From the NCBI GenBank assembly GCA_041660025.1, contig JBAZXD010000002.1, positions 4,635 to 68,634 of the forward strand: a stretch of DNA of 64,000 nucleotides. The letters run 5' to 3'. Positions 1 to 64,000 of the stretch are shown one piece after another. The notes beneath the pieces are model-generated. The model worked only from the letters and a program-made list of their open reading frames with translations. It ran no database searches and was not told where the DNA came from. Both the position numbers and the translations under genes were made by a program. Each line of letters starts with the position of its first letter. The stretch's first letter is position 1. Source of the stretch: Minisyncoccota bacterium. Its GTDB lineage: Bacteria; Patescibacteriota; Minisyncoccia; Phycocordibacterales; Phycocordibacteraceae.

Positions 1-776
1 TCGAACTCTCGCCCGAGATACTTGTGCTGACAAATGTGGAATGGGACCACACGGATTATTTCCCGTCGCTTTCTGCATTGCAAGAGACGTTTCGAAAGGC
101 GATTGCGCGAGTATCGAATGATGGCGCGATTGTGACCGATCCCAATAACCCGAATATCGCGCCGCTCCTCGCGCATGCCAAAGCGAAAGTCATCGATTAT
201 ACGAAAGAACCGGCATACGAGCTTCGTCTGCCGGGTGAGTTTAATCAGAGTAATGCGCGCGCGGCCGCAGCGGCCGCGCGCCTCGCGTACCCGTCGATTA
301 CGGACGATACGATTCGTACTACGCTCGCATCGTTTCAGGGCACCTGGCGCCGATTTGAATACAAAGGGAAAACGGAGAAAGGTGCGGAAGTGTATGACGA
401 CTATGCGCACCACCCGACGGCGGTAAAGAAAACGCTCGAAGCGCTTCGCGCGAAAGTGAAGCGCAAGATTATCGTCGCCTTCCATCCACATCTGTACAGC
501 CGCACGCGCGACTTGCTCGACGAATTTGCGACGGCCTTTGCCGACGCGGATGAAGTGCTCATTGCGCCCATTTATGCTGCGCGCGAAACAGACGACGGAA
601 CAATATCGAGCGAGATACTCGCCGAGCGCATCCGCGCGACCGGCGTCGAAGCGACGGCACTCGATTTCGACGCAATTCTAAAAACGCTTCGAGAGGTCGA
701 GTCGGGCAATACCATTATGACTATGGGCGCGGGCGACATCTACAAAGTCGCCGATGCGCTCGTGAATCATAAATAA
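1..776 (+). CDS. murC: UDP-N-acetylmuramate--L-alanine ligase, C-terminal part (5' end outside window)
   Basis: The ORF 24..776 translation has a Mur-ligase C-terminal domain (DDYAHHPTAVKKTLEALRA, IIVAFHPHLYSRTRDLLDEFATAF, ADEVLIAPIYAARE). The frame stays open to the window start. Confidence 0.7.
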   Translation, partial: ELSPEILVLTNVEWDHTDYFPSLSALQETFRKAIARVSNDGAIVTDPNNPNIAPLLAHAKAKVIDYTKEPAYELRLPGEFNQSNARAAAAAARLAYPSITDDTIRTTLASFQGTWRRFEYKGKTEKGAEVYDDYAHHPTAVKKTLEALRAKVKRKIIVAFHPHLYSRTRDLLDEFATAFADADEVLIAPIYAARETDDGTISSEILAERIRATGVEATALDFDAILKTLREVESGNTIMTMGAGDIYKVADALVNHK

Positions 777-870
777 GCAAAGCTTGCTCCTTGCACTTGC
801 CTCGAACAAATGAACGAAGGCGTTCATTTGTTGCTCAGCTCGCTTGGTAATAAAAAAACGCCCCGGCATG
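777..870 (+). repeat. Conserved post-stop-codon intergenic element, copy A (CAAAGCTTGCTCC ... hairpin ... GCTCGCTTGGTAATA AAAAAAA)
   Basis: Shares the 5' box CAAAGyTTGCTCC and the 3' box GCTCGCTTGGTArTA plus an A-run with copies at 32907 and 36519. A different central hairpin sits in the same position in each copy. Confidence 0.55.
807..830 (+). terminator. Perfect 10-bp stem hairpin (caaatgaacg-aagg-cgttcatttg) 30 nt after the murC stop. It lies inside repeat element copy A.
   Basis: Inverted repeat read directly from the sequence. No strong T-run follows. Confidence 0.4.
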
Positions 871-1180
871 CAGGGCATTTGTCAAAAGTTGCCGAAAAAA
901 TGTGAGTTCCTTGCCGACATCGATTTTTCTGGCTTCGGTTGTGCCGGTCTCGGCGTGCCCATATGAAGTGCAGCATCCACAGGGTCTCGGAACGCAGCTG
1001 GCCACCTCGGCTTTCCTTTCAATCTCCGCGTCGATGCTTTTGGCGTACCGACACAAAGCGCGTGCTCCATTGCACTTGTAAGGCTCATAAATCCTCCGGG
1101 AAATGGGCGGTTGCGAAAGGTTTCTCCAGTGGCGATTATAGCGCATTGTCATAATAAGTCAATTGGGGTAGAGTGCGTGT

Positions 1181-1861
1181 ATGGGAACACTCTCAGTCGT
1201 CGCGACGCCGATAGGGAACTTGGAGGACATCACGCTCCGCGCTCTGCGGACGCTGAAAGAATGCGACGTCATTTATGCCGAGGATACGCGCGTCGTTTCA
1301 AAACTGCTTGCACGGTATGAGATTAAGAAGCCACTGCAACGACTCGATGCCGCGACAGAACTAAAAAAGGCGGACGAGATAATTACACGGCTTGAAGCCG
1401 GGGAGCGCGTCGTGTTTGTGAGCGACGCCGGTACACCGGGCGTCAGCGATCCCGGCGCGCGGCTCGTGGCGGCGGTGCGCAAGCTTTTGCCAAGCGCGAC
1501 GATCGAGGCGATACCAGGCGCCTCCGCGCTCACCGCGGCACTCTCTATTGCGGGAATCGACTCGACCGGATTCACCTTTCTCGGATTTCTGCCCCACAAG
1601 AAGGGCCGTCAAACGGCGCTCAAAAAAATTGCGGCGAGCGAAATCCCAGTCGTACTCTACGAATCGCCGCATCGGATTTTGAAATTGCTTGAGGAACTGG
1701 GAACTCTCGAAGTTTCGCAGGTTACGCTCGCCCGCGAGCTTACGAAGATCCATGAGGAAGTGGTCTCGGGCACGCCGCAGGAAGTACAGGGGCATTTCGC
1801 CGCGCACCCCGATGCCGTAAGAGGAGAATTTGTGGTTATTATTGAAGCGAAGCGAAAATAG
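1181..1861 (+). CDS. rsmI: 16S rRNA (cytidine1402-2'-O)-methyltransferase, tetrapyrrole-methylase fold
   Basis: N-terminus MGTLSVVATPIGNLEDITLRALRTLKECDVIYAEDTRV and the motifs SDAGTPGVSDPG and YESPHRI are typical of RsmI. Confidence 0.8.
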   Translation: MGTLSVVATPIGNLEDITLRALRTLKECDVIYAEDTRVVSKLLARYEIKKPLQRLDAATELKKADEIITRLEAGERVVFVSDAGTPGVSDPGARLVAAVRKLLPSATIEAIPGASALTAALSIAGIDSTGFTFLGFLPHKKGRQTALKKIAASEIPVVLYESPHRILKLLEELGTLEVSQVTLARELTKIHEEVVSGTPQEVQGHFAAHPDAVRGEFVVIIEAKRK

Positions 1862-1896
1862 TAACCACCCTGTTAAATCCCTTCAAATCTCCTCCC

Positions 1897-2157
1897 ATGT
1901 TTTATACTTATGTACTTTTATCCGGAAAAGATAAAAAATTTTACACAGGATATAGCGCCGATTTGAAGGGACGATTTGAGGAGCATTCGAAGGGGAAAGT
2001 AAAATCAACAAAAGATCGCCTGCCGTTAAGTCTTGTTTATTACGAGGCTTGCCTGAACGAGCGGGATGCTCGGCATCGTGAACGATATCTAAAAACTCAC
2101 CACGGCAAGCTGTTCCTTCGGAATCGCCTCAAATCGTATTTAACAGGGTTCGCATAG
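1897..2157 (+). CDS. Stand-alone GIY-YIG nuclease-domain protein (UPF0213-like)
   Basis: 86 aa containing YTYVLLSGKDKKFYTGYSADLKGRFEEH, i.e. a GIY-YIG core with the conserved R and E. Confidence 0.6.
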   Translation: MFYTYVLLSGKDKKFYTGYSADLKGRFEEHSKGKVKSTKDRLPLSLVYYEACLNERDARHRERYLKTHHGKLFLRNRLKSYLTGFA

Positions 2158-2171
2158 TCTGGTAGACTATG
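2153..2171 (+). promoter_or_regulatory. 8-bp stem hairpin (catagtct-ggt-agactatg) spanning the GIY-YIG stop codon and the ATG of the next ORF
   Basis: Inverted repeat read directly. It could act as a terminator or occlude the downstream start codon. Confidence 0.3.
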
Positions 2172-2405
2172 CTCATGTCCCGCACGAGCATCCTCATCCT
2201 TCTCGGTATTCTGGTCATCATCACTCCTTTTTCCGGACTCCCCATATTCCTGCGCTCATCGCTCGCAGTCATCTTCGGCGCCTGTGTGCTCGGCATAGGC
2301 ATCAGAGACCGCTCCCGAGAGGCGCGCGCGGCGCGCGGCGCTCAACCATCGGTCGAGTCTCCGATCGAACCGCCTCAGCCTCCGTCGGATATCTCTCCGA
2401 TCTAA
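2169..2405 (+). CDS. Small hypothetical membrane protein with two predicted TM helices and a Pro-rich tail
   Basis: Hydrophobic N-terminal 50 aa (ILILLGILVIITPFSGLPIFL...VIFGACVLGIGI). No homology recognised. Confidence 0.35.
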   Translation: MLMSRTSILILLGILVIITPFSGLPIFLRSSLAVIFGACVLGIGIRDRSREARAARGAQPSVESPIEPPQPPSDISPI

Positions 2406-2452
2406 TCTTGCACAAACACAAATCCCGCCGTGGCGCGGATTTGTTATACTTT

Positions 2453-4273
2453 ATGGCAATGGAGAATCCCGAGCGTGTTACCTACTTCGCAGCGACCGAC
2501 GCGCGAGGGAAGTATATTCCTTTCGGCATTAAAGCGAAGGACCGCGACCGCCATATGTACGTCATCGGCAAGACCGGTATGGGCAAGTCGACCTTGCTCG
2601 AGAATATGGCGATTCAGGATTTGCGGAATGGCGAGGGACTTACCTTCATCGACCCGCACGGGGGGACGGCTGAGCGCCTGCTCGACTACATCCCCGAGAA
2701 CCGCATCAAGGACGTCGTATACTTCGCCCCGTTCGACCTGGAGCACCCCATCGCCTTCAACGTGATGGAGGACGTCGGCTACGACAAACGCCACCTCGTG
2801 GTGAGCGGTCTTATGGCGACCTTCAAGAAGATATGGGAGGACGCCTGGAGCGCTCGTATGGAATACATCCTCACCAATACGCTCCTTGCGCTCCTCGAAT
2901 ACCCCGGCGCCACCCTCCTCGGCGTCAACCGGATGTACACCGACAAAGAATACCGGCAGAAGGTGGTCGAGAACGTGAAAGACCCGGTCGTGAAGGATTT
3001 CTGGATGAAAGAGTTCGCTAATTATGGCGACCGCTATACCCAGGAAGCGACGCCCGCCATCCAGAACAAGGTCGGACAGTTCACCGGCAACCCGCTCATC
3101 CGGAACATCATCGGCCAGCCGAAATCTTCGTTCGACATCCGCACGATGATGGACGAAAAGAAGATCCTCATCATCAACCTCTCCAAAGGTCTCGTGGGAG
3201 AGACGAATATGCGCCTCCTAGGCTCGATGCTCACGACGCGCATCTTCCTCGCCGCGATGAGTCGCGCGAACCTTCCCGCCCCGGAGCTCGCGAAGCTTCC
3301 GCACTTTTATTTCTACGTGGACGAGTTCCAGAACTTCGCGAACGAGACCTTCGCGGAGGTTCTCTCCGAGGCGCGCAAATATAAGCTGGACCTCGTCATC
3401 GCGCACCAGTACATCGAGCAGATGGAAGAGGAGGTGCGCGACGCCGTGTTCGGTAACGTCGGCACGACCGTCGTCTTCCGCGTCGGCCCCTTCGACGCCG
3501 AGGTGCTCGAGACGATCTTTATGCCGAAGTTCACGAAGGAAGATGTCGTCACGCTCGATAAGCGACAGATCTATCTCACGCTGATGATAGACGGGGTCGG
3601 GTCGGCGCCGTTCTCTGCGGTGACCATCCCGCCGATCGAAGCGCCTCCCGTCTCCTGCCGGGAGCAGGTTATCGCGGCGTCGCGGGCGCAGTTCTCCGCG
3701 CCGCGCGCCGGCATCGAGAGCGCCATTATGGAGGAGTTCGCGATGAGCGCGGCCTCCGAAGCTCCGTTCGATGCGCGAATGAAGAAGAAACCGGTCCAAC
3801 CTGCGCCGCGCGTCTCGGTCCCGACCCCTCTCCCTCCTCGTGCGGACTCGAGACCACCCTTTCCTCCGCGACCACCCTTCCTCCGCCCTTCGCCAAGAGC
3901 TCCGGAGGTTACGGCGCGTCCGTCCCAAGAACAGCCGCGGCGGGAATTCACTCCCCGTCCTTTGCGTGCTCCAGAGAGCACCGCCCGCCCGCCGCTTGAG
4001 CGCCCGGCCCCGCCGACAAAGAGCGCTGAGGACCTTAAGGCAATTCTGCGCACTATGACCGCGAAGAGCGGCGCGGAGAAGGAGAAGAAACAGGAACAGA
4101 ACCAACAGTCACTCAAAGGGGCGCTCGCCGAAGTGCTCGAAAAGAGCAAGCCCGCGGCGGCGGAGCCGCTGCGGGCGATCCCGCCACCAGCAGTTCCGGT
4201 ACAAGAAGAAAAAAAGCCGTTTGAAGTTTCTGAGGATTCGTTGCGGAAGGTGCTGAAAGGCGAGATAGAATAG
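2453..4273 (+). CDS. DUF87/AAA-like ATPase of the TraD/TraG/VirD4/HerA coupling-protein type, with a long Pro/Arg-rich low-complexity C-terminal tail
   Basis: FGIKAKDRDRHMYVIGKTGMGKSTLLENMAIQDLRNGEGLTFIDPHGG (Walker A in a TraD-like context) and a Walker B-like FYFYVDEFQNF. The first ATG is at 2453. The track's 2408 start is a TTG. Confidence 0.6.
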   Translation: MAMENPERVTYFAATDARGKYIPFGIKAKDRDRHMYVIGKTGMGKSTLLENMAIQDLRNGEGLTFIDPHGGTAERLLDYIPENRIKDVVYFAPFDLEHPIAFNVMEDVGYDKRHLVVSGLMATFKKIWEDAWSARMEYILTNTLLALLEYPGATLLGVNRMYTDKEYRQKVVENVKDPVVKDFWMKEFANYGDRYTQEATPAIQNKVGQFTGNPLIRNIIGQPKSSFDIRTMMDEKKILIINLSKGLVGETNMRLLGSMLTTRIFLAAMSRANLPAPELAKLPHFYFYVDEFQNFANETFAEVLSEARKYKLDLVIAHQYIEQMEEEVRDAVFGNVGTTVVFRVGPFDAEVLETIFMPKFTKEDVVTLDKRQIYLTLMIDGVGSAPFSAVTIPPIEAPPVSCREQVIAASRAQFSAPRAGIESAIMEEFAMSAASEAPFDARMKKKPVQPAPRVSVPTPLPPRADSRPPFPPRPPFLRPSPRAPEVTARPSQEQPRREFTPRPLRAPESTARPPLERPAPPTKSAEDLKAILRTMTAKSGAEKEKKQEQNQQSLKGALAEVLEKSKPAAAEPLRAIPPPAVPVQEEKKPFEVSEDSLRKVLKGEIE

Positions 4274-4278
4274 TCCCT

Positions 4279-5535
4279 ATGCGCGTCGCCGGGTTGCTCG
4301 CACTGGCCATCCTCACTCCCTCGCTTGTGTATGCGGCCGAGCCGCCTATACTTGCGACCTATACCATTTCGCAGAGTGTCATCTATCCGACCGCGACGGC
4401 CGAGTCCGGGCTTGCGACCACCACCGTTATTGATATCGCTTTTTCCGAACCGGTAAAAGCCTCCATCAAGATACTGTCCGCGGACGGTACCCTGATGAAG
4501 TCGCTGTATACGAGTTCGAGCGTCACCAACCCTGCGCCGAAGACGTGGGATGGGACGAATAATGCGGACACGTTCGTTGTCGACGGAACGTACACAGTAC
4601 TCATTTCAGCCACGTCCACCGCGACGAGTCTGTCGATGATTGACTCGTCCGGAACGATCACCGTTGCATCATCAGGCGGTCCCGATCCGTCAGAACCGGA
4701 TCCCTCCGCCCCTTCCGATGCAACCGCCGCGACGGGCGCATCGAGCAGTGGTCCGGCAGAATATCTTCCGATACCGGTCTTGCGTATCCTCACAAGCAGC
4801 TCGCGCACAGTATCTTCCGGTGCGGACACCGCCTTTACCTCCGCCGTGTATGACAGCAGGGGAAACAGGCGCGATGATGCCGTGGTGACCTGGTCGTTCG
4901 GCGACGGGATGCGCAGGACCGGCGCGAATGTCCTCCACCCGTATCACGACCCGGGCGAATACATCGTCATCGTCCGCGCGACGACTCCCGACGGCGGCGA
5001 CGCGGTCGTCGAGACCATCGTGACCGTGAAGGACGCGAGCATCAAGATCGCCGCCGTGTCTTCCCGGGGCATCACGCTTGCCAATGATAGTTCGCGGACG
5101 CTCGATCTCTCGTGGTGGCGCCTGTCGGCGGGCGGCCAGGAATTCAAGATCCCCGCGGATACGCAGATGCTTCCCGGGCGTACGGTCCTTTTCCCCTCGC
5201 AGGTGATAGAGCTCCCGGTGACGGGGTCGGCATCGCTCCTCTATCCGAGCGGGGAAGTGGCGGCTGCGTATCCAGCGGTAGCTGCTGTACCACAGAGTGC
5301 GCTCAAGCAACCTTCTTTCAATGGAGCGAGTTATGAAAAGGTACAGGCGGTCGAGCCGATTATCAGCACGCAAACGAACATTCGAGCATATGAAGAAGCA
5401 GTAGATGCCCCCACCGCGGCGACCGAACTCGCCGCGGTGGGGGCGGTCCCCGCACCGAGCATTTTCCGTTCTCCGTGGTTCCTCAGCTTCCTCGGTGTTG
5501 TGGCGCTCGCCGGCAGCGCATTCATATTCCTCTGA
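4279..5535 (+). CDS. Secreted, membrane-anchored surface protein with a PKD-like domain
   Basis: Signal peptide MRVAGLLALAILTPSLVYAA. PKD signature WSFGDGMRRTGANVLHPYHDPGEYIVIVRATTPDGG. C-terminal hydrophobic anchor WFLSFLGVVALAGSAFIFL. Confidence 0.55.
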   Translation: MRVAGLLALAILTPSLVYAAEPPILATYTISQSVIYPTATAESGLATTTVIDIAFSEPVKASIKILSADGTLMKSLYTSSSVTNPAPKTWDGTNNADTFVVDGTYTVLISATSTATSLSMIDSSGTITVASSGGPDPSEPDPSAPSDATAATGASSSGPAEYLPIPVLRILTSSSRTVSSGADTAFTSAVYDSRGNRRDDAVVTWSFGDGMRRTGANVLHPYHDPGEYIVIVRATTPDGGDAVVETIVTVKDASIKIAAVSSRGITLANDSSRTLDLSWWRLSAGGQEFKIPADTQMLPGRTVLFPSQVIELPVTGSASLLYPSGEVAAAYPAVAAVPQSALKQPSFNGASYEKVQAVEPIISTQTNIRAYEEAVDAPTAATELAAVGAVPAPSIFRSPWFLSFLGVVALAGSAFIFL

Positions 5536-5573
5536 TTCGCACTCAATCGATTTTTACGCTACGCTTTCTCGAA

Positions 5574-6425
5574 ATGACAGCCAAAAAACTCATTCTTGTT
5601 ACCGGCGGTGCGGGCTTCATCGGCTCGCATCTCTGCGCGCGCCTGGTGAAAGATGGGCATACAGTCATCTCCCTCGACAACTACTTCATCGGCAGTCGCG
5701 ATAATCACGTACCCGGCGTCGAGTACCGCGAGGGCCATACGAAGGATATCGAGAAGCATATTCCCGAGACGCCCGATATCATCTATCACCTCGGCGAGTA
5801 TTCACGCGTCGAGAAGAGTCTCGAAGAGCCGGCGCTCGTCTGGGACCTGAACAAGGATGGCACATTCGGCGTTGTTGAATTTTGGCGCAAGCGGGGCGGC
5901 AAGCTTATGTATGCCGGCTCTTCGACGAAGTTCGGCGACGGCGGTCTCGGTCGCGACCAGAGCCCCTATTCGTGGACGAAAGCTACCAATACCGAACTCG
6001 TCAGGAACTACAGCATCTGGTACGGTCTGCCGCACGCGATTACGTATTTCTATAACGTATACGGTCCCGGAGAGCGCGCGGGAACCTACGGCACGGTCAT
6101 TGAGATTTTCAGAAAAAAGCATCTGGCTGGAGAGCCGCTTACCATAAACGCGCCGGGAACCCAGAAGAGAAATTTCACTCACGTAGACGATATCATCGAG
6201 GGATTGATGCTGGTCGGGGCGGACGGAACGGGGGACGATTTCGGCATCGGCGATGAGAAGGCGTATTCGATACTCGAAGTGGCGCAGATGTTTGGAGGGG
6301 AAATCGTCATGAAGACTGCTCCGCAAGGTAACCGCATGGGTTCTGACATCGACACCGCGAAGACGCGCTCGCTCGGCTGGTCGCCGAAGAAGAATCTCGC
6401 CGACTACATCGCGGGAATAAAATGA
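5574..6425 (+). CDS. NAD-dependent sugar epimerase/dehydratase (UDP-glucuronate decarboxylase/UXS-like short SDR)
   Basis: MTAKKLILVTGGAGFIGSHLCARLVKDGHTVISLDNYFIGS Rossmann motif, plus YSWTK (YxxxK). The ATG at 5574 is chosen as start rather than the track's upstream 5475. Confidence 0.7.
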   Translation: MTAKKLILVTGGAGFIGSHLCARLVKDGHTVISLDNYFIGSRDNHVPGVEYREGHTKDIEKHIPETPDIIYHLGEYSRVEKSLEEPALVWDLNKDGTFGVVEFWRKRGGKLMYAGSSTKFGDGGLGRDQSPYSWTKATNTELVRNYSIWYGLPHAITYFYNVYGPGERAGTYGTVIEIFRKKHLAGEPLTINAPGTQKRNFTHVDDIIEGLMLVGADGTGDDFGIGDEKAYSILEVAQMFGGEIVMKTAPQGNRMGSDIDTAKTRSLGWSPKKNLADYIAGIK

Positions 6426-7585
6426 AACGCGTGCTCATCTTCTCGCTCGCGTATTATCCGCATGTGGGCGGGGCGGAGGTTGCGCTGAAGGAGATCACCG
6501 ACCGTCTCACGGACATTGAATTCCATATGGTGACCATGCGATTTTCCGGAACAGAGGCGCGTGAAGAGAAGGTCGGCAACATATTCGTCCATCGGATCGG
6601 GAACGGAGAAGGGAGATTGAATAAATATCTCTATCAATTTTTTGCGGCGTGGAAAGGAGCACAGCTCCACAGGCAATATCATTTTGGAGCTCTCTGGGCG
6701 ATGATGGCGCATTCCTCCGGCGTGCCGGCGGCTCTTTTCAAACTGTTCCATCCCCGCGTGCCGTACGTGCTGACCCTCCAGGAAGGGGACCCTCCTGAAT
6801 ACATCGAACGGCTCGCTTGGCCGGTCTGGCCTCTCTTTTCCCGAGCATTTACTTCCGCCGATGCTATTGCGGCCGAATCAACCTTCCTCGGCCGCTGGGC
6901 TCTTCGGAGAGGGTTTAAGGGACCCCTGGAGGTAATCCCCAACGGCATGGATGCAGAGCGGTTCGCGCGGGTGCCGGCGCAGGGAGAGACGGAGGCCGTC
7001 CGGGCGAAGATTGGGAAAAAAGAGGGCGAGATATGGCTCGTCCATACCGGTCGGCTGGTGCACAAAAATGCGCTTGATATATGCATTCGCGCGTTGCCGC
7101 TTTTGCCGGAGACCGTTCGTTTCTTCATGCTCGGAGATGGTCCCGACAAGAATATGCTCGTCAAACTCGGCCGTGAGCTTGGTGTTTCCGCGCGCACGCA
7201 TTTCCATCCGTACGTGCCGCTTGTTGAAATACCGAATTATTTGAAAGCGTGCGACCTCTTCATACGCCCGTCGCGCTCCGAGGGTATGGGCAACTCTTTT
7301 ATCGAAGCGATGGCGGCAGGCTTGCCGGTCATCGCGACACAAGAGGGCGGCATCGCGGACTTTCTCTTTGACGCGAAGCGCAATCCCGACAAACCGACGA
7401 CCGGCTGGGCAGTCGATAAAGATTCGCCAGAACAGATTGCGGAAGCGGTAAAAGATATCCTCGCGCATCCCGAAGAGGTTGCGCGCGTGGTGGCGACGGC
7501 AAAGAAGCTCGCCCTCGAGAACTACGACTGGGACACTATAGCGAAGGATATGCGCGAAAAAGTTTTTATGCGCGTGTTGGGGTAA
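6422..7585 (+). CDS. Glycosyltransferase family 4
   Basis: C-terminal GT4 signature SRSEGMGNSFIEAMAAGLPVIATQEGGIADFL (E-x7-E motif). Confidence 0.7.
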   Translation: MKRVLIFSLAYYPHVGGAEVALKEITDRLTDIEFHMVTMRFSGTEAREEKVGNIFVHRIGNGEGRLNKYLYQFFAAWKGAQLHRQYHFGALWAMMAHSSGVPAALFKLFHPRVPYVLTLQEGDPPEYIERLAWPVWPLFSRAFTSADAIAAESTFLGRWALRRGFKGPLEVIPNGMDAERFARVPAQGETEAVRAKIGKKEGEIWLVHTGRLVHKNALDICIRALPLLPETVRFFMLGDGPDKNMLVKLGRELGVSARTHFHPYVPLVEIPNYLKACDLFIRPSRSEGMGNSFIEAMAAGLPVIATQEGGIADFLFDAKRNPDKPTTGWAVDKDSPEQIAEAVKDILAHPEEVARVVATAKKLALENYDWDTIAKDMREKVFMRVLG

Positions 7586-7594
7586 TATTGCGTT

Positions 7595-8368
7595 ATGGAA
7601 ACCTACGATTTTATTGTAAGCACCGTCCGCGAGGCGGGGGAGGTACTGCGCCGTTCGCGCGATGAAGGATTTAATACTATGAGCAAGGGAGGAGATCCGC
7701 GCGACGTGGTTACCTCGGTGGACACTGCGGTAAACGAGTTCATTATCGGGAAAATCAAAGAATCCTATCCGGAAGACACCATTTACTCTGAGGAAGGGGG
7801 CGGTTCGAAAGGGGGCGGCCGGACGTGGGCAATTGACCCCATTGACGGGTCATCCAATTTTTCGCGCGGCATCCCGCATTATGCGATTTGTCTCGCGTTT
7901 CTTGAGGGCGGCGCGCCGGTCGCCGGCGCCGTCTACAATCCGGTCACCGACGAACTTTTCAGTTTCAAAAAGGGCGGCGGCGCATTTCTGAACGGCGCTC
8001 CCATCAAGGTTTCGGCGATAACGAACCTGAAAGATGCGTCGGTATTTCTCCATGCAGGACGCAAGTCGGAGCTCTGGGACTGGGGAGGCGCTTCATATAC
8101 AAAATTGCTCGGCGCCGCCAAGAAGACTTCCAATTACAGCGGTTCCGTGCTCGACGCGTGCTTTGTCGCGGCGGGGCGTATTGAGGCGAACATTTACGGG
8201 CGTTTAACCACGATGGACATCGCGTCCGCCATCGGCATCCTGCTTGAAGCCGGCGGACGAATTGTGAATGACAAAGGCGAAGCGATAGCTTTTTCTGCCG
8301 AGCCGCAGAAAGTAGTGATGACGAACAGTCCGGAAATCGAATCAGCAGTCCTCAAACTCCTTTTTTAG
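7595..8368 (+). CDS. Inositol monophosphatase family protein (SuhB/CysQ-like)
   Basis: EEGG metal site and WAIDPIDGSSNFSRGIPHYAICLAF IMPase signature. Confidence 0.7.
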   Translation: METYDFIVSTVREAGEVLRRSRDEGFNTMSKGGDPRDVVTSVDTAVNEFIIGKIKESYPEDTIYSEEGGGSKGGGRTWAIDPIDGSSNFSRGIPHYAICLAFLEGGAPVAGAVYNPVTDELFSFKKGGGAFLNGAPIKVSAITNLKDASVFLHAGRKSELWDWGGASYTKLLGAAKKTSNYSGSVLDACFVAAGRIEANIYGRLTTMDIASAIGILLEAGGRIVNDKGEAIAFSAEPQKVVMTNSPEIESAVLKLLF

Positions 8369-9429
8369 ACGACATTAAACTCTCGCTGCCGCTCTTTTTC
8401 CTCCGGGGAACGGAGCGCGTCGCGCGTCGCGACATATTGGTCCGTCACCTCCTTCGCAAGCGGGCGGTCTTCGAGGACTGCTATAAGCGCTTCGCGCCAA
8501 TACGCGATGCGCGCAAGCGTGAGGGTGTGGAGGTCGCCGGCCGTCTTTGCGAGCGAACGAGCATAGAAATCAAGGAGGAAGGTGATCTTATACGCCCGCA
8601 TAAGCCGGAGCGAGAGGTACTCGTCTTCGCCGCGATTGCGGCGCACATACTTGGCGAGGAGCCGTTCCAATTCCGGGCTGTGTATCAGCATATAGTTGAG
8701 GAATCGCGCCCAGCCCTCATATTTGTTGCCGAAATGGATGGTCGCGTAGTTGGGCACGCAGTCGAGCATGTAGAGCGTATGTTCCGTGATGCGGAAATTA
8801 TGCGGAACGAAGTCAGTATGGGTGAGATAATTCGCATACCGGTCGATTGTTACGACGCCCTCTCTGAGGAATTTTTCAGTGCGCTCCAGAACCGTGCGAA
8901 GCGGCTCATCCGGATACTGCCGGAGAATAGAATCTTTCAATCTTGCGAAGTCGCGGAAATATTCGGCGGAAGAGAGGACAGGAAAAACATCTTTAACTGC
9001 ACGTAAATGTTCAAAGGTCGTCGCGTGGAACGCTTCCTGCGCCTCGAATGCGGAGAGCGCGATGAAGAACTGCTCTTCAATTGTATGTGCGACAAACACT
9101 TTTTCCTGCGGGATGAAGCGCATAATGAGAAAGAGGTAGCCGCCTTCGGTGCCGTAATATAGCTCATCGGGGAGCAGTATCTTCTTATCCGCGAACGAGA
9201 GCGAGAGCATCAGGTCGCGCGAACTTTTTTCAGATTCGATTTCTTTCTTGCCGTCCTTGCGGCTGCTCGTCTTGATGATGACTTTCGTTCCGTCGCTGTC
9301 CTGCGTGCCGGCGAGGACGAGTTTGCCGCCGGCCATAAGATACCGCTCACCGCTCATATACGGCTGTCGTTCATCGAGCGAAAAGCCGAGGGGTTTGAGC
9401 AAACGGGAAATAGTTGAGAGTTCGTTCAT
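8365..9429 (-). CDS. Aminoglycoside/choline-kinase-like phosphotransferase (APH/protein-kinase-like fold)
   Basis: Brenner motif HTDFVPHNF (HxDxxxxN) and a downstream D-x-G-like LDCVPN. Start set at the internal Met MNELST (9429), not the track's 9849, which would run into the upstream gene region. Confidence 0.5.
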   Translation of the reverse strand: MNELSTISRLLKPLGFSLDERQPYMSGERYLMAGGKLVLAGTQDSDGTKVIIKTSSRKDGKKEIESEKSSRDLMLSLSFADKKILLPDELYYGTEGGYLFLIMRFIPQEKVFVAHTIEEQFFIALSAFEAQEAFHATTFEHLRAVKDVFPVLSSAEYFRDFARLKDSILRQYPDEPLRTVLERTEKFLREGVVTIDRYANYLTHTDFVPHNFRITEHTLYMLDCVPNYATIHFGNKYEGWARFLNYMLIHSPELERLLAKYVRRNRGEDEYLSLRLMRAYKITFLLDFYARSLAKTAGDLHTLTLARIAYWREALIAVLEDRPLAKEVTDQYVATRDALRSPEEKERQREFNVV

Positions 9430-9495
9430 AGTAACGCGGCGCCTCGCCGCGCGGTTGTTATAGAGATAGGTCCATTCTATACTGCTTATAACGCT

Positions 9496-10461
9496 ATGAA
9501 AACCATACTCGTTACCGGGGCCGCCGGCTTTATCGGCTCTAATCTCGCCAAGGCTCTTCTGGAGGAGGGGTACCGGGTCGTCGGCATAGACAATTTCGAC
9601 GACACCTATGACCCTCTTTTTAAGGAGGCCAATATAGCCCCGTTTCGGAGCAACGCGAACTTTAAGCTTGAGCGCATTGATATCCGCGATACGGACGCGC
9701 TCATGGCCGTATTTGAGGCGGAGAAGCCGTCCTACGCCATCCATCTCGCAGCAAAGGCCGATACCCGCAAGGCGGTGGATACGCCGCGTCTCTATACGTC
9801 CGTGAATATAGACGGCACGCTCAATATCCTTGAAGCCTGCCGCGAGCATCCGGTTGAGAATCTCGTCATAGCGTCGTCCTCATCGGTCTACGGCAATTCG
9901 TCGCGCGTCCCGTTTACCGAAGAGGAACCGGCGGACCGTCCGCTCTCGCCCTACGGCGCGACGAAGCGCGCCGTGGAACTTCTCGCCCACTCTTACCACC
10001 ACAATTTCAATATGAACATCACGTGTCTGCGCTATTTCAACGCTCATGGCGAGAACAATCGTCCGAATATGGTGCCCTACATTTGGGCGGGGAAGCTCTT
10101 GCGTGGGGAAGAGATAGAGATCTCGGGCGACGGCAGCCGCAAGCGCGACTACACCTACGTCGGCGATATCGTGCGCGGGACCATCCTCGCAATGGAGAAG
10201 CCGCTCGGCTTCGAGGTCATCAACATCGGCAACAACACGCCGGTGTCGCTCAATGAGCTCCTCGCGACATTTGAGAAGAGCATAGGCACGAAAGCAAAGG
10301 TAAAGAGCCGTCCGAGCCATCCTGCAAGCGTGGAAGTGACGTATGCGAATGTGGATAAAGCAAAAAAGCTCCTCAACTGGGAGCCGCAGACGTCGCTTGA
10401 AGAGGGTCTGAAAAAACTAGTGGTGTGGTTTCGCGCGAACCGACTCGAAGAATCCAAGTAG
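9496..10461 (+). CDS. NAD-dependent nucleotide-sugar epimerase (UDP-glucose/UDP-glucuronate 4-epimerase-like)
   Basis: MKTILVTGAAGFIGSNLAKALLEEGYRVVGIDNFDDTYDP and YGATK (YxxxK). Confidence 0.7.
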   Translation: MKTILVTGAAGFIGSNLAKALLEEGYRVVGIDNFDDTYDPLFKEANIAPFRSNANFKLERIDIRDTDALMAVFEAEKPSYAIHLAAKADTRKAVDTPRLYTSVNIDGTLNILEACREHPVENLVIASSSSVYGNSSRVPFTEEEPADRPLSPYGATKRAVELLAHSYHHNFNMNITCLRYFNAHGENNRPNMVPYIWAGKLLRGEEIEISGDGSRKRDYTYVGDIVRGTILAMEKPLGFEVINIGNNTPVSLNELLATFEKSIGTKAKVKSRPSHPASVEVTYANVDKAKKLLNWEPQTSLEEGLKKLVVWFRANRLEESK

Positions 10462-11592
10462 GGTCGCGAGGTGCGTGTCCCAGGAGAATTTTTCGTTTAG
10501 GATACGCTCCGCTCCCTCGACGAGCCGTGTCCGCAGTGCGGGGTCATCAAAGAGGCGGGCGATGGCGTCTGCGAGCGCCTGGTCGTCTCCTGCGGGCACG
10601 AGGAGGCCGCTTTCTTCATTGTAGACCGCCTCGTTCGTGCCAGGGATGTCGGTGGCGACCATCGGGATGCGTGCGGCGAAGCTCGTGAGCGCGGTATGAG
10701 GGAGACCCTCATAGGTCGAATTGAGCACATACACCTCGGAACTCTTCCGTAGGTGCCAGGTCTCCGCGCGTGATACGCGGCCGGTAAAGGTGATGTGATC
10801 GGCGACAGAAAGCTCGCGTGCAAGCGTCTTGAGCTTCTCCTCTTCCGGCCCGTCGCCGGCGATAACGGCACGCACATCTGGGTATTTTTTCTTAAGGAGT
10901 GCGACTGCGCGGATGATGCCGTCGAGCCCTTTCCATTCCACCAGTCGCGCGGTAGCGACGATCTGGTGCGATATCGGCGTCGCGTTGAAAGGAGCCTCAA
11001 TATCTTTTTCTGCGGCGTTGTAGTTCACGACCGCCCGTCCATTTTTAATGCCGTACGTCCGTACAATGGCGTCGCGCAGATAGGCGGATGGTGTCGTGAC
11101 GATGTCGGTATGACGCAGAACGAATCCCTGTATCGCCATGCGAAGCGTAGTCCGCCATCCACCCTCGGGTGCGGCAAGAAATTCCTCAAGGCGTTTTTTG
11201 GTGCGCCGTTCTTGGCTTGCGCGCTCCCATGCCTCATCGCCGACGAATTTCAGCACGAGCGGTATGCCACGCATCCGGCTCACGATGGCGGCCGGGAGTC
11301 CGGCCGCCATCGCGTTCTGCACGTAGATGACGTCCGCGCCGCGCGCCGCGCGGAAAAGGTCAAAGGTGAATTTGAAAAGCCGCAAAGGGAGCGGGCGACG
11401 CTTGCTCGCAACGAAAAGCGTCGTACCGGGGATGATCTCCGAGGTGCTCGCATAGGCGACGATAACGATCTCGTGCTTGCTTTTGAGGCGCGTGGCAAGC
11501 TCTTTTGTATAGGTTGCGGGACCGCCGATCTCGGGCGGATACACCGGGGTTGCGAGTATGATTTTCACGTGCGGTAGTGTACCATAATTCAC
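10417..11592 (-). CDS. Glycosyltransferase family 4
   Basis: STYEGLPHTALTSFAARIPMVATDIPGTNE GT4 signature. Its 3' end overlaps the 3' end of the epimerase gene convergently by 45 nt. Confidence 0.7.
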   Translation of the reverse strand: MNYGTLPHVKIILATPVYPPEIGGPATYTKELATRLKSKHEIVIVAYASTSEIIPGTTLFVASKRRPLPLRLFKFTFDLFRAARGADVIYVQNAMAAGLPAAIVSRMRGIPLVLKFVGDEAWERASQERRTKKRLEEFLAAPEGGWRTTLRMAIQGFVLRHTDIVTTPSAYLRDAIVRTYGIKNGRAVVNYNAAEKDIEAPFNATPISHQIVATARLVEWKGLDGIIRAVALLKKKYPDVRAVIAGDGPEEEKLKTLARELSVADHITFTGRVSRAETWHLRKSSEVYVLNSTYEGLPHTALTSFAARIPMVATDIPGTNEAVYNEESGLLVPAGDDQALADAIARLFDDPALRTRLVEGAERILNEKFSWDTHLATLLGFFESVRAKPHH

Positions 11593-11627
11593 GATACACG
11601 CGCCTTGCGGCAGCCAACATTTTACCT

Positions 11628-12662
11628 ATGAAGCTTCTCATTCTGACGCAGACGGTTGACCGCAAAGATTCGGCCCTTGGCTACTACCATGCGTGGATTA
11701 CGGAGCTCGCGGGACATATCGGGCACATCACTATTTTCGCACTCCGCACCGGCGCGTATGAATTGCCATCTAATGTGACGGTCGTCCCGCTCCGGCCGTG
11801 GGGGCATCGGGCGCGTCTGCGGACGGCAGTGCGAGTCCTGCGCCTTGCGTGGCAACAGAGGGGTGAATATGACGCGGTGCTCGTGCATATGAATCAGGAG
11901 TATCTGCTTATCGCCGGATGGCTCTGGCGCCTGCTCGGGAAACGTGTGTATATGTGGCGGAATCACTATGCGGGGAATATTCTGACCGATATCGCCGCGC
12001 TTTTCTGCGACAAGATATTTTATACCTCCAAATCTTCCTACACGGCGAAATATAAAAAGGCAGTGCAAATGCCGGTCGGTGTGGACGTCGGTTCCTGTCA
12101 TCTTGATGAGTCGATAGAACGCCGCTCTCGCTCCGTTCTTTTCCTCGGGCGGTTCGACATATCAAAACGCCCCGACCTCGTCGTTGAGGCACTCGGGAAG
12201 GTGGCGAAGAGCGCTGAATTCAGCGCGACGTTCGTCGGCGGACCGAGCGACCCGGCTTCGTCGCTTCCGGAAAAAGTCGCGGCGCAGGCAAAGGAGCTCG
12301 GAATCGCCGACCGGATTGTTTTTGCCGGTCCGGTGCCGAATACGGATACGTACCGGTACTATCGCTCACACGCTATCTACGTGAATTGCGGCAGGAGCGG
12401 TATGCTTGATAAGTCGCTTTTCAAGTCGATTGCCTGCGGATGCCTGCCGCTCTTCGCGAGCGCCGATATGGCGGAGATAGCCGGCCCCGAATTCGCGTAC
12501 CGAGACGGCGATGCGGACGATCTTGCAAAGCATCTTTCCGCGGCGCTCGCGCTTGGGGATGAGGAGCGGAGCGCTCGCGTGAAGGAATTGCAGGCGAAGG
12601 CGATCGATGCGCATACGCTTCCGGTGCTCGCGCGGCGCCTCACCGAAGAGATGAATATATGA
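11628..12662 (+). CDS. Glycosyltransferase, GT-B fold (GT1/GT4-like)
   Basis: Rossmann-like N-half MKLLILTQTVDRKDSALGYYHAWITELAGH and C-half FLGRFDISKRPD...IYVNCGRSGMLDKSLFKSIACGCLP. The ATG at 11628 is preferred over the GTG at 11577. Confidence 0.5.
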   Translation: MKLLILTQTVDRKDSALGYYHAWITELAGHIGHITIFALRTGAYELPSNVTVVPLRPWGHRARLRTAVRVLRLAWQQRGEYDAVLVHMNQEYLLIAGWLWRLLGKRVYMWRNHYAGNILTDIAALFCDKIFYTSKSSYTAKYKKAVQMPVGVDVGSCHLDESIERRSRSVLFLGRFDISKRPDLVVEALGKVAKSAEFSATFVGGPSDPASSLPEKVAAQAKELGIADRIVFAGPVPNTDTYRYYRSHAIYVNCGRSGMLDKSLFKSIACGCLPLFASADMAEIAGPEFAYRDGDADDLAKHLSAALALGDEERSARVKELQAKAIDAHTLPVLARRLTEEMNI

Positions 12663-13798
12663 AAGTACTATTTGTATCCAACGACCCGAGTATTTTCGAT
12701 GCGGCGAGCGCCGCGCGAGTACGGATGCGCTCCTATGCCGCGCTTGTGGGGGAGTTGCACATCCTTTCATCCGCAGGCTCCGATGCGCGCGAGGAACAGG
12801 ATGGGAATCTATTTCTCCACCCGGTGCATTCATGGAAGATTTTTCGCGTGCGTGCGCTCGCGAGTCGGGCACATGAGCTCATTCTTGAAAAGGGAATCGA
12901 GGTCGTTTCTGCTCAGGACCCCTTCGAGCACGGGCTCGCCGCGCTTCGCGCGGCGCAGGGCACAAACGCAAAGCTACATATTCAAGTGCATACCGACTTC
13001 CTCTCGCCATGGTTTACGAGAAGCGGCAATTGGCGCAGTCCGCGCGTGCGGATGCCGCTCTTGAATCGCTGGCGCTGCCGGATTGCCGACCGCGTGCTCC
13101 CCGAGGCTACCGGCATCCGCGTTGTTTCCGAACGGGTAAAGGTATCGCTCGTCGCGCGCTACGGCAGCCGCATCAGCGAACCTTCGGTCATCCCCGCGGC
13201 GGTTGACGCCACAGTGCCCGAGCCCGTGCGATTGCCCCCGCACCCTTCATTCACTTTCGTGCTTATCGCCGTTGGGCGGCTTGAGCCCGAGAAGCGCATC
13301 GAGGATATCCTCGCGGCGCTCAAGCTGGTGGTGGTGCACTATCCGATGGCCGGACTTTTTATCGTTGGGGAAGGTCGGGAGCGCGGTCGGCTCGAACGGA
13401 TGACACGCAACCTCGGTCTCGAGAATAACGTTCTATTTCTCGGGAATCGGCCGGACGCTCGAGGGCTTATGCGGAGCGCGCACGCCTTCATCCAGGCGAG
13501 CGCCTACGAGGGCTACGGCTTCACACTCGTCGAGGCGGCGCTCGCCAAAGTACCCATCGTCACGACCGATGTCGGCATCGTGGGCGAGGTGTTCAAGGGC
13601 TACGAAGACGTTCTTTCTGTGCCCGTCGCCGACCCGACGGCGCTCTCGCTCGGCATCGTCGGCATCCTCGAGGACACCCGCGTGCGCCTCGAACTCCCGA
13701 CCCATGCCGAGGCGACGGTGCGCGCGCACCTCGCGGCGGTCGGCGACATCCCGAACCGCATCGTCGCTGATCTAATGAGTACAATAAAATATCACTAA
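12659..13798 (+). CDS. Glycosyltransferase family 4
   Basis: SAYEGYGFTLVEAALAKVPIVTTDVGIVGEVF. ATGA start/stop overlap with the upstream gene. Confidence 0.7.
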   Translation: MKVLFVSNDPSIFDAASAARVRMRSYAALVGELHILSSAGSDAREEQDGNLFLHPVHSWKIFRVRALASRAHELILEKGIEVVSAQDPFEHGLAALRAAQGTNAKLHIQVHTDFLSPWFTRSGNWRSPRVRMPLLNRWRCRIADRVLPEATGIRVVSERVKVSLVARYGSRISEPSVIPAAVDATVPEPVRLPPHPSFTFVLIAVGRLEPEKRIEDILAALKLVVVHYPMAGLFIVGEGRERGRLERMTRNLGLENNVLFLGNRPDARGLMRSAHAFIQASAYEGYGFTLVEAALAKVPIVTTDVGIVGEVFKGYEDVLSVPVADPTALSLGIVGILEDTRVRLELPTHAEATVRAHLAAVGDIPNRIVADLMSTIKYH

Positions 13799-13801
13799 CC
13801 T

Positions 13802-14545
13802 ATGAAAGGCATCATTTTAGCTGGAGGTTTAGGTTCCAGACTCTATCCGCTTACTTACGCGACGAACAAACACCTGCTCCCCGTATTTGATCAGCCGATG
13901 ATTTTTTATCCAATCCAGACTCTCCTAAGGGCGGGCATACGGGACATTATGATTGTGGTTGGCGGACCGCACTCAGGGAGTTTTATTTCGGTTTTGAAAA
14001 ACGGCAAAGAACTAGGTATCCGCCATTTGGAGTTTGCGTACCAAGAGAGCATACTCCGTGACGGCCTAAAGATTGAGGGAGGAATCTCTCATGCATTATC
14101 GTTGTGCGAGGACTTTGCGCAGCGCTCTCCAATAGCGGTTATCTTAGGAGACAATACTACCGATGCGGATATCTCTGTCCCTGTGAGAAATTTTCAGAAT
14201 GGGGCGACGGTATTTCTTAAGAAAGTATCGGATCCAAATCGATATGGTGTGCCGATATTTGATAAAAAAGAAAAAAGAAAAATCATTACTATTGAGGAAA
14301 AACCAAAACGGCCCAAATCAAATTACGCCATTACGGGACTCTATTTATACGACAATACTGTGTTTGACAGAATACGGACACTTATACCATCGGCGAGAGG
14401 GGAACTTGAAATAACAGACTTAAATAATTCTTATATTGCAGATGATGAACTCTCCTGGCTAAAGTTGAATGGTTTCTGGACCGACGCAGGAACGTTCAGA
14501 AGCTTGTTTGAAGCCAATCAATTTTGGGCGCATAAGAAACACTGA
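13802..14545 (+). CDS. Sugar-1-phosphate nucleotidyltransferase (RfbA/glucose-1-phosphate thymidylyltransferase-like). First gene of the low-GC island.
   Basis: MKGIILAGGLGSRLYPLTYATNKHLLPVFDQPMIFYPIQTLLRAGI. GC content drops abruptly from here. Confidence 0.65.
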   Translation: MKGIILAGGLGSRLYPLTYATNKHLLPVFDQPMIFYPIQTLLRAGIRDIMIVVGGPHSGSFISVLKNGKELGIRHLEFAYQESILRDGLKIEGGISHALSLCEDFAQRSPIAVILGDNTTDADISVPVRNFQNGATVFLKKVSDPNRYGVPIFDKKEKRKIITIEEKPKRPKSNYAITGLYLYDNTVFDRIRTLIPSARGELEITDLNNSYIADDELSWLKLNGFWTDAGTFRSLFEANQFWAHKKH

Positions 14546-14627
14546 ATGTAGGAAACCACTCCGTTTATTTTGTCGTTATAGAGTCCATATGATGGTATCA
14601 GCATATCGCTTGTGTTAGAGTCTCACA

Positions 14628-15488
14628 ATGGCGGTAAAGAAAGGAAATAAGCCGTTAATCGGCTTCATAGGTCAGGGATACATCGGCAAAAATTATGCTG
14701 ATGACTTCGAGAAGCGTGGCTTCTCGACCGTGCGGTATGCGCTTGAAGAGCCTTATAGAGACAACAAGGAGAAGATAAAAGAGTGCGCTATTGTTTTCAT
14801 TGCAGTACCTACTCCGACGACACCGCGAGGCTTTGATGATTCGATCGTACGCGGCGCGATTGAGTTCGTGGAGAAGGGAAGCGTTATTATCGTTAAGTCA
14901 ACCATCGTACCGGGTACGGCAAAATCGCTTCAAGCGCAATATCCAGACCGTATACTTTTCTATTCTCCCGAGTTCCTCTCCGAAGCGACTGCTACGTACG
15001 ACGCCGCTCATCCATTCGCGAATATCCTCGGTTTCGCGGTGGATGATGAGATGCATCAAGTCGCAGCAGAACAGGTGCACAAACTCCTCCCCTCCGCACC
15101 TTTTTCGCTCACCTGTGACAGTACCGAAGCGGAGCTCATAAAATACGCGCACAATGTAAATGGCTTCGTACAGGTCGTGCTCTGGAACACGTTTTATGAT
15201 CTGGCGACAAAAAGTGGAAGCAACTGGGGGGTGGTGCAGAAGGCGCTTGCTGCCGACCCGTACGTTTCGAGCAAATATCTTTCACCGGTGCATAAAACCG
15301 GTCGCGGTGCGGGCGGGCATTGCTTCATTAAAGACTTTGCCGCATTGCGCGGATTGTATGAAGACCAGGTCGGAGATGTTGAGGGCGTGGCGGTGCTTTC
15401 TGCGCTTGAGAACAAGAACATTGCGCTCTTGAAAGAGAGCGGAAAGGATCTCGACCTTCTGAAGGGTGTCTACGGAGAAACGATATGA
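14628..15488 (+). CDS. UDP-glucose/GDP-mannose dehydrogenase family protein. It is short (286 aa): the N-terminal NAD-binding and central domains are present, but the C-terminal UDP-binding domain is absent.
   Basis: GFIGQGYIGKNYA Rossmann, FIAVPTP, VKSTIVPGT, SPEFLSEA and GGHCFIKD (the catalytic Cys region) align with UDPGDH motifs. A stop follows only about 30 aa after the Cys motif. Confidence 0.5.
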   Translation: MAVKKGNKPLIGFIGQGYIGKNYADDFEKRGFSTVRYALEEPYRDNKEKIKECAIVFIAVPTPTTPRGFDDSIVRGAIEFVEKGSVIIVKSTIVPGTAKSLQAQYPDRILFYSPEFLSEATATYDAAHPFANILGFAVDDEMHQVAAEQVHKLLPSAPFSLTCDSTEAELIKYAHNVNGFVQVVLWNTFYDLATKSGSNWGVVQKALAADPYVSSKYLSPVHKTGRGAGGHCFIKDFAALRGLYEDQVGDVEGVAVLSALENKNIALLKESGKDLDLLKGVYGETI

Positions 15489-15591
15489 AAAGAATCTCTG
15501 TTACTGGCGATATTATTCCGGCGGTAGAATACATATCGCACGGGGAATCACGGCCTTATCACGAGAGTCTATAGTCTAGAGAGATCAACAG

Positions 15592-16215
15592 ATGACTTTC
15601 TTGGAAATACACAATATGGAAAGAGGAGAATACAAAAAATTCATAGATGAAAAAATGGCCGCAATCGCCAAAGAGAAGATTATTTTAGACGTAGGCGGAG
15701 GAGAACGGTTCACGAAATGGCTTTCGGAATATCGCGACCTGTTCGATGATTGCGATTATAAGACGATGGATTTCGATCACTCGACGGGTGCCGATGTGGT
15801 AGGTGATATCCATAAAATTCCGCTCATAGATGGTAGTGTTGATGCGGTCATTTGCAGTTCCGTGCTCGAGCATGTCGAAAATCCGATTCTTGCAGTACAT
15901 GAAATTCATAGGATACTGAAAGACGGAGGAAAGCTGTTTGTCTCCATACCTTCTATTTATCCCTATCATGCGCGGAAAGGGCACTATCCCGACTACTGGA
16001 GGTTTTTCGACGATACGATAGACATATTGTTCCGAGATTTCGGTAAGGTCGAGTTCGTGAAGAGAGGCGGGTATTTTAAGGCACTGTTTTTCTTTCTACC
16101 ACTGCAGCATCGCCTACGATTCATCATAGATCCCCTAGCCGGATGTATGGATTCCTTGCTTCGAACAGAAAAAAGAAGCACCACCTCTGGCTATTATATT
16201 TATGCAGTTAAATAA
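15592..16215 (+). CDS. Class I SAM-dependent methyltransferase
   Basis: ILDVGGGERF (motif I), VICSSVLEHV and GKLFVSIP (Methyltransf_11-like). Confidence 0.6.
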   Translation: MTFLEIHNMERGEYKKFIDEKMAAIAKEKIILDVGGGERFTKWLSEYRDLFDDCDYKTMDFDHSTGADVVGDIHKIPLIDGSVDAVICSSVLEHVENPILAVHEIHRILKDGGKLFVSIPSIYPYHARKGHYPDYWRFFDDTIDILFRDFGKVEFVKRGGYFKALFFFLPLQHRLRFIIDPLAGCMDSLLRTEKRSTTSGYYIYAVK

Positions 16216-17383
16216 CACACCGCGACACGGCACACTGGTGTATGTGACCAGTACGAGGTTCCCCACGGAAAAAGCTCACGGCCTCGCTACTGTGAAGTTG
16301 TGCGAAGCTTTTGCAAGGCGCGGATACGCCGTGGATGTCCTTGCGCCGCGTCTGTGGAGAAGGGACGGAGGCGATGTCTTCGACTACTATGACGTAAAAA
16401 ATACTTTCCGCATCGTGAAGATCCCCTGCATAGACCTTATCCCGCTTCGGGTCATTGATACACTCGCGTTTCTCCTACAGTCAATCTCTTTTTCTCTCCT
16501 CGCGCTCCTGTATGTAGCCAGCGTCTACAGAGCCAAGATGAAAAAGTGTATATTCTTTTCTCACGACTACATACCGTTATATTTCATGACGTTCTTGCCG
16601 GTCAGTATCTTCTATGACGTGCATCATTTCCCAGGGAATAATTTCATGTATCGGAGGGTGGTAAAGAGAGCGTTCGGTTTTGCCGTTCAGACAAAATGGA
16701 AAGTCAACGAGCTTTCGGATAAATTCGGGATCGCTCCAGAAAGAATCGTTTATTGGCCGAATGGGACCGATATACGAGCGTTCGACGATTTACCAACGAA
16801 GAACACGACACGGAAAGAGCTTTCGTTGCCTACCGACAAGAAGATCATCATGTATACCGGACAGCTTTTTGAATGGAAAGGTGTGGATTCACTACTGCGG
16901 TCGATCACGATGCTCCCTTCGGATGCCGTACTCTATATAGTGGGCGGTGCGGACAGTGATGTCGTCCGGTGTAAGAAAGAGATACCAGAAGCCAATGATG
17001 CACGAATCGTCTTCATCCCGTTCCAGTCGCATGAAAAGATTCCCGTATGGCTCAATTCTGCAGATGTTTTAGTGCTCCCGAATACTGGAAAGCAGAAAGT
17101 TTCTTTGTATTACACCTCGCCAATGAAATTGTTTGAATATATGGCTTCGGGCAGGCCGATTGTAGCGAGCGCCATCCCGTCTCTGCAGGAGATATTGAAC
17201 GATAGGAATGCGGTGCTGGTCGAGCCTGATAACCCAGAAGCTCTGGCGGCGGGTATCCGATCGGTCCTGGATGATGCGGCGACGGCGGAAAAGATCTCTA
17301 GGAATGCCAAGATCGATTCCCGGGAATATACCTGGGATGGCCGTACGCAAAGGATCGGAGCGTATTTTGAAAAGTATGCATAA
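16202..17383 (+). CDS. Glycosyltransferase family 4
   Basis: YTGQLFEWKGVDSLL and NTGKQKVSLYYTSPMKLFEYMASGRPIVASAIPSLQE. Confidence 0.65.
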   Translation: MQLNNTPRHGTLVYVTSTRFPTEKAHGLATVKLCEAFARRGYAVDVLAPRLWRRDGGDVFDYYDVKNTFRIVKIPCIDLIPLRVIDTLAFLLQSISFSLLALLYVASVYRAKMKKCIFFSHDYIPLYFMTFLPVSIFYDVHHFPGNNFMYRRVVKRAFGFAVQTKWKVNELSDKFGIAPERIVYWPNGTDIRAFDDLPTKNTTRKELSLPTDKKIIMYTGQLFEWKGVDSLLRSITMLPSDAVLYIVGGADSDVVRCKKEIPEANDARIVFIPFQSHEKIPVWLNSADVLVLPNTGKQKVSLYYTSPMKLFEYMASGRPIVASAIPSLQEILNDRNAVLVEPDNPEALAAGIRSVLDDAATAEKISRNAKIDSREYTWDGRTQRIGAYFEKYA

Positions 17384-18563
17384 GATAACGGTCTTCTATA
17401 CGAGAGTGCTCATCCTGTTTTCCTTCGTGCTCTTTCCTTTCATCCTTCTCTTAATCTGGGTCAGGAAGAGTCGGAATAGGAGAGTGAATCTAGAGAAGAT
17501 GCGTATCTTGATACTGCCCCAATTGACGAGGATAGGGGACGTCGTTTGCTCCACGCCGGTCTTCAGGGCTCTGAAAGAAGCATACCCAGACGGCCATCTC
17601 GCAGTCCTATCTTCCCTGAATGCGTGCGGGATACTGAAGAACAATCCGAGAATAGATGAGATCATAGTCATCGAAGATTGGCAGGATAACTTCCTCGGAT
17701 TGCTTCGGAAGATACGGGATGATCGCTTCGACTGGGGGATATCTCTTTCCGGTTCGGCATTGAGCTCGGTTCTATTCTTTTACGGGCTGATTCCGAACAG
17801 ACTGAAGATAACGAGGAGCGCACGACCTTTCGCGGAGATCTATTCTGATTGGATGTGCACCCTTAGGGAGGAATATGGCGCGCTTTCCTACTTACCGATT
17901 TTCTATCTGAAGATGCTTCGACATCTCGGGATACACTCTTCAGATGACAGGAAAGAAGTCTTCTGTCGGCTAGAATCGGGAGAGCGGGTCGAAGCTTTCT
18001 TCAGAAGCAAGCGGGTAGCTCCAGAGGACACGATTGTGGGCGTCAGTCTGAGCGCTGGCAATAAAATAAAGGAATGGGGCGACGATAAGTTTGAGGCGTT
18101 GTGCCGGGAGATACGTAAAGATTATGGGATGAAGATTGTCATCATAGGGTCTCTGTATGAGAAACAGCGTATCGATGCACTCCTCGGGAAGCTTGGCGAT
18201 CCGACTGCGTTCATAAGTGCTGTCGGATTCTCCATCGAGGAGTTGCCGGACCTGATGAAGAGATTTTCATACTTCATCGCCGTGGACACGGGGCCCGTGC
18301 ATATTGCGCACGCTCTCGATATCCCGATCATCGATATACTCGGGCCGGTGAATGATATAGAGCTGACGCCCAGAGGAAACGCGGCCATTATCGTCAAGTC
18401 GCCTTCGGATATCCCGCCAACGATATTTGCTTTTCAGGAAGCATTAGATCGTGAGTTGACCAAGAAATCCATGGATTCAATAACGGTCGCCAAGGTTCTG
18501 GATGCTTTTGATTGTCTTGTAAAACAGACCCAGATACCACGAACCCCGCGGGCCGTTGTATAA
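17376..18563 (+). CDS. Glycosyltransferase family 9 (heptosyltransferase-like)
   Basis: MRILILPQLTRIGDVVCSTPVFRALKEAYPDGHLAVLS and VDTGPVHIAHALDIPII are GT9 hallmarks. Start is at the internal MHKITVF, which overlaps the upstream stop. Confidence 0.65.
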   Translation: MHKITVFYTRVLILFSFVLFPFILLLIWVRKSRNRRVNLEKMRILILPQLTRIGDVVCSTPVFRALKEAYPDGHLAVLSSLNACGILKNNPRIDEIIVIEDWQDNFLGLLRKIRDDRFDWGISLSGSALSSVLFFYGLIPNRLKITRSARPFAEIYSDWMCTLREEYGALSYLPIFYLKMLRHLGIHSSDDRKEVFCRLESGERVEAFFRSKRVAPEDTIVGVSLSAGNKIKEWGDDKFEALCREIRKDYGMKIVIIGSLYEKQRIDALLGKLGDPTAFISAVGFSIEELPDLMKRFSYFIAVDTGPVHIAHALDIPIIDILGPVNDIELTPRGNAAIIVKSPSDIPPTIFAFQEALDRELTKKSMDSITVAKVLDAFDCLVKQTQIPRTPRAVV

Positions 18564-18593
18564 AGGCTAAAAATAAGTAATATATAATAAAGT

Positions 18594-19550
18594 ATGTCCA
18601 CCATTTTAGTAACAGGAAGTAAGGGCGTTGTAGGAAGTTACCTGACGTCCATGTTGGCCGCTAAAGGTCATCGAGTCTTCGGCATTGACCTAAGTCATTC
18701 TGTTGGAGAGATAGGCTGGGCGCAGGAAATGGCAAAGACTGACTTCACGTACGCGCGCTGTGATGTTGCTGATTTCCGGCAGCTGGAACGTGTTTTCGAT
18801 GACGCTGGCCCTTTTGATTTCGTATATCACACAGCCGCAGAATTCGGCCGCTGGAATGGAGAAGATTACTATGAACAGGTCTGGCGCACCAATGCCATCG
18901 GGACAAAGAATATAATCCGCCTTCAGGAAAAGCTTGGTTTCAAGCTCATCCATTTTTCTTCGTCCGAAGTATATGGAGATTTTGAAGACGTGATGAAAGA
19001 GGATGTGATGGATCTTGTCGAGATAAAACAACTGAACGACTATGCTCTTTCTAAATGGGTAAACGAGCAACAGATAAGGAATTCAATTATCCAACATGGG
19101 ACACAAACGGTTGTCGTACGTCTTTTCAATACATTCGGTCCGGGAGAGTGGTACCACCCCTACAGAAGCGTTAATGCCAAGTTCTGCTACAGCGCTTTGC
19201 ACAGCACACCGATTACCGTGTATAAGGGCCACTATCGCACCTCCACGTATCTTGAGGATACCTGCCGAACGCTTTCGAATATCATAGCTAATTTCAAAGC
19301 TGGCGAGATATATAACATAGGCGGACTGGAATATCACGACATCGAGACCCTTGCAGATATCATTTGGGATTATACAGGAGCCGATCGGAAGCTTATACAG
19401 TACGCGGGGTCTGAGAAACTGACCACAAAATATAAGAAGGTAGATATAAGTAAGGCGGTAAATGATCTTGACCATAAGCTTACAGTAGGTCTCGAAGACG
19501 GCGTGAAGAAGACCGTCGACTGGATGAGAGCCTATTATGGAATCAAATAA
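18594..19550 (+). CDS. NAD-dependent epimerase/dehydratase family protein
   Basis: MSTILVTGSKGVVGSYLTSMLAAKGHRVFGIDL and YALSK (YxxxK). Confidence 0.65.
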   Translation: MSTILVTGSKGVVGSYLTSMLAAKGHRVFGIDLSHSVGEIGWAQEMAKTDFTYARCDVADFRQLERVFDDAGPFDFVYHTAAEFGRWNGEDYYEQVWRTNAIGTKNIIRLQEKLGFKLIHFSSSEVYGDFEDVMKEDVMDLVEIKQLNDYALSKWVNEQQIRNSIIQHGTQTVVVRLFNTFGPGEWYHPYRSVNAKFCYSALHSTPITVYKGHYRTSTYLEDTCRTLSNIIANFKAGEIYNIGGLEYHDIETLADIIWDYTGADRKLIQYAGSEKLTTKYKKVDISKAVNDLDHKLTVGLEDGVKKTVDWMRAYYGIK

Positions 19551-20634
19551 TAAGGAAATCAGGCACCTTGCGATGATAATGGGAGCGCGGCCGAATTTCA
19601 TCAAGGCCGCGTCTCTTTGTGCAGAAGTCAAGAATCATCCAGAATTCAAGCTCACTCTCATACATACCGGACAGCATTTCGATAAAAATATGTCCGATAT
19701 TTTCTTTGAAGAAATGCGGATTCCGCGCCCCCAGGTGACATTGAATATTATGGCAGACAGGCATTCGGAAAAGATCGGTAGGATGTTTAATTCTTTGCAG
19801 GCCACGCTTTCAGAACTTTCTCCTGATGGTGTTCTAGTATTTGGCGACGTTAACTCAACTCTTGCCGGAGCTTTGGCTTCCGCAAAGAATCGTATTCCGC
19901 TCATACACGTCGAAGCCGGTTTACGAAGCCACGATAGGCGTATGCCGGAAGAGATAAATAGAGTTATTGTTGATCATCTTTCAGATGTGCTTTTTACCAC
20001 CGAACCTTCTGCGGATGAAAATCTGAAAAGAGAAGGGATTGATCCAAGTAGAATTCATCACGTGGGAAACTTAATGATAGAAAGCCTTGAACGCTATAGA
20101 GACGATATAGATTCTTCTCGAGTTCTTGACACCGTAAATCATAAAGATTATTTCATAGCGACGATTCACCGCCAGGAAAATACCGATGATCGGACTTCGC
20201 TTGAAAGGGTACTCTTCCTTCTCGATCGGATTTCAAGAAAGAAACCTGTAATTTTTCCATTACATCCAGGTACCAGAAAGAAAATAGAGGGGTACGGACT
20301 AAGCGAACTTCTCTCCAATTTAAGCGTTATAGAACCTTTGGGTTATTTTGATTTCATAAAACTCGTTCAGGAGAGCTCTGGAGTAATAACCGACTCGGGC
20401 GGGATACAGGAGGAGACGACCCATCTAGGAGTCCCTTGTGCAACGCTACGCGATAATACGGAACGCCCCATAACTGTCGAGGCTGGATCAAATAGACTTT
20501 TTGACATACGGTCAATCAGTCCAAAAGAAATACTTTTACATTTCAGCAGATCGTATCCTGCGCGGCCGATACCTCTCTGGGATGACAAAGTCAGTAAGCG
20601 CATATTTAAGTCTCTTCATACTTTCTTCAAGTAA
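19537..20634 (+). CDS. wecB: UDP-N-acetylglucosamine 2-epimerase, non-hydrolysing
   Basis: MGARPNFIKAASL, TGQHFDKNMSDIFFEEMRIP, HVEAGLRSHDRRMPEEINR and HPGTRKKIE are Epimerase_2 motifs. Confidence 0.75.
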   Translation: MESNNKEIRHLAMIMGARPNFIKAASLCAEVKNHPEFKLTLIHTGQHFDKNMSDIFFEEMRIPRPQVTLNIMADRHSEKIGRMFNSLQATLSELSPDGVLVFGDVNSTLAGALASAKNRIPLIHVEAGLRSHDRRMPEEINRVIVDHLSDVLFTTEPSADENLKREGIDPSRIHHVGNLMIESLERYRDDIDSSRVLDTVNHKDYFIATIHRQENTDDRTSLERVLFLLDRISRKKPVIFPLHPGTRKKIEGYGLSELLSNLSVIEPLGYFDFIKLVQESSGVITDSGGIQEETTHLGVPCATLRDNTERPITVEAGSNRLFDIRSISPKEILLHFSRSYPARPIPLWDDKVSKRIFKSLHTFFK

Positions 20635-20670
20635 GGGAAGAAATCGTAGGGTAGAGAAATGAAATGTTTT

Positions 20671-21540
20671 CTATTTAGGAGTATATTTGGCAAGATCAAT
20701 CAAAGAATAGAAAAAATCTTTCATTGCAGCGTACATCTTAGGTGATTTTCTTTGTAATACGTTTATACCTGGAATCCTGTCGCGCAGTCGATATATCTTC
20801 TTATTAGAAATCATGTTCCCGCCGTATATCTTGGCGATGCGACGACGTTCTTCATTGAAAAGTTTCTGTTTCGTCATGGTGTTCGAGCCGCTCCAAAGGC
20901 GGAATGCTCCGAGCGTGACAGGGATATATACGGACTTGCCAACAGCAAGTATCCTGAACCAGAGCTCGAGGTCCATGCAGTAGCTATAGGATTCGTCAGG
21001 CAACCCCACTTTATCAATGATGCGTTTCGTAAAGAAATTGAGCAGGAGAGAGCTTCCGCGCGTCCTGAGGCTCTCGAACGTCTCATTCGGGCGCGGGCGC
21101 GGTTCTATCGTGTTAGGTCGGCTGCCGTCCTCATATACCTTGAGGGTGTCGCCATAGAGCAAATCTACACTCGGATCTTTCTCATAGGCGTCGACGACGG
21201 CCTGGAATGCGCCCGGTAAGTAGTAATCATCTGAATTCATCCAAGCGAGGATCTCTCCTTTCGCCATATGAAAACCTTCATTTATGGTTTTTGTCTGACC
21301 CTTATTCTCGCGGCTGATGCATGTGTACGAGAGCCCCAGACATTTAATTGGCCAGCGGCCTTCTTTCAGCAGGGTGTCGTATTCTTCGATTATCTCTTTC
21401 GTATTGTCCGGTGAGCCGTCATTGATGACTATATATTCTACATAGAAATTTCCTTCCTGCTTGAGAACGCTTTCGATGGCTTGCGCGACAAATTGTGGTT
21501 GTTTGTATGTGGGCGTGACTATACTTATTGTTATTGCCAT
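20671..21540 (-). CDS. Glycosyltransferase family 2
   Basis: ISIVTPTYKQPQFVAQAIESVLKQEGNFYVEYIVINDGSPDNT and a DxD region NSDDYY. Confidence 0.7.
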   Translation of the reverse strand: MAITISIVTPTYKQPQFVAQAIESVLKQEGNFYVEYIVINDGSPDNTKEIIEEYDTLLKEGRWPIKCLGLSYTCISRENKGQTKTINEGFHMAKGEILAWMNSDDYYLPGAFQAVVDAYEKDPSVDLLYGDTLKVYEDGSRPNTIEPRPRPNETFESLRTRGSSLLLNFFTKRIIDKVGLPDESYSYCMDLELWFRILAVGKSVYIPVTLGAFRLWSGSNTMTKQKLFNEERRRIAKIYGGNMISNKKIYRLRDRIPGINVLQRKSPKMYAAMKDFFYSLIDLAKYTPK

Positions 21541-21548
21541 AGGTGAGA

Positions 21549-22208
21549 TTATTTGACGCCTTCGAGGTTCAGACTTATTGGATACATCCCATGAATCTTA
21601 CGAGGGCCAGCCCAATCGCTGAACGAATAATAAGGTGCAGTTTCCGGGCTCCATTCTCTCGTTTCCCGGAAGCCAGCTTCCTTAAGAAGTGTGCTGAGAT
21701 ATTCTTTATTAAAGATGGCTCGATGGAAATCGAATTCGCCATTTTCGTGCGTACCCATGAGCGGAGGAAGGGTGCGTGGTACGCTCCTGCCTTCTGTTTC
21801 GTACATAGCTATCACCTTGTCAAAATCGGGAACAGAGAGTCGTAGCACACCTCCTTTTTTCAGTACGCGCTGCCATTCGCGTAGGACCTCGGGAATCTTC
21901 TGGTGGGAGATGTGTTCAAGCACGTGACAAGCATAGACAAGGTCGGCGTACTCGTCCGGAAACATGGGAAGTTTCTCGACCCTGCTCACGAAGTTGACGT
22001 GGGGGAAAGCAACACCATCGACATTTATGTATCGCGGGTCGTCTTGTTCTCCGCACCCAAGGTGGATGAGTACCTTGCCGTCAGCATTTTCTGGAATGTG
22101 CGGCGGTTTGAAAAAACGTATTGCCCTATAGGTAAGATTGGCACACACATCGTATAGCCAAATTCTCGCCGGCCGGAGTGTTTTCCTCATCTTCCGATAT
22201 ACGTTCAT
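21549..22208 (-). CDS. Class I SAM-dependent methyltransferase
   Basis: IHLGCGEQDDPRYINVD, VYACHVLEHI and GGVLRLSVPDF. Confidence 0.55.
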   Translation of the reverse strand: MNVYRKMRKTLRPARIWLYDVCANLTYRAIRFFKPPHIPENADGKVLIHLGCGEQDDPRYINVDGVAFPHVNFVSRVEKLPMFPDEYADLVYACHVLEHISHQKIPEVLREWQRVLKKGGVLRLSVPDFDKVIAMYETEGRSVPRTLPPLMGTHENGEFDFHRAIFNKEYLSTLLKEAGFRETREWSPETAPYYSFSDWAGPRKIHGMYPISLNLEGVK

Positions 22209-22325
22209 AGCTGCTTGTCTGGAAATAATACTCGATTAGCGATATTTAGCCACTTTTCTCAGATGATGATGGTTATCTTTATTATTGTGAATACAGCAGG
22301 CCGCTGATATATTTACGTTACTTCA

Positions 22326-23696
22326 ATGAGTAGTACTTCTTTCTCCTGGGACTATTTAAGAGGCGAATTTTCATATGGTTTCTGGAACGTCGCGACGAAA
22401 CTGGTCGCTGCCCTGAACACGTTTTTAGTGATCTTCTCTCTGACCATCTATGAATATGGCTCTTTCCAGCTCCTCTTGGCCTCGTATGCCGGGGCCGCAG
22501 TACTCTTGTCGGTAGGGGGTGGCGTCGTGAGAAACGATATTTTGCGGTTCGAAGCGAAGGGAAGGAGCTCCGAGGCGAAGAAGCTCTTCTATGAACTTCT
22601 CTCTGTCAGAATCGCTACCGGCGTTGTCTTATGGGCACTCGTATTTTGGGGCGCTCCACTCCTCTCTTTCAAATACGGACCCGATTATATCTCGCTGGTG
22701 AGGATACTGTCGTTCCTGTTCCTGCATGATGCTTTGATTGCCGGTGTCATGACCATCATAGAGATGCGGAAGAAATTCAACGCTATCGCAAGTCGGATGT
22801 TTATCGCTAAAGCGGTACAGCTCTCTCTCCTCTCCTATTTCTTTTTCTTTCAACACGTGAATCTTCGTGTGGTCGTGATATCGCTCGTGGTTTCAATGTT
22901 CGCGACGCTGGTCTTCCTTCTTCCATCCTTTTTTGAGTTGTCGGCTCCATGGAGGAGGATTAAGGGATCTTCTGATTTTTTTCTGTTGAAGATTCTGAGA
23001 TCATACGGCAAGTGGGAGATCTTGCAGCCGATTGCCGGGAAGTTCACGTCATTGTTCGAGGTATGGGCTATCAAGGTTTTCATAAGCACAGAGGCGGTAG
23101 CTATATTCTCGATAGCTCAGATACTACTGAACACCGTGGCTGGATTCTTCCCAGTAAATACGCTTACGACTCTTGTGCCACTAGAGGCTGGAAATGAAGA
23201 AAAGCTGAGAAAGATCTATACTTACGGGACGAAGTATCTGTCGCTCCTCTCTGTCTTTATGGGCATAGCCGCCTTCGTAGCTGTGCCGATTATCATCGAC
23301 ATGTTTTTCAATAAGTACATAGTATCTCTGCCATATTTCAATACACTGTTGCTTACTCTTCCTATCCTCTCGGTGACTGCCGTTTCCACCGTCTTCCTCA
23401 TCACGCTTCGGCGCCAAAAATTCCTCTTCTTCCAGAAACTCCTGAAGAGTATCGTGGCAGTTCCGCTCTATCTTCTGCTCCTGCCGGCATTCGGTCTGTG
23501 GGGCCTCGTTATACAAAATTTCATCACGCTCAGCGTAATGACCATCTCACTCTATCTGTATCTGGAAAGGACGAAACCGAAACTGTTCGTCAAATGGTAT
23601 GACCTGATTCGCTTTGGGGAAGGAGACCGGATATTTTTACTGAATGCCTTCAGTGAAGCTCGAATGCGCCTATTCCGCAAGTTCTTGCGTTTGTAG
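22326..23696 (+). CDS. Polysaccharide biosynthesis protein / oligosaccharide flippase (Wzx/MOP superfamily)
   Basis: 456 aa with about 12 predicted TM helices. Located inside a glycan gene cluster. Confidence 0.55.
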   Translation: MSSTSFSWDYLRGEFSYGFWNVATKLVAALNTFLVIFSLTIYEYGSFQLLLASYAGAAVLLSVGGGVVRNDILRFEAKGRSSEAKKLFYELLSVRIATGVVLWALVFWGAPLLSFKYGPDYISLVRILSFLFLHDALIAGVMTIIEMRKKFNAIASRMFIAKAVQLSLLSYFFFFQHVNLRVVVISLVVSMFATLVFLLPSFFELSAPWRRIKGSSDFFLLKILRSYGKWEILQPIAGKFTSLFEVWAIKVFISTEAVAIFSIAQILLNTVAGFFPVNTLTTLVPLEAGNEEKLRKIYTYGTKYLSLLSVFMGIAAFVAVPIIIDMFFNKYIVSLPYFNTLLLTLPILSVTAVSTVFLITLRRQKFLFFQKLLKSIVAVPLYLLLLPAFGLWGLVIQNFITLSVMTISLYLYLERTKPKLFVKWYDLIRFGEGDRIFLLNAFSEARMRLFRKFLRL

Positions 23697-23729
23697 CATC
23701 TGTGCAGTATTCGCGCCGTTTCCTACGTA

Positions 23730-24374
23730 TTATAGGGACGGCTTTTCCATGACATAGACGATGAAATGGGAAGTCCATATATTTTCCGGGAGATATTTCC
23801 AGAAGCGTTTCATCTTGTTGAATATTCCGTATGCGAATTCAGGTAAGAAGTACCTCGTCTCCTTCAGGGTGAGGTCTTTCAGGAAAACTTTGTTGAATAT
23901 GCTCTTGGAATAGACAGTGATGTGATTATTTTTCCAATTCCATCTGGGGAAATCACCGGTCTTTAAGAAGATCAGCCTGCTTATGATATGGAATACGTTG
24001 GGCATGGAAATGACAACTGTTCCGCCCGGCTTCAGCACCCGCACGATCTCGCGTATCACGAAATGAGGATTTTCTAAGTGCTCAAAGACTTCCCACGACG
24101 TTATGAGGTCGAAAGTGCTGTCTTCCCAAGGGAGTTTTTCATAACAGAAATCTACGCTCTGAAAATCGATATTATTTTTCGACAAATCGGTATAGCGTTC
24201 GATGTCAGCCCCAGATAAGTCCGAGAAACCGGCTTCTTTCAATTGCATGAGGAATTCGCCCCCTCCGCACCCTATGTCCAGGACTCTGGTCTCTGTCGAG
24301 AAACGGCTCTGTACGAGAGTCGCCGCGTAATGGGTGCTGATCATCAAGCTCGGGATACTTTTGGTTTGTTCCAT
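23730..24374 (-). CDS. Class I SAM-dependent methyltransferase
   Basis: VLDIGCGGGEFLMQL (motif I), DLITSWEVFEHL and LKPGGTVVISMPN. Confidence 0.65.
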   Translation of the reverse strand: MEQTKSIPSLMISTHYAATLVQSRFSTETRVLDIGCGGGEFLMQLKEAGFSDLSGADIERYTDLSKNNIDFQSVDFCYEKLPWEDSTFDLITSWEVFEHLENPHFVIREIVRVLKPGGTVVISMPNVFHIISRLIFLKTGDFPRWNWKNNHITVYSKSIFNKVFLKDLTLKETRYFLPEFAYGIFNKMKRFWKYLPENIWTSHFIVYVMEKPSL

Positions 24375-24385
24375 TTTCGGTTATT

Positions 24386-25120
24386 TTATTTTGAAAACCA
24401 AATCCAAAAATATCTCTGCTTCTCGCCCTCAGTTTTTATAAGTTTCAGCCCTAGGGAACCGAGGATGTTCTCTATTTCATCCTTGCTAAATGACGGCCCA
24501 TAAAACCAGTTGTATTTGCTGGTGGGCAGACCCCGTAATTGTATTTTCGCGACGCCGTGCGGCGCAAGGACCCTCCGTATCTCTTTGAGGTTTTCTAGGA
24601 TGATCTTTTTATCTGGCATGTGCTGAAAGACGATATACGAGAAGACAAAATCAACTGTCGAATCCTCTATGGAAGGATATCGTTCTCCATCATTCGCTAT
24701 GAATGTGATGTTGGCGAGGTTCTGGAGCCTCTCACTCCCGGCTTTTATCATCTCCGCCGATATATCTACAGCAAAGACTTTTTTGAAACGCAGAGAAAGG
24801 AATTTGGTTATCCTCCCGATTCCGCAGCCGATTTCCAGCACTGTCTTGTCTTTAAAATCGACCAGTCTGTGTGCGAGTATCTCGTCGCCAGCTATCAATT
24901 CGGTGAAATCTTTTTCACCCGATTCCTCGAATTCTTCTTCGGTTATCTTTTCACCGAAATCGGTCAAAACAAAATACCGTGCATTCTGCAATGCCAGTCT
25001 GTCCCATTTATTTTTGCTCGCTCGAAGCGTCTCGCTCGGTATCAGAAAATTTGCCATGCTTCTGAGCATAACTTTGATACTCGGCGGTATGAGATCCTTA
25101 ATTTTTTGTATCAAAATCAT
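24386..25120 (-). CDS. Class I SAM-dependent methyltransferase
   Basis: VLEIGCGIGRITKFL, DFVFSYIVFQHM and LAPHGVAKIQ. Confidence 0.65.
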   Translation of the reverse strand: MILIQKIKDLIPPSIKVMLRSMANFLIPSETLRASKNKWDRLALQNARYFVLTDFGEKITEEEFEESGEKDFTELIAGDEILAHRLVDFKDKTVLEIGCGIGRITKFLSLRFKKVFAVDISAEMIKAGSERLQNLANITFIANDGERYPSIEDSTVDFVFSYIVFQHMPDKKIILENLKEIRRVLAPHGVAKIQLRGLPTSKYNWFYGPSFSKDEIENILGSLGLKLIKTEGEKQRYFWIWFSK

Positions 25121-25235
25121 AAAATTGGTCGTTCTTACTTCCTTTTGTGCGTCCCGTAGCCAGTTGTCGTTTAATGTAGCATACCAGAGTCTTTATTTGT
25201 AGATCGCCATACTTCTCGCGTCGTTTGTCATTGAA

Positions 25236-27683
25236 GTGAAAAGCGGATACTATACAGCGGTAAAATACCGTCTCTCTAGACTGCATAATCCACCAATGAC
25301 TGAGTCCCTGAAAAACGAAGAATTAACGATTTGCACCGTTTCCTTTGGGCACAAGGATCTTATAGAGGCCAATATCGAATTGACCGGTAAAATGAATCCG
25401 GGACGGGACATACGATGGATTATCGTTGAAAACACCCCGGATGATAAAAGCGGTACGTTTACTTTGGGGGAAAGAGGGAACATCAAGGTCATAAAAGGGA
25501 TACAGAACGATTTCAAAGGAGTAGGTTCCGCCAGCTATCATCACGCCTCCGGCTTAAATAGAGTCATGGGAGAAGTGACGACTAGATATGCGTTAGTGCT
25601 GGACCCTGATTTCTTCATACTCAGGAAAAATTGGGCGAAAGATATCATGAGTCATATGGAACGATATAAGCTGGCTTTCTTTGGAGTCCCCTACAACCCG
25701 AAGAGGTACATGAAATACAGAGGGTTTCCTTGCATACATTGCATGTTTATTGACTTGGATAAAGTTAATAAGGAAGAAATTGACTTTAATCCTAGTTACA
25801 AACAATCATCGCCTGACGTTAGCAATAGAGCTGTTATGCCGAAAGATGGGGGAGTGGCCAGGAATTTTTTTAATACTCTGAAGCGTCATGTGAGAATTGC
25901 GCTGAAAAGAAGCTCAATAATAGGATCATCGAGAGATACGGGATACGGACTTTTCGAAAGGTTCCACACTGCAGAGAATATAAGAAGCGAGTGCGCCACG
26001 CCTGTATTTAAGCCCCATAGTTCCAGCATAAAGCCATCCTGGATAGGTTCGGTAGCAAATGCTGCGATAGAGAGATTCTTGCCGGAAAATTTGTGCTACC
26101 TGCCGAAAGACCATGGCTACTATTCGGAGAGAGGTTTTAAGGAATCCGGTTTTGAAGACGTTTTTGGCGAAGGCTGGGACGAATTTATATGGAAAGGTGA
26201 GCCGTTCGGTTTTCATCTGCAGGGAGCGAATAAAGACGGTACGACGAAAGACCATTCCGGGGAGACGAGACGTCTTTCAGAAATCCTTGATAATTTCTAT
26301 CAACGCGGAAGAGTGAAGAATGTCTTTTTCGCGATGTTTGAAGGAGTAGAGTCGAAGAACATTCTGAGAACGGGCATCGTGAAAAAAGTATTGGCATCTG
26401 ATTCGAGCACTCGCGCTGTCCTTTTCATGAAGAATAAAGAGCGTGCCGAATACTATGCGAAGGAATTCTCGGATCCGAGAATCATCTATGAGGTGATAGA
26501 TGCGGGCAATCTCGGATTCGCTGACAGGATCTTCAGTTTTCTTAAGTTCAAATTCTTGCAGACTGAGACGACAGATTTGCGTGCGAAGATGATAAGAGAA
26601 GAACGAGGAGTCGTGTATTATTACTACTCCCTCGTGCTCCACCGGATTCTCGCCAGGTCGTTTTTCGTATCGTTATTTAGATGGCTCGATCTTATATTGG
26701 TCCGGAATATTTCTTTTGATAGCTATTTCGAAAGATATAATCCAACCTTGATACTGCTCGCCAATCTTTTTGAAGACCATGAGACTAACTTTCTGCGTGC
26801 CGCAAAGAAATATAGTGTGTTTAGCGTGGGACTTATCAATAGCTGGGATAGAGTAACCGCACGGTGCGTACTGAGAGTCCTGCCGGACAAGTTAATCGTT
26901 TTCAATAGTACGGTAAAGAAAGAAGTCATCGAAACGAATTACGTGGAACCGGCGGATATTTTCATTTCCGGATTGCCCCAGTACGATTACTACTTCTCTC
27001 CGATTCGTGTTGCACGGAAAGATTTCTTAAGGAAATTGGGTCTCGAGGATGACGAAAGGATAGTCTTTTATTCTCCCATCGGCGGCATGTTCAGCAATTC
27101 TGATTGGGAGATGATAGACCTTCTGTATAGCATGAATAGCGAAGGAAAATTCGGCGAAAAGGTAAAAATATTCGTCAGTTTTCCGCCGAACGATTTCATA
27201 AAAGAAGAGGAGTTGAGAAAGAGACCTTGGCTTCCTTATCAGTATATTGGAACGAGATTTTCCAGCGTCAGGTCGACAGACTGGGATATAAAAGGAGAAG
27301 AACTCGAAGATCTTAAGAATCTTCTCTTCCATGCATCCATCGTACTGTGCTATGCATCAAGTCTTTCCATCGACGCAGCAATCTTCGATAAGCCGATTAT
27401 AAACATAAATTTCGAGATAAAAGACAATGAAAGTTTATCAAAATCACCGACTGCCTTTTATAAGATGACTCACTATGAGAAAGCGCTACATGCAGGCGGC
27501 ATACGGTTAGTGAACAACGAAAGCGAACTCATAGAATGGATTAGAAGATACCTGGAAGACCCTTCCGTGGATAGGGACGGAAGGAAGAGGCTTGTAGAAA
27601 GACAGTGCGAATACACCGATGGTAAATCTGCAGACAGGATTGCCGGGTATCTCTGCAGCTTTTTAGGTCGCGCAGCTACTTGA
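25236..27683 (+). CDS. Large (about 800 aa) putative bifunctional glycan-assembly enzyme. The N-terminal part is GT-A-like (DxD LVLDPD). The C-terminal part resembles CDP-glycerol/ribitol-phosphate transferases (TagB/TagF-like).
   Basis: YALVLDPDFFIL, then a C-terminal region with IVFYSPIGGMF (compare the TagF motif LYAPTWR) and HASIVLCYASSLSIDAAIFDKPIINI. Weak homology recognition. Alternative start at 25296. Confidence 0.35.
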   Translation: MKSGYYTAVKYRLSRLHNPPMTESLKNEELTICTVSFGHKDLIEANIELTGKMNPGRDIRWIIVENTPDDKSGTFTLGERGNIKVIKGIQNDFKGVGSASYHHASGLNRVMGEVTTRYALVLDPDFFILRKNWAKDIMSHMERYKLAFFGVPYNPKRYMKYRGFPCIHCMFIDLDKVNKEEIDFNPSYKQSSPDVSNRAVMPKDGGVARNFFNTLKRHVRIALKRSSIIGSSRDTGYGLFERFHTAENIRSECATPVFKPHSSSIKPSWIGSVANAAIERFLPENLCYLPKDHGYYSERGFKESGFEDVFGEGWDEFIWKGEPFGFHLQGANKDGTTKDHSGETRRLSEILDNFYQRGRVKNVFFAMFEGVESKNILRTGIVKKVLASDSSTRAVLFMKNKERAEYYAKEFSDPRIIYEVIDAGNLGFADRIFSFLKFKFLQTETTDLRAKMIREERGVVYYYYSLVLHRILARSFFVSLFRWLDLILVRNISFDSYFERYNPTLILLANLFEDHETNFLRAAKKYSVFSVGLINSWDRVTARCVLRVLPDKLIVFNSTVKKEVIETNYVEPADIFISGLPQYDYYFSPIRVARKDFLRKLGLEDDERIVFYSPIGGMFSNSDWEMIDLLYSMNSEGKFGEKVKIFVSFPPNDFIKEEELRKRPWLPYQYIGTRFSSVRSTDWDIKGEELEDLKNLLFHASIVLCYASSLSIDAAIFDKPIININFEIKDNESLSKSPTAFYKMTHYEKALHAGGIRLVNNESELIEWIRRYLEDPSVDRDGRKRLVERQCEYTDGKSADRIAGYLCSFLGRAAT

Positions 27684-28239
27684 TGGCGCGGAGCTCTATG
27701 GTAAAGGTTTTTATTATGTCCCAAAAAAATCTGATGAAAAATCGATTATTGAAGAGTAGGGCCCGTGCCCCAGAAGGATTATAATATTTGTAGGAGATCT
27801 TCTCTATTTTCAGATTGCATTTCAGATCATAATCCGGCAAGAGGCCATGATCCGCGAAGCTTTTATCGAAGTATTCGAATGTTCTCTCGGAGAAAAATCT
27901 TTTATGAGTGGGATCTTTGAATGCCGCTGTTGATTTAAGATAGGGGACAATAATCGTCACTTTGGCATCTTTTCTGCAGACCCGGTAGATTTCTTCCATG
28001 ATAAAAACCGTATCATCCACGTGCTCCAAGATGCTGAATGCGGTCAATTCATCTACGGAATCATCCGCGAGCGGGATACCCTTGTTCAAGTCTGCAACGA
28101 TATCGACCTCAGGATATGGGAGCCGGTCTATGTTGATGAAACCTTCTTTCCGGTTCGGCCCGCCACCGAGATTCACTTTTTTCTTTTCAACAGGAGTTTC
28201 CATGCCTCTTAGACTTATAAGTATATGATTACACGTCAT
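27676..28239 (-). CDS. Class I SAM-dependent methyltransferase (short, Methyltransf_11/23-like)
   Basis: VNLGGGPNRKEGFINID, LTAFSILEHV and DAKVTIIVP. Alternative start at METPV (28203). Confidence 0.55.
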   Translation of the reverse strand: MTCNHILISLRGMETPVEKKKVNLGGGPNRKEGFINIDRLPYPEVDIVADLNKGIPLADDSVDELTAFSILEHVDDTVFIMEEIYRVCRKDAKVTIIVPYLKSTAAFKDPTHKRFFSERTFEYFDKSFADHGLLPDYDLKCNLKIEKISYKYYNPSGARALLFNNRFFIRFFWDIIKTFTIELRAIK

Positions 28240-28361
28240 TTCTTACAAGGTTGTGATATCGGCTGTGCTAGAATTACCCAATCGGTAACGTATTGTCCAA
28301 ATCATAGGTTTATGTAATATAACGCTATATCCTGCCCACTAAGATTATTTTTGCGGATTTT

Positions 28362-29186
28362 ATGAACATAAAACAAGTCTTTTTTCTAGATCGTCGGGGG
28401 GAGATTGTCGGGACGCCAGAAAAGCAGACCAAGAAAGTAATAAATTCTTCCGTGGCATTCCCCATTGTCGTTGAGTATTATGATTGGGATTTGGATAAGC
28501 AGGCAAAAAGCGCTGAACAGTATAAGGATCAGATAAAACGCGTGTTTTATCAGGAGGGAGTGGATGATGCGGTGAAAGTAATGCTACAGGACGATGTGGC
28601 ACGTTTGAACTTGGTTCAGAAACTTGACTACGGCTCCAGAATCTTGGAAGTCGGGTCAAGTGACGGCTCAGTGAGCGTTAAGATTGCGGCGCAAAAAAAA
28701 GTAAGAGAAATCCTAGCAATCGATATACGCCAATCAGCCATCAGTGACGGGAAGAAGCTCGTTCGGGATTTAGTCAAGGACGGGGAGATTTCCGCTTCAG
28801 TTGCCCAGAAAATAAGTCTTAAGAAATATGCGATTCAAGATCTACCGGGACGGTACGGCACGTTCGACAGCGTCTGCGCCTATGAAGTCTTTGAGCACCT
28901 TGCCCCATGGGACATGATGCCGGTCTTCGAACATATATATAAGTTCATAAAACCGAAAGGGAAATTTTTCATAAGTGTACCCAATCGTTTTCCGGACTCC
29001 AAGTATGAAAAACAAGGAAGAAGCCGCTGGCGCTGGTTTGATCATAGGAATTTCTTTAGTCAGGTCAGTCTCAATCTTTTTTTGATGTCCTTCTTTAAAA
29101 AAGTTACTTTTTATCCGCTCTATCCTCACGAAAAGGCTGGAGACAGCCTCTACCTCATTTGCGAATGCTATGGCAAAAGATTCTAA
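28362..29186 (+). CDS. Class I SAM-dependent methyltransferase
   Basis: ILEVGSSDGSVSVKIA, VCAYEVFEHL and GKFFISVPN. Confidence 0.55.
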   Translation: MNIKQVFFLDRRGEIVGTPEKQTKKVINSSVAFPIVVEYYDWDLDKQAKSAEQYKDQIKRVFYQEGVDDAVKVMLQDDVARLNLVQKLDYGSRILEVGSSDGSVSVKIAAQKKVREILAIDIRQSAISDGKKLVRDLVKDGEISASVAQKISLKKYAIQDLPGRYGTFDSVCAYEVFEHLAPWDMMPVFEHIYKFIKPKGKFFISVPNRFPDSKYEKQGRSRWRWFDHRNFFSQVSLNLFLMSFFKKVTFYPLYPHEKAGDSLYLICECYGKRF

Positions 29187-30015
29187 ATTGAAAATAATAG
29201 CTGAAATCGCATCTTCGCATAATGGCGACGTTGGTCTCGGCAAAAGAATGATACAGATTGCTGCATCTGCCGGCGTTGATATCGTTAAGTTCCAGTCCTG
29301 GCAGAGCAGAAATGTCGATGAGAGCGATCCGGATAAGGCGCGCTACGCTTCCCTTGAGTTATCTGACGATGCTCACTATGAGCTGAAAGAGGAATGTGAG
29401 AAAAACGGCGTTGAGTTCCTGACTACCTGCTATAACAGCGATCGGATACCGTTCCTGAAAGAACTCGGTCTGGAAAAAATCAAAGTAGCAAGCACCGATC
29501 TGAAGGCGTCACACTTTCTGAAGAAACTCCGCGATAACTTCAAAGAGGTAATCGTTTCTACAGGAATGTCGACCAAAGAAGAGATAGAACAAGCGGTAGA
29601 AATATTAAAGAGCGGAGAATTCACGATGATGCACTGCGTTTCGGTCTACCCCTGCCCGCTTGAAAAAGCCAATATGGGAAAGTTACTCTGGCTGCAGAGA
29701 TTGACGCCGCATGTCGGTTATTCCGACCATACTGAAGGGATCGAAGCACCAATTTTTGCCATGGGCATGGGGGTAAAATACATAGAAAAACATTTCACTC
29801 TTGATAAACACACTCTGCAAACACCACATGCGGTCGGTAAGGGGATACCTCCAATCACTACGCATTCGATTGCCAGCGAACCGGAAACATTCAGACAGAT
29901 TTGTGAGTGGCGCGATAAATATGAAATAGCCTTGGGTAATGGTAGCCTGGAGCTTCTACCTGAGGAGAGATTGACAAGAGAAAAATATACTGGCCGGTTG
30001 GGCCGGAATGACTAA
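29170..30015 (+). CDS. neuB: N-acetylneuraminate (nonulosonic acid) synthase, NeuB family. TIM-barrel core only, no C-terminal SAF/antifreeze-like domain.
   Basis: KIIAEIASSHNGDVGLGKRMIQIAASAGVDIVKFQSW matches the NeuB N-terminal signature. Confidence 0.7.
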   Translation: MAKDSKLKIIAEIASSHNGDVGLGKRMIQIAASAGVDIVKFQSWQSRNVDESDPDKARYASLELSDDAHYELKEECEKNGVEFLTTCYNSDRIPFLKELGLEKIKVASTDLKASHFLKKLRDNFKEVIVSTGMSTKEEIEQAVEILKSGEFTMMHCVSVYPCPLEKANMGKLLWLQRLTPHVGYSDHTEGIEAPIFAMGMGVKYIEKHFTLDKHTLQTPHAVGKGIPPITTHSIASEPETFRQICEWRDKYEIALGNGSLELLPEERLTREKYTGRLGRND

Positions 30016-30018
30016 TGT

Positions 30019-31191
30019 ATGACTGATACCATGAAAAAGAGGAAGATCTGTTTTGTCATAACCAGTTTCATCCACTACAGCAGGAATATGCTTGTCCTGG
30101 AGGAACTGAAGAAAAGGCCTGATGTCGAACTCCATGTCGTGATTGGCGGTGCGGCATTGATCTCTCGATATGCCTCGAGGTCTGCGACGATCAGCCAGAT
30201 TCTTATTAATGATCATTTCGAGCATATTCATGAAATTCACTTCAATCTTGAAGGAGATCTTCCTATCATCAAAGGCAAGACAACGGGCTTGGGGATAATA
30301 GAGTTCTCGACACTGTTCAACAACCTCAAGCCGGACCTGGTGGTAATCAGGGGTGATAGATTCGAAGTTTTAGCAGCCGTAATCGCTGCTGCGTACTCAA
30401 ATATTCCGATTGCCCATATAGAAGGCGGGGATGTCTCCGGCACGATAGATGAAAGCGTCCGACACGCAATTACGAAATTCTCGCACATTCATTTTCCTAC
30501 TAATACCGAATCGAAGGACCGTATCATCCGAATGGGCGAGGATCCAAAATACATTTTCAATCTAGGCTCCCCAGAGGTGGAGGTTGTTTCGAAGATGAAA
30601 AAAAAGAATTATAAAATTGATATCGCCAAGACAGGTAGCGGAGCGGACATTTCTCTCAGCAAGGATTACATCATCGTGATGTATCATCCGGTGACGACTG
30701 AATTGAAGGACAGCGTTTCGAACATACAAAAGCTCATCAAGGTCGTTCATGAACTCAATGTACAGACACTATGGTTCTGGCCTAATGCCGATGTCGGTTC
30801 CGAAGAGATCGCCCATCAGTTGCGCATATTCAACGATAGAACCAGGAATCATAAGATACGCTTCCTGCGAGATATCCCTTCCAGAGAATTCTTAACACTT
30901 CTTAAAAACAGCCGTTGCTTGGTGGGAAATTCTTCGGCAGGTATGAAAGAATGTTCATATTTTGGCGTACCTGCCGTGAATATCGGCACTAGGCAGAACG
31001 GCCGATTGCACGCGAAGAACGTCATAAACGTCACTCACAGTGAAGCTTCGATACGAGAGGGAATCCGAACACAGATGAGGAAGAAACGATACCCCTCTTC
31101 GGATCTATACAAAGCCGATAACACCGCAAAGAAAATGGCGGAAGTTATGGCGACAATCAATCTATATGTGCAGAAACGATTTATTGATTAA
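30019..31191 (+). CDS. neuC: UDP-N-acetylglucosamine 2-epimerase, hydrolysing (NeuC-like)
   Basis: KICFVITSFIHYSRNMLVLEEL, IAHIEGGDVSGTIDESVRHAITKFSHIHFPTN and HPVTTE are Epimerase_2 motifs. It sits directly between the neuB-like and neuA-like genes. Confidence 0.7.
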   Translation: MTDTMKKRKICFVITSFIHYSRNMLVLEELKKRPDVELHVVIGGAALISRYASRSATISQILINDHFEHIHEIHFNLEGDLPIIKGKTTGLGIIEFSTLFNNLKPDLVVIRGDRFEVLAAVIAAAYSNIPIAHIEGGDVSGTIDESVRHAITKFSHIHFPTNTESKDRIIRMGEDPKYIFNLGSPEVEVVSKMKKKNYKIDIAKTGSGADISLSKDYIIVMYHPVTTELKDSVSNIQKLIKVVHELNVQTLWFWPNADVGSEEIAHQLRIFNDRTRNHKIRFLRDIPSREFLTLLKNSRCLVGNSSAGMKECSYFGVPAVNIGTRQNGRLHAKNVINVTHSEASIREGIRTQMRKKRYPSSDLYKADNTAKKMAEVMATINLYVQKRFID

Positions 31192-31193
31192 AT

Positions 31194-31928
31194 ATGATTT
31201 TTGAGAAAAAAATCCTAGGAGTCATCACCGCGCGTGGCGGGTCGAAAGGGCTGCCAGGGAAGAACATAAAACTGCTCAACGGGAAACCGCTCATCGTGTA
31301 TACGATAGAAGCCGCTCGAGAAAGCAGACTGATTACCGATCTCATCGTCTCGACGGACAGCGAGGAGATAGCCGGAATCTGTCGCGAGCACGGGGCAGAG
31401 GTTCCCTTCATCCAGCCGGCGGAATTGGCGACCGACACCTCAGGACATCTTGAGGTTATGCAATACGCGACGAAGTTCATGGAAGAGCAGAAAAGCACTG
31501 CCTATGATTATGTCGTGATATTCCAACCCACCTCTCCGTTCCGTACGGTGGATGACATAGACAAGACAATTGAAAAAATAATCGAGCACAATGCGGACAG
31601 CGCCTTTTCCATGTGTGCAGTAGAGCCCAGCCAGCATCCAATCAAGGTGAAAAAAATGGAAGGAGATACAGTACTGCCGTATTGTATGGAAGAAATGATC
31701 GGCACCCATCGGCAGGATTTCCCGAAAGCGTATAAGCGTTCAGGTGCGGTATATGTCACGGGGCGCGATATTTTGATGAAAGAAAATAAACTATTCGGTG
31801 ACTTCATAGTGGGTCACATCGTGCCTGCCGAACGTTCGATTGATATCGATACCGAATACGATTGGGTCTTGGCGGAATATAAATACAAAAAACTTAAAGA
31901 GCAGGGGTTCTTTGGAAAGACGGCTTGA
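31194..31928 (+). CDS. neuA: Acylneuraminate cytidylyltransferase (CMP-nonulosonic acid synthetase)
   Basis: ILGVITARGGSKGLPGKNIKLLNGKPLIVYTIEAA is the CTP_transf_3 signature. Last gene of the low-GC island. Confidence 0.75.
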   Translation: MIFEKKILGVITARGGSKGLPGKNIKLLNGKPLIVYTIEAARESRLITDLIVSTDSEEIAGICREHGAEVPFIQPAELATDTSGHLEVMQYATKFMEEQKSTAYDYVVIFQPTSPFRTVDDIDKTIEKIIEHNADSAFSMCAVEPSQHPIKVKKMEGDTVLPYCMEEMIGTHRQDFPKAYKRSGAVYVTGRDILMKENKLFGDFIVGHIVPAERSIDIDTEYDWVLAEYKYKKLKEQGFFGKTA

Positions 31929-32036
31929 TACTAGACCACCACTCCTCTTATTCCAAGATGCAGAGGGCGTGATATCATTACCGTATCCTCCCTGGAGGAG
32001 AAGGATCATTATCCCGTAACTAACTATTAAGCCAGT

Positions 32037-32906
32037 ATGAAAAAATTTATAGCGACAGCAGGGGCTCTGGCACTCGCGCTTGGCGGGTTCCCAGTGGCTC
32101 TCGTGCATGCGGAGCGGGGAAGCGATGACGCGAACGTACAGGTAACTGCGGTCACAGCAGTGCGTGTCTCTGATGACGCGACGGACGATGATACGGACGA
32201 TGGGGACAAGACAGTGTCCGTAACCGCGCAAATTGATAATGACAGCGACGACTCGGATGCGACGAGCACCGACGTCTCGGCAATATCGGGCAAGCAGAGA
32301 AGCGAAGAAGAGAAGAAGTTGCGCGAAGCGCGCAGGGAAGAAGTGAAGCTCGCACTCGAAACGCTGAAGGAGAGTATTCGCTTCGAGCTCGAGGATGACG
32401 AGGACCGAGCGTCCTCGATTGCAGAGCTGAAGCAGAAGATAGAGGAACGCAGGCAAGAACTCGACGATGAAGAGGCGAGCACGACACCTCGGTTCAAGGA
32501 TGTGATGAAGAACGCGAACGAAGTGCGTCTCGCGGTACACACGCTCCTCGCCTCGAAGGATCTCTTGGGCGGCATCGGACAGCAAGTGTCGGAGATCGCG
32601 AAGCAGATGAACGACTCGGTCGCGACGACGACGAACGCCGAAGCGCAGATCGAGTCGCGCGGCTTCCTCTCGAAGATCTTCTTCGGCGGCGACAAGCGGG
32701 CCGCTGAAGCCATCAGCAAGGAGGCGAAGCGCAATCAGGAGAGCATCGCGAAGCTCACCGAGCTCCTGAACGAGGCGAATCTCTCGGTGGATATCCAGGC
32801 GGCGCTTGAAGCGCAGGTAACTGCGCTCAAGGAGGCGCAGGCCCGTTTCCAGGCGCTCGCAGAGAAGGAGCAAAGGACGTGGGGCATCTTCAGTTGGAGG
32901 TTCTAA
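32037..32906 (+). CDS. Secreted acidic, Asp-rich, coiled-coil-rich hypothetical protein
   Basis: Signal peptide MKKFIATAGALALALGGFPVALVHA. D-rich tract DDATDDDTDDGDK...DNDSDDSDATSTD. Heptad-like E/K/L-rich C-half. The overlapping 360-aa minus-strand ORF is Leu/Arg-rich GC shadow. Confidence 0.5.
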   Translation: MKKFIATAGALALALGGFPVALVHAERGSDDANVQVTAVTAVRVSDDATDDDTDDGDKTVSVTAQIDNDSDDSDATSTDVSAISGKQRSEEEKKLREARREEVKLALETLKESIRFELEDDEDRASSIAELKQKIEERRQELDDEEASTTPRFKDVMKNANEVRLAVHTLLASKDLLGGIGQQVSEIAKQMNDSVATTTNAEAQIESRGFLSKIFFGGDKRAAEAISKEAKRNQESIAKLTELLNEANLSVDIQAALEAQVTALKEAQARFQALAEKEQRTWGIFSWRF

Positions 32907-33035
32907 GCTCGCAAAGCCGAGCTTCCTCCCGGCGCTCGCTCGGAAGAATGAAATGAGAATTTCTTCTTCGCTTGCTCGCTTGGTAGTAGAAGATTAGGGA
33001 AAAGAGCGGCCGCCCCAGAGGGGGCGGCCGCGCTT
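32907..33035 (+). repeat. Conserved post-stop-codon intergenic element, copy B, ending in an 11-bp-stem GC hairpin
   Basis: CAAAGCCGAGCTTCCTCCC GGCGCTCGCTCG, then hairpin GAAGAA-tgaaatgagaat-TTCTTC, then GCTTGCTCGCTTGGTAGTA GAAGA. Starts at the first base after the TAA stop at 32904-32906. Confidence 0.55.
33006..33031 (+). terminator. GC-rich hairpin gcggccgcccc-agag-ggggcggccgc (11-bp stem)
   Basis: Perfect inverted repeat. No T-run, so it may be a Rho-independent-like or stability element. Confidence 0.4.
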
Positions 33036-33055
33036 CGTGGTATAGTTGCCCCATT

Positions 33056-35230
33056 ATGGAGGGGGACGGTATCGCAAAGAACATCGCACGATGGGTAGCG
33101 CTCGGCGCGCTCTTCCTTATCCCGTTTACGCCGCTCATCGTCGCGGGGGGATACTTCTTCCCCTTTATCACCGGCAAGGCGTTCTTCTTCCGTATCCTGA
33201 TCGAGATCGCCGTCTCCGCGTGGGTGGTGCTCGCACTTCTCGATAAGGAATACCGTCCGCGCTTCTCGCTCGTTGGCGCGGCGGTTGTCGCCTTCACCCT
33301 GTGGATGTTCATCGCCGACGCCTTCGCGCCGAACGCGGCAAAAGCGTTCTGGAGCAACTTCGAGCGTATGGAGGGCTGGGTGCTCCTCGTACACCTCCTC
33401 GGATTCTTCTTCGCCGCGAGTGCGGTGCTGAGGGTGCAGGAGAAGTGGCGCGCATGGTTTCTTACCTCGCTCGGGGTCTCCGCCGCCGTCGTCGGGTACG
33501 CTCTGCTTCAATTGAACGGAACATTCGCGATTCATCAGGGCTCTACCCGCATCGACGCCTCGATGGGCAACTCCGCCTACCTCGCGATCTATCTCCTCTT
33601 CAACGTGTTCATCGCGCTTTGGCTCGCACTGACCGAGAGGCTCGCGTGGCTCAAATGGTCCCTTATCGCGCTTGCGGCGGTGGAGGCCGTTCTTATTTTC
33701 TTTACCGAAACACGCGGCGCTATCTTAGGGCTTGTCGGCGCGCTCGCGCTCGCGGCGTTCCTGACCGCGCTCTCCGCCGGGAAGCACGCCCGCCGCGGAG
33801 CGGCGGGCGTGCTCATCCTCATCCTGTTTCTCGCGGGCGGCTTCTATCTCGCGCGCGATTCAGCGTTCGTGCAGGGGAATCACGTACTTCAGCGTGTCGC
33901 CTCTATCTCGCTTACCGACGGTGCGACGCGCTTTACCATCTGGCAAATGGCGTTTCGAGGCGCGCTCGAGCGCCCGCTCACCGGCTGGGGGCAGGAAGGA
34001 TTCAATTACGTTTTCAACAAGCAGTATGACCCCTCGCTCTATGCGCAGGAGCCGTGGTTCGACCGGGCGCACAACGCATTCATCGATTGGCTCTCAGCGG
34101 GAGGCATGCCCGCATTCCTGCTCTATCTCTCGCTCTTCGGTACGACCATCGTACTGCTGTGGCGAAGTTCCGAGCTCTCGCGTCCGGAGCGTACTCTGCT
34201 TACCGCCGCACTCGCCGGCTACGCCGTCCACAATCTCTTCGTCTTCGACAACCTCTATTCCTATATATATTTCTTCGCGATACTCGCGCTCGTCGACTCA
34301 CAGGTGGGCCGCCCTGTCGCTCGATGCGAGAACGCGCCGGAGCTTCCTGCTGAAGCGGGGATGGCGTATGCGCTCCCGATCGCTACCGTCGTGGCGCTCG
34401 CGCTCATCTGGTCGGTAAACGTCTCCGGTATGCAGGTTGCGACGAAACTCATCACGGCGCTGTCAGGCTCTTCTGGTGGTATCGGCGCGAGCATCACCGT
34501 CTTTGAAGACCTTGCCGCTCATCCGGCGTTCGCCGCGCAGGAGATCCGCGAACAGCTCGTCTCGTTCTCAGCGGCGGTCGCACGGAGCCAGCAGGCGACG
34601 AATGAAGAGAAACAGCGGGCGGTCTCGCTCGCGGCGAGCGAGATGCAGAAACAGGTCGCCGCGTATCCGCGCGACGCGCGCGCGCGGCTCCAGCTCTCCT
34701 ACGTATATCGCACCGCCGGCGATAGCGCGAGCGCGCTGAAGGAGATCAAGGCCGCCATCGCGCTCTCACCGCAGAAGGAGGGCTTCTGGATCGAGGCGGG
34801 CGCAGTTGAATGGGACCTCGGCGATGTTGCTGCGGCGCGGAAAAGTTTTTATACCGCGTATGAGCTCGGGAAGCAGTTCTCCGGACTCGCCGCGTATGCC
34901 GCCGCTGGCGACATCCTTGTCGGCGACCTTGCGGCCGCCGACAAGGTCCTGCGCGAGGCCTACGGCACGACGGCTGTCGACAGCGATATTCTCGCGGTCG
35001 CCTATTACCGCACCAAGAATTGGCCGCGACTCATCAGCCTCTGGAGGATGCGGGCGGAACAGCCGGGCGCGACCGCCGAGACCTGGTTCTCGCTCGCCGC
35101 CGCTTATTACACCTCGGGCGACCGGGCGAATGCCGTCAAGACGATCAACAAGGCGGTCGCGCTTTATCCGGCCTCCGCGGCGGCGGGCGCCTCTGCCATC
35201 AAGCAGATAGAGGCCGCCGCCGCGCAATGA
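33056..35230 (+). CDS. O-antigen ligase/polymerase-family (Wzy_C-like) polytopic membrane protein fused to a C-terminal TPR-repeat domain
   Basis: N-terminal 430 aa with about 10-12 TM helices and the loop AHNAFIDWLSAGGMPAFLLYL typical of the O-antigen-ligase family. The C-terminal 300 aa are Ala-rich TPR-like repeats (LQLSYVYRTAGDSASALKEIKAAIALSP ...). Confidence 0.6.
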   Translation: MEGDGIAKNIARWVALGALFLIPFTPLIVAGGYFFPFITGKAFFFRILIEIAVSAWVVLALLDKEYRPRFSLVGAAVVAFTLWMFIADAFAPNAAKAFWSNFERMEGWVLLVHLLGFFFAASAVLRVQEKWRAWFLTSLGVSAAVVGYALLQLNGTFAIHQGSTRIDASMGNSAYLAIYLLFNVFIALWLALTERLAWLKWSLIALAAVEAVLIFFTETRGAILGLVGALALAAFLTALSAGKHARRGAAGVLILILFLAGGFYLARDSAFVQGNHVLQRVASISLTDGATRFTIWQMAFRGALERPLTGWGQEGFNYVFNKQYDPSLYAQEPWFDRAHNAFIDWLSAGGMPAFLLYLSLFGTTIVLLWRSSELSRPERTLLTAALAGYAVHNLFVFDNLYSYIYFFAILALVDSQVGRPVARCENAPELPAEAGMAYALPIATVVALALIWSVNVSGMQVATKLITALSGSSGGIGASITVFEDLAAHPAFAAQEIREQLVSFSAAVARSQQATNEEKQRAVSLAASEMQKQVAAYPRDARARLQLSYVYRTAGDSASALKEIKAAIALSPQKEGFWIEAGAVEWDLGDVAAARKSFYTAYELGKQFSGLAAYAAAGDILVGDLAAADKVLREAYGTTAVDSDILAVAYYRTKNWPRLISLWRMRAEQPGATAETWFSLAAAYYTSGDRANAVKTINKAVALYPASAAAGASAIKQIEAAAAQ

Positions 35231-36297
35231 ACCTCCAGGAACACGTCCCGCTCGCGCCCCTTACCACACTCGGCGTGGGCGGGGAGGCGCGATTTTTCGT
35301 TTCTGCACAGTCAGTCGAGGAGGTACAGGAGGCGCTCGAGTTCGCGCGAAGCCGCGCGCTCCCGCTCTTTGTGCTCGGCGGCGGCTCGAACATCGTCATC
35401 GGTGACGACGGCTGGGACGGGCTCGTGCTCGCGCTCCAGATACCGGACATTGCCGAGAGCGAACAGAACGGCCGCGCGATACTGACGGTCGGTGCCGGCG
35501 TCGTGTGGGACGACTTCGTCGCATATGCAATCGAGCGGGGATTCATCGGCATCGAATGCCTCTCCGGCATTCCAGGGTTGGTCGGCGGCGCGGTGGTCGC
35601 GAATGTCGGCGCGTACGGAGCGCAATGTAGCGACACGCTCATACGCGCGGACGTGCTCGTACGCGGCGATGGACAGGACTCAGTCCAGGTTTTCAAGAAT
35701 GAAGAATGTAATTTTTCATATCACGACAGCAGATTCAGTCACGAGCCCGGGCGATATATCGTACTGCGCGCGACCTTCTCGCTCGCGACCACCGGCACCT
35801 CACATCTCTCCTATCGGGACAACCGTTTCGATCTGAACGCACTCGCCGCAAAGAACGGCCGCGAGCCGACGCCGGCGGATGTCCGCGCCGCAGTGCTCGG
35901 TATGCGCGAGGAAAAGGGCGTCCTCGGCAGTTCCTATAAGAGCGCCGGGTCGTTCTTCCATATGCCGTTCGTCTCGCCGGAGCAGTATGCGCGAATCAGG
36001 GCCCAGGCGTGCGCGCTCGACGCGGTGAAGGAGGAGCGGCTGCGCCCCTGGGCGTGGAAACAGCCGGACGGAACCTACAAGATCGCCCCCGGCTTCTTGC
36101 TCGAGTACACGGAGTTCCAGCGGGGGTATGTACGCGGGAATGTCGGCATATCACCGCGGCACACACTGTCGATCATCAATGTCGGCGGCGCGCAGTCGCG
36201 CGATATCGCGGAGCTCGCGCGCGATATGCAAAACGCGGTTGAGAAAATTTTTGGCATTCAACTTGAGCGCGAAGTGGAGTATGTCGGTTTCGCATAA
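35227..36297 (+). CDS. murB: UDP-N-acetylenolpyruvoylglucosamine reductase
   Basis: MNLQEHVPLAPLTTLGVGGEARFF, LFVLGGGSNIV and GGAVVANVGAYG are MurB FAD-binding motifs. ATGA overlap with the upstream stop. Start at the internal Met, not the track's 35020. Confidence 0.8.
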   Translation: MNLQEHVPLAPLTTLGVGGEARFFVSAQSVEEVQEALEFARSRALPLFVLGGGSNIVIGDDGWDGLVLALQIPDIAESEQNGRAILTVGAGVVWDDFVAYAIERGFIGIECLSGIPGLVGGAVVANVGAYGAQCSDTLIRADVLVRGDGQDSVQVFKNEECNFSYHDSRFSHEPGRYIVLRATFSLATTGTSHLSYRDNRFDLNALAAKNGREPTPADVRAAVLGMREEKGVLGSSYKSAGSFFHMPFVSPEQYARIRAQACALDAVKEERLRPWAWKQPDGTYKIAPGFLLEYTEFQRGYVRGNVGISPRHTLSIINVGGAQSRDIAELARDMQNAVEKIFGIQLEREVEYVGFA

Positions 36298-36437
36298 GTT
36301 ATCCACACTCCGCTTTTTTTTCTCACACAAAAAGTTTTTTACGCGCGATAATAACGTATAGAAACGTTTGCGAGTGAAATATTTTCTCGCGCAGACGGGT
36401 CGACATACCAGCCCTCACCCATAATTCGCAAACCACC

Positions 36438-36518
36438 ATGGCAAAAAAGCGTAAGGCCGCGAAGAAGACAGCAAAGCGCAAGACAACGAAGCGCAAGGCT
36501 GCAAAGAAGCGCAAATAG
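36438..36518 (+). CDS. Candidate 26-aa Lys/Ala-rich micro-ORF (MAKKRKAAKKTAKRKTTKRKAAKKRK)
   Basis: ATG..TAG open frame found by reading the sequence; absent from the ORF track. Composition resembles histone H1/Hc1-like basic tails. Conserved element copy C starts at the first base after its stop codon. Confidence 0.25.
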   Translation: MAKKRKAAKKTAKRKTTKRKAAKKRK

Positions 36519-36640
36519 TTTCGTAAACAAAGTTTGCTCCCAGCGCTCGCTCGAAAAAGAAAAATCAGAATCTTTCTTTTCTCTCGCTCGCTTGGTAGTA
36601 AAAAGAAAAATCCCTCCGTTCGCGGAGGGATTTTTCTTTG
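36519..36640 (+). repeat. Conserved post-stop-codon intergenic element, copy C, ending in a canonical intrinsic terminator
   Basis: CAAAGTTTGCTCCC AGCGCTCGCTCG, then an A/T hairpin, then TCTCGCTCGCTTGGTAGTA AAAAGAAAAA, then the terminator. Confidence 0.55.
36603..36637 (+). terminator. Rho-independent terminator aaaaATCCCTCC-gttcgc-GGAGGGATttttctttg
   Basis: 8-bp GC-rich stem followed by a T-run. Confidence 0.7.
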
Positions 36641-36688
36641 TGCACCGCACAAGTATCAGACGCGCAGACGTAGTATAAAATACTATCG

Positions 36689-39646
36689 ATGCGCATCCGG
36701 TATTTCGCGTTCTTTTTCATCTTCGGCACACTCGCGTGGGGCGTGTCGCCCGTTGTTGTTAGAGCGGCGGCGCCGCTCATATATAGGACTTCATTTGTCG
36801 GCTTGCCGCTGATTCCCCACACACTCAATATTCCACAGTCCGCAATCAGGACTGGCAATACCTCCACATTTCAAATAGGCGTACATAGCCCATCTGGCTA
36901 TTCGCCGACCGTGTCGGCTGACCTATCACAGCTCGGCGTTTCAAGTCCGACCACGACACCCGCCTTGCCGGGCAGTCCTAATTCCGATTCGAATTCCTCT
37001 TACAATTTTGGGCCGCTCACCATCGGTGCAGATATTTCCGACGGACTCAAGACCGTTTTCGTGACGGCCGTTGATGTGAACGGTAACACCGCCACTACCA
37101 CTGCACAGATCGTAGTCGATAACGTCCTACCAACGGCCTTACTATCAAACATCACTTTTTCCACTACTTCGCCGCGACAAGGTGATTTTATGTATCTCTC
37201 CGGTTCGATGGACGGAACGGGGAGCACGGCGAAGGTGGCACAAATTACGATGCGTCTTTCTGACACCGTGGGCAATCCGGTGGTGAGCACTATCATCGGA
37301 GGATCGACGCTCATTTACAATCCAGTGACCCTCAATGCCGCTCTTGCAATCTCGACCGATGGTTCTTTCTCGGACGTGCCGGTCCAGCTCATCGAATTCG
37401 GCGATATAGGATGGATCGCGCGGGCCGATAACTTTAGCATTGAGCTTCTTGTCTACGATGAGGCAGGGAATTTCAGCATAACCACATTAACAGTACCCGT
37501 TCCGAAGCCGCCAAAAGTCTCCAACGTGCTGTTCCTACCCGGCATCGAGGGAAGTCGCTTGTATGAAGGAGTTGGATGCGGGAAGGCGGCTGAAGAGAAG
37601 CTCTGGGAGCCTATCGCCGATTCGCTTCTGCAAATCCTGCGCGGCGCGGGCAATGATAAAGCAAGAGATCTTTTCCTTACTCAATCCGGTGCGAGCGTCT
37701 GTAGCGACATCTATGCGAAGGTAGGCGATATTGTCGATGCAGTTCGCGGGAACAATATCTACCGATCGTTCATCGACGAGATGAACGGACTCGAGGCCGA
37801 CGGCACTATTAACGATTGGAAGCCGGTCGCCTACGACTGGCGGCTCTCGCTTCTGGACCTCTTACACAAGGGGGCGGAGCGGGACGGTAAGATATTTTAT
37901 GCAGGAGGAAATGAAAGCGCGACGAGCACGCCGTATATCGAACAGACGCTCCGGGCGCTCGCGGGTAGCTCGAAGAGCGGAAAGGTAACCATCGTCGCGC
38001 ACAGCAACGGCGGTCTCGTCGCTAAAGCGCTCCTTAACGAGCTCGGTAATGCCGAGGCCGCTGCGCTGATTGATAAAGTGCTTCTGGTCGGCGCGCCACA
38101 GAGCGGCGCGCCTGAGGCGCTTGGCGCGGCGCTCGTCGGCCACAACGCCGGCATCTATAAATACGGTTTCCCGATACTCTCGAATGCGGTGGCACGCGAG
38201 CTCGCCCAGAACTCGCCGATGGCGTATCATCTGCTCCCGTCAGGGAATTATCTGGAGAGTATTGCGAGTGACCTGGCACATCCCGTCGCCCGCTTCGCGG
38301 GCGACGCCTATGCGAAAGAGATCAGTGCCTATGGCTCCACTATCGACAACCGAACCGAGCTAGACGGCTTCCTCCTCGCCACGGAGGGCGGGCGCGAGAA
38401 GCCCGTGGCGAGTAATGTGGATTCCGCAGAAATTCTCAATTCGAGTCTCCTGGATTATGCGAACGGCCAGCACGACATACTCGATTCTTGGACGCCACCG
38501 GCGGGTATCGAGGTGAGCCAGATAGCCGGCTGGGGTATCGACACTGTCGCCGGGATAGATTTCTATACGCCACAACCCATAAACGCGCTCACTGCTCTCG
38601 AGCCGATGCGTAAATATAACCCCCTCTTTACCGAGGACGGCGACGGCACCGTCCCCGTCCCGAGTGCGCTCCTGATGGCCTCAAACACGAATGTGAAAAG
38701 GTATTGGCTGAATCTTTTTGCTTACAATAACGAAACAGAATTAGATAGGGAACACAAAGATTTATTTGAAATCCCATCGCTTCGAGACTTTATAAAAAAC
38801 ATCATTAAGAACAGCACCAGTACATTGCCGGCATATATCTCCACGAGCCAGCCAGCGCCACTAACTGGGAATAAGAAACTCACCTTCTTCCTCCACTCGC
38901 CGCTCACGCTCCAGCTCACAGACTCCTCCGGCAACGTCACTGGACTCGCCGAGGATGATTCGATGACGCAAGATATTCCCGACTCTACCTACGGCGAGTT
39001 CGGCGAGGTTAAGTACATCACCGTTCCGGAAGGGGATTACACGCTCAGTATGAACGGGCAGGCGAGCGGTACCTTCTCGCTCGATATGCAGGAATCCTCG
39101 GGTGGCGTCATTACCACCTCAAGCATTATCGCGAATGTCCCGACAACGGCGAGCACGCTCGCGAGCCTGACCATCTCGGGCGGGCTCGACACCGTCTCGG
39201 CGCTCACGGTAGATCAGAACGGCGATGGTACGGACATACTCACCATCACTCCTCACATCGGAGAAACGGTTATTTATGAGCCACCTGCGCCGGAACCGAC
39301 AGTAAGTTCATCGGGCAGTGGAGGTGGAGAAGCGATCTTCTCCCTTCCTATACCGGTGGTGGTCGCAACCACAACGGAGACGCCCGCGACAGCAACCCCG
39401 CTCATAGAGCTGGCCGCTACAAATACTCCCGCGATAGCAGTTTCTACGAAATCTCCTCAGACAAGACGGAGGCCGCCGGTACCCACTTTCGAGTCACCTC
39501 AAAAAGCGAATATAAATGTCTCTCAGACTGCCTCGGTGCACAATGCTTCTCAACAGCCGGCCCTGAAGAAGTTGGGCGAGACGGTCTATAATAGTCTGCA
39601 CAGGCTCTGGAGGGGATTGAAAGTAATTTTCTTAATCCAAAAATGA
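36689..39646 (+). CDS. Large secreted alpha/beta-hydrolase (LCAT/PGAP1-like lipase/esterase) with N- and C-terminal beta-rich, Ig-like regions
   Basis: Signal peptide MRIRYFAFFFIFGTLAWGVSPVVVRAAA. NVLFLPGIEGSRLYEG (LCAT-like lid). Nucleophile elbow VTIVAHSNGGLVAKALL (GHSxG-like AHSNG). Confidence 0.55.
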   Translation: MRIRYFAFFFIFGTLAWGVSPVVVRAAAPLIYRTSFVGLPLIPHTLNIPQSAIRTGNTSTFQIGVHSPSGYSPTVSADLSQLGVSSPTTTPALPGSPNSDSNSSYNFGPLTIGADISDGLKTVFVTAVDVNGNTATTTAQIVVDNVLPTALLSNITFSTTSPRQGDFMYLSGSMDGTGSTAKVAQITMRLSDTVGNPVVSTIIGGSTLIYNPVTLNAALAISTDGSFSDVPVQLIEFGDIGWIARADNFSIELLVYDEAGNFSITTLTVPVPKPPKVSNVLFLPGIEGSRLYEGVGCGKAAEEKLWEPIADSLLQILRGAGNDKARDLFLTQSGASVCSDIYAKVGDIVDAVRGNNIYRSFIDEMNGLEADGTINDWKPVAYDWRLSLLDLLHKGAERDGKIFYAGGNESATSTPYIEQTLRALAGSSKSGKVTIVAHSNGGLVAKALLNELGNAEAAALIDKVLLVGAPQSGAPEALGAALVGHNAGIYKYGFPILSNAVARELAQNSPMAYHLLPSGNYLESIASDLAHPVARFAGDAYAKEISAYGSTIDNRTELDGFLLATEGGREKPVASNVDSAEILNSSLLDYANGQHDILDSWTPPAGIEVSQIAGWGIDTVAGIDFYTPQPINALTALEPMRKYNPLFTEDGDGTVPVPSALLMASNTNVKRYWLNLFAYNNETELDREHKDLFEIPSLRDFIKNIIKNSTSTLPAYISTSQPAPLTGNKKLTFFLHSPLTLQLTDSSGNVTGLAEDDSMTQDIPDSTYGEFGEVKYITVPEGDYTLSMNGQASGTFSLDMQESSGGVITTSSIIANVPTTASTLASLTISGGLDTVSALTVDQNGDGTDILTITPHIGETVIYEPPAPEPTVSSSGSGGGEAIFSLPIPVVVATTTETPATATPLIELAATNTPAIAVSTKSPQTRRRPPVPTFESPQKANINVSQTASVHNASQQPALKKLGETVYNSLHRLWRGLKVIFLIQK

Positions 39647-40047
39647 AAACAAAAATCGTCCAATTTATTCCGGCTCTTCTGACCCTATTGGTCATTGGGC
39701 TTCGCTATTTTAGCAATTGGTGTATTTTTACGAATAGTGCCTGTTATGGCACAATCGTCAGTGATATTTCTCTCGCAATTACTAAACCACTTTATCTCTT
39801 CTCGCTCTTCTTTCTACCAATATCTCTCATTCTCATCTTTGTTTCGCGTAACATATTCAATTCATGGTGTAAGTTCGCTGTCTGGGCACTACCGCTCATG
39901 TTCATACTTATTGCGACACAACCAGTAGTTAGTTCCTTTCTTTCAACCAATCGAGACGACGCCGCCCGCCTCGCGGGCAGTGTGTTCGCCGTCGCGAGCC
40001 TTATTCTCATCATTTGGAAATATTTCTCCACTCGCCGCGTACATTAG
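39643..40047 (+). CDS. Small hypothetical integral membrane protein (4 TM)
   Basis: Hydrophobic segments LLTLLVIGL, LYLFSLFFLPISLILIFV, FAVWALPLMFILIA and VFAVASLILIIW. ATGA overlap with the upstream stop. Confidence 0.4.
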   Translation: MKTKIVQFIPALLTLLVIGLRYFSNWCIFTNSACYGTIVSDISLAITKPLYLFSLFFLPISLILIFVSRNIFNSWCKFAVWALPLMFILIATQPVVSSFLSTNRDDAARLAGSVFAVASLILIIWKYFSTRRVH

Positions 40048-40112
40048 GACATCCGATGCCCTGATTCGGCGCTCCGTGCTTAGAAGTACGAATTTTGCTA
40101 TAGTGTTTCGTA

Positions 40113-42647
40113 ATGCTCGGGCTCTCCCGTTTCTTCTCGAAGAACCAATCCGCGTCCTTTCTCAAGGCCGCGGCGCCTGTCGTGGCGGCCATAAACAAGG
40201 CCTCTGATGAGCTCAAGGGGCTCTCCGACGAGGCGGTGCGCGCCAAGCTTCAAGAGGTACGCGCCCGCGCGGTAACGTTCGGCGCGACGCCGGAGGCCGA
40301 CCTCCCGCAGGTGTTCGCGCTCGTGCGCGAGGCGTCGCGCCGGACGCTCCGCCAGCCCCACTTCGACGTACAGCTCATCGGTGGGCTCGCGCTCCTACGC
40401 GGCAAGATAGCCGAGATGCGCACCGGCGAGGGTAAGACGCTCGTCGCCACATTGCCCGCGACCTTTCATTCGCTCTCCGGGAAGGGCGTGCAGGTCGTCA
40501 CGGTGAACGACTATCTCGCCCGTCGCGACGCCGCGTGGATGGGACAGGTCTATCAGTACCTCGGCCTCTCGGTGGGCGTCGTCTCGTCGACCGGCTCCTA
40601 TCGCTACGACCCGTCGCATATCGAGAAGAAGGAGGCAAAGGAGCTCGACAGCGAGCGCGATGCCGTCGGCTCGTTCAAGGTCGTCTACGAGTACCTGCGC
40701 CCTGTGGAGAAGCGCGAGGCGTATGCGGCGGACATCACCTACGTGACCAATAACGAACTTGGCTTCGACTATCTGCGCGACAACACTGCGTACGATGCGT
40801 CGCAGATCGTCCAGCGCGGCCATCACTACGCGGTCATCGACGAAGTGGACTCCATCCTTATCGACGAGGCGCGCACGCCGCTCATCATCAGCGGGCCCGC
40901 CGGCGACTCGCAGATGCTCTATGAGCGCTTCGCCGGCATCGCGAGCGCCTTCAACGAGGGCGAAGACTATACTATTGATGAGAAGCAAAAGGCGATCCAG
41001 ATCACCGAGGCAGGAATGCATAAGGCTGAAGTGGCGCTCGGCCTCGAGAACCTCTACACCGAGGGCGGGATGAAGTATGCGCATCATCTCGAGACGGCGG
41101 TGCGCGCGAAAGCGCTGTTCCATATTGATAAGGAGTACGTCGTGCGCGACAACGAGATTATCATCGTGGACGAATTCACGGGGAGGATGCAGCCTGGCCG
41201 ACGCTGGTCGGAGGGGCTCCATCAGGCTATCGAGGCGAAGGAGGGAGTGAAAATCCAGGAGGAGACGCGCACGTATGCCAGCGTGACGTTCCAGAACTTG
41301 TTCCGTATGTACGAACGTCTCGCCGGAATGACGGGCACGGCGCTCTCTTCGGAGGAGGAATTTTATACCGTGTACGGGCTCGAGGTTGTCGTTGTGCCGA
41401 CTAATAAGCCGACCGCGCGCAAGGATTATGACGACCTCATCTTCCAGACGGCGGCGGGGAAGTATCGCGCGGTCGCGCGCGCAGTGAAGGAGCGCCACGA
41501 GAAGGGTCAACCGGTCCTCGTCGGTACGGTCTCTATCGAAGACAACGAGACGGTCAGCACCTATCTCGCCGATGCCGGCGTTCCGCACGAGGTCCTGAAT
41601 GCAAAGAATCACGAACGCGAAGGCGAGATAATCGCCGAGGCTGGTTCGGTAGGGCGTGTGACCGTCGCGACGAACCTCGCCGGCCGCGGCGTTGACATCA
41701 AGCTCGGCGGCGCGCTCGCCACCGCCGAGGAACGCGCATCGGTGCTCGAGAAGGGCGGCCTGATGGTCGTCGGCACCGAACGGCACGACGCGCGCCGCAT
41801 CGACAACCAGCTCCGCGGCCGTTCCGGCCGCCAGGGCGACCCCGGCGAGACGCGCTTCTATGTCTCGCTCGAGGATAAGCTGATGCGCGTGTTCGCCTCT
41901 GATACCCTGAAGAAGGTGATGGGCCGCTTCGGCATCCCCGAGGACGAGCCCATCGAGAGCGCGATGATAACCAAATCGCTCGAGACCGCACAGGGCCGCA
42001 TCGAGGGATTCAACTTCGACTCACGCAAACAGGTGCTCGCCTACGACGACGTGATGAACACTCAGCGCCTCGCTATCTACGCGCGCCGTCGCGCTGCGCT
42101 CCTCGGGACCGACGCGGAGATGGAGGCGCTCATCCGCGCACTCCTCGGGGACGACACGATAGCGCTCTCCGCATTTGAAGCAAAGAAGACCGAGCTCGGC
42201 GATTCGTTCGTGCCGAATCTGCGCCGGCTCCTCCTGCAGGTCATCGATATGTTCTGGCTCGAACATCTCGAGACGATGGATTATCTACGCCGCTCGGTAT
42301 CGCTCCGCGCATACGGACAGCGCGACCCGCTCATCGAGTACCGGCGCGAAGGGCTCCAGCGCTTCCGCCAGCTCGAAGAGAATATCAGGGCCGCGGTCGT
42401 CGGCGCCGTACCGCGCCTCCTGTCCTCCGACGAGGCGCGCGTGCGGGCAGAAGAGGAGAAGACGCACGCGGCGCTCGTCGCCGCGGGGCGAGAAGAAGGC
42501 GCCGCGCCGATGCCGATCAAAAAGGCGGTCGGATATGGCCGCAACGATATCGTTACTATCAAGAAAGGAGATGAGACGAAGCAGTTGAAATATAAAAAAG
42601 CCGAACCGTTCCTCGCCGATGGTTGGGAACTCGTAAACCCGAAATAA
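40113..42647 (+). CDS. secA: Preprotein translocase ATPase SecA
   Basis: AEMRTGEGKTLVATLPATFHSLSGKGVQVVTVNDYLARRDAAWMGQVYQYLGLSVGVV, DEVDSILIDEARTPLIISGP and TNLAGRGVDIKLGG. Confidence 0.9.
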   Translation: MLGLSRFFSKNQSASFLKAAAPVVAAINKASDELKGLSDEAVRAKLQEVRARAVTFGATPEADLPQVFALVREASRRTLRQPHFDVQLIGGLALLRGKIAEMRTGEGKTLVATLPATFHSLSGKGVQVVTVNDYLARRDAAWMGQVYQYLGLSVGVVSSTGSYRYDPSHIEKKEAKELDSERDAVGSFKVVYEYLRPVEKREAYAADITYVTNNELGFDYLRDNTAYDASQIVQRGHHYAVIDEVDSILIDEARTPLIISGPAGDSQMLYERFAGIASAFNEGEDYTIDEKQKAIQITEAGMHKAEVALGLENLYTEGGMKYAHHLETAVRAKALFHIDKEYVVRDNEIIIVDEFTGRMQPGRRWSEGLHQAIEAKEGVKIQEETRTYASVTFQNLFRMYERLAGMTGTALSSEEEFYTVYGLEVVVVPTNKPTARKDYDDLIFQTAAGKYRAVARAVKERHEKGQPVLVGTVSIEDNETVSTYLADAGVPHEVLNAKNHEREGEIIAEAGSVGRVTVATNLAGRGVDIKLGGALATAEERASVLEKGGLMVVGTERHDARRIDNQLRGRSGRQGDPGETRFYVSLEDKLMRVFASDTLKKVMGRFGIPEDEPIESAMITKSLETAQGRIEGFNFDSRKQVLAYDDVMNTQRLAIYARRRAALLGTDAEMEALIRALLGDDTIALSAFEAKKTELGDSFVPNLRRLLLQVIDMFWLEHLETMDYLRRSVSLRAYGQRDPLIEYRREGLQRFRQLEENIRAAVVGAVPRLLSSDEARVRAEEEKTHAALVAAGREEGAAPMPIKKAVGYGRNDIVTIKKGDETKQLKYKKAEPFLADGWELVNPK

Positions 42648-42648
42648 T

Positions 42649-43623
42649 ATGGCATTTGTTGATGAAGCGAGAATATACGTAGAATCGGGCAAGGGCGGCG
42701 ACGGTGTCATCCGCTGGTTGCGCACCAAGGAGTCCGCCCGGGGCGGGCCCTCGGGCGGCGACGGCGGGCGCGGCGGCGACGTTATCTTGGTAGGCGTGCG
42801 CGATCTCGCCGCACTCGCGCACTACCGCTACGAGAAGAAATTTCACGGCGAGAACGGCGAAGCGGGCAAGGGCGAGTTGAAACACGGTAAGAACGGCGAA
42901 CCGGTCCTTATCAAGGTGCCCGTCGGTACGCTCGTGCGCGTCGTAGAGACCGGCGACGAGTATGAGATAACCAAAGAGGGCGAGCAGGTCGTCCTGTTCC
43001 GCGGCGGGAAAGGAGGGTTGGGTAATGCGCGCTTCAAGAGCTCCACGAACCAGAACCCTTTCCAACAGACGCTCGGCAAGGCGGGAAAGGGTGGGGATAT
43101 CGAGCTGACGCTTAAGATCATCGCGGATGCGGGGTTTGTCGGCCTGCCGAATGCGGGGAAGTCTTCGCTTTTGAACGCCCTCACTCGCTCGAAGTCGAAG
43201 GTCGGTGCGTACCCGTTCACGACGCTCTCTCCCAGCCTCGGAGAATTCTACGGCTACATACTCGCGGACATTCCCGGGCTCATCGAGGGAGCCTCGTCCG
43301 GACGAGGTCTCGGTATAAAATTTTTAAAGCATGTGGAGAGGACCGGTATCCTCCTGCATCTTGTCTCGGCAGACCAAGACGACCCTCTCGCGGCGTATGG
43401 GGAAGTGCATACCGAGCTGGAGGCGTTCGGGCACGAGCTCTCGAAGAAGCGCGAGATCATCGTCCTTTCGAAAACAGACCTCATTTCGGCGTCGGAGTGC
43501 GAAACAAGGGCGCAGCTTCTCGCTCGAGAGACGGGCAGGGAAGTGCTCACCGTCTCGGTCGAGGACCCCAAGGCGCTTAAGGCGTTCGCCGATACGCTCA
43601 CGAAAATACTCAGAAAGCAGTAA
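42649..43623 (+). CDS. obg: GTPase Obg/CgtA
   Basis: MAFVDEARIYVESGKGGDGVIRWLRTKE, the glycine-rich Obg fold, and the G-domain motifs GLPNAGKSSLLNAL and DIPGLIEGAS. Confidence 0.85.
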   Translation: MAFVDEARIYVESGKGGDGVIRWLRTKESARGGPSGGDGGRGGDVILVGVRDLAALAHYRYEKKFHGENGEAGKGELKHGKNGEPVLIKVPVGTLVRVVETGDEYEITKEGEQVVLFRGGKGGLGNARFKSSTNQNPFQQTLGKAGKGGDIELTLKIIADAGFVGLPNAGKSSLLNALTRSKSKVGAYPFTTLSPSLGEFYGYILADIPGLIEGASSGRGLGIKFLKHVERTGILLHLVSADQDDPLAAYGEVHTELEAFGHELSKKREIIVLSKTDLISASECETRAQLLARETGREVLTVSVEDPKALKAFADTLTKILRKQ

Positions 43624-43668
43624 GAGGGCATTTGCCTACTACCTACTGTTTACTGCATACTGGATACT

Positions 43669-45081
43669 ATGTATCGCCCCACTATCGGTCTCGAGGTCCA
43701 CGCCGAGCTCAAGACGCGGACCAAGATGTTCTGCGACTCTGCGAACGATCCCGACGAGACACGACCAAACGTGAACGTCTGTCCGGTCTGTCTCGCGCAC
43801 CCTGGCACCCTGCCGGTCATCAATCGCGAAGCGGTGCGGCATATGTTGCGTATCGGTACCGCGGTCGGCGGCACGATTGCCGATTTTAGTGAGTTCGATC
43901 GTAAGAGCTATTTCTATCCCGATATCCCGAAGGGGTATCAGATCAGTCAATACGAACATCCACTCATCACCGGCGGCACGCTCGCGGACATCGCGATCAC
44001 GCGCGTGCACCTTGAAGAGGATACTGCGCGTTCGACTCATTCGAGCGGGAAGAGTCTTGTCGACTTTAATCGTGCGGGCATCCCGCTTATGGAGCTCGTT
44101 ACCGAGCCGGTCATTCCCGACGCAGAGACTGCGGGGCGCTTCGCGCGTGAGCTCCAGCTCCTCCTGCGCACACTCGGTGCCGGGGAGGCGAATCTCGAGA
44201 AGGGCGAGATGCGCATCGAAGCGAACGTATCGGTGTCGAAAACAAATGTACCCTCGACAGACTATGTCGAGGTGAAGAATATAAACTCTTTTCGTTCTGT
44301 CGAACGGGCAATCGCATACGAAATTATGCGCCAGACAGCTCTGCTTGAAAAAGGGGAACGGGTGGTGAAGGCGACACGCGGCTGGGACGAAGCGAAGCAG
44401 GAGACCTTCCACCAGCGCTTTAAGGAGGGGAGCGCCGATTACCGCTACTTCCCGGAACCAGATCTGCCGAAGCTCTTCATCGGGGATATGCCCGAATTTT
44501 CTCCGGAGGCGATACGCGCGTCTTTACCGGAGCTTCCGTGGGAACGTCGCGAGCGCTATGCGAAGACGTATGCGCTCAAAGATACCGACGCCGCATACCT
44601 CTGCGCGACCACCGAACGCGCGGCGTTTTTTGATACGGTTGCTTCGACATTTGAGAACGATGCGAACCTCGTGAAGCTCGCCGCGAATTACATCGTGTCC
44701 GATCTCGCGGGTATCTATGCAAAAAACGGGAATGAAAATTTTGCATCACTCGACCCGGTAGTATTTGCAAAGCTCATCCGCCTCGTCGCTGCAAACGAGC
44801 TCTCCTCGCGCGGCGCCAAGGACACCCTGGCAATCCTGGTAGAGAAGGGTGGCGACCCGGAGACCATCGCGAAGGAATACGGTCTTATCCAGATACATGA
44901 TGCAACAGCGCTCGGCGTGGTCGCAGATGCGGTGCTCGCCCGGGAAGGGAAAGCGGTGGAGGAGTACAAGAGCGGTAAGCTCTCGACGCTCCAGTATCTC
45001 GTCGGTAAGGCGATGCAGGAAAGTAAGGGGGCAGGGAACCCGTCAGAGCTACAGAAGATCATCATCGAGAGGCTCGGATAG
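43669..45081 (+). CDS. gatB: Asp-tRNA(Asn)/Glu-tRNA(Gln) amidotransferase subunit B
   Basis: MYRPTIGLEVHAELKTRTKMFCDSANDPD, NRAGIPLMELVTEP and the C-terminal GatB/YqeY domain. Confidence 0.85.
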   Translation: MYRPTIGLEVHAELKTRTKMFCDSANDPDETRPNVNVCPVCLAHPGTLPVINREAVRHMLRIGTAVGGTIADFSEFDRKSYFYPDIPKGYQISQYEHPLITGGTLADIAITRVHLEEDTARSTHSSGKSLVDFNRAGIPLMELVTEPVIPDAETAGRFARELQLLLRTLGAGEANLEKGEMRIEANVSVSKTNVPSTDYVEVKNINSFRSVERAIAYEIMRQTALLEKGERVVKATRGWDEAKQETFHQRFKEGSADYRYFPEPDLPKLFIGDMPEFSPEAIRASLPELPWERRERYAKTYALKDTDAAYLCATTERAAFFDTVASTFENDANLVKLAANYIVSDLAGIYAKNGNENFASLDPVVFAKLIRLVAANELSSRGAKDTLAILVEKGGDPETIAKEYGLIQIHDATALGVVADAVLAREGKAVEEYKSGKLSTLQYLVGKAMQESKGAGNPSELQKIIIERLG

Positions 45082-45133
45082 CTTTTGTGCACAAACCCTT
45101 CCATCCCAGCCGAGATACGGCTATACTGGGGGT

Positions 45134-45910
45134 ATGGACGAGATTCTCATAGGCGAGAAGAAATACGTATCGTCGAAACAAGCCGCCAAGGTAACCGGCT
45201 ACGCGAAGGATTATATAGGCCAGCTTTGTCGCGAGGGGCGGGTGCCGGCGAGGCTCGTCGGACGCAGTTGGTATGTGCTTGAATCGGCCATTCACGACCA
45301 TCGCTTCGGCAACCCTGAACCAGCCAAAGAAGGAAAGTCGACGTCCTCGCTCCACTCGACGTGGGAAGCTCCGCGGTATGAAGCATCAAAAACAGAAGTG
45401 CTCCCCTCCGTGAGCCGTTCTCAGGACAAAGAACATCAAGCTCTTGTCGAAGAAAAAACTGGGAACCCCGACACCGCACAACATCTGCAAGACGCCTGGC
45501 AGTCATGGTTCAATCGTTTTGATCAGGTGGCGGACACTCCCGCTCACGAGCCAGTAGCAACCGAGGAACCGACACAAGAGCCGAAAGAGATTGAAGTTGA
45601 GCAGGAACCAGAACCAGAACAAGAACAGAGCGTGCAGATACCTATTCGCACGGTCTACCAGCCACACTACCAATCCTCCCCAGAAGAACCGTTGCCGCGC
45701 GAGGTGGATGTCCAGCCGATGAGCATCGTGCGAGAATCGCGAAGGGTGGGAACGGGAAGAGGACTGCTAAGAACAATGCAGTTAGCCGGAGCCATTGTTG
45801 CGGTACTTTCAGCATCTGCGGCGGTGCTCGGTAGCGGATATTTGGACTCATACGCAATCTCGAATAGCCAAGTCAGGGCAATTGCAGGAGTCGCACTCTA
45901 CAACAGATAG
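45134..45910 (+). CDS. HTH_17 (excisionase-type helix-turn-helix)-like N-terminal domain, acidic disordered linker and C-terminal TM anchor. This is the small paralogue of the N-terminal module of the two giant genes downstream.
   Basis: KKYVSSKQAAKVTGYAKDYIGQLCREGRVPARLVGRSWYVLESAI fits the HTH_17 pattern (EAAxxLGxSxxTIYRLxxxGxLPxxKIGxxWxIxxxDLxxFL). E/P/Q-rich linker. TM helix LLRTMQLAGAIVAVLSASAAVLGSGYL. Start at the internal MDEIL, not the track's 44849, which overlaps gatB. Confidence 0.5.
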   Translation: MDEILIGEKKYVSSKQAAKVTGYAKDYIGQLCREGRVPARLVGRSWYVLESAIHDHRFGNPEPAKEGKSTSSLHSTWEAPRYEASKTEVLPSVSRSQDKEHQALVEEKTGNPDTAQHLQDAWQSWFNRFDQVADTPAHEPVATEEPTQEPKEIEVEQEPEPEQEQSVQIPIRTVYQPHYQSSPEEPLPREVDVQPMSIVRESRRVGTGRGLLRTMQLAGAIVAVLSASAAVLGSGYLDSYAISNSQVRAIAGVALYNR

Positions 45911-46013
45911 CTTATTTACAGGATTTCTCGTCTCGGCAAGAAGTGTTTGTTTATAATCCCGAATAAAATTAAAATATACTGACTATTTATTTAACTATTT
46001 AAGTTGTACAAAA

Positions 46014-46045
46014 ATAGAGGCGCCCTTTGGCGCCTCTATTTTATT
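46014..46045 (+). terminator. Rho-independent terminator atagaggcgcc-cttt-ggcgcctctat followed by TTTTATT
   Basis: Perfect 11-bp stem and T-run, about 100 nt downstream of the 45134..45910 gene. Confidence 0.75.
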
Positions 46046-46328
46046 GAAATGATCCTAAGCCCTCTAATCGACGTGTAGGGCGCATTCCTTTGTGTTCAGC
46101 ACAAAAACTGATCTAAGCCACCACTCTTTCCTTAAGGGCAAATATACCGGTCCGGCGTCGACGGCCTTACGCGACGCTATAGAAGCGTCTTTTACCATAT
46201 CCTGTGGCAATTCATTTCGACGTACTTACTGGTAGTTCATAGCTTCCGTTCGTGCGGAATTTATCCACATATGAATATAATGGTGCGTCAAAATACGAGG
46301 TACTATTTAGTTAATCCGGTTATCCGAC

Positions 46329-49300
46329 ATGAATGCTCCTCACTCAGAAAAGTTTATAGGAACAAAGGAAGCATCTGAACTGTCTGGGTACAATCCCGAT
46401 CATCTCTCTCGTCTCTCTCGGTCTGGAGAAATTGACGCGATACGTGTCGGACGTACGTGGTACATTGAACGCGAATCGCTGATAACCTTTTTAAAAAAGC
46501 AGGGTCGACGGGCGAAAGAATTTCCAGGACTGATCTCGGCGAAAGAAGCCTCGAAGAAATATGGCTACAGCGCCGACTACCTCGCCCGCCTCGCCCGCTC
46601 CGGCGAAGTCAGGGGTTCTCAGGTGGGCCGGACCTGGCTCGTAGACCAATCGTCACTCGATTCATTTCTCAAGCTCCAAGAGGAACGTAGAGAAGCGCGC
46701 GCGCGCGAGCTTGCGCGAGCGCGAGAGCGCGAGTACCGCGCTCGCCGCCAGACGCCGATGCATCGCGCGGTTCATCTTGTTCCGCAGGAGCAGGAACCTG
46801 TCGTGCCGGGCACAAACTCGTTCGTCTTTTTTTATAAGACGTCAGCACGGGCGCTCGCTACCGCATTCCTCGTCGTCGTGTTCGGGTCGCTCGTGGCACA
46901 GGCCGGACCGGTCGCCAAGCTCGCGGCGGGGACCACATCGGTCATACACGGCATCGCGGTCGGTTTCGATGCTGCCTTTGGCGATATCCCATCGCGTTTT
47001 GTAGCGCGCCTGGATAATTCTCGCGCAGATATGCACGCACGTTCTGTACAGGGGGCGGCGCGTCTCGCGCACCTCTCGGCGTCGCTTACAGCGCCGGAGC
47101 TTACTCACTTGGATCTTCGAGCCGCGCCGCTTGCACTTACCGTCGAGCCGCGTTCGCTACGGAGTGCGCCGCCCGCGCTCGTTGCTGATGGGAAAGCAAA
47201 TATGCGCCGATGGCGCTCTGATGCTTCCGATGCTCTCGCATTTATCTCATCGCCACCAGAGATTATGGATGCGTTGGCCGGAATTTCTGGCGCCATAATT
47301 CGTGCGGATGTATCGCTCGCATACACCCTCGCCACCGCCGCTCCCGCAAGCGCCCGCGCCACCGTCGCGCTCGTCGGCGGCGCGGGCGCAGTACTCGCAG
47401 ACGCCACAGCCGAGCTCCCGCGACTCGCCTCCGCACTCTTCCTGCGCACAACGTCAGCTCCGGCCCATCTCGCACCCGCCCTCGCCCAGGCGGTCTTCGA
47501 CGCTGAATACACTGCCGCAACACGCTTCGTCGCGTTCACCCGCACAATCTCCGACGCCTCTCTCGCCTCGATCACCAGCGCCGGCGAGCTCGCATATACC
47601 ATCACAAAAGGAACCCAGGACACTCTCCGCACCACAGGAACTCTCCTCGCTACCGCACCCGCAGCGGTCCACAACGCGTATCTCGGCGCACTCGGCACAG
47701 GCGCGCTCGCGCTCGCTGCGGTACAACCCACCCTCACCACCACCGAACAGATCGCCCTCTCCACGTACGAAACCATCCACGACTTCTTCACCTCGGCCGG
47801 CCGCGCGCTCGCCGACCTCCTCACCCCCGCCCCGATCATTGTCCTGGTGAACAACACACCGATCGCTCCGGTCCCCGTCGCCACCTCCACCCCATTGGAT
47901 AGCTCCGCATCCAACGGGGCAAGCCCCGCCGCTCCTCCTGCCTCCTCCCCTAATTCACAATTCGTAATTCCTAATTCAGTTTCGTATCCCACGTACACCA
48001 CCATCGTCCGTGGTGTCTCCGAAGACTTCGTCAACCAGTCCCTCACCTCGCTCCGCACCGAGCTCCTCGCGCGGGTCTCGAGCCTCATCCAGCCCGTCGC
48101 GAGTCAGGTGGCCACCAACGTCACCACCATCCAGCAGGTCAATATGATCCAGGACCTCTCCGACCTCATCGTCCGAAACGGCGACTTCCGGGGCGGTACC
48201 TTCGACAGCGGCGCGCTCACTAACGGCATCAGCGTTGCCGCCACGACCGGCGCCTTCGATACCCTCACTGCCGACGACTTCACCTCCGGCTCTCTCATCG
48301 CCACCGGCGCCCTCACCTCATACCAGAGCGCCACCGCACCACACTTCGTTGCCACCTCCACCACCGCCACCAGCACCTTCGCCGGCGGGCTCACAGTCGG
48401 CACCGACAAGCTCGTCGTCGACTCCACAACCGGGTACATCGGCATCGGCACCACAAGTCCGTACTCGCTCCTCTCCATTGCCGGACAGGTCGTGGGGCAG
48501 AACTTCATGGCGACCGACTCCTCAGCCACCTCCTCCTTCTCCGGGAACTTCTCGGTAGGAGGAAGCACCGGAGCGTACCTCACCGGAAACGGCTCCGGCA
48601 TCACCTTCTCCGGCACAGGCAACCACGACATCACCGCCTCCGCCGGCACGCTGCGCATCGGTTCAAACACCATCATCGGCAACATCCAGGCTCTCGACGA
48701 CACGGTGGACATCGGCACCCCGGCTGTCCGCTTCGACAATATCTATGCGAACGAAGTGAACGCCTCCACCATCGTCGGTACCCTCACCGGCGGCAACCTC
48801 ACCGCCGAGACTTTCAACATCAATTCCGACAACGCCACTGCCGACACCGAGAATGGTTATCTCTCATTCGAACGGGGCAGCATCATCCCAAACGCCCTCC
48901 TCACCTGGAACGCGGCCGAGAGTGCCAAGCGCTTTGAGTTCAACCAGCCCCTCTACATCGAGAGCGCCGACGCCTCCACCACCCTCACCACCCTTGATGT
49001 GAAGGGAGTGACGAGCCAGACCGCCGACCTTATTCGTGTGACTTCCTCAACCGGCGCGAGCCTCTTCAATGTCGGAGCAAATGGGAATGTGGGGGTGGGG
49101 ACGAATAACCCATCCGGCACATTGGATATTTCTTCGTCTGCAAGCACTGTTGTTAATGCGTACCTCGGTACCGTGTCGGCCGGGTATGGCAATGGCGGCG
49201 CTTTGAATTTTAAAGGAGCTGGGACAACAATCGGGACTATTAAAGAAACCTATACAAATAACCCGAGCGGAGACAGAGGACTAATGGAATTCATTGTTCA

Positions 49301-52300
49301 TGATGGTACTTCGGTTAGTACGAAGATGGTTATTTTCGGTAATAACGTCGGCATCGGGACGACGACGCCGTGGGGACAGCTCTCGGTCAACCCGAACGGC
49401 ATCACGGGCCCCGCCTTCGTCGTCGGCTCCTCCACCGCCACGAACTTCATCGTGACGAACGGGGGGAATGTGGGGATCGGGACGGCGAGTCCCGCTGATA
49501 AGTTTTCAAACACATCTTCTAATATTATTGATGAGAACTCGGTAGGAACTACACTAGGAAGCGGAATATCTTGGACAGCTTCTGCAAGCGGGTATCTACA
49601 GGCACTTTCCCAAATATCTTCTGGGGCAAACGCAAACGGTTTGCTTGTAAAAATTTCCGGCGCAGCAAGCACTAATAAAGCATTATCGTTAAATATTAAC
49701 GGTAGCGATTTATTTGTAGTTAATGGTCAAGGCAATGTCGGTATAGGGACAAATGAGCCTAGTTCACCCCTGCAGATACAAAGTCCCAATAGCAAAACAT
49801 TTTTGGATATACGAGGAACCGGATTCAATGCGGCGAATCAATATTCAGATTTAGATTTCACGTCTGATTCCAGTAGTCATGTGTATTCAAAAATAAGGAT
49901 GAATACGGTAACGGCTGCTTATGGAGGTAGTCTGCAGTTTTTTACTAACCCTGGACCGCTAGCCGCAACGGCTTCTTTAGTAAGAATGACAATCGATGAG
50001 ACCGGCAACGTCGGCATCGGGACGACGAGTCCGGCAACAAGTCTCGTCGTGCAGGCGGGTGGAACTGCTAGTGTTGTTAATATTGGGCAACTTTCCGGTT
50101 TTACGAATTTCAGTGGTATTGCATTCACTCAAAACGTCTCGTCCGCCGTCTCAACTTCCAACTACTCCATTTTAGGAGATGGAACGAACACCTATATAAG
50201 TCGTCCGACAGGCGGTTTCTTGTCTTTCCGTGAGAACAACGTGGACCAAATGTTCATCGCAACCGGTGGCAACGTCGGCATCGGGACGGCGAGTCCGGGA
50301 CAAAAGTTGGATGTAAGAGACGGAAAGTTTGCATTAACTGACGCAGACGTTGCCCACGGAATGACATCTTGGGCTACTACCGAAACCTATGGACTTATGG
50401 AAATAGATAGCGCAACAGCCGGAGGGCTAAGGGTCTGGGGATTCGGTGATACGGTGGGTCAGAGAGCATTAGTGAATCTTGGTATTTTAGGCGATGTTGA
50501 CCCAACCGATACTGTAGCAGCTATAACATTGGCGGCAGGTAAAAAGAGCGGGCCAACTGCCCAAGCTCTTAGTGCTCTTGAGACGGTTCTAAAAATTGAG
50601 AATTGGGGCACGGATTTGGTCACGATTTTAGGAAGCGGCAACGTCGGCATCGGAACGACGAGTCCGGCAAGCAAACTTGCAGTATCAGGAGGCGCGTCAA
50701 TCGGCGCCAACTACAACGTCGCCGCGCCAACGAACGGACTCATTGTGGAGGGGAAGGTAGGAATTGGGATGAATGGCGCATCGAGAACCTTGGACATTAC
50801 GGGGAATGTGGGAGCAACGAGAAGCAATACGCTTGTATACGACCCAACCAATTCTGCTACGTTCAACAGCATCATTAGTCTTTCAAGAACTGGCGGTAGT
50901 CTCACTGGGCGCAACGTACTTATTGATTTTGACGATGTTGGTTCAGCGGTTGGTAATTTTGGAATCGTTCAACACAGCACCGGACTGCCATATGCTGATT
51001 TTGTTTGGAATCAATACAATGGGTCTGCGTATGCGGAAACAATGCGGATTGATTACCTCGGCAACGTCGGCATCGGGACGACGACGCCGTACTCAACGCT
51101 TTCTGTTGCGGGTCAAGTTGTCGGTACTGCGTTTGTCCCTTCAGCCGCTACCGTTCCTTCGAATGGAGAATATCTGCCAGCGGCGAATACGCTGGGTTGG
51201 GCGACGAATGGCACTGCACGGATGACGCTCACTGCAGGGGACAACCAAACTGCGGCACTTACCATTACAAATCTCACTTCTGTCGCGTGGCCGGTGGCCA
51301 ATGGCGGCAATGTTAATATCTTCTCCACCAACTCGAGCGCGGATAATTCAGGAGGAACAATCGGACTCGGCGGATGGGATGGTAGCAATAACCGCTCCCA
51401 CGCAGTTATTTTTGGCGGAAAAGAGAATAACATCAGCGGGAATTTTGCCGGATATTTTGCTGTAAGTACTCAACCGAACGGAGAGAATCATACAGAAAGA
51501 TTACGCATTACATCCGCGGGCTCTGTCGGCATCGGGACGACGACGCCATGGGGACAGCTCTCGGTGAACCCGAACGGCATCACCGGCCCCGCCTTTGTCG
51601 TCGGCTCCTCAACCGCCACCAACTTCATCGTGACGAACGGGGGGAATGTCGGCATCGGGACGGGGGTGCCGTTGGCTCAACTTTCTGTCGGTAGCGGAAG
51701 CCTCGTAGACGCTACCGTTCCAGTACAAATAAATTCTGCTTCCGGGGGGCAGGCCTGGTACGGAGTAAACAAAGCCGGTGGTTATGGATTGCTGATGGGC
51801 TTCTATGACGTGCCGGCAGGGAACTTCCAGCGTGGCGGAGTGATTCGCATGGTGACGACCGATCCGCTGACTTTTGCGGTCAACAACACAACGAACGCAA
51901 TGACGATTTTGAGTTCCGGCAACGTCGGCATCGGGACGACGAGTCCGTATACGAAATTCGCGGTAGTGGATGGGACGGGTGAAATGCGCTTCCAGAATGT
52001 CAGCCAGAATAACCTGACTGTTTCCGGAACGAATGCAACAATCATCGCTGATAGCACAGGCGGAAGCTATCCGGGGTTTATGGCAAAAGTAAGTGGAACA
52101 TTAAAGGCGCAATGGTATTCGGACGCAACTAACGCCGTTACCTACACAACCGGCGCACAAATTTTCCAATCAGGGGGCAATACTGAAAAAATGAGAATTG
52201 ATACGAGCGGCAACGTCGGCATCGGGACGACCTCTCCCTACGCCCAGCTCTCCGTCGCCACGCCGAACGGCGCGACAGGAAGCCTCTCCACTCTCTTTGC

Positions 52301-54527
52301 CGTCGCTTCCTCTACCGCCTCGGCGACCACCACGCTCTTCTCTATCTCCAACACAGGCACGGCATCAGCCAACGCCATCATCCCGAACGGCCCGTACACC
52401 ACCAACCTCGCGAGCTACGACCTCGGCGCGACCGGCTCCCGGTGGAATGCTGTCTGGGCAGGCGCACTCAACATCGGCACCTCCACCTTCTCCATCAAGA
52501 GCGACTCCGCAAGCAACCTCGGCTTCTACACCGCCGCCTCCGGCGGCGGCACCCAAGCTCTCACCGTCACCTCCGCCGGCAACATCGGCATCGGGATTAC
52601 AAATCCTTCAGTTTCCCTGGATGTGAACGGCAGTTCTCGTTTTTACGGAATTGCTAATTTTGACGGCGCAACATACGCCGCTCAAGATTTTAAAGCCGCC
52701 GGCGTGCATAAGGCTTATATTGCTACGGCCAATGCAGTTTTCGGCGGAGGTTCTGCAAGCGATCTTGCCGTTGATGCCAGCGCGGGCAACCTTGTCTTGG
52801 GAGTGGGAGACGCTGAGAAGATGCGCATTCAAGTCACCACTGGCAACGTCGGCATCGGGGACGCAAATCCGCCTTCTAAATTAACCGTGAATGGTTCATT
52901 GCGATTTTATAATGTCCCCGGAGGATCGACAGGAGGAACATTCTGTTATGACACCAGCACTGGTGAAGTCGCCGCAAGTAGCGCCGGCACCTGTTCGGGC
53001 TCAGACGAGCGTCTTAAAACCAACATTGCCGACCTCCAAAACTCGGAGGGGCTCGCCGCCATCGCTGCTCTGCGTCCTGTCAGCTTTGTGTGGAAGGATG
53101 CAGCGATGGCCGCAAGCCAAGGGACCCAACTGGGCTTCATCGCCCAAGAGATGCAATCGATTCTTCCCGAGCTAGTGCTTAACGATAGCGGGACGACCAC
53201 CATTACTCTCGTCGATGGTTCTAAGCAACAAATTCCTAATACACTCTCCATTAACTACCAGAAGCTCGTTGTACCACTAGTGAAGGCGGTACAAGAACTT
53301 GATATCCGCACGGGCTTCATCGCGAGCGCCGCAACATCCACCGTTCTGACGGTGGATGTTGCGGGCAACATCGGCATCGGTACGAGTACGCCGAATCATA
53401 CGTTGACGGTCGCAGGCGACATCGGCGCCACCGGCTTCATCAACACCTCCACCCGCTCGGCCAAGACCGACATCAGCTATATCACCGCCTCCTCCTCTGA
53501 CGATATGCTGAACCAGCTCACCAATCTCAAAGTCGCCACCTATCGCTATACGATAGAAGACCAGTCAGATCCGCTCCGCCTCGGCTTCATCGCAGAGGAC
53601 GCCCAGACTATCGCCCCCGAAATCCTCTCTCCCGACGGAAAGGGCGTGGACCTCTACAAGCTCGCCACCTTCAACCTCGCCGCTACCCAGGCGCTCGCCG
53701 CGAAGTTCGACCAGATGGACACCCGTGTCACCTCGCTCGAAGACCGCATCTCTGCTCTCGAGAGCGGGGCAGTGTCCTCGGTAGGTGGTACAACGTCGCT
53801 TGCGAGCGCGATACAGAGCATCAGCAGCGCGCTCAACATTGGGAAGCTCATCTCCGATACCTTCTATGCGGCCCAAGGGTTCATCGACCATCTCACGGCC
53901 GCGAATGCGACTATCGGTTCGGCAACAGTGCCTTCGGGCGTGACATTCTATGACTCCGTGACCAAACAGCCGTACTGCTTCAGTATTGCGAACGGCGCAC
54001 CGACAACGACGCCCGGCATCTGCGCGGAGTCAACCGAGAGTACGAATCCGTTCGCTACCTCGACGCAGATAATAGATAATGGAATATCGATAGGGGATAC
54101 AGGAACGACATCCGCTCCGCTCACGATTACACTTAATGGAGCGACGCCGACGTACGTGCCGGTCGGCGGGACGTATGTCGAGCCTGGAATTGTCGTAGCT
54201 GGCGGTAGCGGGGGGAATATCCCATATCAGGTATATGTGAATGGCTACGTGTCTGATACCACGTCGCCCGCACTCGATACTTCATTGCCGACAACCTACA
54301 TCCTTACCTATCACGCGGCGGATGGGGCGGGGGAGACGGCGACCGCTTACCGATCGGTCATTGTTAAAGATCTCGACAGCACGACACCGCCCTCGACTGA
54401 ACAGACTGCGACCACAAGTTCCATAAGTATAGAGTCGACAACTCCAGTCTCGTCGACCGCCACGACGACCACGGATGCAACGATTCAATCAACCGATACC
54501 GCAACGACCACACAGTCGACCATATAA
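46329..54527 (+). CDS. Giant (2732 aa) membrane-anchored cell-surface fibre protein. Order of modules: two N-terminal HTH_17-like domains, an Arg/Glu-rich helix, a TM anchor, an Ala/Thr-rich stalk, more than 25 GNVGIGTTSP-type beta-helix repeats, two Peptidase_S74-like (tail-fibre intramolecular chaperone) modules, a DUF5011-like Ig domain and a Thr-rich tail.
   Basis: HTH copies KEASELSGYNPDHLSRLSRSGEIDAIRVGRTWYIERESLITFL and KEASKKYGYSADYLARLARSGEVRGSQVGRTWLVDQSSLDSFL. EARARELAREREYRARR helix. TM FVFFYKTSARALATAFLVVVFGSLVA. Many repeats of GNVGIGTTTP / GNIGIGTSTP. S74 signature CSGSDERLKTNIADLQNSEGLAAIAALRPVSFVWKD...GFIAQEMQSILPELV, then a second S74-like module SAKTDISYITASSSDDMLNQLTNLKVATYRYTIED...RLGFIAEDAQTIAPEI. 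Ig-like domain TPTYVPVGGTYVEPGIVVAGG...TYILTYHAADGAGETATAYRSVIVKD. Confidence 0.7.
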   Translation: MNAPHSEKFIGTKEASELSGYNPDHLSRLSRSGEIDAIRVGRTWYIERESLITFLKKQGRRAKEFPGLISAKEASKKYGYSADYLARLARSGEVRGSQVGRTWLVDQSSLDSFLKLQEERREARARELARAREREYRARRQTPMHRAVHLVPQEQEPVVPGTNSFVFFYKTSARALATAFLVVVFGSLVAQAGPVAKLAAGTTSVIHGIAVGFDAAFGDIPSRFVARLDNSRADMHARSVQGAARLAHLSASLTAPELTHLDLRAAPLALTVEPRSLRSAPPALVADGKANMRRWRSDASDALAFISSPPEIMDALAGISGAIIRADVSLAYTLATAAPASARATVALVGGAGAVLADATAELPRLASALFLRTTSAPAHLAPALAQAVFDAEYTAATRFVAFTRTISDASLASITSAGELAYTITKGTQDTLRTTGTLLATAPAAVHNAYLGALGTGALALAAVQPTLTTTEQIALSTYETIHDFFTSAGRALADLLTPAPIIVLVNNTPIAPVPVATSTPLDSSASNGASPAAPPASSPNSQFVIPNSVSYPTYTTIVRGVSEDFVNQSLTSLRTELLARVSSLIQPVASQVATNVTTIQQVNMIQDLSDLIVRNGDFRGGTFDSGALTNGISVAATTGAFDTLTADDFTSGSLIATGALTSYQSATAPHFVATSTTATSTFAGGLTVGTDKLVVDSTTGYIGIGTTSPYSLLSIAGQVVGQNFMATDSSATSSFSGNFSVGGSTGAYLTGNGSGITFSGTGNHDITASAGTLRIGSNTIIGNIQALDDTVDIGTPAVRFDNIYANEVNASTIVGTLTGGNLTAETFNINSDNATADTENGYLSFERGSIIPNALLTWNAAESAKRFEFNQPLYIESADASTTLTTLDVKGVTSQTADLIRVTSSTGASLFNVGANGNVGVGTNNPSGTLDISSSASTVVNAYLGTVSAGYGNGGALNFKGAGTTIGTIKETYTNNPSGDRGLMEFIVHDGTSVSTKMVIFGNNVGIGTTTPWGQLSVNPNGITGPAFVVGSSTATNFIVTNGGNVGIGTASPADKFSNTSSNIIDENSVGTTLGSGISWTASASGYLQALSQISSGANANGLLVKISGAASTNKALSLNINGSDLFVVNGQGNVGIGTNEPSSPLQIQSPNSKTFLDIRGTGFNAANQYSDLDFTSDSSSHVYSKIRMNTVTAAYGGSLQFFTNPGPLAATASLVRMTIDETGNVGIGTTSPATSLVVQAGGTASVVNIGQLSGFTNFSGIAFTQNVSSAVSTSNYSILGDGTNTYISRPTGGFLSFRENNVDQMFIATGGNVGIGTASPGQKLDVRDGKFALTDADVAHGMTSWATTETYGLMEIDSATAGGLRVWGFGDTVGQRALVNLGILGDVDPTDTVAAITLAAGKKSGPTAQALSALETVLKIENWGTDLVTILGSGNVGIGTTSPASKLAVSGGASIGANYNVAAPTNGLIVEGKVGIGMNGASRTLDITGNVGATRSNTLVYDPTNSATFNSIISLSRTGGSLTGRNVLIDFDDVGSAVGNFGIVQHSTGLPYADFVWNQYNGSAYAETMRIDYLGNVGIGTTTPYSTLSVAGQVVGTAFVPSAATVPSNGEYLPAANTLGWATNGTARMTLTAGDNQTAALTITNLTSVAWPVANGGNVNIFSTNSSADNSGGTIGLGGWDGSNNRSHAVIFGGKENNISGNFAGYFAVSTQPNGENHTERLRITSAGSVGIGTTTPWGQLSVNPNGITGPAFVVGSSTATNFIVTNGGNVGIGTGVPLAQLSVGSGSLVDATVPVQINSASGGQAWYGVNKAGGYGLLMGFYDVPAGNFQRGGVIRMVTTDPLTFAVNNTTNAMTILSSGNVGIGTTSPYTKFAVVDGTGEMRFQNVSQNNLTVSGTNATIIADSTGGSYPGFMAKVSGTLKAQWYSDATNAVTYTTGAQIFQSGGNTEKMRIDTSGNVGIGTTSPYAQLSVATPNGATGSLSTLFAVASSTASATTTLFSISNTGTASANAIIPNGPYTTNLASYDLGATGSRWNAVWAGALNIGTSTFSIKSDSASNLGFYTAASGGGTQALTVTSAGNIGIGITNPSVSLDVNGSSRFYGIANFDGATYAAQDFKAAGVHKAYIATANAVFGGGSASDLAVDASAGNLVLGVGDAEKMRIQVTTGNVGIGDANPPSKLTVNGSLRFYNVPGGSTGGTFCYDTSTGEVAASSAGTCSGSDERLKTNIADLQNSEGLAAIAALRPVSFVWKDAAMAASQGTQLGFIAQEMQSILPELVLNDSGTTTITLVDGSKQQIPNTLSINYQKLVVPLVKAVQELDIRTGFIASAATSTVLTVDVAGNIGIGTSTPNHTLTVAGDIGATGFINTSTRSAKTDISYITASSSDDMLNQLTNLKVATYRYTIEDQSDPLRLGFIAEDAQTIAPEILSPDGKGVDLYKLATFNLAATQALAAKFDQMDTRVTSLEDRISALESGAVSSVGGTTSLASAIQSISSALNIGKLISDTFYAAQGFIDHLTAANATIGSATVPSGVTFYDSVTKQPYCFSIANGAPTTTPGICAESTESTNPFATSTQIIDNGISIGDTGTTSAPLTITLNGATPTYVPVGGTYVEPGIVVAGGSGGNIPYQVYVNGYVSDTTSPALDTSLPTTYILTYHAADGAGETATAYRSVIVKDLDSTTPPSTEQTATTSSISIESTTPVSSTATTTTDATIQSTDTATTTQSTI
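47319..47860 (+). repeat. About 540-bp block roughly 95% identical to 55828..56370. It is the stalk-region block shared by the two giant genes.
   Basis: Both copies encode AYTLATAAPASARATVALVGGAGA...LADATAELPRLASALFLR...APALAQAVFDAEYTAATRFVAFTR... Further shared blocks: 47983-48220 vs 56458-56695, 48596-48830 vs 57086-57320, and 53290-53770 vs 62690-63140. Confidence 0.7.
49339..49490 (+). repeat. About 140-bp module encoding GNVGIGTTTPWGQLSVNPNGITGPAFVVGSSTATNFIVTNGGNVGIGT. Five near-identical copies across the two giant genes.
   Basis: Copies at about 49339-49490 and 51521-51670 (gene 1), and 59220-59365, 60149-60290 and 61536-61680 (gene 2). Confidence 0.7.
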
Positions 54528-54783
54528 AATAAACCGCAGTAAATAAGCCAAATCTCGTCTCGCCAAGACGAGCTTATGTAGGGGTCATTTCGACACAAAA
54601 GTGCATAAGCTGTTGATTTCGAGTCGACAATAATCGGCCCATAATCGTGTCGATATTTACCTTGGCTCCACTTAGGATAATCGTGGGTGGGGATAATAAT
54701 TTAGCTCTTATCCACAGGGGTCCAAAAATCCATCTGATTTCGCTGATATATCAAGTAATATATTAGATATTACAGCGATTTTC

Positions 54784-57700
54784 ATGGATCCTTCTTTTAA
54801 CGAAAATAAGCAAAAAAATATCTCGATCCGTGAGGCTACGAATCGTTCTGGATATAGCACAGGATATCTTTCCAATCTTTGTCGAACGGGAAAAATAGTT
54901 GGGAAGTATTCTCATAACGAATGGTCTGTCGATATCGCATCACTTGAGAGCTTTATCAAGGGGCAGGCGGAACGTAAAGAAGCGCGCGCGCGCGAGCTCG
55001 CGCGCGCGCGCGAGATGGAGTATCGAGCGCACCGCGTCCCGAAGACACCGAGCGGCGCGAACCTTCAACCTTCAACCTTCAATTTTCAAAAAAAGCCACC
55101 CGCGATGCCGCTGTCAGAGATCATTCGCGGTTCATTGCGTTCGCAGGCCATCGCCATCGCCACGGCACTTCTGGTCGTCGGAGGGAGCGCTCTCGCGGCA
55201 CAAGCCTCGGCGATCCCGCAGTTCGCGGGAAAGACCGCAATGCTCGTGCGCGAGGCCGCGCTCGGATTCGATGATTTGTTCGGCGACATTCCTGCGCGCA
55301 TCGTGTCGAGGATCGATGCCGCAGAAAATGATGTGAGGAGAATTTCTTCGCGCATCGTGGCGGCGAACGCGATCACGACCGCGCGTATCGCGTCGCCGTT
55401 TCTTGCGGAGCCGGATCTTTCTTCACTGCAGATGGCCCCATTAGAGACAAGGACCAAAAATGTCCTGGCCGACTTGCAGTCGACGTCTCTAACGGGACAA
55501 GCGCTCGATGTACCGATGATTACTGCTGATGATGTACAAATGTTTGTGCTCGACGTGTACGGGGTGGTCGCTTCGCCGTCGCGTGCCGCCCGCGCGCTCG
55601 TGAACGCATATGTCGCGCTCGGCGAAGACGCGTATGACGCGATCGCGGCGGCATTCTCTGCCTACGATTCGCTCATCGAGAAGTCGGGAACGAGAGCGCT
55701 CGCGCTCGCCGCCACGACGCGCGACACGCTGGCGGCGGCACCACAGCTCGTCGCGCAGATGAATCTCGCGCTCGGCGGGGCGGTTATCAAAGCCGCGCAT
55801 ACGGCGGTAGAAGCCGACGTGGCGGCCGCATACACCCTCGCCACCGCCGCTCCCGCAAGCGCCCGCGCCACCGTCGCGCTCGTCGGCGGCGCGGGCGCCA
55901 CACTCGCAGACGCCACAGCCGAGCTCCCGCGACTCGCCTCCGCACTCTTCCTGCGCGCAACGTCAGCCCCGGCCCAGCTCGCACCCGCCCTCGCCCAGGC
56001 GGTCTTCGACGCTGAATACACTGCCGCAACACGCTTCGTCGCGTTCACCCGCGCCGTCTCCGACGCCTCTCTCGCCTCGATCACCAACGCCGGCGAGCTC
56101 ACATATACCATCACAAAAGGAACCCAGGACACTCTTCGCACCACGGGAACTCTCCTCGCTACCGCACCCGCAACGGTCCACAACGCGTATCTCGGCACCC
56201 TCGGCACAGGTGCGCTCGCGCTCGCTGCGGTACAACCCACCCTCACCACCACCGAACAGATTGCCCTCACCACGTACGAAACCATCCACGACTTCTTCAG
56301 CTCGGCCGGCCGTGCGCTCGCCGATCTCCTCACCCCCGCCCCGATCATTGTTCTGGTGAACAACACACCGAAAACGCCAGCCCCCGTCGCCACCTCCACC
56401 CCAGTCATTCCGCCATCTCCCTCCCGCAGTTCGCAACCTTCAATCGTTAATTCAACTTCATACCCCACGTACACCACCATCGTCCGTGGCGTCTCCGAAG
56501 ACTTCGTCAACCAATCCCTCACCTCGCTCCGCACCGAGCTCCTCGCGCGGGTCTCGAGCCTCATCCAGCCCGTCGCGAGCCAGGTGGCCACCAACGTCAC
56601 CACCATCCAGCAGGTCAATATGATCCAGGACCTCTCTGACCTCATCGTCAGGAACGGCGACTTCCGGGGCGGCACCTTCGACAGCGGCACACTCTCAAAC
56701 GGCCTCAGCGTCACCGCAACGAACGGCACCTTCACCACTCTCACTGCCGGAGCGACAACCCTCGGCGCAACCTCTCTCGCCACCACCACCGTCACGGGCG
56801 ACCTCACGCTCTCCGGCATCCTCACGGCAAACACGAAAGCCGTCGCCCCGTATTTCGTCGCGACCGACACAGCCGCAACCTCCACCTTCGCCGGTATGCT
56901 CGCCATCGGCACCACCACCCCCTATGGCGCCGGCCTCCTCACGGTCGGCACCTCCTCCCCCTTGCTCTATATCGACAGCACCACCGGGAACCTCGGCATC
57001 GGCACCTCCTCGCCCGCATCCGCTCTCTCCGTTGCCGGCAACTTCCTCCTTACCGGCACCACCACGGTGACCGGCACCGACTCCGGCATCACCTTCACCG
57101 GCACCGGGAACCACGACATCACCGCCTCCGCCGGTACGCTGCGCATTGGTTCAAACACCATCATCGGCAACATCCAGGCCTTGGACAGCACGGTGGACAT
57201 CGGCACCCCGGCTGTCCGCTTCGACAAGATCTATGCGAACGAAGTGAACGCCTCCACCATCGTCGGCACCCTCACGGGAGGCAACCTCACCGCCGAGACA
57301 TTCTCCATCAACTCCGACAATGTCTCTTCCGACCAGGAGAACTCCTACCTGTCCTTCCACCGCGGCACCGTCTCCCCGAATGCGCTCCTCACCTGGAACG
57401 CCGCCACCTCCTCAAAGCGCTTCGAGTTCAACCAGCCGCTCTTCGTCCTCGACGCCTCCGCCTCCACCACCAACACTACTCTTTCCATTCAGAGCGTCGC
57501 CGGTCAGACCGGCGACGTCTTCCGTATCTCCTCATCTTCTTCGGCAACCAACTTCTTCACCGTGACCGGCGCGGGGAATGTGGGGATTGGGACGAATAGT
57601 CCAACGGCTAATTTCCAGGTTACCTCTAATAATTCTAATACGAACAGCACAACGGGTGTCGGCGTTCTTCTTAAAGATGCTATGAGCACTACTAACAAAA

Positions 57701-60700
57701 TAATTCGTTTCCAGGGCAATTCCGGTTCCTATGATCATATTATCTACACTCCAGGCTCCTCTTCAAATTTAAGAATCGGCATAACTAATGGAACGAATAC
57801 ATACGACACGGTCACCCTTACAAATGGAAATCTCGTTGGCATCGGGAATTCAGCTCCGTTGTCTAGACTAGGTGTTACTGGGAATCTCTCTGTCGGAGCA
57901 ACCTATGGGATTATCGCAGCTCCTACTTCGGGAATGATAGTTGAAGGCAACGTCGGCATCGGGACGACGAGTCCATCGCAAGCGCTCTCGGTCCAGGGCA
58001 ACGGACTGTTCTCGGGGAACCTTGCAGCTGCCAACATTACGGCGACAGGTACCATTACCAGCACATACATTGGAGGCAACGCTTTTATTGCTCCCGGTTC
58101 AACAGGATCTTCCCCCCAATATTCATTCGCCGGGTCGAGTGGGAACGGACTCGGGATGGATTCGAGCGGCAATACAATACTTCAACATTCATTTGGTAGT
58201 GCTGGTACTGGCGTCATCATTAAAACAGGTACCGGTTCGGCGGCAGAAGTGGCGCGTTTCGTTGCGGGAGGCAACGTCGGCATCGGGACGACGACGCCGG
58301 GTGCGACGCTACAAGTATATGGTTCCGGATTGTTTGGCGCTGGAGCGACCCTTTTGAGCGGGGACGTCGTCACCATTAAAGGGCAGACACGGGTTCAAGG
58401 CTCGATGATTTTCGACACTTCTCCGAGCTCCGTAAGCGCGTCGATTACCCCGAATCTTGCCGGTTACACCACCTTCAACAGCAGTTCATGGCCCATAGTA
58501 TTGCAATCGACGGGCGGCAACGTCGGCATCGGGACGACGAGTCCAGGATGGCAACTGGAAGTCGCAGGCGTCGGTTCCAAGGCGGGGAATCCCTGGGATG
58601 CAACGGGCGGAGTGGCCGCAATCACTGATACCAGCGCCTACGGGCTTGGCGAAGGAGGGCAACTTTTGTTCCAGGGTAAATATACTTCCGCCGGGGCATT
58701 AGCGATGTTTGGCGGTATCCGTGCGTTCAAGGCAAATGCTACCGATGGAAGCGCAGTTGGCAATCTTGACCTATGGTCGCGAGCGGGAGCGATTCGTTTT
58801 TATTCTACGAGTGTCCCTCAAAACGGACAGGATGGGACACCAGACGTCACGATAAGCTCAACCGGCAACGTCGGCATCGGGACGACGAGTCCGGGCCAGT
58901 TGTTGACGGTTGGGAACAATAATCAGTTTACGGTCGATAGTTCCGGCAATGTCGTGGCTACAGGGTCCATCAGCGGCACCACAATTTATGCATCATCCGC
59001 AGTTATTGGAACCAATAGCGGCGTTTTATATCTCGGTGGAAGTTCTGCAACCGTTTTGGTTGCCGCGGGAGTATTTGGTCCTATTACCGACGTTTCCCAA
59101 GATTTGGGATTTTACAATAGACAATGGAGAAATACTTACATTGGCGGCAATGTCAGGGTCGGAGCGACATATGCAGCATTAAACATCGCAGGTCCAACAA
59201 GCGGAATGATAATAGAAGGCAACGTCGGCATCGGGACGACGACGCCGTGGGGCCAGCTCTCCGTGAACCCGAATGGGATAACCGGTCCTGCATTCGTCGT
59301 GGGCTCCTCCACCGCCACCAACTTCATCGTGACGAACGGGGGAAATGTGGGGATTGGAACCGCGAGCCCATTGGCGCAATTATCTGTTGGCAGTGGCAGT
59401 CTGGCGGATGCGGTAGTTCCCGTGCAGATTAACGCCGCTTCGGGGGGCCAAGCATGGTACGGGGTCAATAAGGCCGGCGGTTACGGGATGCTCACTGGAT
59501 TTTATGATGTCGCTTCTGGCAACTTCTCTCGTGGTGGTGTTATCCGTATGGTAACGAGTGACCCGCTGACGATTGCAGTCAACAATACCGTGTCGGCAAT
59601 GACATTCTTAAGCGACGGCAACGTCGGCATCGGCACGACGACGCCCGGGTCGCGTCTGCATGTGTACAACGGTCAGGGTGGCGGATCTGTCTCCGTGAGC
59701 TCATACGACACCCTATCGGTAGAAAACAACAACATCAACTACATCAACATGATCTCTCCGACCGCCAACCGGAGCGGCATTATATTCAGCAATAGCTTGC
59801 GAGGGATTGGGGGCATTACGTATACCGGCGGTGATACAACCGCAGGGTATGGTGGTACGAATAGTTTGAATTTTTCGACCAACGGCTCAACTCAGTCTAT
59901 GGTGATCAACAGCACCGGCAACGTCGGCATCGGGACGACGACGCCGTCCTATAAACTGGAGGTGAACAATGACTCAGCCGCGACTATCGCGCGCTTATTC
60001 AGAAATCAGACTGGAGCAAACGCAGACGTAGAGTTCGGAAATAAGAGCAACACTTGGATCCACCGCGTTACTGGCGACGGAACATATGATTACACCCTCG
60101 TTAATTCTGGCAACGGAGTACGAGTATTGACAGCTCTTTACAACGGCAACGTCGGCATCGGGACGACGACGCCGTGGGGTCAGCTTTCAGTAAATCCAAA
60201 CGGTATCACGGGCCCGGCATTTGTCGTCGGCTCCAGCACGGCCACCAACTTCATCGTCACGAACGGGGGCAATGTGGGGATCGGAACGGTGAGCCCGCAG
60301 GCGAAATTTGATGTAGCCGGAAATGTCTTGCTTGGGAGCGGACAAACTAATCCTTGGGTATACTTCGGAGGTCTCACTTCCGCCTTTCCCGCATTCAAGC
60401 GAGAAGGAGCCAACATTGAGGTAAAGCTGGCTAACGACGGCAACTACGCAAACCTGTACGCGAATGCCTTCTATCCCGGTGGAAGTGGCGTTATCGACTC
60501 AGGGAGTACGGGAGTGGTGAATATAAAGAATACCACCGCCACGAACGCGGCAACATTCCGCGTATACAACACGTTCACCGACACCTCCAACTATGAGCGC
60601 GGCGTATTCGATTGGAGCACTACGGCGAACGTCCTCTCTATCGGAACGCAGGCGGCAGGGACGGGGACATTGAGGAATATTAATCTCATCGGCGGCAACG

Positions 60701-63700
60701 TCGGCATCGGGACGACCTCGCCCTCCGCCAAGCTCTCCATTCAAAACTCAGCTACCAGCTCCCCTATAATTTCTTTGAGCGATCCGCTCGGAGGAATATC
60801 ACTGGAATTGCGTGCCGGGACCTCCACTCTTAACAATACTTTCGTTGGCGTTGGAGTCGGGCAGGCCGACACAACTGGTTATTACAATACAGCGAGCGGC
60901 TACCAGGCCCTCTATTCAAATGCTACTGGTTTCTACAATACCGCTAATGGCATGCAAGCCCTTTACTCAAACACTGGCAACAGCAATACCGCCAATGGCA
61001 TGAAGGCTCTTTATTCAAACACCGGCAGCAACAATACCGCTAGTGGTGTGAACGCTCTATACTCCAACACTACTGGAGGGGGCAATACCGCTAATGGAGT
61101 GAGTGCTCTCTACTCCAACACCACCGGAGCTAACAATACTGCCATCGGTCAGTTTGCCCTTTCCTCCAATATTTCTGCTACCACCACCACAGCAATTGGC
61201 GTCAGCGCCGCTCAAGGTCCGAGCAATTACTACAATCAAGGTGGGGTGTATGTCGGCTACAGGTCAGGCTTTAGTGCGGCCACTGACTCCGACTACAACA
61301 CCCTCGTCGGCTACCAATCAGGCTACGGCATCACTACCGGCTCTAACAATATCTGGATTGGTACCGCCACCTCCTCCACCGCCATCGCCAACCTCACCAC
61401 CGGCAGTCAGAACATCCTCATCGGCAATAATATCTCGCTCCCTTCAGCCACTGCCTCGGGTCAGCTCAACATCGGCAACATCATCTTCGGTACCGGCATT
61501 ACCGGCACCGGTTCAACCGTATCAACTGGCAACATCGGCATCGGGACGACGAGTCCGTGGGGGCAGTTGAGCGTGAACCCGAACGGCATCACGGGCCCGG
61601 CGTTTGTCGTCGGATCCAGCACTGCCACGAATTTCATCGTGACGAACGGCGGGAACGTCGGCATCGGGACGACGAGTCCAACCAATTTACTTTCTTTGAG
61701 CGGCACGGGTAGTGTTTTGAGCCTCGATCGCTCAACGGGTACGAATCAACTCATTGTGAGCTATAAATTGGGAAGTACAGAATATTCGCGCATCGGTCTC
61801 GCCGGTACGACAAATAGTCTCATCACTGGGAGCGTTGCGGGAGATTTGGGACTCATGACCCTATCGCGAAAAATCATGTTTAGCACCGACTCCGGCTCTA
61901 CCGCGCACATGATTATTGACACCTCTGGCAACGTCGGCATCGGTGAGACCTCTCCCGCTTCATACGCGAAACTCACAGTAAGTCTTACGTCTGGGGCTGG
62001 CTTCACCTTACGTGGAACAACGAACTCATCGCAATTTGATATAGCCGCAGTCGGTAGTGCTGGGACATTTCTGGGACCAACTGGTGTCGGCGACACTGTA
62101 ATCCGCGAATTAACGAACAACCTGGTAATCGGCACCTACGCTGCAAAAGCTCTTATATTTGCTACGGGGAATGCAGATCGCGGGCGGATACTTAGTAATG
62201 GTGACTGGATAATGGGAGGGACTACCGTCGGCGACGGGACAAACGATGTGTGGACGTATGATAATTCAAACGACTATATAAAGAGCAGCCGCTCGCCGAC
62301 CACGCTCGCCAATCATGCGGTTTTCTACAACGGGAACGGAGCTATTGGGAGCATACAAACGAACGGTTCCGCCACAGCCTTCAACACCTCTTCAGACCGC
62401 CGCATCAAGGAGAACATTGCGACGACGACGCTCGGACTCTCGACACTGATGCAGATTTCCGTTGACGACTTCAACTTCGTCAAGGATCCGAATACGCGCG
62501 TGCAGGGTTTCATCGCGCAGGATCTGTACAACATCTATCCGGAAGCGGTCTCAATCAACGGCGACGACGGTACTGTCCCACTCGACCCATCATCCATCCC
62601 CTGGCAAGTGGACTATGGCCGCATTACCCCGCTCATCGTCAAATCCGTGCAGGACTTGAATGCGAATTTCGAGTCCCGCACCTCCTTCATCCAAAGCGCC
62701 GCAACATCCACCGTTCTGACGGTGGATGTTGCGGGGAATGTCGGCATCGGTACAAGTACGTCGAATCATACGTTGACGGTCGCCGGCGACATCGGCGCCA
62801 CCGGCTTCATCAACACCTCCACCCGAAGTGCCAAGACCGACATCTCATACGTCTCCGCCAGCACCACCGACGATATGCTGAACCAGCTCACCAACCTCAA
62901 AGTCGCCACCTATCGCTATACCATCGAGAATCAGGACGACCCGCTCCGCCTCGGCTTCATCGCAGAGGACGCACAAACCATCGCCCCCGAAATCCTCTCG
63001 CCCGACGGGAAGGGAGTTGACCTCTACAAGCTCGCCACCTTCAACCTCGCCGCTACCCAGGCGCTCGCCGCCAAGTTCGACCAGATGGACACCCGTGTTA
63101 CCTCGCTCGAAGATCGCATCTCTGCTCTCGAGAGCGGGGCAGTCAGTAGCGCGAGCGGCTCGCCGCTCGCGCTCTCCTCCTCGACGCTCGCGAGTGCGTT
63201 CGAGGGTCTCGGCGTTCTCATCAAGAACGGCATCGCCCAATTCAATACTTTGGTATTCCGCCAGCTCGTCGCGAGCAAGGACGCCGACGGCACGAGTAGT
63301 GCCGGTAGCGTGACGATACTTGTTGGCAACACCGTCGCTCAGGTCAATAATTCTCTCGTTCTCCCTTCGACCAAGGTCTTCGTCACCTTCAATTCGCAAA
63401 TCACCGGTAGCTGGTGGGTCTCGGACAAGCTCGCAGGCTCCTTCCGCGTCGTGCTCTCCGAGGCGCAGACAAGCGACGTCTCCTTCGACTACTTCCTCGT
63501 CCAGACTGAGGGCCAAATCGCGACGAGCACGCCGAGCGTATCAGGCACCATCTCTCAATCGGGCGGCACCGACGTCACACCGCCCGTCATCACCCTGCTT
63601 GGCGATAACCCGATGCACCTCTCCGTCGGCGGCACCTTCGTCGAGCCGGGCATCACCATCACCGATGACGTCGATGGCGCCATTAGCGTATACGTCGCTT

Positions 63701-64000
63701 ACGTCAACGGCGTCGAACAGCCGGACGTCGCTTCCGTTATCGACACCTCGAGCCAGACGACCTACATCATCACCTACAAGGCGACCGACCAGCGAGGCAA
63801 TTTCTCCACCGTGACTCGCTCGGTCATCGTTGGTTCGACTTCGTCCACCGCTTCCTCTGATACCACCGCGCCCGTCGTGACACTCGTCGGGGAAGCGGCG
63901 ACACAACTCACGGTCGGCGACACTTTCACCGACCTGGGCGCGACCGCCCTTGACGACGTCGATGGTGACCTGACCGCAAGCATCGTTGTTTCCGGTGCGG
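54784..64000 (+). CDS. Second giant surface-fibre protein, paralogue of 46329..54527. It is longer than 3070 aa, 3'-partial, runs off the window end and is absent from the ORF track because no stop codon is reached. Same module order as the first: one HTH_17-like N-terminal domain, an Arg/Glu helix, a TM anchor, a stalk, GNVGIGTTSP repeats, two S74-like modules and at least two DUF5011-like Ig domains.
   Basis: Frame 1 was translated by hand from the ATG at 54784 (MDPSFNENKQKNISIREATNRSGYSTGYLSNLCRTGKIVGKYSHNEWSVDIASLESFIKGQAERKEARARELARAREMEYRAH ...) with no stop codon to base 63990. TM AIAIATALLVVGGSALAA. S74-like modules at about 62390-62690 (SSDRRIKENIATTTLGLSTLMQISVDDFNFV...GFIAQDLYNIYPEAV) and 62830-63140. 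Ig-like PPVITLLGDNPMHLSVGGTFVEPGITITDDVDGAISVYVAYVNG...TYIITYKATDQRGNFSTVTRSVIV. The only ORFs the track reports here are minus-strand GC shadows. Confidence 0.65.
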   Translation, partial: MDPSFNENKQKNISIREATNRSGYSTGYLSNLCRTGKIVGKYSHNEWSVDIASLESFIKGQAERKEARARELARAREMEYRAHRVPKTPSGANLQPSTFNFQKKPPAMPLSEIIRGSLRSQAIAIATALLVVGGSALAAQASAIPQFAGKTAMLVREAALGFDDLFGDIPARIVSRIDAAENDVRRISSRIVAANAITTARIASPFLAEPDLSSLQMAPLETRTKNVLADLQSTSLTGQALDVPMITADDVQMFVLDVYGVVASPSRAARALVNAYVALGEDAYDAIAAAFSAYDSLIEKSGTRALALAATTRDTLAAAPQLVAQMNLALGGAVIKAAHTAVEADVAAAYTLATAAPASARATVALVGGAGATLADATAELPRLASALFLRATSAPAQLAPALAQAVFDAEYTAATRFVAFTRAVSDASLASITNAGELTYTITKGTQDTLRTTGTLLATAPATVHNAYLGTLGTGALALAAVQPTLTTTEQIALTTYETIHDFFSSAGRALADLLTPAPIIVLVNNTPKTPAPVATSTPVIPPSPSRSSQPSIVNSTSYPTYTTIVRGVSEDFVNQSLTSLRTELLARVSSLIQPVASQVATNVTTIQQVNMIQDLSDLIVRNGDFRGGTFDSGTLSNGLSVTATNGTFTTLTAGATTLGATSLATTTVTGDLTLSGILTANTKAVAPYFVATDTAATSTFAGMLAIGTTTPYGAGLLTVGTSSPLLYIDSTTGNLGIGTSSPASALSVAGNFLLTGTTTVTGTDSGITFTGTGNHDITASAGTLRIGSNTIIGNIQALDSTVDIGTPAVRFDKIYANEVNASTIVGTLTGGNLTAETFSINSDNVSSDQENSYLSFHRGTVSPNALLTWNAATSSKRFEFNQPLFVLDASASTTNTTLSIQSVAGQTGDVFRISSSSSATNFFTVTGAGNVGIGTNSPTANFQVTSNNSNTNSTTGVGVLLKDAMSTTNKIIRFQGNSGSYDHIIYTPGSSSNLRIGITNGTNTYDTVTLTNGNLVGIGNSAPLSRLGVTGNLSVGATYGIIAAPTSGMIVEGNVGIGTTSPSQALSVQGNGLFSGNLAAANITATGTITSTYIGGNAFIAPGSTGSSPQYSFAGSSGNGLGMDSSGNTILQHSFGSAGTGVIIKTGTGSAAEVARFVAGGNVGIGTTTPGATLQVYGSGLFGAGATLLSGDVVTIKGQTRVQGSMIFDTSPSSVSASITPNLAGYTTFNSSSWPIVLQSTGGNVGIGTTSPGWQLEVAGVGSKAGNPWDATGGVAAITDTSAYGLGEGGQLLFQGKYTSAGALAMFGGIRAFKANATDGSAVGNLDLWSRAGAIRFYSTSVPQNGQDGTPDVTISSTGNVGIGTTSPGQLLTVGNNNQFTVDSSGNVVATGSISGTTIYASSAVIGTNSGVLYLGGSSATVLVAAGVFGPITDVSQDLGFYNRQWRNTYIGGNVRVGATYAALNIAGPTSGMIIEGNVGIGTTTPWGQLSVNPNGITGPAFVVGSSTATNFIVTNGGNVGIGTASPLAQLSVGSGSLADAVVPVQINAASGGQAWYGVNKAGGYGMLTGFYDVASGNFSRGGVIRMVTSDPLTIAVNNTVSAMTFLSDGNVGIGTTTPGSRLHVYNGQGGGSVSVSSYDTLSVENNNINYINMISPTANRSGIIFSNSLRGIGGITYTGGDTTAGYGGTNSLNFSTNGSTQSMVINSTGNVGIGTTTPSYKLEVNNDSAATIARLFRNQTGANADVEFGNKSNTWIHRVTGDGTYDYTLVNSGNGVRVLTALYNGNVGIGTTTPWGQLSVNPNGITGPAFVVGSSTATNFIVTNGGNVGIGTVSPQAKFDVAGNVLLGSGQTNPWVYFGGLTSAFPAFKREGANIEVKLANDGNYANLYANAFYPGGSGVIDSGSTGVVNIKNTTATNAATFRVYNTFTDTSNYERGVFDWSTTANVLSIGTQAAGTGTLRNINLIGGNVGIGTTSPSAKLSIQNSATSSPIISLSDPLGGISLELRAGTSTLNNTFVGVGVGQADTTGYYNTASGYQALYSNATGFYNTANGMQALYSNTGNSNTANGMKALYSNTGSNNTASGVNALYSNTTGGGNTANGVSALYSNTTGANNTAIGQFALSSNISATTTTAIGVSAAQGPSNYYNQGGVYVGYRSGFSAATDSDYNTLVGYQSGYGITTGSNNIWIGTATSSTAIANLTTGSQNILIGNNISLPSATASGQLNIGNIIFGTGITGTGSTVSTGNIGIGTTSPWGQLSVNPNGITGPAFVVGSSTATNFIVTNGGNVGIGTTSPTNLLSLSGTGSVLSLDRSTGTNQLIVSYKLGSTEYSRIGLAGTTNSLITGSVAGDLGLMTLSRKIMFSTDSGSTAHMIIDTSGNVGIGETSPASYAKLTVSLTSGAGFTLRGTTNSSQFDIAAVGSAGTFLGPTGVGDTVIRELTNNLVIGTYAAKALIFATGNADRGRILSNGDWIMGGTTVGDGTNDVWTYDNSNDYIKSSRSPTTLANHAVFYNGNGAIGSIQTNGSATAFNTSSDRRIKENIATTTLGLSTLMQISVDDFNFVKDPNTRVQGFIAQDLYNIYPEAVSINGDDGTVPLDPSSIPWQVDYGRITPLIVKSVQDLNANFESRTSFIQSAATSTVLTVDVAGNVGIGTSTSNHTLTVAGDIGATGFINTSTRSAKTDISYVSASTTDDMLNQLTNLKVATYRYTIENQDDPLRLGFIAEDAQTIAPEILSPDGKGVDLYKLATFNLAATQALAAKFDQMDTRVTSLEDRISALESGAVSSASGSPLALSSSTLASAFEGLGVLIKNGIAQFNTLVFRQLVASKDADGTSSAGSVTILVGNTVAQVNNSLVLPSTKVFVTFNSQITGSWWVSDKLAGSFRVVLSEAQTSDVSFDYFLVQTEGQIATSTPSVSGTISQSGGTDVTPPVITLLGDNPMHLSVGGTFVEPGITITDDVDGAISVYVAYVNGVEQPDVASVIDTSSQTTYIITYKATDQRGNFSTVTRSVIVGSTSSTASSDTTAPVVTLVGEAATQLTVGDTFTDLGATALDDVDGDLTASIVVSGA

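Follow-up and report, generated by a model that had tools for sequence, protein, structure and literature searches.

The window, that is, the whole 64-kb stretch of DNA analysed here, holds three look-alike sequences close to the ends of open reading frames. They raise the question of whether such sequences belong to the messages of the neighbouring genes or were inserted into the genome as units of their own. A first-pass annotation had described them as a lineage-specific structured element with a covarying central hairpin and had considered a 3'-UTR RNA device.

Three copies in the window and their parts

Exactly three copies occur in the window, all on the + strand (776-852, 32906-32988 and 36526-36600). 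The number noticed at first reading was confirmed in three ways: the 3' box GCTCGCTTGGTA has three exact occurrences in the window against 0.30 expected, and both an nhmmer profile and a covariance model recovered the identical three copies and none besides, the latter with scores of 63-78 bits compared with 15 bits for the next-best match in the window. Each unit is composed of four parts. A variable 5' hairpin (H1, with the foot A-AGC/GCT-T) is followed by a 5' box of consensus CTCCCnGCGCTyGC(C)TCG; a variable imperfect hairpin (H2) comes next, its lower stem 6 bp and its upper stem 4-5 bp long, in which one finds a bulged T or an A·C mismatch and a tetraloop of the form NRGA; and a 3' box of consensus CTCrGCTCGCTTGGTAGTA ends the unit. 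The boxes amount to about 37 nt of near-invariant, unpaired sequence per unit. Subtype 1 has one base pair of which subtype 2 lacks both halves. The copies and their parts are as follows.

776..852, + strand: copy A, subtype 1, 77 nt, 78.3 bits; insertion point TA|A in the stop codon of the Mur-ligase gene (TAA 774-776), A776 being the first base of the element
775..785, + strand: hairpin 1 of copy A, short form AAGC-AAA-GCTT
787..804, + strand: 5' box of copy A, CTCCTTGCACTTGCCTCG
805..832, + strand: hairpin 2 of copy A, AACAAATGAACG-AAGG-CGTTCATTTGTT
833..852, + strand: 3' box of copy A, GCTCAGCTCGCTTGGTAATA, tRNA D-arm-like
32906..32988, + strand: copy B, subtype 2, 83 nt, 63.4 bits; insertion point TA|A in the stop codon (TAA 32904-32906) of a 289-aa secreted acidic protein
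32905..32924, + strand: hairpin 1 of copy B, AAGCTCG-CAAAGC-CGAGCTT
32926..32942, + strand: 5' box of copy B, CTCCCGGCGCTCGCTCG
32943..32969, + strand: hairpin 2 of copy B, GAAGAA(T)GAAAT-GAGA-ATTTCTTCTTC, with a bulged T
32970..32988, + strand: 3' box of copy B, GCTTGCTCGCTTGGTAGTA
36526..36600, + strand: copy C, subtype 2, 75 nt, 63.5 bits; insertion point CGTA|A, 8 nt past the TAG stop (36516-36518) of a 26-codon K-rich ORF
36525..36535, + strand: hairpin 1 of copy C, short form AAAC-AAA-GTTT
36537..36553, + strand: 5' box of copy C, CTCCCAGCGCTCGCTCG
36554..36581, + strand: hairpin 2 of copy C, AAAAAGAAA...TTTCTTTTC
36582..36600, + strand: 3' box of copy C, TCTCGCTCGCTTGGTAGTA

The central segment forms a hairpin in A, B and C, as first described, while other parts of that outline had to be redrawn. 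The conserved unit measures 75-83 nt in place of the 100-130 nt first assumed. What had been taken for a single 5' box, CAAAGyTTGCTCC, resolves into the variable H1, a single spacer base and the first part of the true box, CTCCC: AAGC/GCTT is the foot of H1, and the CAAAGC of copy B is its loop. The A-rich run and terminal hairpin, formerly counted among the element's parts, are the host genes' own terminators and lie outside it, since a terminator-like hairpin is present within 75 nt after only 22 of 128 members (17%). The location near stop codons stands, but a start 1-3 nt away from them does not: copies A and B overlap the last base of the stop, and copy C begins 8 nt past its TAG.

An Rfam search of the window at gathering scores gave 0 matches, and a permissive search of copy B returned noise only (E≥0.37). 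An outward promoter (-35 TTGTCA, 17 nt, TA) that might be read into the sequence was discarded, as its '-35' would fall in a covarying stem, where it is unconserved. As to CsrA-type GGA loops, the most frequent loop is AAGA instead.

Family range, covariation and strand

The search for further copies in related genomes, proposed at the outset, was productive. Two public scans added about 130 distinct copies, which come from no fewer than 44 Patescibacteria genomes distinct at species level and from metagenomes of groundwater and sediment. Of the 79 loci from the genome scan, 74 are in Patescibacteria metagenome-assembled genomes (44 assemblies). The metagenome scan contributed 62 further true loci; its pattern covered the 5' half only, and the 3' box is exact in about two thirds of the loci and off by 1-2 bases in the remainder. 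The viral contigs scanned gave no matches, and literature searches on the motif, on CPR tRNA introns and on Patescibacteria/Parcubacteria repeats or MITEs returned nothing relevant. The similarity of copies is 0.68 within one genome versus 0.64 between genomes, and 0.74 at orthologous sites; the best match of a copy is usually a copy from another genome. A MITE model with a recent burst is weakened by this, within-genome copies being no closer than between-genome copies.

Whole-unit alignment with MAFFT followed by RNAalifold left the stems out of register and so failed to show the hairpins; its place was taken by an alignment of the core alone and by a covariance model (117 copies). With about 114 distinct relatives added, the covariation claimed for the central hairpin proved very strong, which supports the view of a conserved, structured nucleic-acid element that is specific to the lineage and whose hairpins genuinely covary. 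Halves of H2 from the same copy pair with -10.45 kcal/mol versus -4.83 kcal/mol for halves mixed between copies (p = 1e-24), and the corresponding values for H1 are -7.18 and -3.30 kcal/mol (p = 1e-12). Two-sided changes affect 15 of the 16 pairs of H2, with 404 two-sided-change cells compared with 122±7.5 in shuffles (0 of 500 shuffles as high) and at most 94 in slid controls. Terminal inverted repeats (TIRs) were absent from a 66-copy alignment: the 5' end consists of TAAGC and a variable hairpin, to which the reverse-complemented 3' end, TACTACCAAGCGAGC, has no match.

Such conservation could reflect a host function exerted in cis at the RNA level. The copies would then be a conserved two-hairpin module of 3' UTRs and intercistronic regions, serving to bind a lineage-specific protein, in mRNA 3'-end protection, in processing, or in the modulation of termination or ribosome release at the stop codon next to it; its spread by insertion would be ancient and the present copies kept by selection. 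The retention of both H1 and H2 in nearly all of the ~130 copies is consistent with this, as are the old, diverged copies within genomes and the single-stranded CCUCCC box, which, as read from the sequence, resembles an anti-Shine-Dalgarno. The strand-specific evidence argues against it. A·C exceeds G·U among the H2 cells (87 versus 38) and equals it in H1 (3 each), so that there is no sense-strand G·U excess; the complementary strand is the better fold in 59 of 66 copies; and the hairpins are intact in gene-antisense copies (loci L022, L023, L050 and L058). Covariation is strong but comes without the strand-specific wobble pairs expected of a generic cis-acting structured RNA, and no Rfam family matched.

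Insertion at stop codons and in tRNA sequence

In the junction logo, position -3 is R in 55 of 63 sites and position +1 is R in 61 of 63, with TA between them. The unit sits precisely between RTA and R, and its own first base is a purine; sense insertion into TAA or TAG thus rebuilds the stop and leaves the protein unchanged. The stop-codon location follows from this precise RTA|R insertion point together with the purine-first element. In 60 of 128 copies, TA+R at the junction serves as the stop of an ORF that runs on the same strand for 60 codons or more. Were all non-coding RTAR sites equivalent, the expected share would be about 9.5%; the RTA|R rule accounts only partly for this five-fold excess. 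Junctions read RTA|A...GTA|R, and empty sites fit a TA duplication and an element ending in TA equally well. Filled and empty orthologous sites could be compared directly (L038 versus L017 and L007; L061 versus window position ~43620). Head-to-tail tandem arrays of mixed subtype (L079, L027 and L021) are explained by the same rule applied to the element's own ...GGTAGTA end. A single site may carry either subtype: the stop of ribosomal protein S7, GTGGTA|A, has subtype 1 in L128 and L129 and subtype 2 in L003, L006 and L053.

Upstream of the copies lie housekeeping genes of various kinds (S7, L25, SecY, HU, FtsZ, FtsH, RNase J, RNase Y, Mur ligase), with Pfam Mur_ligase_C present among their proteins. 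A few copies are antisense to genes, some of them within operons, and at L066 two opposed copies are each in sense to their own gene. In several relatives the next start codon follows about 10 nt past the element. The metagenome locus L136 is the orthologous counterpart of copy B; the boxes and H1 are ~95% identical between the two and the adjoining coding sequence ~68%. As far as the sequences go, this comparison points to selection in place, or else to repeated re-insertion at hot spots.

These data bear on the RNA-level module from both sides. In its favour, sense orientation dominates (the 60 copies over a sense stop versus a handful antisense); the element keeps the same position across species after S7/EF-G, SecY, HU, a small CxxC protein and a 663-aa/459-aa pair; and B and L136 combine better-conserved boxes than coding flanks with compensatory changes in H2. 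A precedent may exist, as REP sequences within ~15 nt of E. coli stop codons reportedly modulate termination or ribosome release, in work from 2015 by Liang and Deutscher. On the other side, presence or absence differs between orthologous sites, different subtypes occupy one site, no function is common to the upstream genes, and neither tandem arrays nor copies in tRNA fragments have an obvious 3'-UTR role. On balance, a host RNA module is judged rather unlikely. The 3'-UTR RNA device of the first-pass annotation is, as such, countered by the RTA|R insertion rule, by the tandem, tRNA-fragment and antisense copies, by presence/absence at orthologous sites and by the missing sense-strand G·U signal. 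The element does not behave as an RNA gene dedicated to 3' ends.

A second landing place is tRNA-like sequence, where 13 of the 88 genome-set copies lie, in sense orientation and at a fixed position in the D-loop. The insertion site, GGTA|G, follows from the RTA|R rule and is used only in partial tRNA duplicates adjoining an intact gene; all of the interrupted tRNAs examined lack part of the tRNA and adjoin an intact one of the same identity. The partial duplicates come in two arrangements (5' partial and 3' partial copies), and at L054 the element is flanked by an exact 57-nt duplication of the 3' part of tRNA-Ala. Some copies are found just upstream of tRNA genes. As a separate observation, the 3' box of the element is where false tRNA predictions begin, with ARAGORN and with the Rfam tRNA model alike.

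The fixed sense position in the D-loop might suggest an intervening sequence excised from tRNA and mRNA precursors, and removal in silico does restore a normal D-arm or T-stem. However, the interrupted tRNAs are incomplete and adjoin intact genes of the same identity, and in silico excision followed by ARAGORN gave no complete tRNA at the expected excision length. The element is also too small for a group I or II intron and has no Rfam ribozyme or intron match, and the genuine group I intron of the same tRNA-Asn genes is located elsewhere, in the anticodon loop. An intron is accordingly regarded as highly improbable.

The same tRNA copies invite a reading as a site for site-specific recombination, either a folded single-strand substrate comparable to attC or to the attP of CTX phage, or an att site belonging to a miniature integrative element, in each case used by a tyrosine or serine recombinase whose ancestral target would be the tRNA D-arm. 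The left flank of the D-loop insertions, GCTCAGTTGGTA, is matched by the element's 3' end GCTCGCTTGGTA; the duplication at L054 resembles that left by integration into a tRNA gene; the stop codon falls within the first bases of the site, as in integron cassettes; and the long imperfect hairpin with its conserved outer boxes, unpaired spacers, bulged base and variable tip is attC-like. Conversely, RYYYAAC/GTTRRRY cores are absent, no cassette arrays or adjoining integrases were present at the loci examined, single copies follow core genes such as S7 and SecY, and the partial tRNA duplicates are arranged in two ways. A recombination site seems a doubtful explanation, with little probability attached to it.

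A candidate insertion element and its likeness to known systems

The explanation we favour, with moderate confidence, is that the copies form a family of small (~75-100 nt), non-coding, strand-asymmetric, non-autonomous and hairpin-dependent insertion elements of Paceibacteria and related Patescibacteria. On the best reading, the family is previously undescribed and REP/PATE-like. The folded single strand of the element would be recognised by a protein supplied in trans, as suggested by the lack of TIRs and of an ORF, the strict pairing, the conserved stem imperfections and the absence of a sense-strand G·U bias. A candidate for this protein is an HUH-type single-strand transposase, as for the PATEs of IS200/IS605 and for REP/RAYT; alternatively, a recombinase acting on folded single-stranded DNA may be involved. 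Once inserted, the element would be co-transcribed in 3' UTRs and intercistronic spacers, where it may secondarily act in a REP-like manner. A side effect at the RNA level (3'-end stabilisation, or a REP-like effect on termination) is possible, and conservation in situ hints at it; the same conservation at orthologous sites leaves room for a putative recruited host function. Against this explanation stand the searches described next, which gave no transposase or autonomous parent, the finding that copies of one genome are no more similar than copies of different genomes, the greater similarity at orthologous sites, the stop-codon excess that the RTA|R rule covers only in part, and the terminal, not subterminal, position of H1, which is unlike ends of the IS608 type.

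Searches for a mobilising gene covered 8-15-kb pieces of each genome. Clustering of 625 neighbouring ORFs gave no recurrent mobile-element gene within about ±4 kb of ~75 loci, and no solo 5' or 3' halves lying far apart, the sign of an autonomous parent, were detected. A tblastn search of ~1 Mb of flanks with a single IS200 TnpA query sequence had no match, and Pfam recognised TP_methylase only among 10 small ORFs of the window.

The IS200/IS605-derived PATEs (palindrome-associated transposable elements), which the Y1 HUH transposase TnpA moves, are small, ORF-less sequences without TIRs that carry hairpins near their ends and insert in one orientation 3' of a short motif (PMC10055086). The element resembles them in its small size, in lacking an ORF, TIRs and a clear target duplication, in the imperfect hairpins near both ends (with a conserved bulge or mismatch in H2), in its oriented insertion directly 3' of a fixed, TAM-like RTA, and in its TEM-like end motif ...GTA, which resembles the target. 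It differs in that no TnpA or same-ended parent IS was found in the ~1 Mb of flanks or the tested window ORFs, in the position of H1 at the very end instead of ~20 nt inside, in its shorter length (75-85 nt), in an orientation that follows the local genes, as at L066, and in the conservation of its boxes across that many species.

With REP/BIME (REPIN)/RAYT systems the element shares extragenic imperfect palindromes, a GTAG motif, a location often few bases from stop codons, and co-transcription at gene ends and between cistrons. REP elements can be retained and used by the host. Whereas a REP is a 20-40-nt palindrome headed by GTAG, the element consists of two different hairpins plus its unpaired conserved boxes and has GTAG in the 3' box, not at the foot of a palindrome. 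Its copies form head-to-tail direct repeats instead of inverted doublets, its copy number looks low (3 in 64 kb), its insertion is base-precise and rebuilds the stop codon, and no RAYT was identified nearby in the pieces searched. Correia (NEMIS), RUP and other TA-targeting MITEs are likewise ~100-nt non-coding, multi-copy repeats at TA that are co-transcribed and show presence/absence polymorphism. Unlike TIR-type MITEs (IS630/mariner-like, Correia-like), the element is strongly asymmetric and lacks TIRs, and in contrast to Correia and RUP its subfamilies are shared among genomes and not genome-specific.

The attC sites of integrons also have conserved ends around a variable central palindrome in which structure is kept over sequence, with extrahelical or mismatched bases, and there is a hint of one DNA strand being the one that folds; in addition, the ORF before the site often has its stop codon among the site's first bases. 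The ends of the element (TAAGC... and ...GGTAGTA) are different, without R''/R' cores or intI, and its copies are found behind core housekeeping genes, within tRNA fragments and as tandem arrays. Rickettsia palindromic elements (RPEs) are small palindromic repeats of a reduced genome that genes and RNA genes tolerate internally or at their margins, as is the element at gene and RNA-gene edges. RPEs enter ORFs in frame and become part of the translated product, whereas the element sits in the stop codon itself and thus avoids coding sequence.

A bolder proposal, held only tentatively and thought rather unlikely in its present form, is that the family represents one of two things. It might be a new class of hairpin-dependent mobile DNA, whose 3' end would mimic a tRNA D-arm and whose RTA|R rule would lead it naturally to stop codons, rebuilt by design, and to the D-loops of tRNAs. 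Or it might be a host-recruited, Paceibacteria-wide signal at the stop codons of core genes (S7, SecY, HU, FtsZ and others) that would be kept by selection in place, as B and L136 may illustrate.

To our knowledge, the repeats, mobile DNA and non-coding signals of candidate-phyla-radiation bacteria, with their tiny streamlined genomes, are almost unstudied. Two covarying hairpins and ~37 nt of near-invariant sequence, maintained over at least 44 species, lead one to expect a specific recognising protein. The base-precise stop-codon habit, which leaves proteins unchanged, bears on how mobile DNA persists where there is almost no intergenic space, and the affinity for tRNA D-loops, always with partial tRNA duplications, may reveal recombination chemistry. 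In practical terms, the element can mislead annotation through false tRNA calls and could serve as a lineage marker. If the host has recruited it, candidate-phyla-radiation bacteria would have in it their first described candidate for a gene-end signal.

Structure, conservation and range of the element

The element is a conserved, non-coding, two-hairpin unit of 75-100 nt, of which three copies lie in the window:

776-852, + strand: copy A, subtype 1
32906-32988, + strand: copy B, subtype 2
36526-36600, + strand: copy C, subtype 2

The three copies reported in the first-pass annotation were recovered by every route taken. The exact 12-mer GCTCGCTTGGTA, expected 0.30 times in the window, occurs three times, at 838, 32974 and 36586, always on the + strand (a fourth match carries one mismatch and is intragenic), while a three-copy profile, a 77-relative profile and a covariance model each find just copies A, B and C in 64 kb, the covariance model at 63-78 bits with its next best match at 15 bits. 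Rfam at the gathering score gave zero matches in the window, and a tRNA search of the window found none. Given ~71% identity to the Patescibacteria contig L061 across a syntenic stretch, the window is placed in the same group.

From 5' to 3', the unit runs from the flanking TA and the insertion point through an A or G with the first hairpin (H1), one spacer base, the 5' box CTCCCnGCGCTyGC(C)TCG, the central hairpin (H2) and the 3' box CTCrGCTCGCTTGGTAGTA to the second insertion point. H1 combines a foot, A-AGC/GCU-U, with a 4-13-bp stem of variable sequence and length. The architecture of H2 is fixed: a 6-bp lower stem, an irregularity (of 114 copies, 40 have an unpaired T in the 5' arm and 23 an A·C mismatch), an upper stem of 4-5 bp and an NRGA tetraloop (AAGA 43, CAGA 15, AGGA 11, CGGA 11). 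Loops of the H2 type (CGGA, CAGA, AGAA) are also frequent in H1. Two subtypes are distinguished by the C15-G51 base pair, present in subtype 1 and with both halves absent in subtype 2. An A-rich run and a GC hairpin, originally counted as parts of the element, are actually the terminators of host genes: a terminator-like hairpin is found within 75 nt in only 22 of 128 copies, and several relatives have their next start codon ~10 nt downstream of the element.

That the central segment is a covarying hairpin, as first proposed, is borne out by a model-based alignment of 114 distinct copies, in which 15 of 16 pairs have changed on both sides and both-side-change cells number 404, against 122±7.5 in shuffles (0/500) and at most 94 in slid-partner controls; with related sequences and a model-fitted alignment, these numbers cannot be read as probabilities, yet the effect is very large. 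A gap-poor alignment of 48 subtype-1 cores gives both-side changes in 11 of 16 H2 pairs and 124 such cells against 42.6±5.3, a value reached by none of 500 shuffles. Stem halves also pair better with their own partners than when mixed between copies, both for H2 (-10.45 vs -4.83 kcal/mol, p = 1e-24) and for H1 (-7.18 vs -3.30 kcal/mol, p = 1e-12). A putative outer pairing of CTCC..GC with GC..GG.AG is ~99% paired and invariant.

Species-representative genomes were scanned with the exact pattern CTCCNNGC, a 30-55-nt gap and GCTCGCTTGGTARTA, which returned 79 loci. Five of these are chance matches to the short pattern alone (Streptomyces, two Thioglobus, Planctomycetaceae and Gemmatimonadota). 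The metagenome scan relied on the 5' half only (TAAGC, a 3-22-nt gap and GCTTNCTCCCNGCGCTYGC), which avoids 3'-box selection bias, and yielded 62 true loci, most of them from groundwater and sediment. Their 3' box GCTCGCTTGGTAGTA is exact in about two thirds and 1-2 bases off in the remainder, and the conservation of the two boxes is therefore genuine. Visible decay affects a few copies (L096, L113, L115 and L120, where such handles denote element-bearing loci from the two scans); L080-L145 come from Hainich, Rifle or comparable groundwater sites. Further copies in related genomes, on which the original proposal depended, thus exist at these 62 metagenome loci and at the remaining 74 genome loci, which belong to 44 assemblies labelled Paceibacterota, Kaiserbacteria, Parcubacteria, Minisyncoccia or Patescibacteria. 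Among the carrier contigs are CAVXAH010000001.1 (594 kb), CAZSKX010000001.1 (464 kb) and Ga0265296_1000007 (693 kb). No copies were found in a viral collection, and the element is restricted to Patescibacteria.

Base-precise insertion and regenerated stop codons

The position of the element is base-precise at RTA|R, the bar marking the junction: among 63 distinct sites, R occupies -3 in 55, followed by T-A, the insertion point and R at +1 in 61. Orthologous sites occur with and without the element. L038 is filled (...ATA TAG|AAAGC...GGTAGTA|ACGAGGCTATCC), its ortholog L017 is empty (...ATA TA|AGAGGGGTTGTCC), as is L007, and a site filled in L061 is empty at the matching window position, ~43620. 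Copies also form head-to-tail arrays of differing subtypes joined at ...GGTAGTA|A (L079, L027, L021), and the L043 copy lies in an older one, behind its inner TTGGTA; the element's own end is therefore a target. Different subtypes also share a site: at the S7 stop, GTGGTA|A, the copy is of subtype 1 in L128 and L129 but of subtype 2 in L003, L006 and L053.

Three identical copies in assembly DATDST01 (L039 ~3000-3125, L049 ~4590-4705 and L055 ~4835-4950) are embedded in a wider repeated region that has ATTCGTATCAT-like motifs on both sides; in this genome, another repeat may enclose or carry the element. In L078, a short GGTTGGAGGTTGGAGGTTGG tandem repeat (~7130-7175) immediately follows a copy.

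The element starts with a purine, and insertion into a stop codon therefore recreates TAA or TAG. Of 128 distinct copies, 60 have a TA+R junction that serves as the stop codon of an open frame on the same strand, counting frames of 60 codons or more; were every non-coding RTAR site hit equally often, ~9.5% would be predicted, a figure based on crude gene calls. The initial placement of the element directly at stop codons stands for copies A and B, which sit in the rebuilt stop codon itself, but not for copy C, which lies at CGTA|A, 8 nt beyond a TAG stop. Read on the antisense strand, a stop codon gives YTA and so falls outside the target rule, which accounts for much of the sense bias without any RNA function. 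In the antisense case of L022, L023 and L050, the insertion falls at a gene overlap and the upstream gene gains a new tail, ...YYQAS*. The genes upstream of copies are varied housekeeping genes, namely those for ribosomal proteins S7 and L25, SecY, HU, FtsZ, FtsH, RNase J, RNase Y, ArgRS, a Mur ligase and a type II secretion protein F.

Other features were observed in the window:

835-1152, - strand: 105-codon antisense ORF ending within the 3' box of copy A (its TGA is the complement of TCA 835-837)
~14000-32000: low-GC block, 0.43-0.48 vs 0.54-0.63 around it, with copy B at its right edge
36429-36518, + strand: 26-codon K/R-rich ORF (MAKKRKAAKKTAKRKTTKRKAAKKRK), a putative small basic protein, immediately 5' of copy C and then a strong terminator
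46329-54527, + strand: one ORF of 2732 codons

The antisense ORF reads through the terminator, has no Pfam match and is probably spurious. ORFs of the low-GC block (e.g., 29170-30015, 30019-31191 and 31194-31928) resemble, by sequence alone, enzymes of sugar and sialic-acid pathways, and the block may be an acquired polysaccharide island.

Insertions in partial tRNA copies and near tRNA genes

In the genome set, 13 of 88 copies sit in a tRNA D-loop after GGTA, as do further copies from the metagenomes, and one copy follows CCTA in a T stem. The 3' box (GCTCGCTTGGTA) is itself close in sequence to the D-arm left flank of these insertions (GCTCAGTTGGTA). An intron requiring splicing is ruled out, because the interrupted tRNA was in every case examined a partial copy adjoining an intact gene. 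The cases comprise tRNA-Ile(GAT) downstream of 16S rRNA (L025, L044, L001, L040), tRNA-Ala(TGC) (L063 and L054, the latter with an exact 57-nt duplication), tRNA-Asn(GTT) with the 5' partial copy upstream (L014, L041, L067, L051, L011) and tRNA-Gln (L071, L076). This arrangement suggests that D-loop insertions survive only with a second gene copy, or that D-loop insertion and duplication are linked.

In a conserved arrangement shared by L066, L042, L069, L052, L108, L112, L124, L135, L139 and L144, the element lies 12-16 nt 5' of tRNA-Arg(TCG), after ...GTAGCACAGTGCCGTA, which resembles a diverged tRNA D-arm fragment. The intact tRNA-Asn(GTT) adjoining the element-bearing partial copy hosts a group I intron of ~200-230 nt in two loci: in L051 (138-373, - strand) it occupies the anticodon loop and scores 77.3 bits with Rfam Intron_gpI, and in L011 (~4095-4300, + strand) the same layout is seen by eye, with no Rfam call. 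At L025 489-555 (- strand) and L054 619-690 (- strand), the 3' box and the downstream tRNA fragment are mis-called as a tRNA (45.4 bits with the Rfam tRNA model; tRNA-Ala by ARAGORN), so the element gives rise to false tRNA calls in annotation.

Folding strand, age and mode of movement

An RNA structure on the sense strand is expected to tolerate G·U and to avoid A·C. The H2 cells, which are not independent, show the reverse, with 38 G·U vs 87 A·C (37 vs 64 without the conserved mismatch column), and those of H1 hold three of each. Folded as a whole, the unit is more stable on its complementary strand in 59 of 66 copies, by a mean of 4.1 kcal/mol, and the hairpins are kept in copies antisense to genes (L022, L023, L050, L058). 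Because of the A·C excess in H2, the more stable complement and these antisense hairpins, a structure selected on DNA or on either strand fits better than an mRNA structure, which is a lean rather than a proof.

The likeness of H2 is 0.68 within genomes vs 0.64 between them, and the best match is mostly in another genome, tandem neighbours being the exception; copies at orthologous sites reach 0.74, with a gradient from 1.00 to about 0.5. Both the copy likeness and the orthologous-site pattern speak against the idea of a simple, young MITE. An ortholog of copy B lies in L136, after the same ...FSWRF* gene: the coding flanks are ~68% identical, H1 and the 5' box ~95%, and the 3' box matches at 15/15 positions, while H2 has diverged with compensatory changes and only the shape of the downstream terminator is kept. 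The boxes are either selected where they stand, or shared subfamilies have re-invaded hot spots.

No recurrent mobile-element gene was found near about 75 loci, no separated element ends (autonomous parent) were detected, and none of ten small window ORFs checked was a transposase; tblastn over ~1 Mb with an approximate IS200 TnpA query gave no match, a weak negative. We infer a non-autonomous insertion element whose folded single-stranded form would be recognised by a protein acting in trans. Alternatively, a recombinase might act on folded DNA, as with attC or CTX phage attP, both folded-DNA recombinase substrates. HUH enzymes move both of the nearest mechanistic models for a non-autonomous element recognised as a single strand, the IS200/IS605 PATEs and REP/RAYT, whose TAM/TEM logic has been described (PMC10055086).

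A literature search turned up neither a paper containing the motif nor an account of repeats of this kind in CPR bacteria, and Rfam holds no family for the element. Retained copies may have been put to use as signals at gene ends, for which REP sequences offer a precedent: Liang and Deutscher reportedly found in 2015 that REP hairpins within ~15 nt of stop codons affect termination. We place the element among the small non-autonomous bacterial repeats, from which it is set apart by its stop-codon-regenerating insertion, its D-arm-like 3' end and D-loop targeting, and its conservation across many species.

Follow-up and report, generated by a model that had tools for sequence, protein, structure and literature searches.

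Between positions 13,802 and 31,928 of the window (the whole 64-kb stretch of DNA analysed), a low-GC island of 18.1 kb and 18 genes lies among genes of much higher GC. This raises the question of whether a foreign glycan cassette occupies a native glycosylation locus, and which sugar it would make. The source of the window is a Candidate Phyla Radiation (CPR) bacterium, a relative of Ca. Kaiserbacteria. Its SecA is 82-86% identical to those of Ca. Kaiserbacteria and Paceibacterota MAGs, and a 137-kb contig on record as Ca. Paceibacterota encodes a protein identical to the 795-aa enzyme of the island; the 'CPR-like' of the original prediction was therefore right. The host is an ultra-small bacterium from groundwater. 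The evidence throughout is in silico and comes from metagenome-derived sequences.

Per kilobase, GC stays at 0.42-0.49 between 14 and 32 kb, with values of 0.55-0.63 on either side. In 200-nt windows it falls from 0.64 to 0.47 over 13,700-13,900 and recovers over 31,900-32,200. All 18 island genes lie at GC 0.43-0.51 (mean 0.459, GC3 0.52), compared with a mean of 0.575 (GC3 0.68) for 22 flank genes, 21 of them within 0.54-0.63 (Mann-Whitney p = 6e-7). The GC-normalised tetranucleotide signature is likewise distinct between island and flanks. The left edge coincides with the end of a conserved GT4 gene, whose stop codon lies at 13,798; a 3-nt spacer separates it from the first island ATG at 13,802. 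The right edge is the stop of the NeuA-like gene at 31,928. The GC step predicted at a gene boundary at 13,800, with recovery after 31,930, is thus real at the per-kb, 200-nt and per-gene scales, and the profile is not uniform.

The genes are listed below by position, with strand where assigned, profile scores, and identity to the counterpart in L168, a distant CPR contig. Those from 5475 to 13798 are the native left portion of the glycan locus.

2408-4273: T4SS coupling-protein (T4CP) gene, part of the conserved high-GC flank
5475-6425: SDR (Pfam), high-GC left part of the locus
6422-7585: GT4 (Pfam), high-GC left part
7595-8368: IMPase-family phosphatase (Pfam), high-GC left part
8365-9849, minus: kinase-like ORF, high-GC left part
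9496-10461: SDR (Pfam), high-GC left part
10417-11592, minus: GT4 (Pfam), high-GC left part
11577-12662: GT4 (Pfam), high-GC left part
12659-13798: GT4_d (Pfam), left anchor of the variable region
13802-14545, plus: RmlA-like sugar-1-phosphate nucleotidyltransferase, 247 aa, first low-GC gene (PF00483, 169 bits; GC 0.43)
14628-15488, plus: short UDP-sugar-dehydrogenase-like protein, 286 aa (PF03721 and PF00984)
15592-16215, plus: class I SAM methyltransferase MT1 (PF08241, PF13489)
16202-17383, plus: GT4 glycosyltransferase (PF00534, 92 bits; L168 65%)
17337-18563, plus: GT9 (heptosyltransferase-family) glycosyltransferase (PF01075, 55 bits; L168 63%)
18594-19550, plus: SDR epimerase/dehydratase (PF01370, 135 bits; L168 85%)
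19537-20634, plus: WecB/MnaA, non-hydrolysing UDP-GlcNAc 2-epimerase yielding UDP-ManNAc (TIGR00236, 294 bits, above the 210 cut-off)
20671-21540, minus: GT2 glycosyltransferase (PF00535, 89 bits; L168 82%)
21549-22208, minus: class I SAM methyltransferase MT2 (PF08241)
22326-23696, plus: Wzx-like flippase, Polysacc_synt (PF01943, 31.6 bits, above the 28.2 cut-off; L168 72%)
23730-24374, minus: class I SAM methyltransferase MT3 (PF13489, 77 bits)
24386-25120, minus: class I SAM methyltransferase MT4 (PF13649, 72 bits)
25296-27683, plus: two-domain TagF/TagB-like glycosyltransferase, 795 aa (PF04464, 46-48 bits, above the 22 cut-off)
27676-28203, minus: class I SAM methyltransferase MT5 (PF08241, 28.5 bits)
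28362-29186, plus: methyltransferase MT6 (PF13489), its stop overlapping the NeuB start
29170-30015, plus: NeuB-family nonulosonic-acid synthase, 281 aa (PF03102, 190 bits)
30019-31191, plus: NeuC, hydrolysing UDP-GlcNAc 2-epimerase (TIGR03568, 355 bits, above the 236 cut-off)
31194-31928, plus: NeuA-like CMP-nonulosonic-acid synthetase, last low-GC gene (PF02348, 90 bits)
32037-32906, plus: secreted protein, right anchor of the variable region (43-70% identical at the corresponding place in nine Kaiserbacteria loci)
33056-35230, plus: Wzy_C (O-antigen-ligase-like) membrane protein with C-terminal TPR repeats (PF04932, 66 bits, plus TPR)

The start positions of GT9 and MT5 are taken from Logan gene calls. 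The inventory agrees with the original prediction for the RmlA-like, dehydrogenase-like, GT4, GT9, GT2, WecB, flippase and TagF-like genes, for the six class I methyltransferases and for the NeuB-, NeuC- and NeuA-like genes that close the island (29,170-31,928). Of the two SDR epimerases announced, the island holds only that at 18,594-19,550, whose top NCBIfam match is dTDP-glucose 4,6-dehydratase (111 bits, under the cut-off). The RmlA-like protein scores 223 bits against TIGR01207, under the cut-off of 360. Profile scans of the short dehydrogenase-like protein find the N-terminal and central domains and no C-terminal domain. Truncation is rejected as the cause, homologs of 284-286 aa being kept in at least four other contigs (L085, L086, L087 and L109). 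Both proteins have homologs of higher GC in other Kaiserbacteria (74-82% identical for the pair; 80-82%, at GC 0.50-0.55, for the RmlA-like protein in their cassettes), and the left 2.4 kb of the island that encodes them may have its own separate history. An initiating phosphoglycosyl transferase is not present within the 64-kb window.

Each of the six other contigs examined has MT6 immediately 5' of NeuB, and 31 of 59 MT6 homologs come from a contig of exactly the same length as that of a NeuB homolog. Fusions of a NeuA-like CTP_transf_3 domain with MT6 occur in some other CPR genomes (L171, P0220 and P0222). MT6 is therefore the predicted dedicated methyltransferase of the nonulosonic-acid module.

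The best candidate for the nonulosonic-acid transferase is the TagF/TagB-like enzyme. It consists of an N-terminal domain that is weakly GT2-like (GT-A, DPD motif) and a C-terminal TagF/TagB-like domain (GT-B); a fold search with its AlphaFold2 model (pLDDT 82) gives matches to GT-B only, a non-discriminating outcome. The Pse/Leg transferases of T. forsythia (BFO_1060 family), which are genetically validated, are TagB-like (PMC5420450), and the 795-aa enzyme scores 45 bits against that family, below the cut-off of 200. Somewhat doubtful, yet a serious possibility, is a role as a polyol- or sugar-phosphate transferase in a teichoic-acid-like decoration, the acid being moved by another glycosyltransferase of the locus or not here. 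Glyphos_transf is the sole Pfam family over its cut-off, ManNAc from WecB/MnaA is the classical TagB acceptor, the sialyltransferase HP motif is absent from the enzyme, and a D/E-D/E-G motif was not found in its GT-B domain. L171 moreover carries a further TagF-like gene beside an FGGY kinase, an NTP-transferase and an Fe-ADH, possibly for CDP-polyol synthesis. The island itself, however, has no TagD-, TarI- or TarJ-like gene for CDP-polyol synthesis, and CMP-nonulosonic acid is the sole CMP- or CDP-activated donor that it could make. In addition, wherever the MT6-NeuB module was inspected it is accompanied by a TagF-like gene (L083, L085, L086, L170 and L171), and members of known sialyltransferase families are absent as an alternative.

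The type of acid to be transferred is indicated by the three enzymes at the right end. The NeuB-like protein contains the full PF03102 TIM barrel and scores 207 bits with TIGR03569 (cut-off 400) against 138 bits with the PseI model, below both the NeuB and PseI equivalog cut-offs. In its 281 aa no C-terminal SAF domain was found, and its best PDB match, 6ncs (290 aa), is likewise SAF-less. In the NeuB of N. meningitidis (NmNeuB) the SAF domain supplies an essential Arg, and the NeuB of the window lacks this domain. Equivalents of NmNeuB E25, K53, Q55, K129, S132, S154, Y186, S213, H215, E234 and H236 are retained, with roles presumably as in the structural literature on NmNeuB. The best PDB match of NeuC is the epimerase domain of human GNE (228 bits), followed by LegG (194 bits). 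Assignment of the NeuA-like protein to KdsB of the KDO pathway is rejected, since it reaches 88-120 bits with CMP-Neu5Ac synthetases in the PDB and at most 36 bits with KdsB. Its best NCBIfam match is PseF (174 bits, under the cut-off of 206), among models that include no dedicated NeuA or LegF. Together with the profile scores of NeuC (355 against 236 bits) and the NeuB barrel (190 bits), these matches place the three genes in the families first proposed and not in unrelated ones.

A tblastn search of all 64 kb finds no DegT-type aminotransferase, and neither an acetyltransferase nor PseG appears in Pfam scans covering the ORFs of island and flanks. The absence of aminotransferase and acetyltransferase favours a Neu5Ac-type nonulosonic acid as the predicted product over a Leg or Pse type. 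A legionaminic- or pseudaminic-acid-type product is unlikely; it would take its 4,6-dehydratase, aminotransferase and N-acetyltransferase from elsewhere in the genome or from the island SDR and RmlA-like protein. TIGR03568 and TIGR03569 each span both types (NeuC/LegG and NeuB/LegI), so that the models used do not separate them, and the LegG and PseF matches given above point the same way. So do the NTP-transferase of the island, its SDR, which weakly resembles LegB (72 bits), and PseB-like and aminotransferase genes found at this locus among relatives. Against such a product stand, besides the missing genes, a collinear L168 cassette that likewise lacks aminotransferase, N-acetyltransferase and PseG, the higher score of the NeuB than of the PseI model, the CMP-Neu5Ac synthetases as the solved structures nearest to NeuA, and a Pse route that involves no hydrolysing 2-epimerase.

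The whole is best explained, and quite probably so, as a horizontally exchanged glycan cassette with a Neu5Ac-type pathway in a hypervariable CPR locus. From the gene families, NeuC would convert UDP-GlcNAc to ManNAc by hydrolysis and epimerisation, the SAF-less NeuB would condense ManNAc with PEP to a Neu5Ac-type nonulosonic acid, and NeuA would activate it to the CMP-sugar, with MT6 methylating the acid or its CMP form. WecB, the RmlA-like protein, the SDR and the short dehydrogenase-like protein may provide UDP-ManNAc and other NDP-sugars, from which GT4, GT9, GT2 and the flanking GT4s would assemble a lipid-linked oligosaccharide. This could be O-methylated by the five further methyltransferases and receive the CMP-activated acid through the TagF/TagB-like domain of the 795-aa enzyme. 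Wzx would then flip the unit across the membrane, and Wzy_C/TPR would ligate it to a surface acceptor, perhaps a protein, a cell-wall component or a lipid.

The surroundings of the island are conserved. On the left, the order MurLig-TPmeth-T4CP-PKD-SDR-GT4...GT4_d is kept in ~40 metagenome contigs, with GT4_d 59-84% identical. On the right, unk289-Wzy_C/TPR-MurB-SecA-Obg-GatB is syntenic in ~20 genome loci. The secreted protein carries a signal peptide and a coiled coil as well as an acidic region rich in Ser, Thr and Asp. The Wzy_C/TPR gene adjoins MurB in a conserved arrangement and is 62-77% identical across Kaiserbacteria despite differing upstream cassettes; in L086 it lies immediately 3' of NeuA. 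We infer that it encodes the ligase or transferase for the glycan of the variable region, whatever its kind. These flanks, with their GT4s, SDRs and Wzy_C/TPR, bear out the native glycosylation locus that had been proposed, and in dozens of Kaiserbacteria contigs they occur, syntenic and 60-86% identical, without this cassette.

Between the flanks, the gene content differs in each relative, and export at this position relies on a flippase of the Wzx type in some and on an ABC exporter in others. Twenty of the relatives' loci include Wzy_C/TPR and several kb 5' of it; in 8 of them there are other NeuB-like genes, with no more than 23-32% identity to that of the window. Some of these are full length, with a SAF domain, and are accompanied by NeuC. 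The PseB-like and aminotransferase genes mentioned above belong to one relative's locus. Since nonulosonic-acid genes of other types recur here, the trait as such is no novelty in the lineage. The region is a hypervariable surface-glycan locus, resembling an O-antigen or protein-O-glycan locus, between two conserved anchors: GT4_d on the left and, from 32,037 on the right, the secreted protein together with Wzy_C/TPR and MurB. Loci of this kind are familiar in other bacteria; no description was found for this CPR group. An empty site was not seen among the relatives examined, and the pattern suggests that one cassette has replaced another at a hypervariable position.

For 15 of the 18 island genes, the L083/L168 cassette has collinear counterparts of 63-85% identity. 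L083/L168 has a GC of 0.35 and a Wzy_C/TPR only 34% identical to that of the window, and the SecA of its nearest relatives in the comparison set is ~58% identical to that of the window. With flanks shared with near relatives and a cassette shared with a distant CPR contig, the closest kin of the two differ, and this phylogenetic incongruence supports the proposed foreign cassette in a native glycan locus. The cassette, or at least its right 15.7 kb (GT4 to NeuA), has been exchanged horizontally between distantly related CPR lineages; its kin lie within the CPR and not in some unrelated phylum. Homologous recombination within the conserved flanks, rather than a mobile element, is the likely route.

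Vertical inheritance without transfer, the low GC reflecting a local bias of mutation or selection such as is typical of glycan loci, would accord with the dip of 2-8 points that is general 3' of GT4_d among relatives, with the L168 cassette lying below its own flanks in GC, and with the absence of mobility genes from the window. From these dips, the low GC may be partly a property of the locus and not a donor signature alone. As an account of the cassette, vertical descent is nevertheless very unlikely: the organism with which it shares 63-85% identity differs far more in Wzy_C/TPR, while ~20 much closer relatives (Wzy_C/TPR mostly 62-77%, SecA mostly 70-86% identical) have no ortholog of the window NeuB above 32% identity. 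The step of 12-15 points also lies at the extreme end of the range in relatives.

An integrated mobile element, either an integrative island or a prophage remnant, is highly improbable. The sharp composition step, the T4SS coupling-protein gene and an IS200-like Y1 transposase 3' of NeuA in L083/L168 would suit it, but the window contains no integrase, transposase, tRNA or flanking repeat, including direct repeats at the island borders; all 18 genes serve glycan biosynthesis, and the T4CP gene is part of the conserved flank.

A chimera of assembly or binning, in which a CPR fragment of low GC was joined to a Kaiserbacteria contig of high GC, is scarcely credible despite the metagenome source, an L168-type cassette in the same run, SRR18595301 (L169, 99.96% nucleotide identity to L168), and a near-identical NeuB (P0001, 99%) on a 2.5-kb contig labelled Omnitrophica: the L169-type cassette is only ~70% nucleotide-identical to the island and thus too divergent for mis-joining, the genes abut as in an operon and in appropriate frame, at the left junction across the 3-nt spacer, the cassette sits where each relative has a variable glycan cassette, and separate Logan contigs of SRR18595301 cross both junctions at 100% identity (L082 the left, L001/L084 the right).

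Within the window, GC content stands at 0.42-0.49 over 14-32 kb and at 0.55-0.63 on either side (1-kb windows), and in 200-nt windows it drops on the left from 0.64 to 0.47 across 13,700-13,900 and rises again on the right across 31,900-32,200. The left border coincides with the stop of a GT4 glycosyltransferase gene (GT4_d) at 13,798, the first island ATG following three bases on, and on the right the border falls at the stop codon that ends the NeuA-like gene (31,928). All 18 island genes fall at GC 0.43-0.51 (mean 0.459, GC3 0.52), whereas 21 of the 22 flank genes fall at 0.54-0.63 (mean over the 22, 0.575; GC3 0.68; Mann-Whitney on per-gene GC, p = 6e-7). The tetranucleotide signature of the island, normalised for GC, is also unlike that of the flanks. 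The original prediction of a sharp GC step at gene boundaries is thus borne out; the profile is not uniform, and the block shows the compositional deviation and sharp borders of a genomic island. The features on which the following description turns are:

13,802-31,928, low-GC island of 18 genes
25,296-27,683, TagF-like two-domain protein of 795 aa
28,362-29,186, class-I methyltransferase MT6, 5' of NeuB
29,170-30,015, NeuB
30,019-31,191, NeuC
31,194-31,928, NeuA-like protein
32,037-32,906, secreted protein of the right flank

Pfam and NCBIfam searches recover nearly all of the expected island genes: an RmlA-like nucleotidyltransferase, a UDP-sugar-dehydrogenase-like protein, GT4, GT9 and GT2 glycosyltransferases, six class-I methyltransferases (MT1-MT6), WecB (294 bits, cut-off 210), a Polysacc_synt flippase, a Glyphos_transf (TagF-like) protein, and NeuB-, NeuC- and NeuA-like genes. 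Two SDRs had been expected and one is found. The 286-aa dehydrogenase-like protein was considered as a truncated pseudogene, a reading rejected because four or more other contigs encode it at the same length of 284-286 aa. For MT1-MT6, specificity searches in NCBIfam and the PDB return generic class-I matches only. A Wzx flippase (PF01943, 31.6 bits, cut-off 28.2) and a Wzy_C-family protein (PF04932, 66 bits, cut-off 31.7) together point to a Wzx/Wzy-type pathway for a lipid-linked glycan; no Bac_transf homolog lies within the window, and the initiating phosphoglycosyl transferase may be encoded outside it.

The island NeuB is a barrel-only protein of 281 aa. It belongs to the PF03102 family (190 bits, cut-off 22.1; model positions 1-239 of 241) and scores below equivalog level on both TIGR03569 (207 bits, cut-off 400) and the PseI model TIGR03586 (138 bits, cut-off 340). 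No SAF domain is matched, the protein stopping 23 residues past the barrel. The best PDB match is 6ncs (290 aa, also SAF-less) at 119 bits, with PseI at 92 and Neisseria meningitidis NeuB at 78. In alignment with 1xuu, the histidines of SDH and EKH, the Glu of AEI, and the KFQ, KvAS and STG motifs are kept, while D stands in place of E134 and S in place of N184; the metal- and PEP-binding roles of the conserved residues we take to be those described for N. meningitidis NeuB. In the latter enzyme, the SAF domain supplies an Arg needed for catalysis. As the island NeuB has no such domain, it must bind its substrate in another way, and which product it makes is uncertain. The NeuC protein scores 355 bits on TIGR03568 (cut-off 236) against 70 bits on the wecB model, which identifies it as NeuC, and its best PDB match is the epimerase domain of human GNE (228 bits; LegG, 194 bits). 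The NeuA-like protein matches PF02348 at 90 bits and the CMP-Neu5Ac synthetases of the PDB at 88-120 bits, against at most 36 bits for KdsB, so that the refuting case of a KdsB rather than a NeuA fails; on the PseF model it reaches 174 bits (cut-off 206), and no dedicated NeuA or LegF model is matched. With a PF03102 barrel, a NeuC above its cut-off and NeuA-type structural matches, the predicted NeuB-NeuC-NeuA cassette is confirmed.

In the standard three-step route, UDP-GlcNAc yields ManNAc, ManNAc and PEP yield Neu5Ac, and Neu5Ac and CTP yield CMP-Neu5Ac. As NeuC, NeuB and NeuA alone are present, a Neu5Ac-type route is the standard reading, and gene content inclines, at somewhat better than even odds, towards a Neu5Ac-type product. 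A Leg- or Pse-type sugar appears unlikely. No DegT-type aminotransferase is found by tblastn within the 64-kb window, and neither an N-acetyltransferase nor PseG by Pfam among the window ORFs scanned; the collinear cassette of a distant low-GC CPR contig (L168) is likewise devoid of aminotransferase, N-acetyltransferase and PseG. LegB, LegC and LegH are not recognised within the window, its SDR reaching 72 bits on the LegB model (cut-off 475), and PseB, PseC, PseH and PseG are equally absent from it, with a NeuC-type epimerase in their place. The probability left over by the Neu5Ac-type and the Leg- or Pse-type readings falls to a product of neither kind.

MT6 overlaps the start of NeuB. An ortholog (30-80% identity) lies directly 5' of NeuB in all of the six other contigs inspected (L083, L085, L086, L087, L170 and L171), and 31 of 59 MT6 homologs sit on a contig exactly equal in size to one bearing a NeuB homolog. 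The family is small, with 39 members at E <= 1e-10 among 1.84 billion cluster representatives. In three proteins (in L171, P0220 and P0222), an N-terminal NeuA-like CTP_transf_3 domain is fused to a C-terminal MT6-like domain, the fusion at L171:6691-8004 standing directly 5' of a SAF-less NeuB. Conserved adjacency and fusion argue that MT6 would act on the nonulosonic acid or its CMP form. Between the TagF-like and MT6-like genes, L086 and L171 carry Formyl_trans_N and Polysacc_deac_1 genes, which suggests N-deacetylated or N-formylated derivatives in these lineages, and L170 carries a 2-hydroxyacid dehydrogenase at the same place. These additional module genes hint at a family of nonulosonic-acid derivatives.

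The 795-aa protein consists of an N-terminal domain, weakly GT2-like and with a DPD motif, and 455 C-terminal residues resembling TagF/TagB, a part that further CPR contigs encode as separate proteins of 450 aa. Its Glyphos_transf score (46-48 bits, cut-off 22.1) and GT-B fold mark it as a TagB/TagF-domain enzyme. It lies outside the BFO_1060 family, the genetically validated TagB-like Pse/Leg transferases of Tannerella forsythia (PMC5420450), with 45 bits on model NF046086 (cut-off 200), and inspection of its GT-B domain finds neither the HP nor the D/E-D/E-G motif as defined in PMC5420450. An AlphaFold2 model (pLDDT 82) retrieves only generic GT-B matches from the PDB by Foldseek (WecB, MshA, TagF 3l7k, TarL 8va1), and the fold search does not separate sialyltransferase-like from TagF-like. 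The island holds no member of the known sialyltransferase families. Since a TagF-like gene accompanies the NeuB module in every contig inspected, no TagD-, TarI- or TarJ-type gene for CDP-glycerol or CDP-ribitol supply is present in the island, and the only CMP-linked donor that the island can make is the activated acid, the 795-aa protein is taken as the likeliest nonulosonic-acid transferase, an assignment with about an even chance of being right. Two or three tandem TagF-like paralogs stand beside the NeuB module at L170:1956-6069 and L085:5760-9174, and may serve several linkages or a polymer.

The Wzy_C/TPR protein of the right flank is kept while the cassettes beside it change, from which we infer a ligase or O-oligosaccharyltransferase-type enzyme and not a serotype-specific polymerase. 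The gene directly 5' of it (32,037-32,906) encodes a conserved secreted protein, which has a signal peptide, a coiled coil and a stretch that is acidic and rich in Ser, Thr and Asp, and whose counterparts in nine relatives share 43-70% identity with it; its role as a glycosylation acceptor would be pure speculation.

Among the flank genes are those for Mur ligase, MurB, SecA, Obg and GatB. SecA is 82-86% identical to that of MAGs named Ca. Kaiserbacteria, Paceibacterota or Parcubacteria, and the gene order Wzy-MurB-SecA-Obg-GatB is common with Kaiserbacteria, so the suspected CPR-like host is correct. The 795-aa protein is deposited at 100% identity from a 137-kb contig of Ca. Paceibacterota, whereas a look-up of the exact SecA protein retrieved no entry. 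No rRNA gene is present in the window, in which the Rfam search matched no family. On the right, some 20 genome loci keep the order secreted protein-Wzy_C/TPR-MurB-SecA-Obg-GatB-HTH, and Kaiserbacteria share 62-77% identity in Wzy_C/TPR; on the left, some 40 metagenome contigs keep the order MurLig-TPmeth-T4CP-PKD-SDR-GT4...GT4_d, their GT4_d being 59-84% identical. Between these anchors lie 10 kb or more in each case, and the content is unlike in every relative. NeuB-like genes occur in eight of the 20 genome loci that comprise Wzy_C/TPR and several kb 5' of it, and share only 23-32% identity with that of the window. The relatives' loci include:

L007, full-length NeuB (418 bits, above the cut-off) with NeuC
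L004, L009 and L012, NeuB-like forms of 340-351 aa
L015 and L026, SAF-less NeuB-like proteins of a different type
L005, PseB-like and aminotransferase genes

Export is encoded by an ABC transporter in some relatives and by Wzx in others, and a GC dip of 2-8 points 3' of GT4_d is common among them, reaching 14 in one contig (L109). The locus is O-antigen-like and hypervariable, and nonulosonic acids recur in it.

The closest homologs of the island NeuB form a group of SAF-less proteins of 275-291 aa, almost all of which, where named, are from Patescibacteria or Parcubacteria. A NeuB of 85% identity lies on a 67-kb JGI contig (L083/L168; JGI 3300037810), where 15 genes from GT4 to NeuA follow the order of the window at 63-85% identity. 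The cassette of L168 has a GC of 0.35 (GC3 0.25-0.38), compared with 0.43-0.45 in its flanks, and is followed by an IS200-like transposase and then by Wzy_C/TPR-MurB. Its Wzy_C/TPR is 34% identical to that of the window, and the nearest matches of that protein in the set (L027, L031) have a SecA about 58% identical to the window's. Island and flanks are thus phylogenetically incongruent on pairwise identities: glycosyltransferases and methyltransferases are far more similar than the core translocase, and much closer relatives are without the cassette. Horizontal exchange of the cassette is argued chiefly from this incongruence. The sequencing run of the window (SRR18595301) also holds an L168-type cassette (L169, Logan SRR18595301_28528; 99.96% identical to L168), so that the two hosts co-occur; the window cassette itself has a GC of 0.46. 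An assembly chimera as the source of the low-GC block is highly improbable, given that both junctions recur at 100% identity in separate Logan contigs of this run (L082, covering 13,030-17,146 with the left junction; L001/L084, covering about 17.1-32.5 kb and so reaching into the high-GC gene that begins at 32,037) and that the related cassette in the run, at only ~70% nucleotide identity, is too divergent for a mis-join.

Exchange of the cassette leaves its route to be considered. An integrative element is rejected: the window contains no tRNA or tmRNA, Rfam matches no family, direct and inverted repeats across 13-33 kb are at chance level only, and no integrase, tRNA or repeats are seen at the island borders. 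Of the earlier proposal that a foreign cassette was inserted into a native glycan locus, the foreign cassette is upheld by the pairwise-identity incongruence, but simple insertion is not. No empty site, with GT4_d adjoining Wzy_C/TPR, is found among 80 metagenome and about 20 genome loci, and with a variable region of 10 kb or more throughout, replacement is preferred to insertion. Exchange would then proceed by recombination in the conserved flanks. The left 2.4 kb of the island (RmlA, the short dehydrogenase and MT1) could have a separate history. A 99%-identical NeuB (P0001) occurs on a contig of 2.5 kb that bears the name 'Candidatus Omnitrophica bacterium' in its deposit but probably comes from Kaiserbacteria and was binned in error.

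Among known systems, the locus of T. forsythia combines wzx, wecB/wecC and asnB with glycosyltransferases, three methyltransferases, a TagB-like transferase and CMP-Pse or CMP-Leg genes, which strains exchange for one another (PMC6120980, PMC5420450). The island likewise contains wzx, CMP-nonulosonic-acid genes, glycosyltransferases, methyltransferases, wecB and a candidate TagB-like nonulosonic-acid transferase, and an asnB homolog occurs in the related CPR contig L085. T. forsythia strains swap a Pse for a Leg module at a fixed position, and the Kaiserbacteria relatives appear to do alike. However, T. forsythia belongs to the Bacteroidota, with another cell envelope, and uses a six-gene Pse or Leg route, whereas the host here is CPR and the cassette has NeuC, NeuB and NeuA only, with a SAF-less NeuB, a coupled dedicated methyltransferase, and a 795-aa protein that scores below the BFO_1060 cut-off and has an extra N-terminal GT-A domain.

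O-antigen and capsule clusters of Gram-negative bacteria are low-GC, hypervariable, placed between conserved genes and exchanged by recombination. The present locus resembles them in its low-GC cassette between anchors, its Wzx, glycosyltransferase and NDP-sugar genes, its varying content among close relatives with no need of mobility genes, and a Wzy_C-type ligase outside the variable part. It differs from O-antigen clusters in its CPR host with no LPS pathway evident within the window, in a Wzy_C that is fused to TPR repeats and adjoins murB, and in cassette relatives spread across very divergent CPR families. With the systems of N. meningitidis and Escherichia coli K1 (1xuu, 1eyr), it shares the three Neu families in one operon, a NeuC above the equivalog cut-off, the NeuB metal and PEP ligands, and NeuA structures as best PDB matches; unlike them, it has a short NeuB with no SAF (antifreeze-like) domain and with the D and S substitutions, no polysialyltransferase or known sialyltransferase family, and an extra, obligately linked methyltransferase. 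Both substitutions and the barrel-only form are common to 6ncs, an 'N-acetylneuraminic acid synthetase', although the alignment is well short of identity. We know of no established product for 6ncs, which therefore does not settle the sugar of the island. With the CDP-glycerol glycerophosphotransferases TagB/TagF (3l7k), the 795-aa protein shares the Pfam family, the GT-B fold with a helical insertion and a nearby ManNAc-supplying WecB/MnaA; it differs in the absence of CDP-glycerol synthesis genes, in linkage to a CMP-nonulosonic-acid module and in the fused GT-A domain.

Bacteria of the CPR live in attachment to other cells, and very little is known of the chemistry of their surfaces; in other bacteria, nine-carbon acidic sugars govern adhesion, immune and phage recognition, and charge. 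Full-text searches of the literature found no paper on nonulosonic acids in CPR/Patescibacteria, which is no proof that there is none. The family of every part is known already and the logic is familiar; new here are the host group, a synthase that has no SAF domain and is coupled to a methyltransferase, a TagF-like enzyme of two domains, and cassette exchange between very divergent co-living CPR lineages. A broader reading, put forward tentatively and with the odds against it, is that Parcubacteria-type CPR share an undescribed module of SAF-less NeuB-NeuC-NeuA and an obligately linked, sometimes NeuA-fused methyltransferase for a methylated sialic-acid-like sugar, with formyltransferase/deacetylase or hydroxyacid-dehydrogenase genes as variable additions, installation by TagF-like transferases, display through a conserved Wzy_C/TPR ligase, and exchange of whole cassettes between co-occurring lineages. 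If true, it would mean serotype-like surface variation in episymbionts, bearing on host attachment and phage evasion. For Kaiserbacteria-like organisms, the locus suggests a serotype-like recombining glycan locus and nine-carbon acidic sugars commonly on the surface. Nonulosonic-acid transferases are a sparsely populated class for which the TagF-like enzyme is a candidate member, and Wzy_C/TPR is a candidate for the enzyme placing glycans on the CPR surface; MT6-NeuB-NeuC-NeuA is a four-gene unit open to heterologous expression.

Several further features lie in the flanks. The conserved high-GC left flank contains a T4SS coupling-protein-like gene (TrwB/TraG-type; 2408-4273) and a PKD-domain protein gene, both 60-82% identical (most 70-82%) in most related contigs and hence not island-associated. 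On the reverse strand at 8365-9849, a 494-aa ORF with no Pfam or NCBIfam match shares about 350 nt with the SDR gene at 9496-10461, which makes an internal start likely; its 'HTDFVPHNF' motif shows a resemblance to aminoglycoside or choline kinase-like proteins, and in relatives the ORF is 40-79% identical and adjoins an IMPase-family gene. Between MurB and SecA, 36689-40047 encodes a 985-aa LCAT/alpha-beta-hydrolase-like protein and a low-GC (0.435) 134-aa ORF. In the relatives that have them (L005, L017, L034), both genes lie 3' of SecA, which indicates a second variable spot. Further to the right stand two giant ORFs in tandem:

46329-54527, ORF of 2732 aa with an N-terminal HTH_17, two Peptidase_S74 (endosialidase-chaperone) domains and an Ig-like domain
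54700 to beyond 64000, past the window end, ORF of more than 3000 aa with 48-nt tandem repeats at 60935-61139

Composition varies widely inside the 2732-aa ORF, from GC 0.64 at 47-49 kb, where the skew is strongly negative, to GC 0.48 at 49-50 kb.

What the first reader, a model, noticed from the sequence alone, without database searches (positions are those of the whole stretch)
45134..55020. Three consecutive genes share an N-terminal excisionase-type HTH module followed by a TM anchor
Gene 45134..45910 (259 aa), giant gene 1 and giant gene 2 all start with the same type of domain: ISxKEAxxxxGYSxDYLxRLxRxGEIxGxxVGRTWxVDxxSLxSFL. There are four copies in three genes, and gene 1 carries two in tandem. 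In each case the domain is followed by a disordered or charged linker and one TM helix. The small gene therefore looks like a stand-alone version of the giants' cytoplasmic-plus-anchor module, which is RodZ-like in layout (HTH, TM, extracellular part). A DNA-binding-type fold fused to extracellular fibres could couple the fibres to the nucleoid or to a cytoplasmic partner. It could also be a repurposed sorting or assembly domain. The three-gene paralogy suggests a dedicated system rather than a chance fusion.
Basis: inference. Interest (0 to 1): 0.7.

Follow-up and report, generated by a model that had tools for sequence, protein, structure and literature searches.

The report
Membrane-anchored HTH on giant surface fibres
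In a group of tiny uncultivated bacteria (Kaiserbacteria-type Patescibacteria), a small, highly conserved membrane protein and the neighbouring giant cell-surface fibre proteins all start with the same DNA-binding-type domain on the inside of the membrane. This pairing is conserved in many species and, as far as I could find, has not been described.

Summary
The window holds exactly four copies of one excisionase/MerR-type winged-helix (HTH_17) subtype in three consecutive + strand genes. These are the small gene 45134..45910, giant 1 at 46329..54527 (two tandem copies), and giant 2 from 54784 (3115 aa in full). Each copy is followed by a linker and a single hydrophobic helix.

This is a conserved system, not a chance fusion. 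The small protein belongs to its own full-length family: at least 1433 clusters and 222 species genomes, with a near-invariant HTH. In 74 of 77 informative genomes the next gene encodes an HTH-TM protein of 233 to more than 3100 aa. The giants' N-terminal module has 6670 representative relatives, listed up to 7214 aa.

The small protein is not a cut-down giant. Homology is limited to the 47-residue HTH.

A new lead: a conserved 9-mer, TTATCC[A/C]CA (identical to the DnaA-box consensus), sits about 69 or 79 bp upstream of the giants' start codons.

Best reading (moderate confidence): these are membrane-tethered DNA-binding modules, like transmembrane transcription regulators, that link the giant-fibre genes to the membrane. 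Rival readings are a RodZ-like protein adaptor and an inert anchor. Function is untested. I rate it a new variant of a known kind.

The parts
45134..45910 (+). Small gene: 258-aa tail-anchored HTH protein (HTH, about 150 aa of acidic disordered linker with conserved short motifs, TM, short outside tail). It lies 52 bp after gatB with a GGGGG Shine-Dalgarno-like run.
   Evidence: The identical protein is found on a second contig, L001.
45164..45313 (+). Small-protein winged HTH (residues about 11-60), near-invariant across the family.
   Evidence: Pfam HTH_17 E=1.7e-5. HMM from other genomes gives 125 bits. AF2 pLDDT about 86, with a beta-alpha-alpha-beta-beta-alpha fold. 35 of 51 columns are 100% conserved.
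45467..45529 (+). Conserved Trp/Phe-rich helix (QDSWxAWFDRF motif, residues 112-132) in the cytoplasmic linker of the small protein.
   Evidence: Alignment A2. AF2 helix 112-132.
45758..45907 (+). Small-protein TM helix (residues about 209-235) and conserved outside tail (GSGYxDxYxxSxxQ..AG..LYN[KR]).
   Evidence: Hydropathy. AF2 helices 209-233 and 236-257. Positive-inside rule: 4.24 K+R on the N-side against 0.73 on the C-side, holding in 82 of 83 proteins.
46016..46045 (+). GC-rich hairpin followed by a T-rich run (terminator-like) after the small gene. It suggests the giants are separate transcription units.
   Evidence: Read directly from the sequence. The simple terminator scan did not flag it.
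46261..46269 (+). Conserved box TTATCCACA, 68 bp upstream of the giant 1 ATG.
46282..46328 (+). Conserved class-A leader (GCCGAAAT...AAGTTATTATTTAGTTAATTCGGYTATCCGAC-ATG type) in front of giant 1. No Shine-Dalgarno sequence is visible.
   Evidence: Aligned in 68 loci. No consensus RNA structure. No Rfam family.
46329..54527 (+). Giant 1, 2732 aa. Order of parts: tandem wHTH, long basic helix, TM, helical stalk, GNVGIGT-type fibre repeats, 2x Peptidase_S74 (best stretch nt 53001-53180), Ig-like domain (nt 54126-54365).
   Evidence: It equals NCBI MFA5998243.1, 'tail fiber domain-containing protein'.
46353..46505 (+). Giant 1 wHTH copy a.
   Evidence: E=1.6e-23; pLDDT above 90.
46530..46682 (+). 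Giant 1 wHTH copy b. Its last helix runs on into a long Arg/Glu-rich helix (residues 107-141, to nt 46751).
   Evidence: (E=1.4e-23). TIGR01764 E=1.4e-11.
46836..46907 (+). Giant 1 TM helix (residues about 170-193).
54688..54716 (.). Two boxes in inverted orientation upstream of giant 2: TGGGGATAA (54688-54696, the reverse complement of TTATCCCCA) and TTATCCACA (54708-54716, 76 bp before the ATG).
54784..64000 (+). Giant 2 (runs off the window; 3115 aa in full). Order of parts: single wHTH, basic helix, TM, stalk nearly identical to giant 1, fibre repeats, 2x Peptidase_S74, 2x Ig-like.
54820..54966 (+). Giant 2 wHTH (divergent class B: GYSTGYLSNLCRTGKIVGKYSHNEW).
   Evidence: No Pfam hit, but E=3.2e-19 with the HMM from other genomes. 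Same subtype in L030, L059 and P0122.
55144..55206 (+). Giant 2 TM helix (residues about 121-141).
36299..36307 (+). Third intergenic copy of the same box (TTATCCACA), about 140 bp upstream of a conserved tiny ORF (36439..36519). It shows that the box is not exclusive to the HTH genes.

Best explanation
The three genes encode single-pass membrane proteins with the N-terminus inside the cell. They come from a Kaiserbacteria-type member of the Patescibacteria. Their cytoplasmic ends carry one specific subtype of the MerR/excisionase winged helix-turn-helix.

The small protein is a housekeeping-grade, tail-anchored HTH protein. The following gene or genes encode hypervariable surface proteins, usually giant and probably trimeric fibres with phage-tail-fibre-like C-terminal chaperone domains. 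These carry the HTH, a basic helix and a TM anchor as a constant N-terminal module.

I propose that these HTHs are real DNA-binding domains working from the membrane, as in transmembrane transcription regulators (the ToxR/CadC/VtrA type). They would bind specific sites at the fibre genes. The best candidate site is the conserved TTATCC[A/C]CA box, which sits one of two helical-turn-spaced distances upstream of every fibre gene. Binding would regulate these very long genes and/or hold them at the membrane while they are transcribed, translated and inserted.

Shown: architecture, homology, fold, topology signals, gene-pair conservation, and conservation of the box.

Inferred: DNA binding, the box as the target, and any regulatory or tethering outcome.
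For: (1) Fold and family. AF2 gives confident wHTH domains. The nearest solved structures all bind DNA: the TraN repressor of pIP501 (Foldseek E=1e-4, probability 1.00, 23% identity, covering both tandem domains of giant 1; also found by sequence at E=3.5e-5), Pukovnik Xis, BldC and RacA.

(2) DNA-contact positions are conserved. The TraN residues shown by mutagenesis to bind DNA are R23/N24/Q28, H82/R86 and G100/K101 (PMC10877727). Through the alignment they map onto the most conserved positions of both families: K/S-D at the start of the recognition helix, Q/R four residues later, and the wing G-R/H.

(3) The HTH domains are basic. Mean net charge is +4.1 for the small family and +2.1 for the giants.

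(4) There is a matching conserved DNA element. TTATCC[A/C]CA lies 65-82 bp upstream of 72 of 82 fibre-gene starts, with modes at -69 and -78/-79, about one helical turn apart. It is the only copy in 25-28 kb in L086 and L087. It occurs 132 times in 1.25 Mb against about 10 expected, nearly all on the coding strand at two intergenic places. The variable, turn-spaced distance fits a factor-binding site better than a sigma -35 element.

(5) The class is known. HTH-plus-TM regulators are common, and HTH_17 makes up 0.3% of those catalogued (PMC10269533). Membrane-bound regulators that hold their target locus at the membrane have been documented (PMC9977878).

(6) The gene pair is conserved in 74 of 77 informative genomes.
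Against: There is no experimental data of any kind.

The box is identical to the universal DnaA-box consensus, so DnaA is an obvious alternative binder. A distant relative (L090) has TTATGCACA, which fits DnaA-box degeneracy.

The box also precedes a tiny non-HTH gene, so it is not specific to the HTH genes.

The small-protein HTH is invariant over almost its whole surface. That is more than DNA recognition alone usually demands and hints at protein partners.

Giant-type HTHs vary in charge (pI 5.7-10.7).

A trend linking the box variant (A or C at position 7) to a recognition-helix residue (Ala or Ser) did not survive correction for relatedness: about 8 independent lineages, 5 against 3.

Three genomes have the small gene without an adjacent HTH-TM gene. 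Two giants (L086, L090) have no adjacent small gene.
Confidence: 0.45

Rival explanations
1. Protein-protein adaptor, working like RodZ. The HTH fold has been re-used to dock these membrane proteins to a conserved cytoplasmic partner such as a cytoskeletal, division, secretion or ribosome-associated protein, or to each other (small protein to giants). It would position or assemble the fibres and would not bind DNA.
For: The layout matches RodZ: HTH, TM, outside part. My own knowledge: the RodZ HTH binds MreB, not DNA. The MerR-like protein CbpM, a protein binder, is among the fold hits. The near-total invariance of the small-protein HTH (35 of 51 positions) and its several conserved linear motifs in a disordered linker are typical of multi-partner hubs. 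The strict adjacency of the small and giant genes would fit a physical complex.
Against: The nearest structural and sequence relatives are DNA binders, and their DNA-contact positions are the ones conserved here. The domains are basic. No partner can be named, and no MreB-type gene lies in the conserved neighbourhood.
Confidence: 0.27
2. The conserved box belongs to DnaA or another soluble factor, and the HTHs have unrelated targets. On this view the giant genes and the tiny basic-peptide gene are under DnaA (replication-cycle) control. The membrane HTHs bind elsewhere on the chromosome, for example as nucleoid-membrane tethers like RacA, or they bind nothing specific.
For: TTATCCACA is the canonical DnaA-box consensus (my own knowledge). 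It also precedes a non-HTH gene in 61 of 64 loci. L090 carries TTATGCACA, which fits TTATNCACA. RacA, a chromosome-to-pole anchor with the same fold, is among the fold hits.
Against: 14 of 82 fibre genes carry TTATCCCCA, which breaks the CACA core of the DnaA consensus. There is only one box per promoter (two at giant 2), whereas stable DnaA binding usually needs clusters (my own knowledge). In the sampled DNA the box is almost confined to two promoters.
Confidence: 0.2
3. Inert topogenic anchor. The folded N-terminal domain only keeps the N-terminus in the cytoplasm and stabilises a type II signal-anchor for very large exported proteins. Its HTH ancestry is a historical accident.
For: Any folded cytoplasmic domain ahead of a signal-anchor fixes the N-in topology (general knowledge). 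The extracellular parts vary widely while the module is constant.
Against: An inert plug would not keep DNA-contact-type positions invariant across 6670 representative proteins, or 35 of 51 positions in the small family. It would not be duplicated in tandem in several lineages. It would not need a separate, conserved small paralogue next door.
Confidence: 0.06
4. Annotation artefact. The HTH regions are separate small genes or untranslated sequence, and the giants really start downstream.
For: None was found. Giant 2's HTH is missed by Pfam.
Against: The reading frame is continuous from HTH to fibre in every locus. The ATG sits at a fixed 8 codons before the HTH in about 80% of 82 genes, usually with an in-frame stop just upstream. 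The amino-acid sequence of the HTH, helix and TM is conserved. A conserved leader ends exactly at that ATG.
Confidence: 0.02

Closest known systems
Transmembrane transcription regulators (TTRs: ToxR, TcpP, CadC, VtrA)
   Same: One polypeptide with an N-terminal cytoplasmic DNA-binding domain, a linker, a single TM helix and an outside part. Such proteins are known to act on DNA from the membrane and, for VtrA/VtrB, to hold the target locus there (PMC10269533, PMC9977878). HTH_17 is already catalogued as a rare DNA-binding domain in this class (151 proteins, 0.30%).
   Different: ToxR-type proteins use an OmpR-like winged helix (Trans_reg_C) and a small periplasmic sensor. Here the domain is the excisionase/MerR type. 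The outside part is either almost nothing (small protein, about 23 aa) or a 2,000-7,000-aa fibre with phage-tail-fibre chaperone domains. No regulatory activity has been shown.
RodZ
   Same: It is also a precedent for an HTH re-used for protein binding.
   Different: RodZ has an Xre-type HTH (Pfam HTH_25) and a C-terminal DUF4115 domain. Neither is detected here. No sequence homology was detected.
TraN (pIP501) / AM32 (pAMbeta1), tandem excisionase-like wHTH repressor
   Same: It is the closest solved structure and the only significant PDB sequence match. It has two wHTH domains in tandem in one chain, like giant 1, L006, L028, L032, L038 and L088. The signature ..G(K/Y)xxxY(L/F).. in the recognition helix and the wing G-(K/R) are shared. 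It binds specific dsDNA as a monomer and represses a promoter (PMC6158623, PMC10877727).
   Different: TraN is a 122-149-aa soluble cytosolic plasmid protein of Firmicutes in a conjugation operon. It has no TM and no extracellular part. Identity is only about 23%.
RacA, BldC, Xis/RdfS (small MerR-like or excisionase wHTH proteins)
   Same: Same fold. RacA tethers the chromosome to a membrane-associated pole complex. Xis, BldC and RdfS oligomerise head-to-tail on DNA.
   Different: None of them is an integral membrane protein. RacA reaches the membrane through DivIVA. None is fused to a surface structure.
Phage tail fibres/endosialidases and bacterial fibre adhesins with a Peptidase_S74 intramolecular chaperone domain
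   Same: The extracellular parts of both giants carry two PF13884 domains (E=1e-26 and 4e-17) plus Ig-like domains and long Gly-rich repeats. NCBI names giant 1 'tail fiber domain-containing protein'.
   Different: Those fibres attach to a virion baseplate or have ordinary signal or anchor sequences. I know of none with a cytoplasmic HTH. The S74 function (trimerisation and self-cleavage) was not tested here.

Membership tests
Pfam HTH_17 (PF12728) / TIGR01764 excisionase-family DNA-binding domain | Sequence match above the curated cutoff | tested here: inconclusive
   Giant 1 is met: PF12728 52.2 bits against 27, and TIGR01764 44.6 against 28.8. The small protein is just below: 25.5 against 27, and 17.4 against 28.8. 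Giant 2 has no hit. All four copies are linked by family HMMs and hhalign. Orthologues of the giant and of the small protein pass the Pfam cutoff.
Pfam HTH_17 (PF12728) / TIGR01764 excisionase-family DNA-binding domain | Winged-helix fold: beta strand, helix, recognition helix, beta-hairpin wing, helix | tested here: met
   AF2 models of the small protein (pLDDT about 86 in the domain) and of giant 1 (above 90 for both copies). Top PDB fold hits are TraN, Xis, BldC, RdfS and RacA. Giant 2 was not modelled.
Pfam HTH_17 (PF12728) / TIGR01764 excisionase-family DNA-binding domain | Binds double-stranded DNA | not testable with these tools
   Indirect support only: basic charge, and conservation of the positions homologous to TraN's DNA contacts.
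Transmembrane transcription regulators (TTR) | A recognised DNA-binding domain and at least one TM helix in one polypeptide | tested here: met
   HTH plus one hydrophobic helix in all three window proteins and in all 80 related N-termini tested. N-in topology is supported by the positive-inside rule.
Transmembrane transcription regulators (TTR) | Sequence-specific promoter binding and control of transcription | not testable with these tools
   A candidate operator exists (the TTATCCMCA box), but its binder is unknown.
Transmembrane transcription regulators (TTR) | Extracytoplasmic signal-sensing part | tested here: inconclusive
   The small protein has only a conserved tail of about 23 aa outside. 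The giants have huge outside parts whose Pfam matches are structural or adhesive (S74, Ig-like), not sensor domains.
RodZ | Xre-type HTH (Pfam HTH_25) at the N-terminus | tested here: not met
   Pfam and NCBIfam scans give only HTH_17/excisionase-type matches.
RodZ | C-terminal periplasmic DUF4115 domain | tested here: not met
   No such match in any of the three proteins.
RodZ | HTH binds MreB | not testable with these tools
   No MreB gene is seen in the conserved neighbourhood. The rest of the genome is not available.
TraN/AM32 family | Two excisionase-like wHTH domains in tandem forming an internal dimer | tested here: inconclusive
   Giant 1 has the tandem, and Foldseek aligns both domains to TraN (E=1e-4, probability 1.00). 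The rmsd of 7-8 A shows that the predicted mutual orientation differs. The small protein and giant 2 have a single copy.
TraN/AM32 family | Small soluble protein encoded in a Gram-positive conjugation (T4SS) operon | tested here: not met
   These are chromosomal housekeeping surroundings (murB, secA, obg, gatB) and membrane-anchored proteins.
Tail-fibre-like proteins with an S74 intramolecular chaperone | Peptidase_S74 (PF13884) domain near the C-terminus | tested here: met
   Giant 1 E=9.7e-27 and giant 2 E=4.1e-17, two stretches each.
Tail-fibre-like proteins with an S74 intramolecular chaperone | Trimerisation and autocleavage | not tested
   Not examined.

The most novel reading that the evidence does not exclude
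The giant fibres are adhesin-transcription-factor fusions that signal across the membrane. Contact with a host cell, pulling on the fibre, or failure of the fibre to assemble would be transmitted to, or would proteolytically release, the N-terminal HTH. The HTH, together with the small invariant HTH protein, would then act on the TTATCCMCA-marked promoters. This would be a Notch-like or ToxR-like contact sensor built into a multi-thousand-residue surface fibre. It would give genome-reduced episymbionts a one-protein route from host contact to gene expression. A milder form is cis-tethering: the nascent HTH binds its own promoter region and keeps the 8-21 kb gene at the membrane for coupled transcription, translation and insertion.
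Probability: 0.12. Interest if true: 0.85.

Novelty: new variant of a known kind. Interest (0 to 1): 0.6.

Why it matters
Patescibacteria (CPR) make up a large share of bacterial diversity. They are thought to live attached to other cells, and how they build and control their attachment structures is almost unknown.

This work defines a lineage-wide, previously unannotated module. Public records call these proteins only 'helix-turn-helix domain-containing', 'tail fiber domain-containing' or 'hypothetical'. The module puts a DNA-binding-type domain at the cytoplasmic foot of the cell's largest surface proteins. It comes with an invariant small partner and a conserved promoter box.

If the HTHs bind that box, this would extend membrane-bound transcription regulators to giant adhesins. 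It would also give a simple, testable circuit in organisms that cannot be grown. The domains are about 60 aa and the candidate site is 9 bp, so in-vitro tests are easy.

If they bind a protein instead, this would be a second RodZ-style re-use of an HTH.

Tried and rejected
(1) Wrong-start artefact: rejected, because the ATG position, the in-frame stops and the leader are all conserved.

(2) A structured RNA leader or riboswitch in front of the giants: RNAalifold on 68 leaders predicts no pairs at all, and there is no Rfam match.

(3) The box as part of a replication origin: there is only one box per intergenic region (two at giant 2) and no dnaA nearby. This was dropped, but the whole genome was not available.

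(4) The box as a general promoter element or sigma -35 element. Only 3 intergenic copies occur in 64 kb, and one-mismatch copies are not enriched (13 against 8.6 expected). Its distance to the conserved core leader jumps by about 10 bp between loci. Both points argue for a factor site.

(5) Covariation between the box variant (A or C) and recognition-helix residue 19 (Ala or Ser). The raw counts look associated (11 of 14 against about 30%), but only about 8 independent lineages are involved (5 against 3), so it is not significant.

(6) Word-indexed protein searches with the giants' N-terminus found almost nothing (1 and 4 hits). This was a limit of that tool. The exhaustive profile search found 6670.

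(7) Literature searches for this architecture in CPR found no description.

(8) The simple sigma-70 promoter scan found no + strand promoter before either giant. My placement of a -10 (TATTAT) and a -35 position (TAGGAG) in the leader is therefore only a guess and is not used as evidence.

Full report
**What is in the window.** Three consecutive + strand genes fit the description. The small gene is 45134..45910 (258 aa). Giant 1 is 46329..54527 (2732 aa). Giant 2 starts at ATG 54784 and runs off the window. The public record gives giant 2 as 3115 aa, and the source is a 'Candidatus Paceibacterota' MAG contig of 137 kb. Upstream lie ordinary chromosomal genes: a Wzy_C/TPR protein, murB, an LCAT-like lipase, secA, obg and gatB.

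**The four HTH copies.** Pfam finds HTH_17 twice in giant 1 (52 bits). It finds it once in the small protein at 25.5 bits, just under the cutoff of 27, and not at all in giant 2. To avoid circularity I built HMMs only from orthologues in other genomes. The giant-type HMM hits exactly four places among all 849 six-frame segments of the window: E=1.6e-23, 1.4e-23, 3.2e-19, and 3.7e-12 for the small protein. Nothing else appears even at E<10. A profile-profile comparison of the small family with the giant family gives 98% probability (E=1.6e-13), but only over the 47 HTH columns.

**Starts, TM and topology.**
- Each protein has one strong hydrophobic segment after the HTH: small 217-235, giant 1 175-193, giant 2 121-139.
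- All 80 related N-termini I collected have one too.
- In about 80% of 82 orthologous genes the ATG lies exactly 8 codons before the HTH. In most there is an in-frame stop about 6 codons further up. The HTH is therefore translated as part of the giants.
- The positive-inside rule places the HTH in the cytoplasm. For the small family, K+R counts are 4.24 on the N-side against 0.73 on the C-side, in 82 of 83 proteins. For the giants they are 1.76 against 0.84.
- The AF2 model of the small protein shows a winged HTH (residues 3-53, pLDDT about 86), a long disordered acidic linker with one Trp/Phe-rich helix (112-132), a TM helix (209-233) and a short terminal helix.
- The AF2 model of giant 1 residues 1-330 shows two confident wHTH domains (pLDDT above 90), a 35-residue Arg/Glu-rich helix, a disordered stretch, the TM helix (170-191), and then long helices outside.

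**The small protein is a family of its own.** It has at least 1433 relatives (90% clusters). They match full-length, are 240-300 aa long, and the listed best hits are about 46-75% identical. Where a source names the organism, it is Kaiserbacteria, Paceibacterota or Parcubacteria. Relatives are encoded in 222 GTDB species genomes. Its HTH is extraordinarily constrained: 35 of 51 positions are invariant in 83 species. It also has conserved short motifs (TWExPRYE, LPSxNR, QDSWxAWFDRF, VPIHT, PPEELLPR) and a conserved outside tail. It lacks the giants' post-HTH helix and post-TM segment. It is therefore not a truncated giant. Only the HTH and the topology are shared.

**The gene pair is conserved.** Of the 80 genome loci fetched, 77 have enough downstream sequence to judge. 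In 74 of those the next + strand ORF, 100-850 bp downstream, starts with a giant-type HTH (E between 1e-14 and 1e-28) followed by a TM. The three exceptions are L063, L073 and L081.
- The neighbour is not always giant. Complete examples range from 233 aa to 2954 aa, and most long ones are cut by contig ends.
- Tandem HTHs recur in L006, L028, L032, L038 and L088.
- Second HTH-TM genes a few kb further on recur in L050, L052, L058 and L084, as in the window.
- An exhaustive profile search with the giants' N-terminal module finds 6670 representative proteins (2011 at E<=1e-10). Among the 150 best listed, the module is always at the N-terminus and lengths reach 7214 aa.
- Two more distant giants lack an adjacent small gene: L086 lies after ATP-synthase genes, and L090 lies next to a GGDEF/EAL gene.

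**Closest structures.** By sequence, the only significant PDB match is TraN/AM32 (E=3.5e-5), a protein made of two tandem excisionase-like wHTH domains. By fold, giant 1's N-terminus hits TraN over both domains (E=1e-4, probability 1.00, 23% identity), then Pukovnik Xis and BldC. The small protein's domain gives TraN, Xis, RdfS, BldC, RacA and CbpM at weak E-values. TraN is a monomeric, sequence-specific repressor. Its DNA-contact residues are R23/N24/Q28, H82/R86 and G100/K101 (PMC10877727, PMC6158623). Through the HMMER alignment they align with the most conserved positions of both families here. The domains are basic, with mean net charge +4.1 (small) and +2.1 (giants).

**A conserved DNA box in front of the fibre genes (not in the original finding).**
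- TTATCCACA lies 68 bp before the giant 1 ATG (46261) and 76 bp before the giant 2 ATG (54708). Giant 2 also has an inverted TTATCCCCA 11 bp upstream of its box.
- Of 82 HTH-TM gene starts, 58 have a single TTATCCACA and 14 have TTATCCCCA 65-82 bp upstream; 4 have other arrangements that include TTATCCACA or TTATCCACT, and 6 have no match. The distances show modes at -69 and -78/-79, about one helical turn apart.
- In 1.25 Mb of loci the exact 9-mer occurs 132 times against about 10 expected. Almost all are on the coding strand at two intergenic places.
- In L086 and L087 the single copy in 25-28 kb is the one before the giant.
- The box is followed by a conserved leader that ends at the ATG: GCCGAAAT-N3-AAGTTATTATTTAGTTAATTCGGYTATCCGAC. 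The leader has no Shine-Dalgarno sequence, no predicted RNA structure and no Rfam match.
- The second conserved place is the murB-secA spacer, about 140 bp before a tiny ORF for a very basic peptide. That ORF is present in 61 of 64 loci and lies at 36439..36519 in the window.
- The 9-mer equals the DnaA-box consensus, so DnaA is a serious alternative binder. The TTATCCCCA variant does not fit that consensus. The TTATGCACA seen in L090 does.

**How it most likely works.** I favour membrane-tethered DNA binding. On this reading the small protein, and the N-termini of the fibre proteins, are transmembrane transcription-regulator-like modules that act at the fibre genes. The box is the best candidate site. 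Such regulators are common, single-pass ones being the commonest, and HTH_17 is a catalogued though rare DNA-binding domain among them (PMC10269533). Membrane-bound regulators that hold a locus at the membrane during coupled expression and insertion are documented (PMC9977878). For genes of 8-21 kb that encode type II membrane proteins, tethering or feedback by the first 60 residues to emerge is physically plausible, but this is inference.

The main rival is a RodZ-like protein adaptor. The near-total invariance of the small-protein HTH and its conserved linear motifs point towards protein partners. The second rival is that DnaA owns the box and the HTHs act elsewhere. An inert anchor and an annotation artefact are unlikely.

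**Novelty and score.** I found no description of this architecture. Public names are generic. It is a new variant of a known kind (membrane-anchored HTH proteins), unusual in being fused to giant fibre adhesins and paired with an invariant small paralogue. Interest is 0.6. The system is well defined, widespread in one CPR lineage and directly testable in vitro, but its function is unproven.

Noticed in passing
window 46261-46269, 54688-54716, 36299-36307; also L002-L090: A conserved 9-mer, TTATCC[A/C]CA, identical to the DnaA-box consensus. It sits at turn-spaced distances (-69 or -79) before nearly all HTH-TM fibre genes and before one other gene. It occurs 132 times against about 10 expected in 1.25 Mb. 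Its binder is unknown.
   Followed up: partly
window 36439-36519 (hairpin terminator at about 36606-36636): A conserved tiny ORF in the murB-secA spacer encoding a very basic Lys/Arg/Ala peptide (MAKKRKAAKKTAKRKTTKRKAAKKRK; 13-47 aa in relatives). It is present in 61 of 64 loci, always about 140 bp after the same box. It may be an unannotated nucleoid- or ribosome-associated peptide.
   Followed up: partly
window 46282-46328; class B at 54717-54783: The giants have a highly conserved, unstructured, AT-rich leader with no Shine-Dalgarno sequence, whereas the small gene has a GGGGG run before its ATG. Giant 2, L030 and L059 share a different leader (class B) that goes with their divergent HTH subtype. 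A third leader class goes with the 'MKNKN...LISSKE' subtype (L050, L058, L084 and L086).
   Followed up: partly
window 46329-54527 versus 54784-64000: Giants 1 and 2 share nearly identical stretches. One is the post-TM stalk, about residues 330-560. Another is the unit TTPWGQLSVNPNGITGPAFVVGSSTATNFIVTNGGNVGIGT, repeated twice in giant 1 and three times in giant 2. This points to recent duplication or gene conversion between the fibre genes.
   Followed up: no
L006-L085 (downstream ends): Most public contigs end inside the giant gene; only 12 of about 70 first giants are complete. These repeat-rich genes systematically break metagenome assemblies and are therefore under-represented in protein databases. 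The word-indexed searches found almost none.
   Followed up: partly
window 36689-40047 versus L001, L002 and L004: The 985-aa LCAT-like lipase gene and a 134-aa ORF sit between the tiny ORF and secA in the window only; relatives lack them. L001 carries the identical small protein but has a Trp_repressor gene between secA and obg. The neighbourhood is conserved but has strain-specific insertions.
   Followed up: no
window 14001-32000: A block of lower G+C (43-48% against 53-63% elsewhere) covering about 18 kb of + and - strand genes. It may be a horizontally acquired island. It was not annotated here.
   Followed up: no
L081 2559-3740: In one genome that lacks the giant after the small gene, a box at -69 precedes a 370-aa ORF with no Pfam match. 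The promoter element has therefore stayed although the HTH-TM gene is absent or replaced.
   Followed up: no
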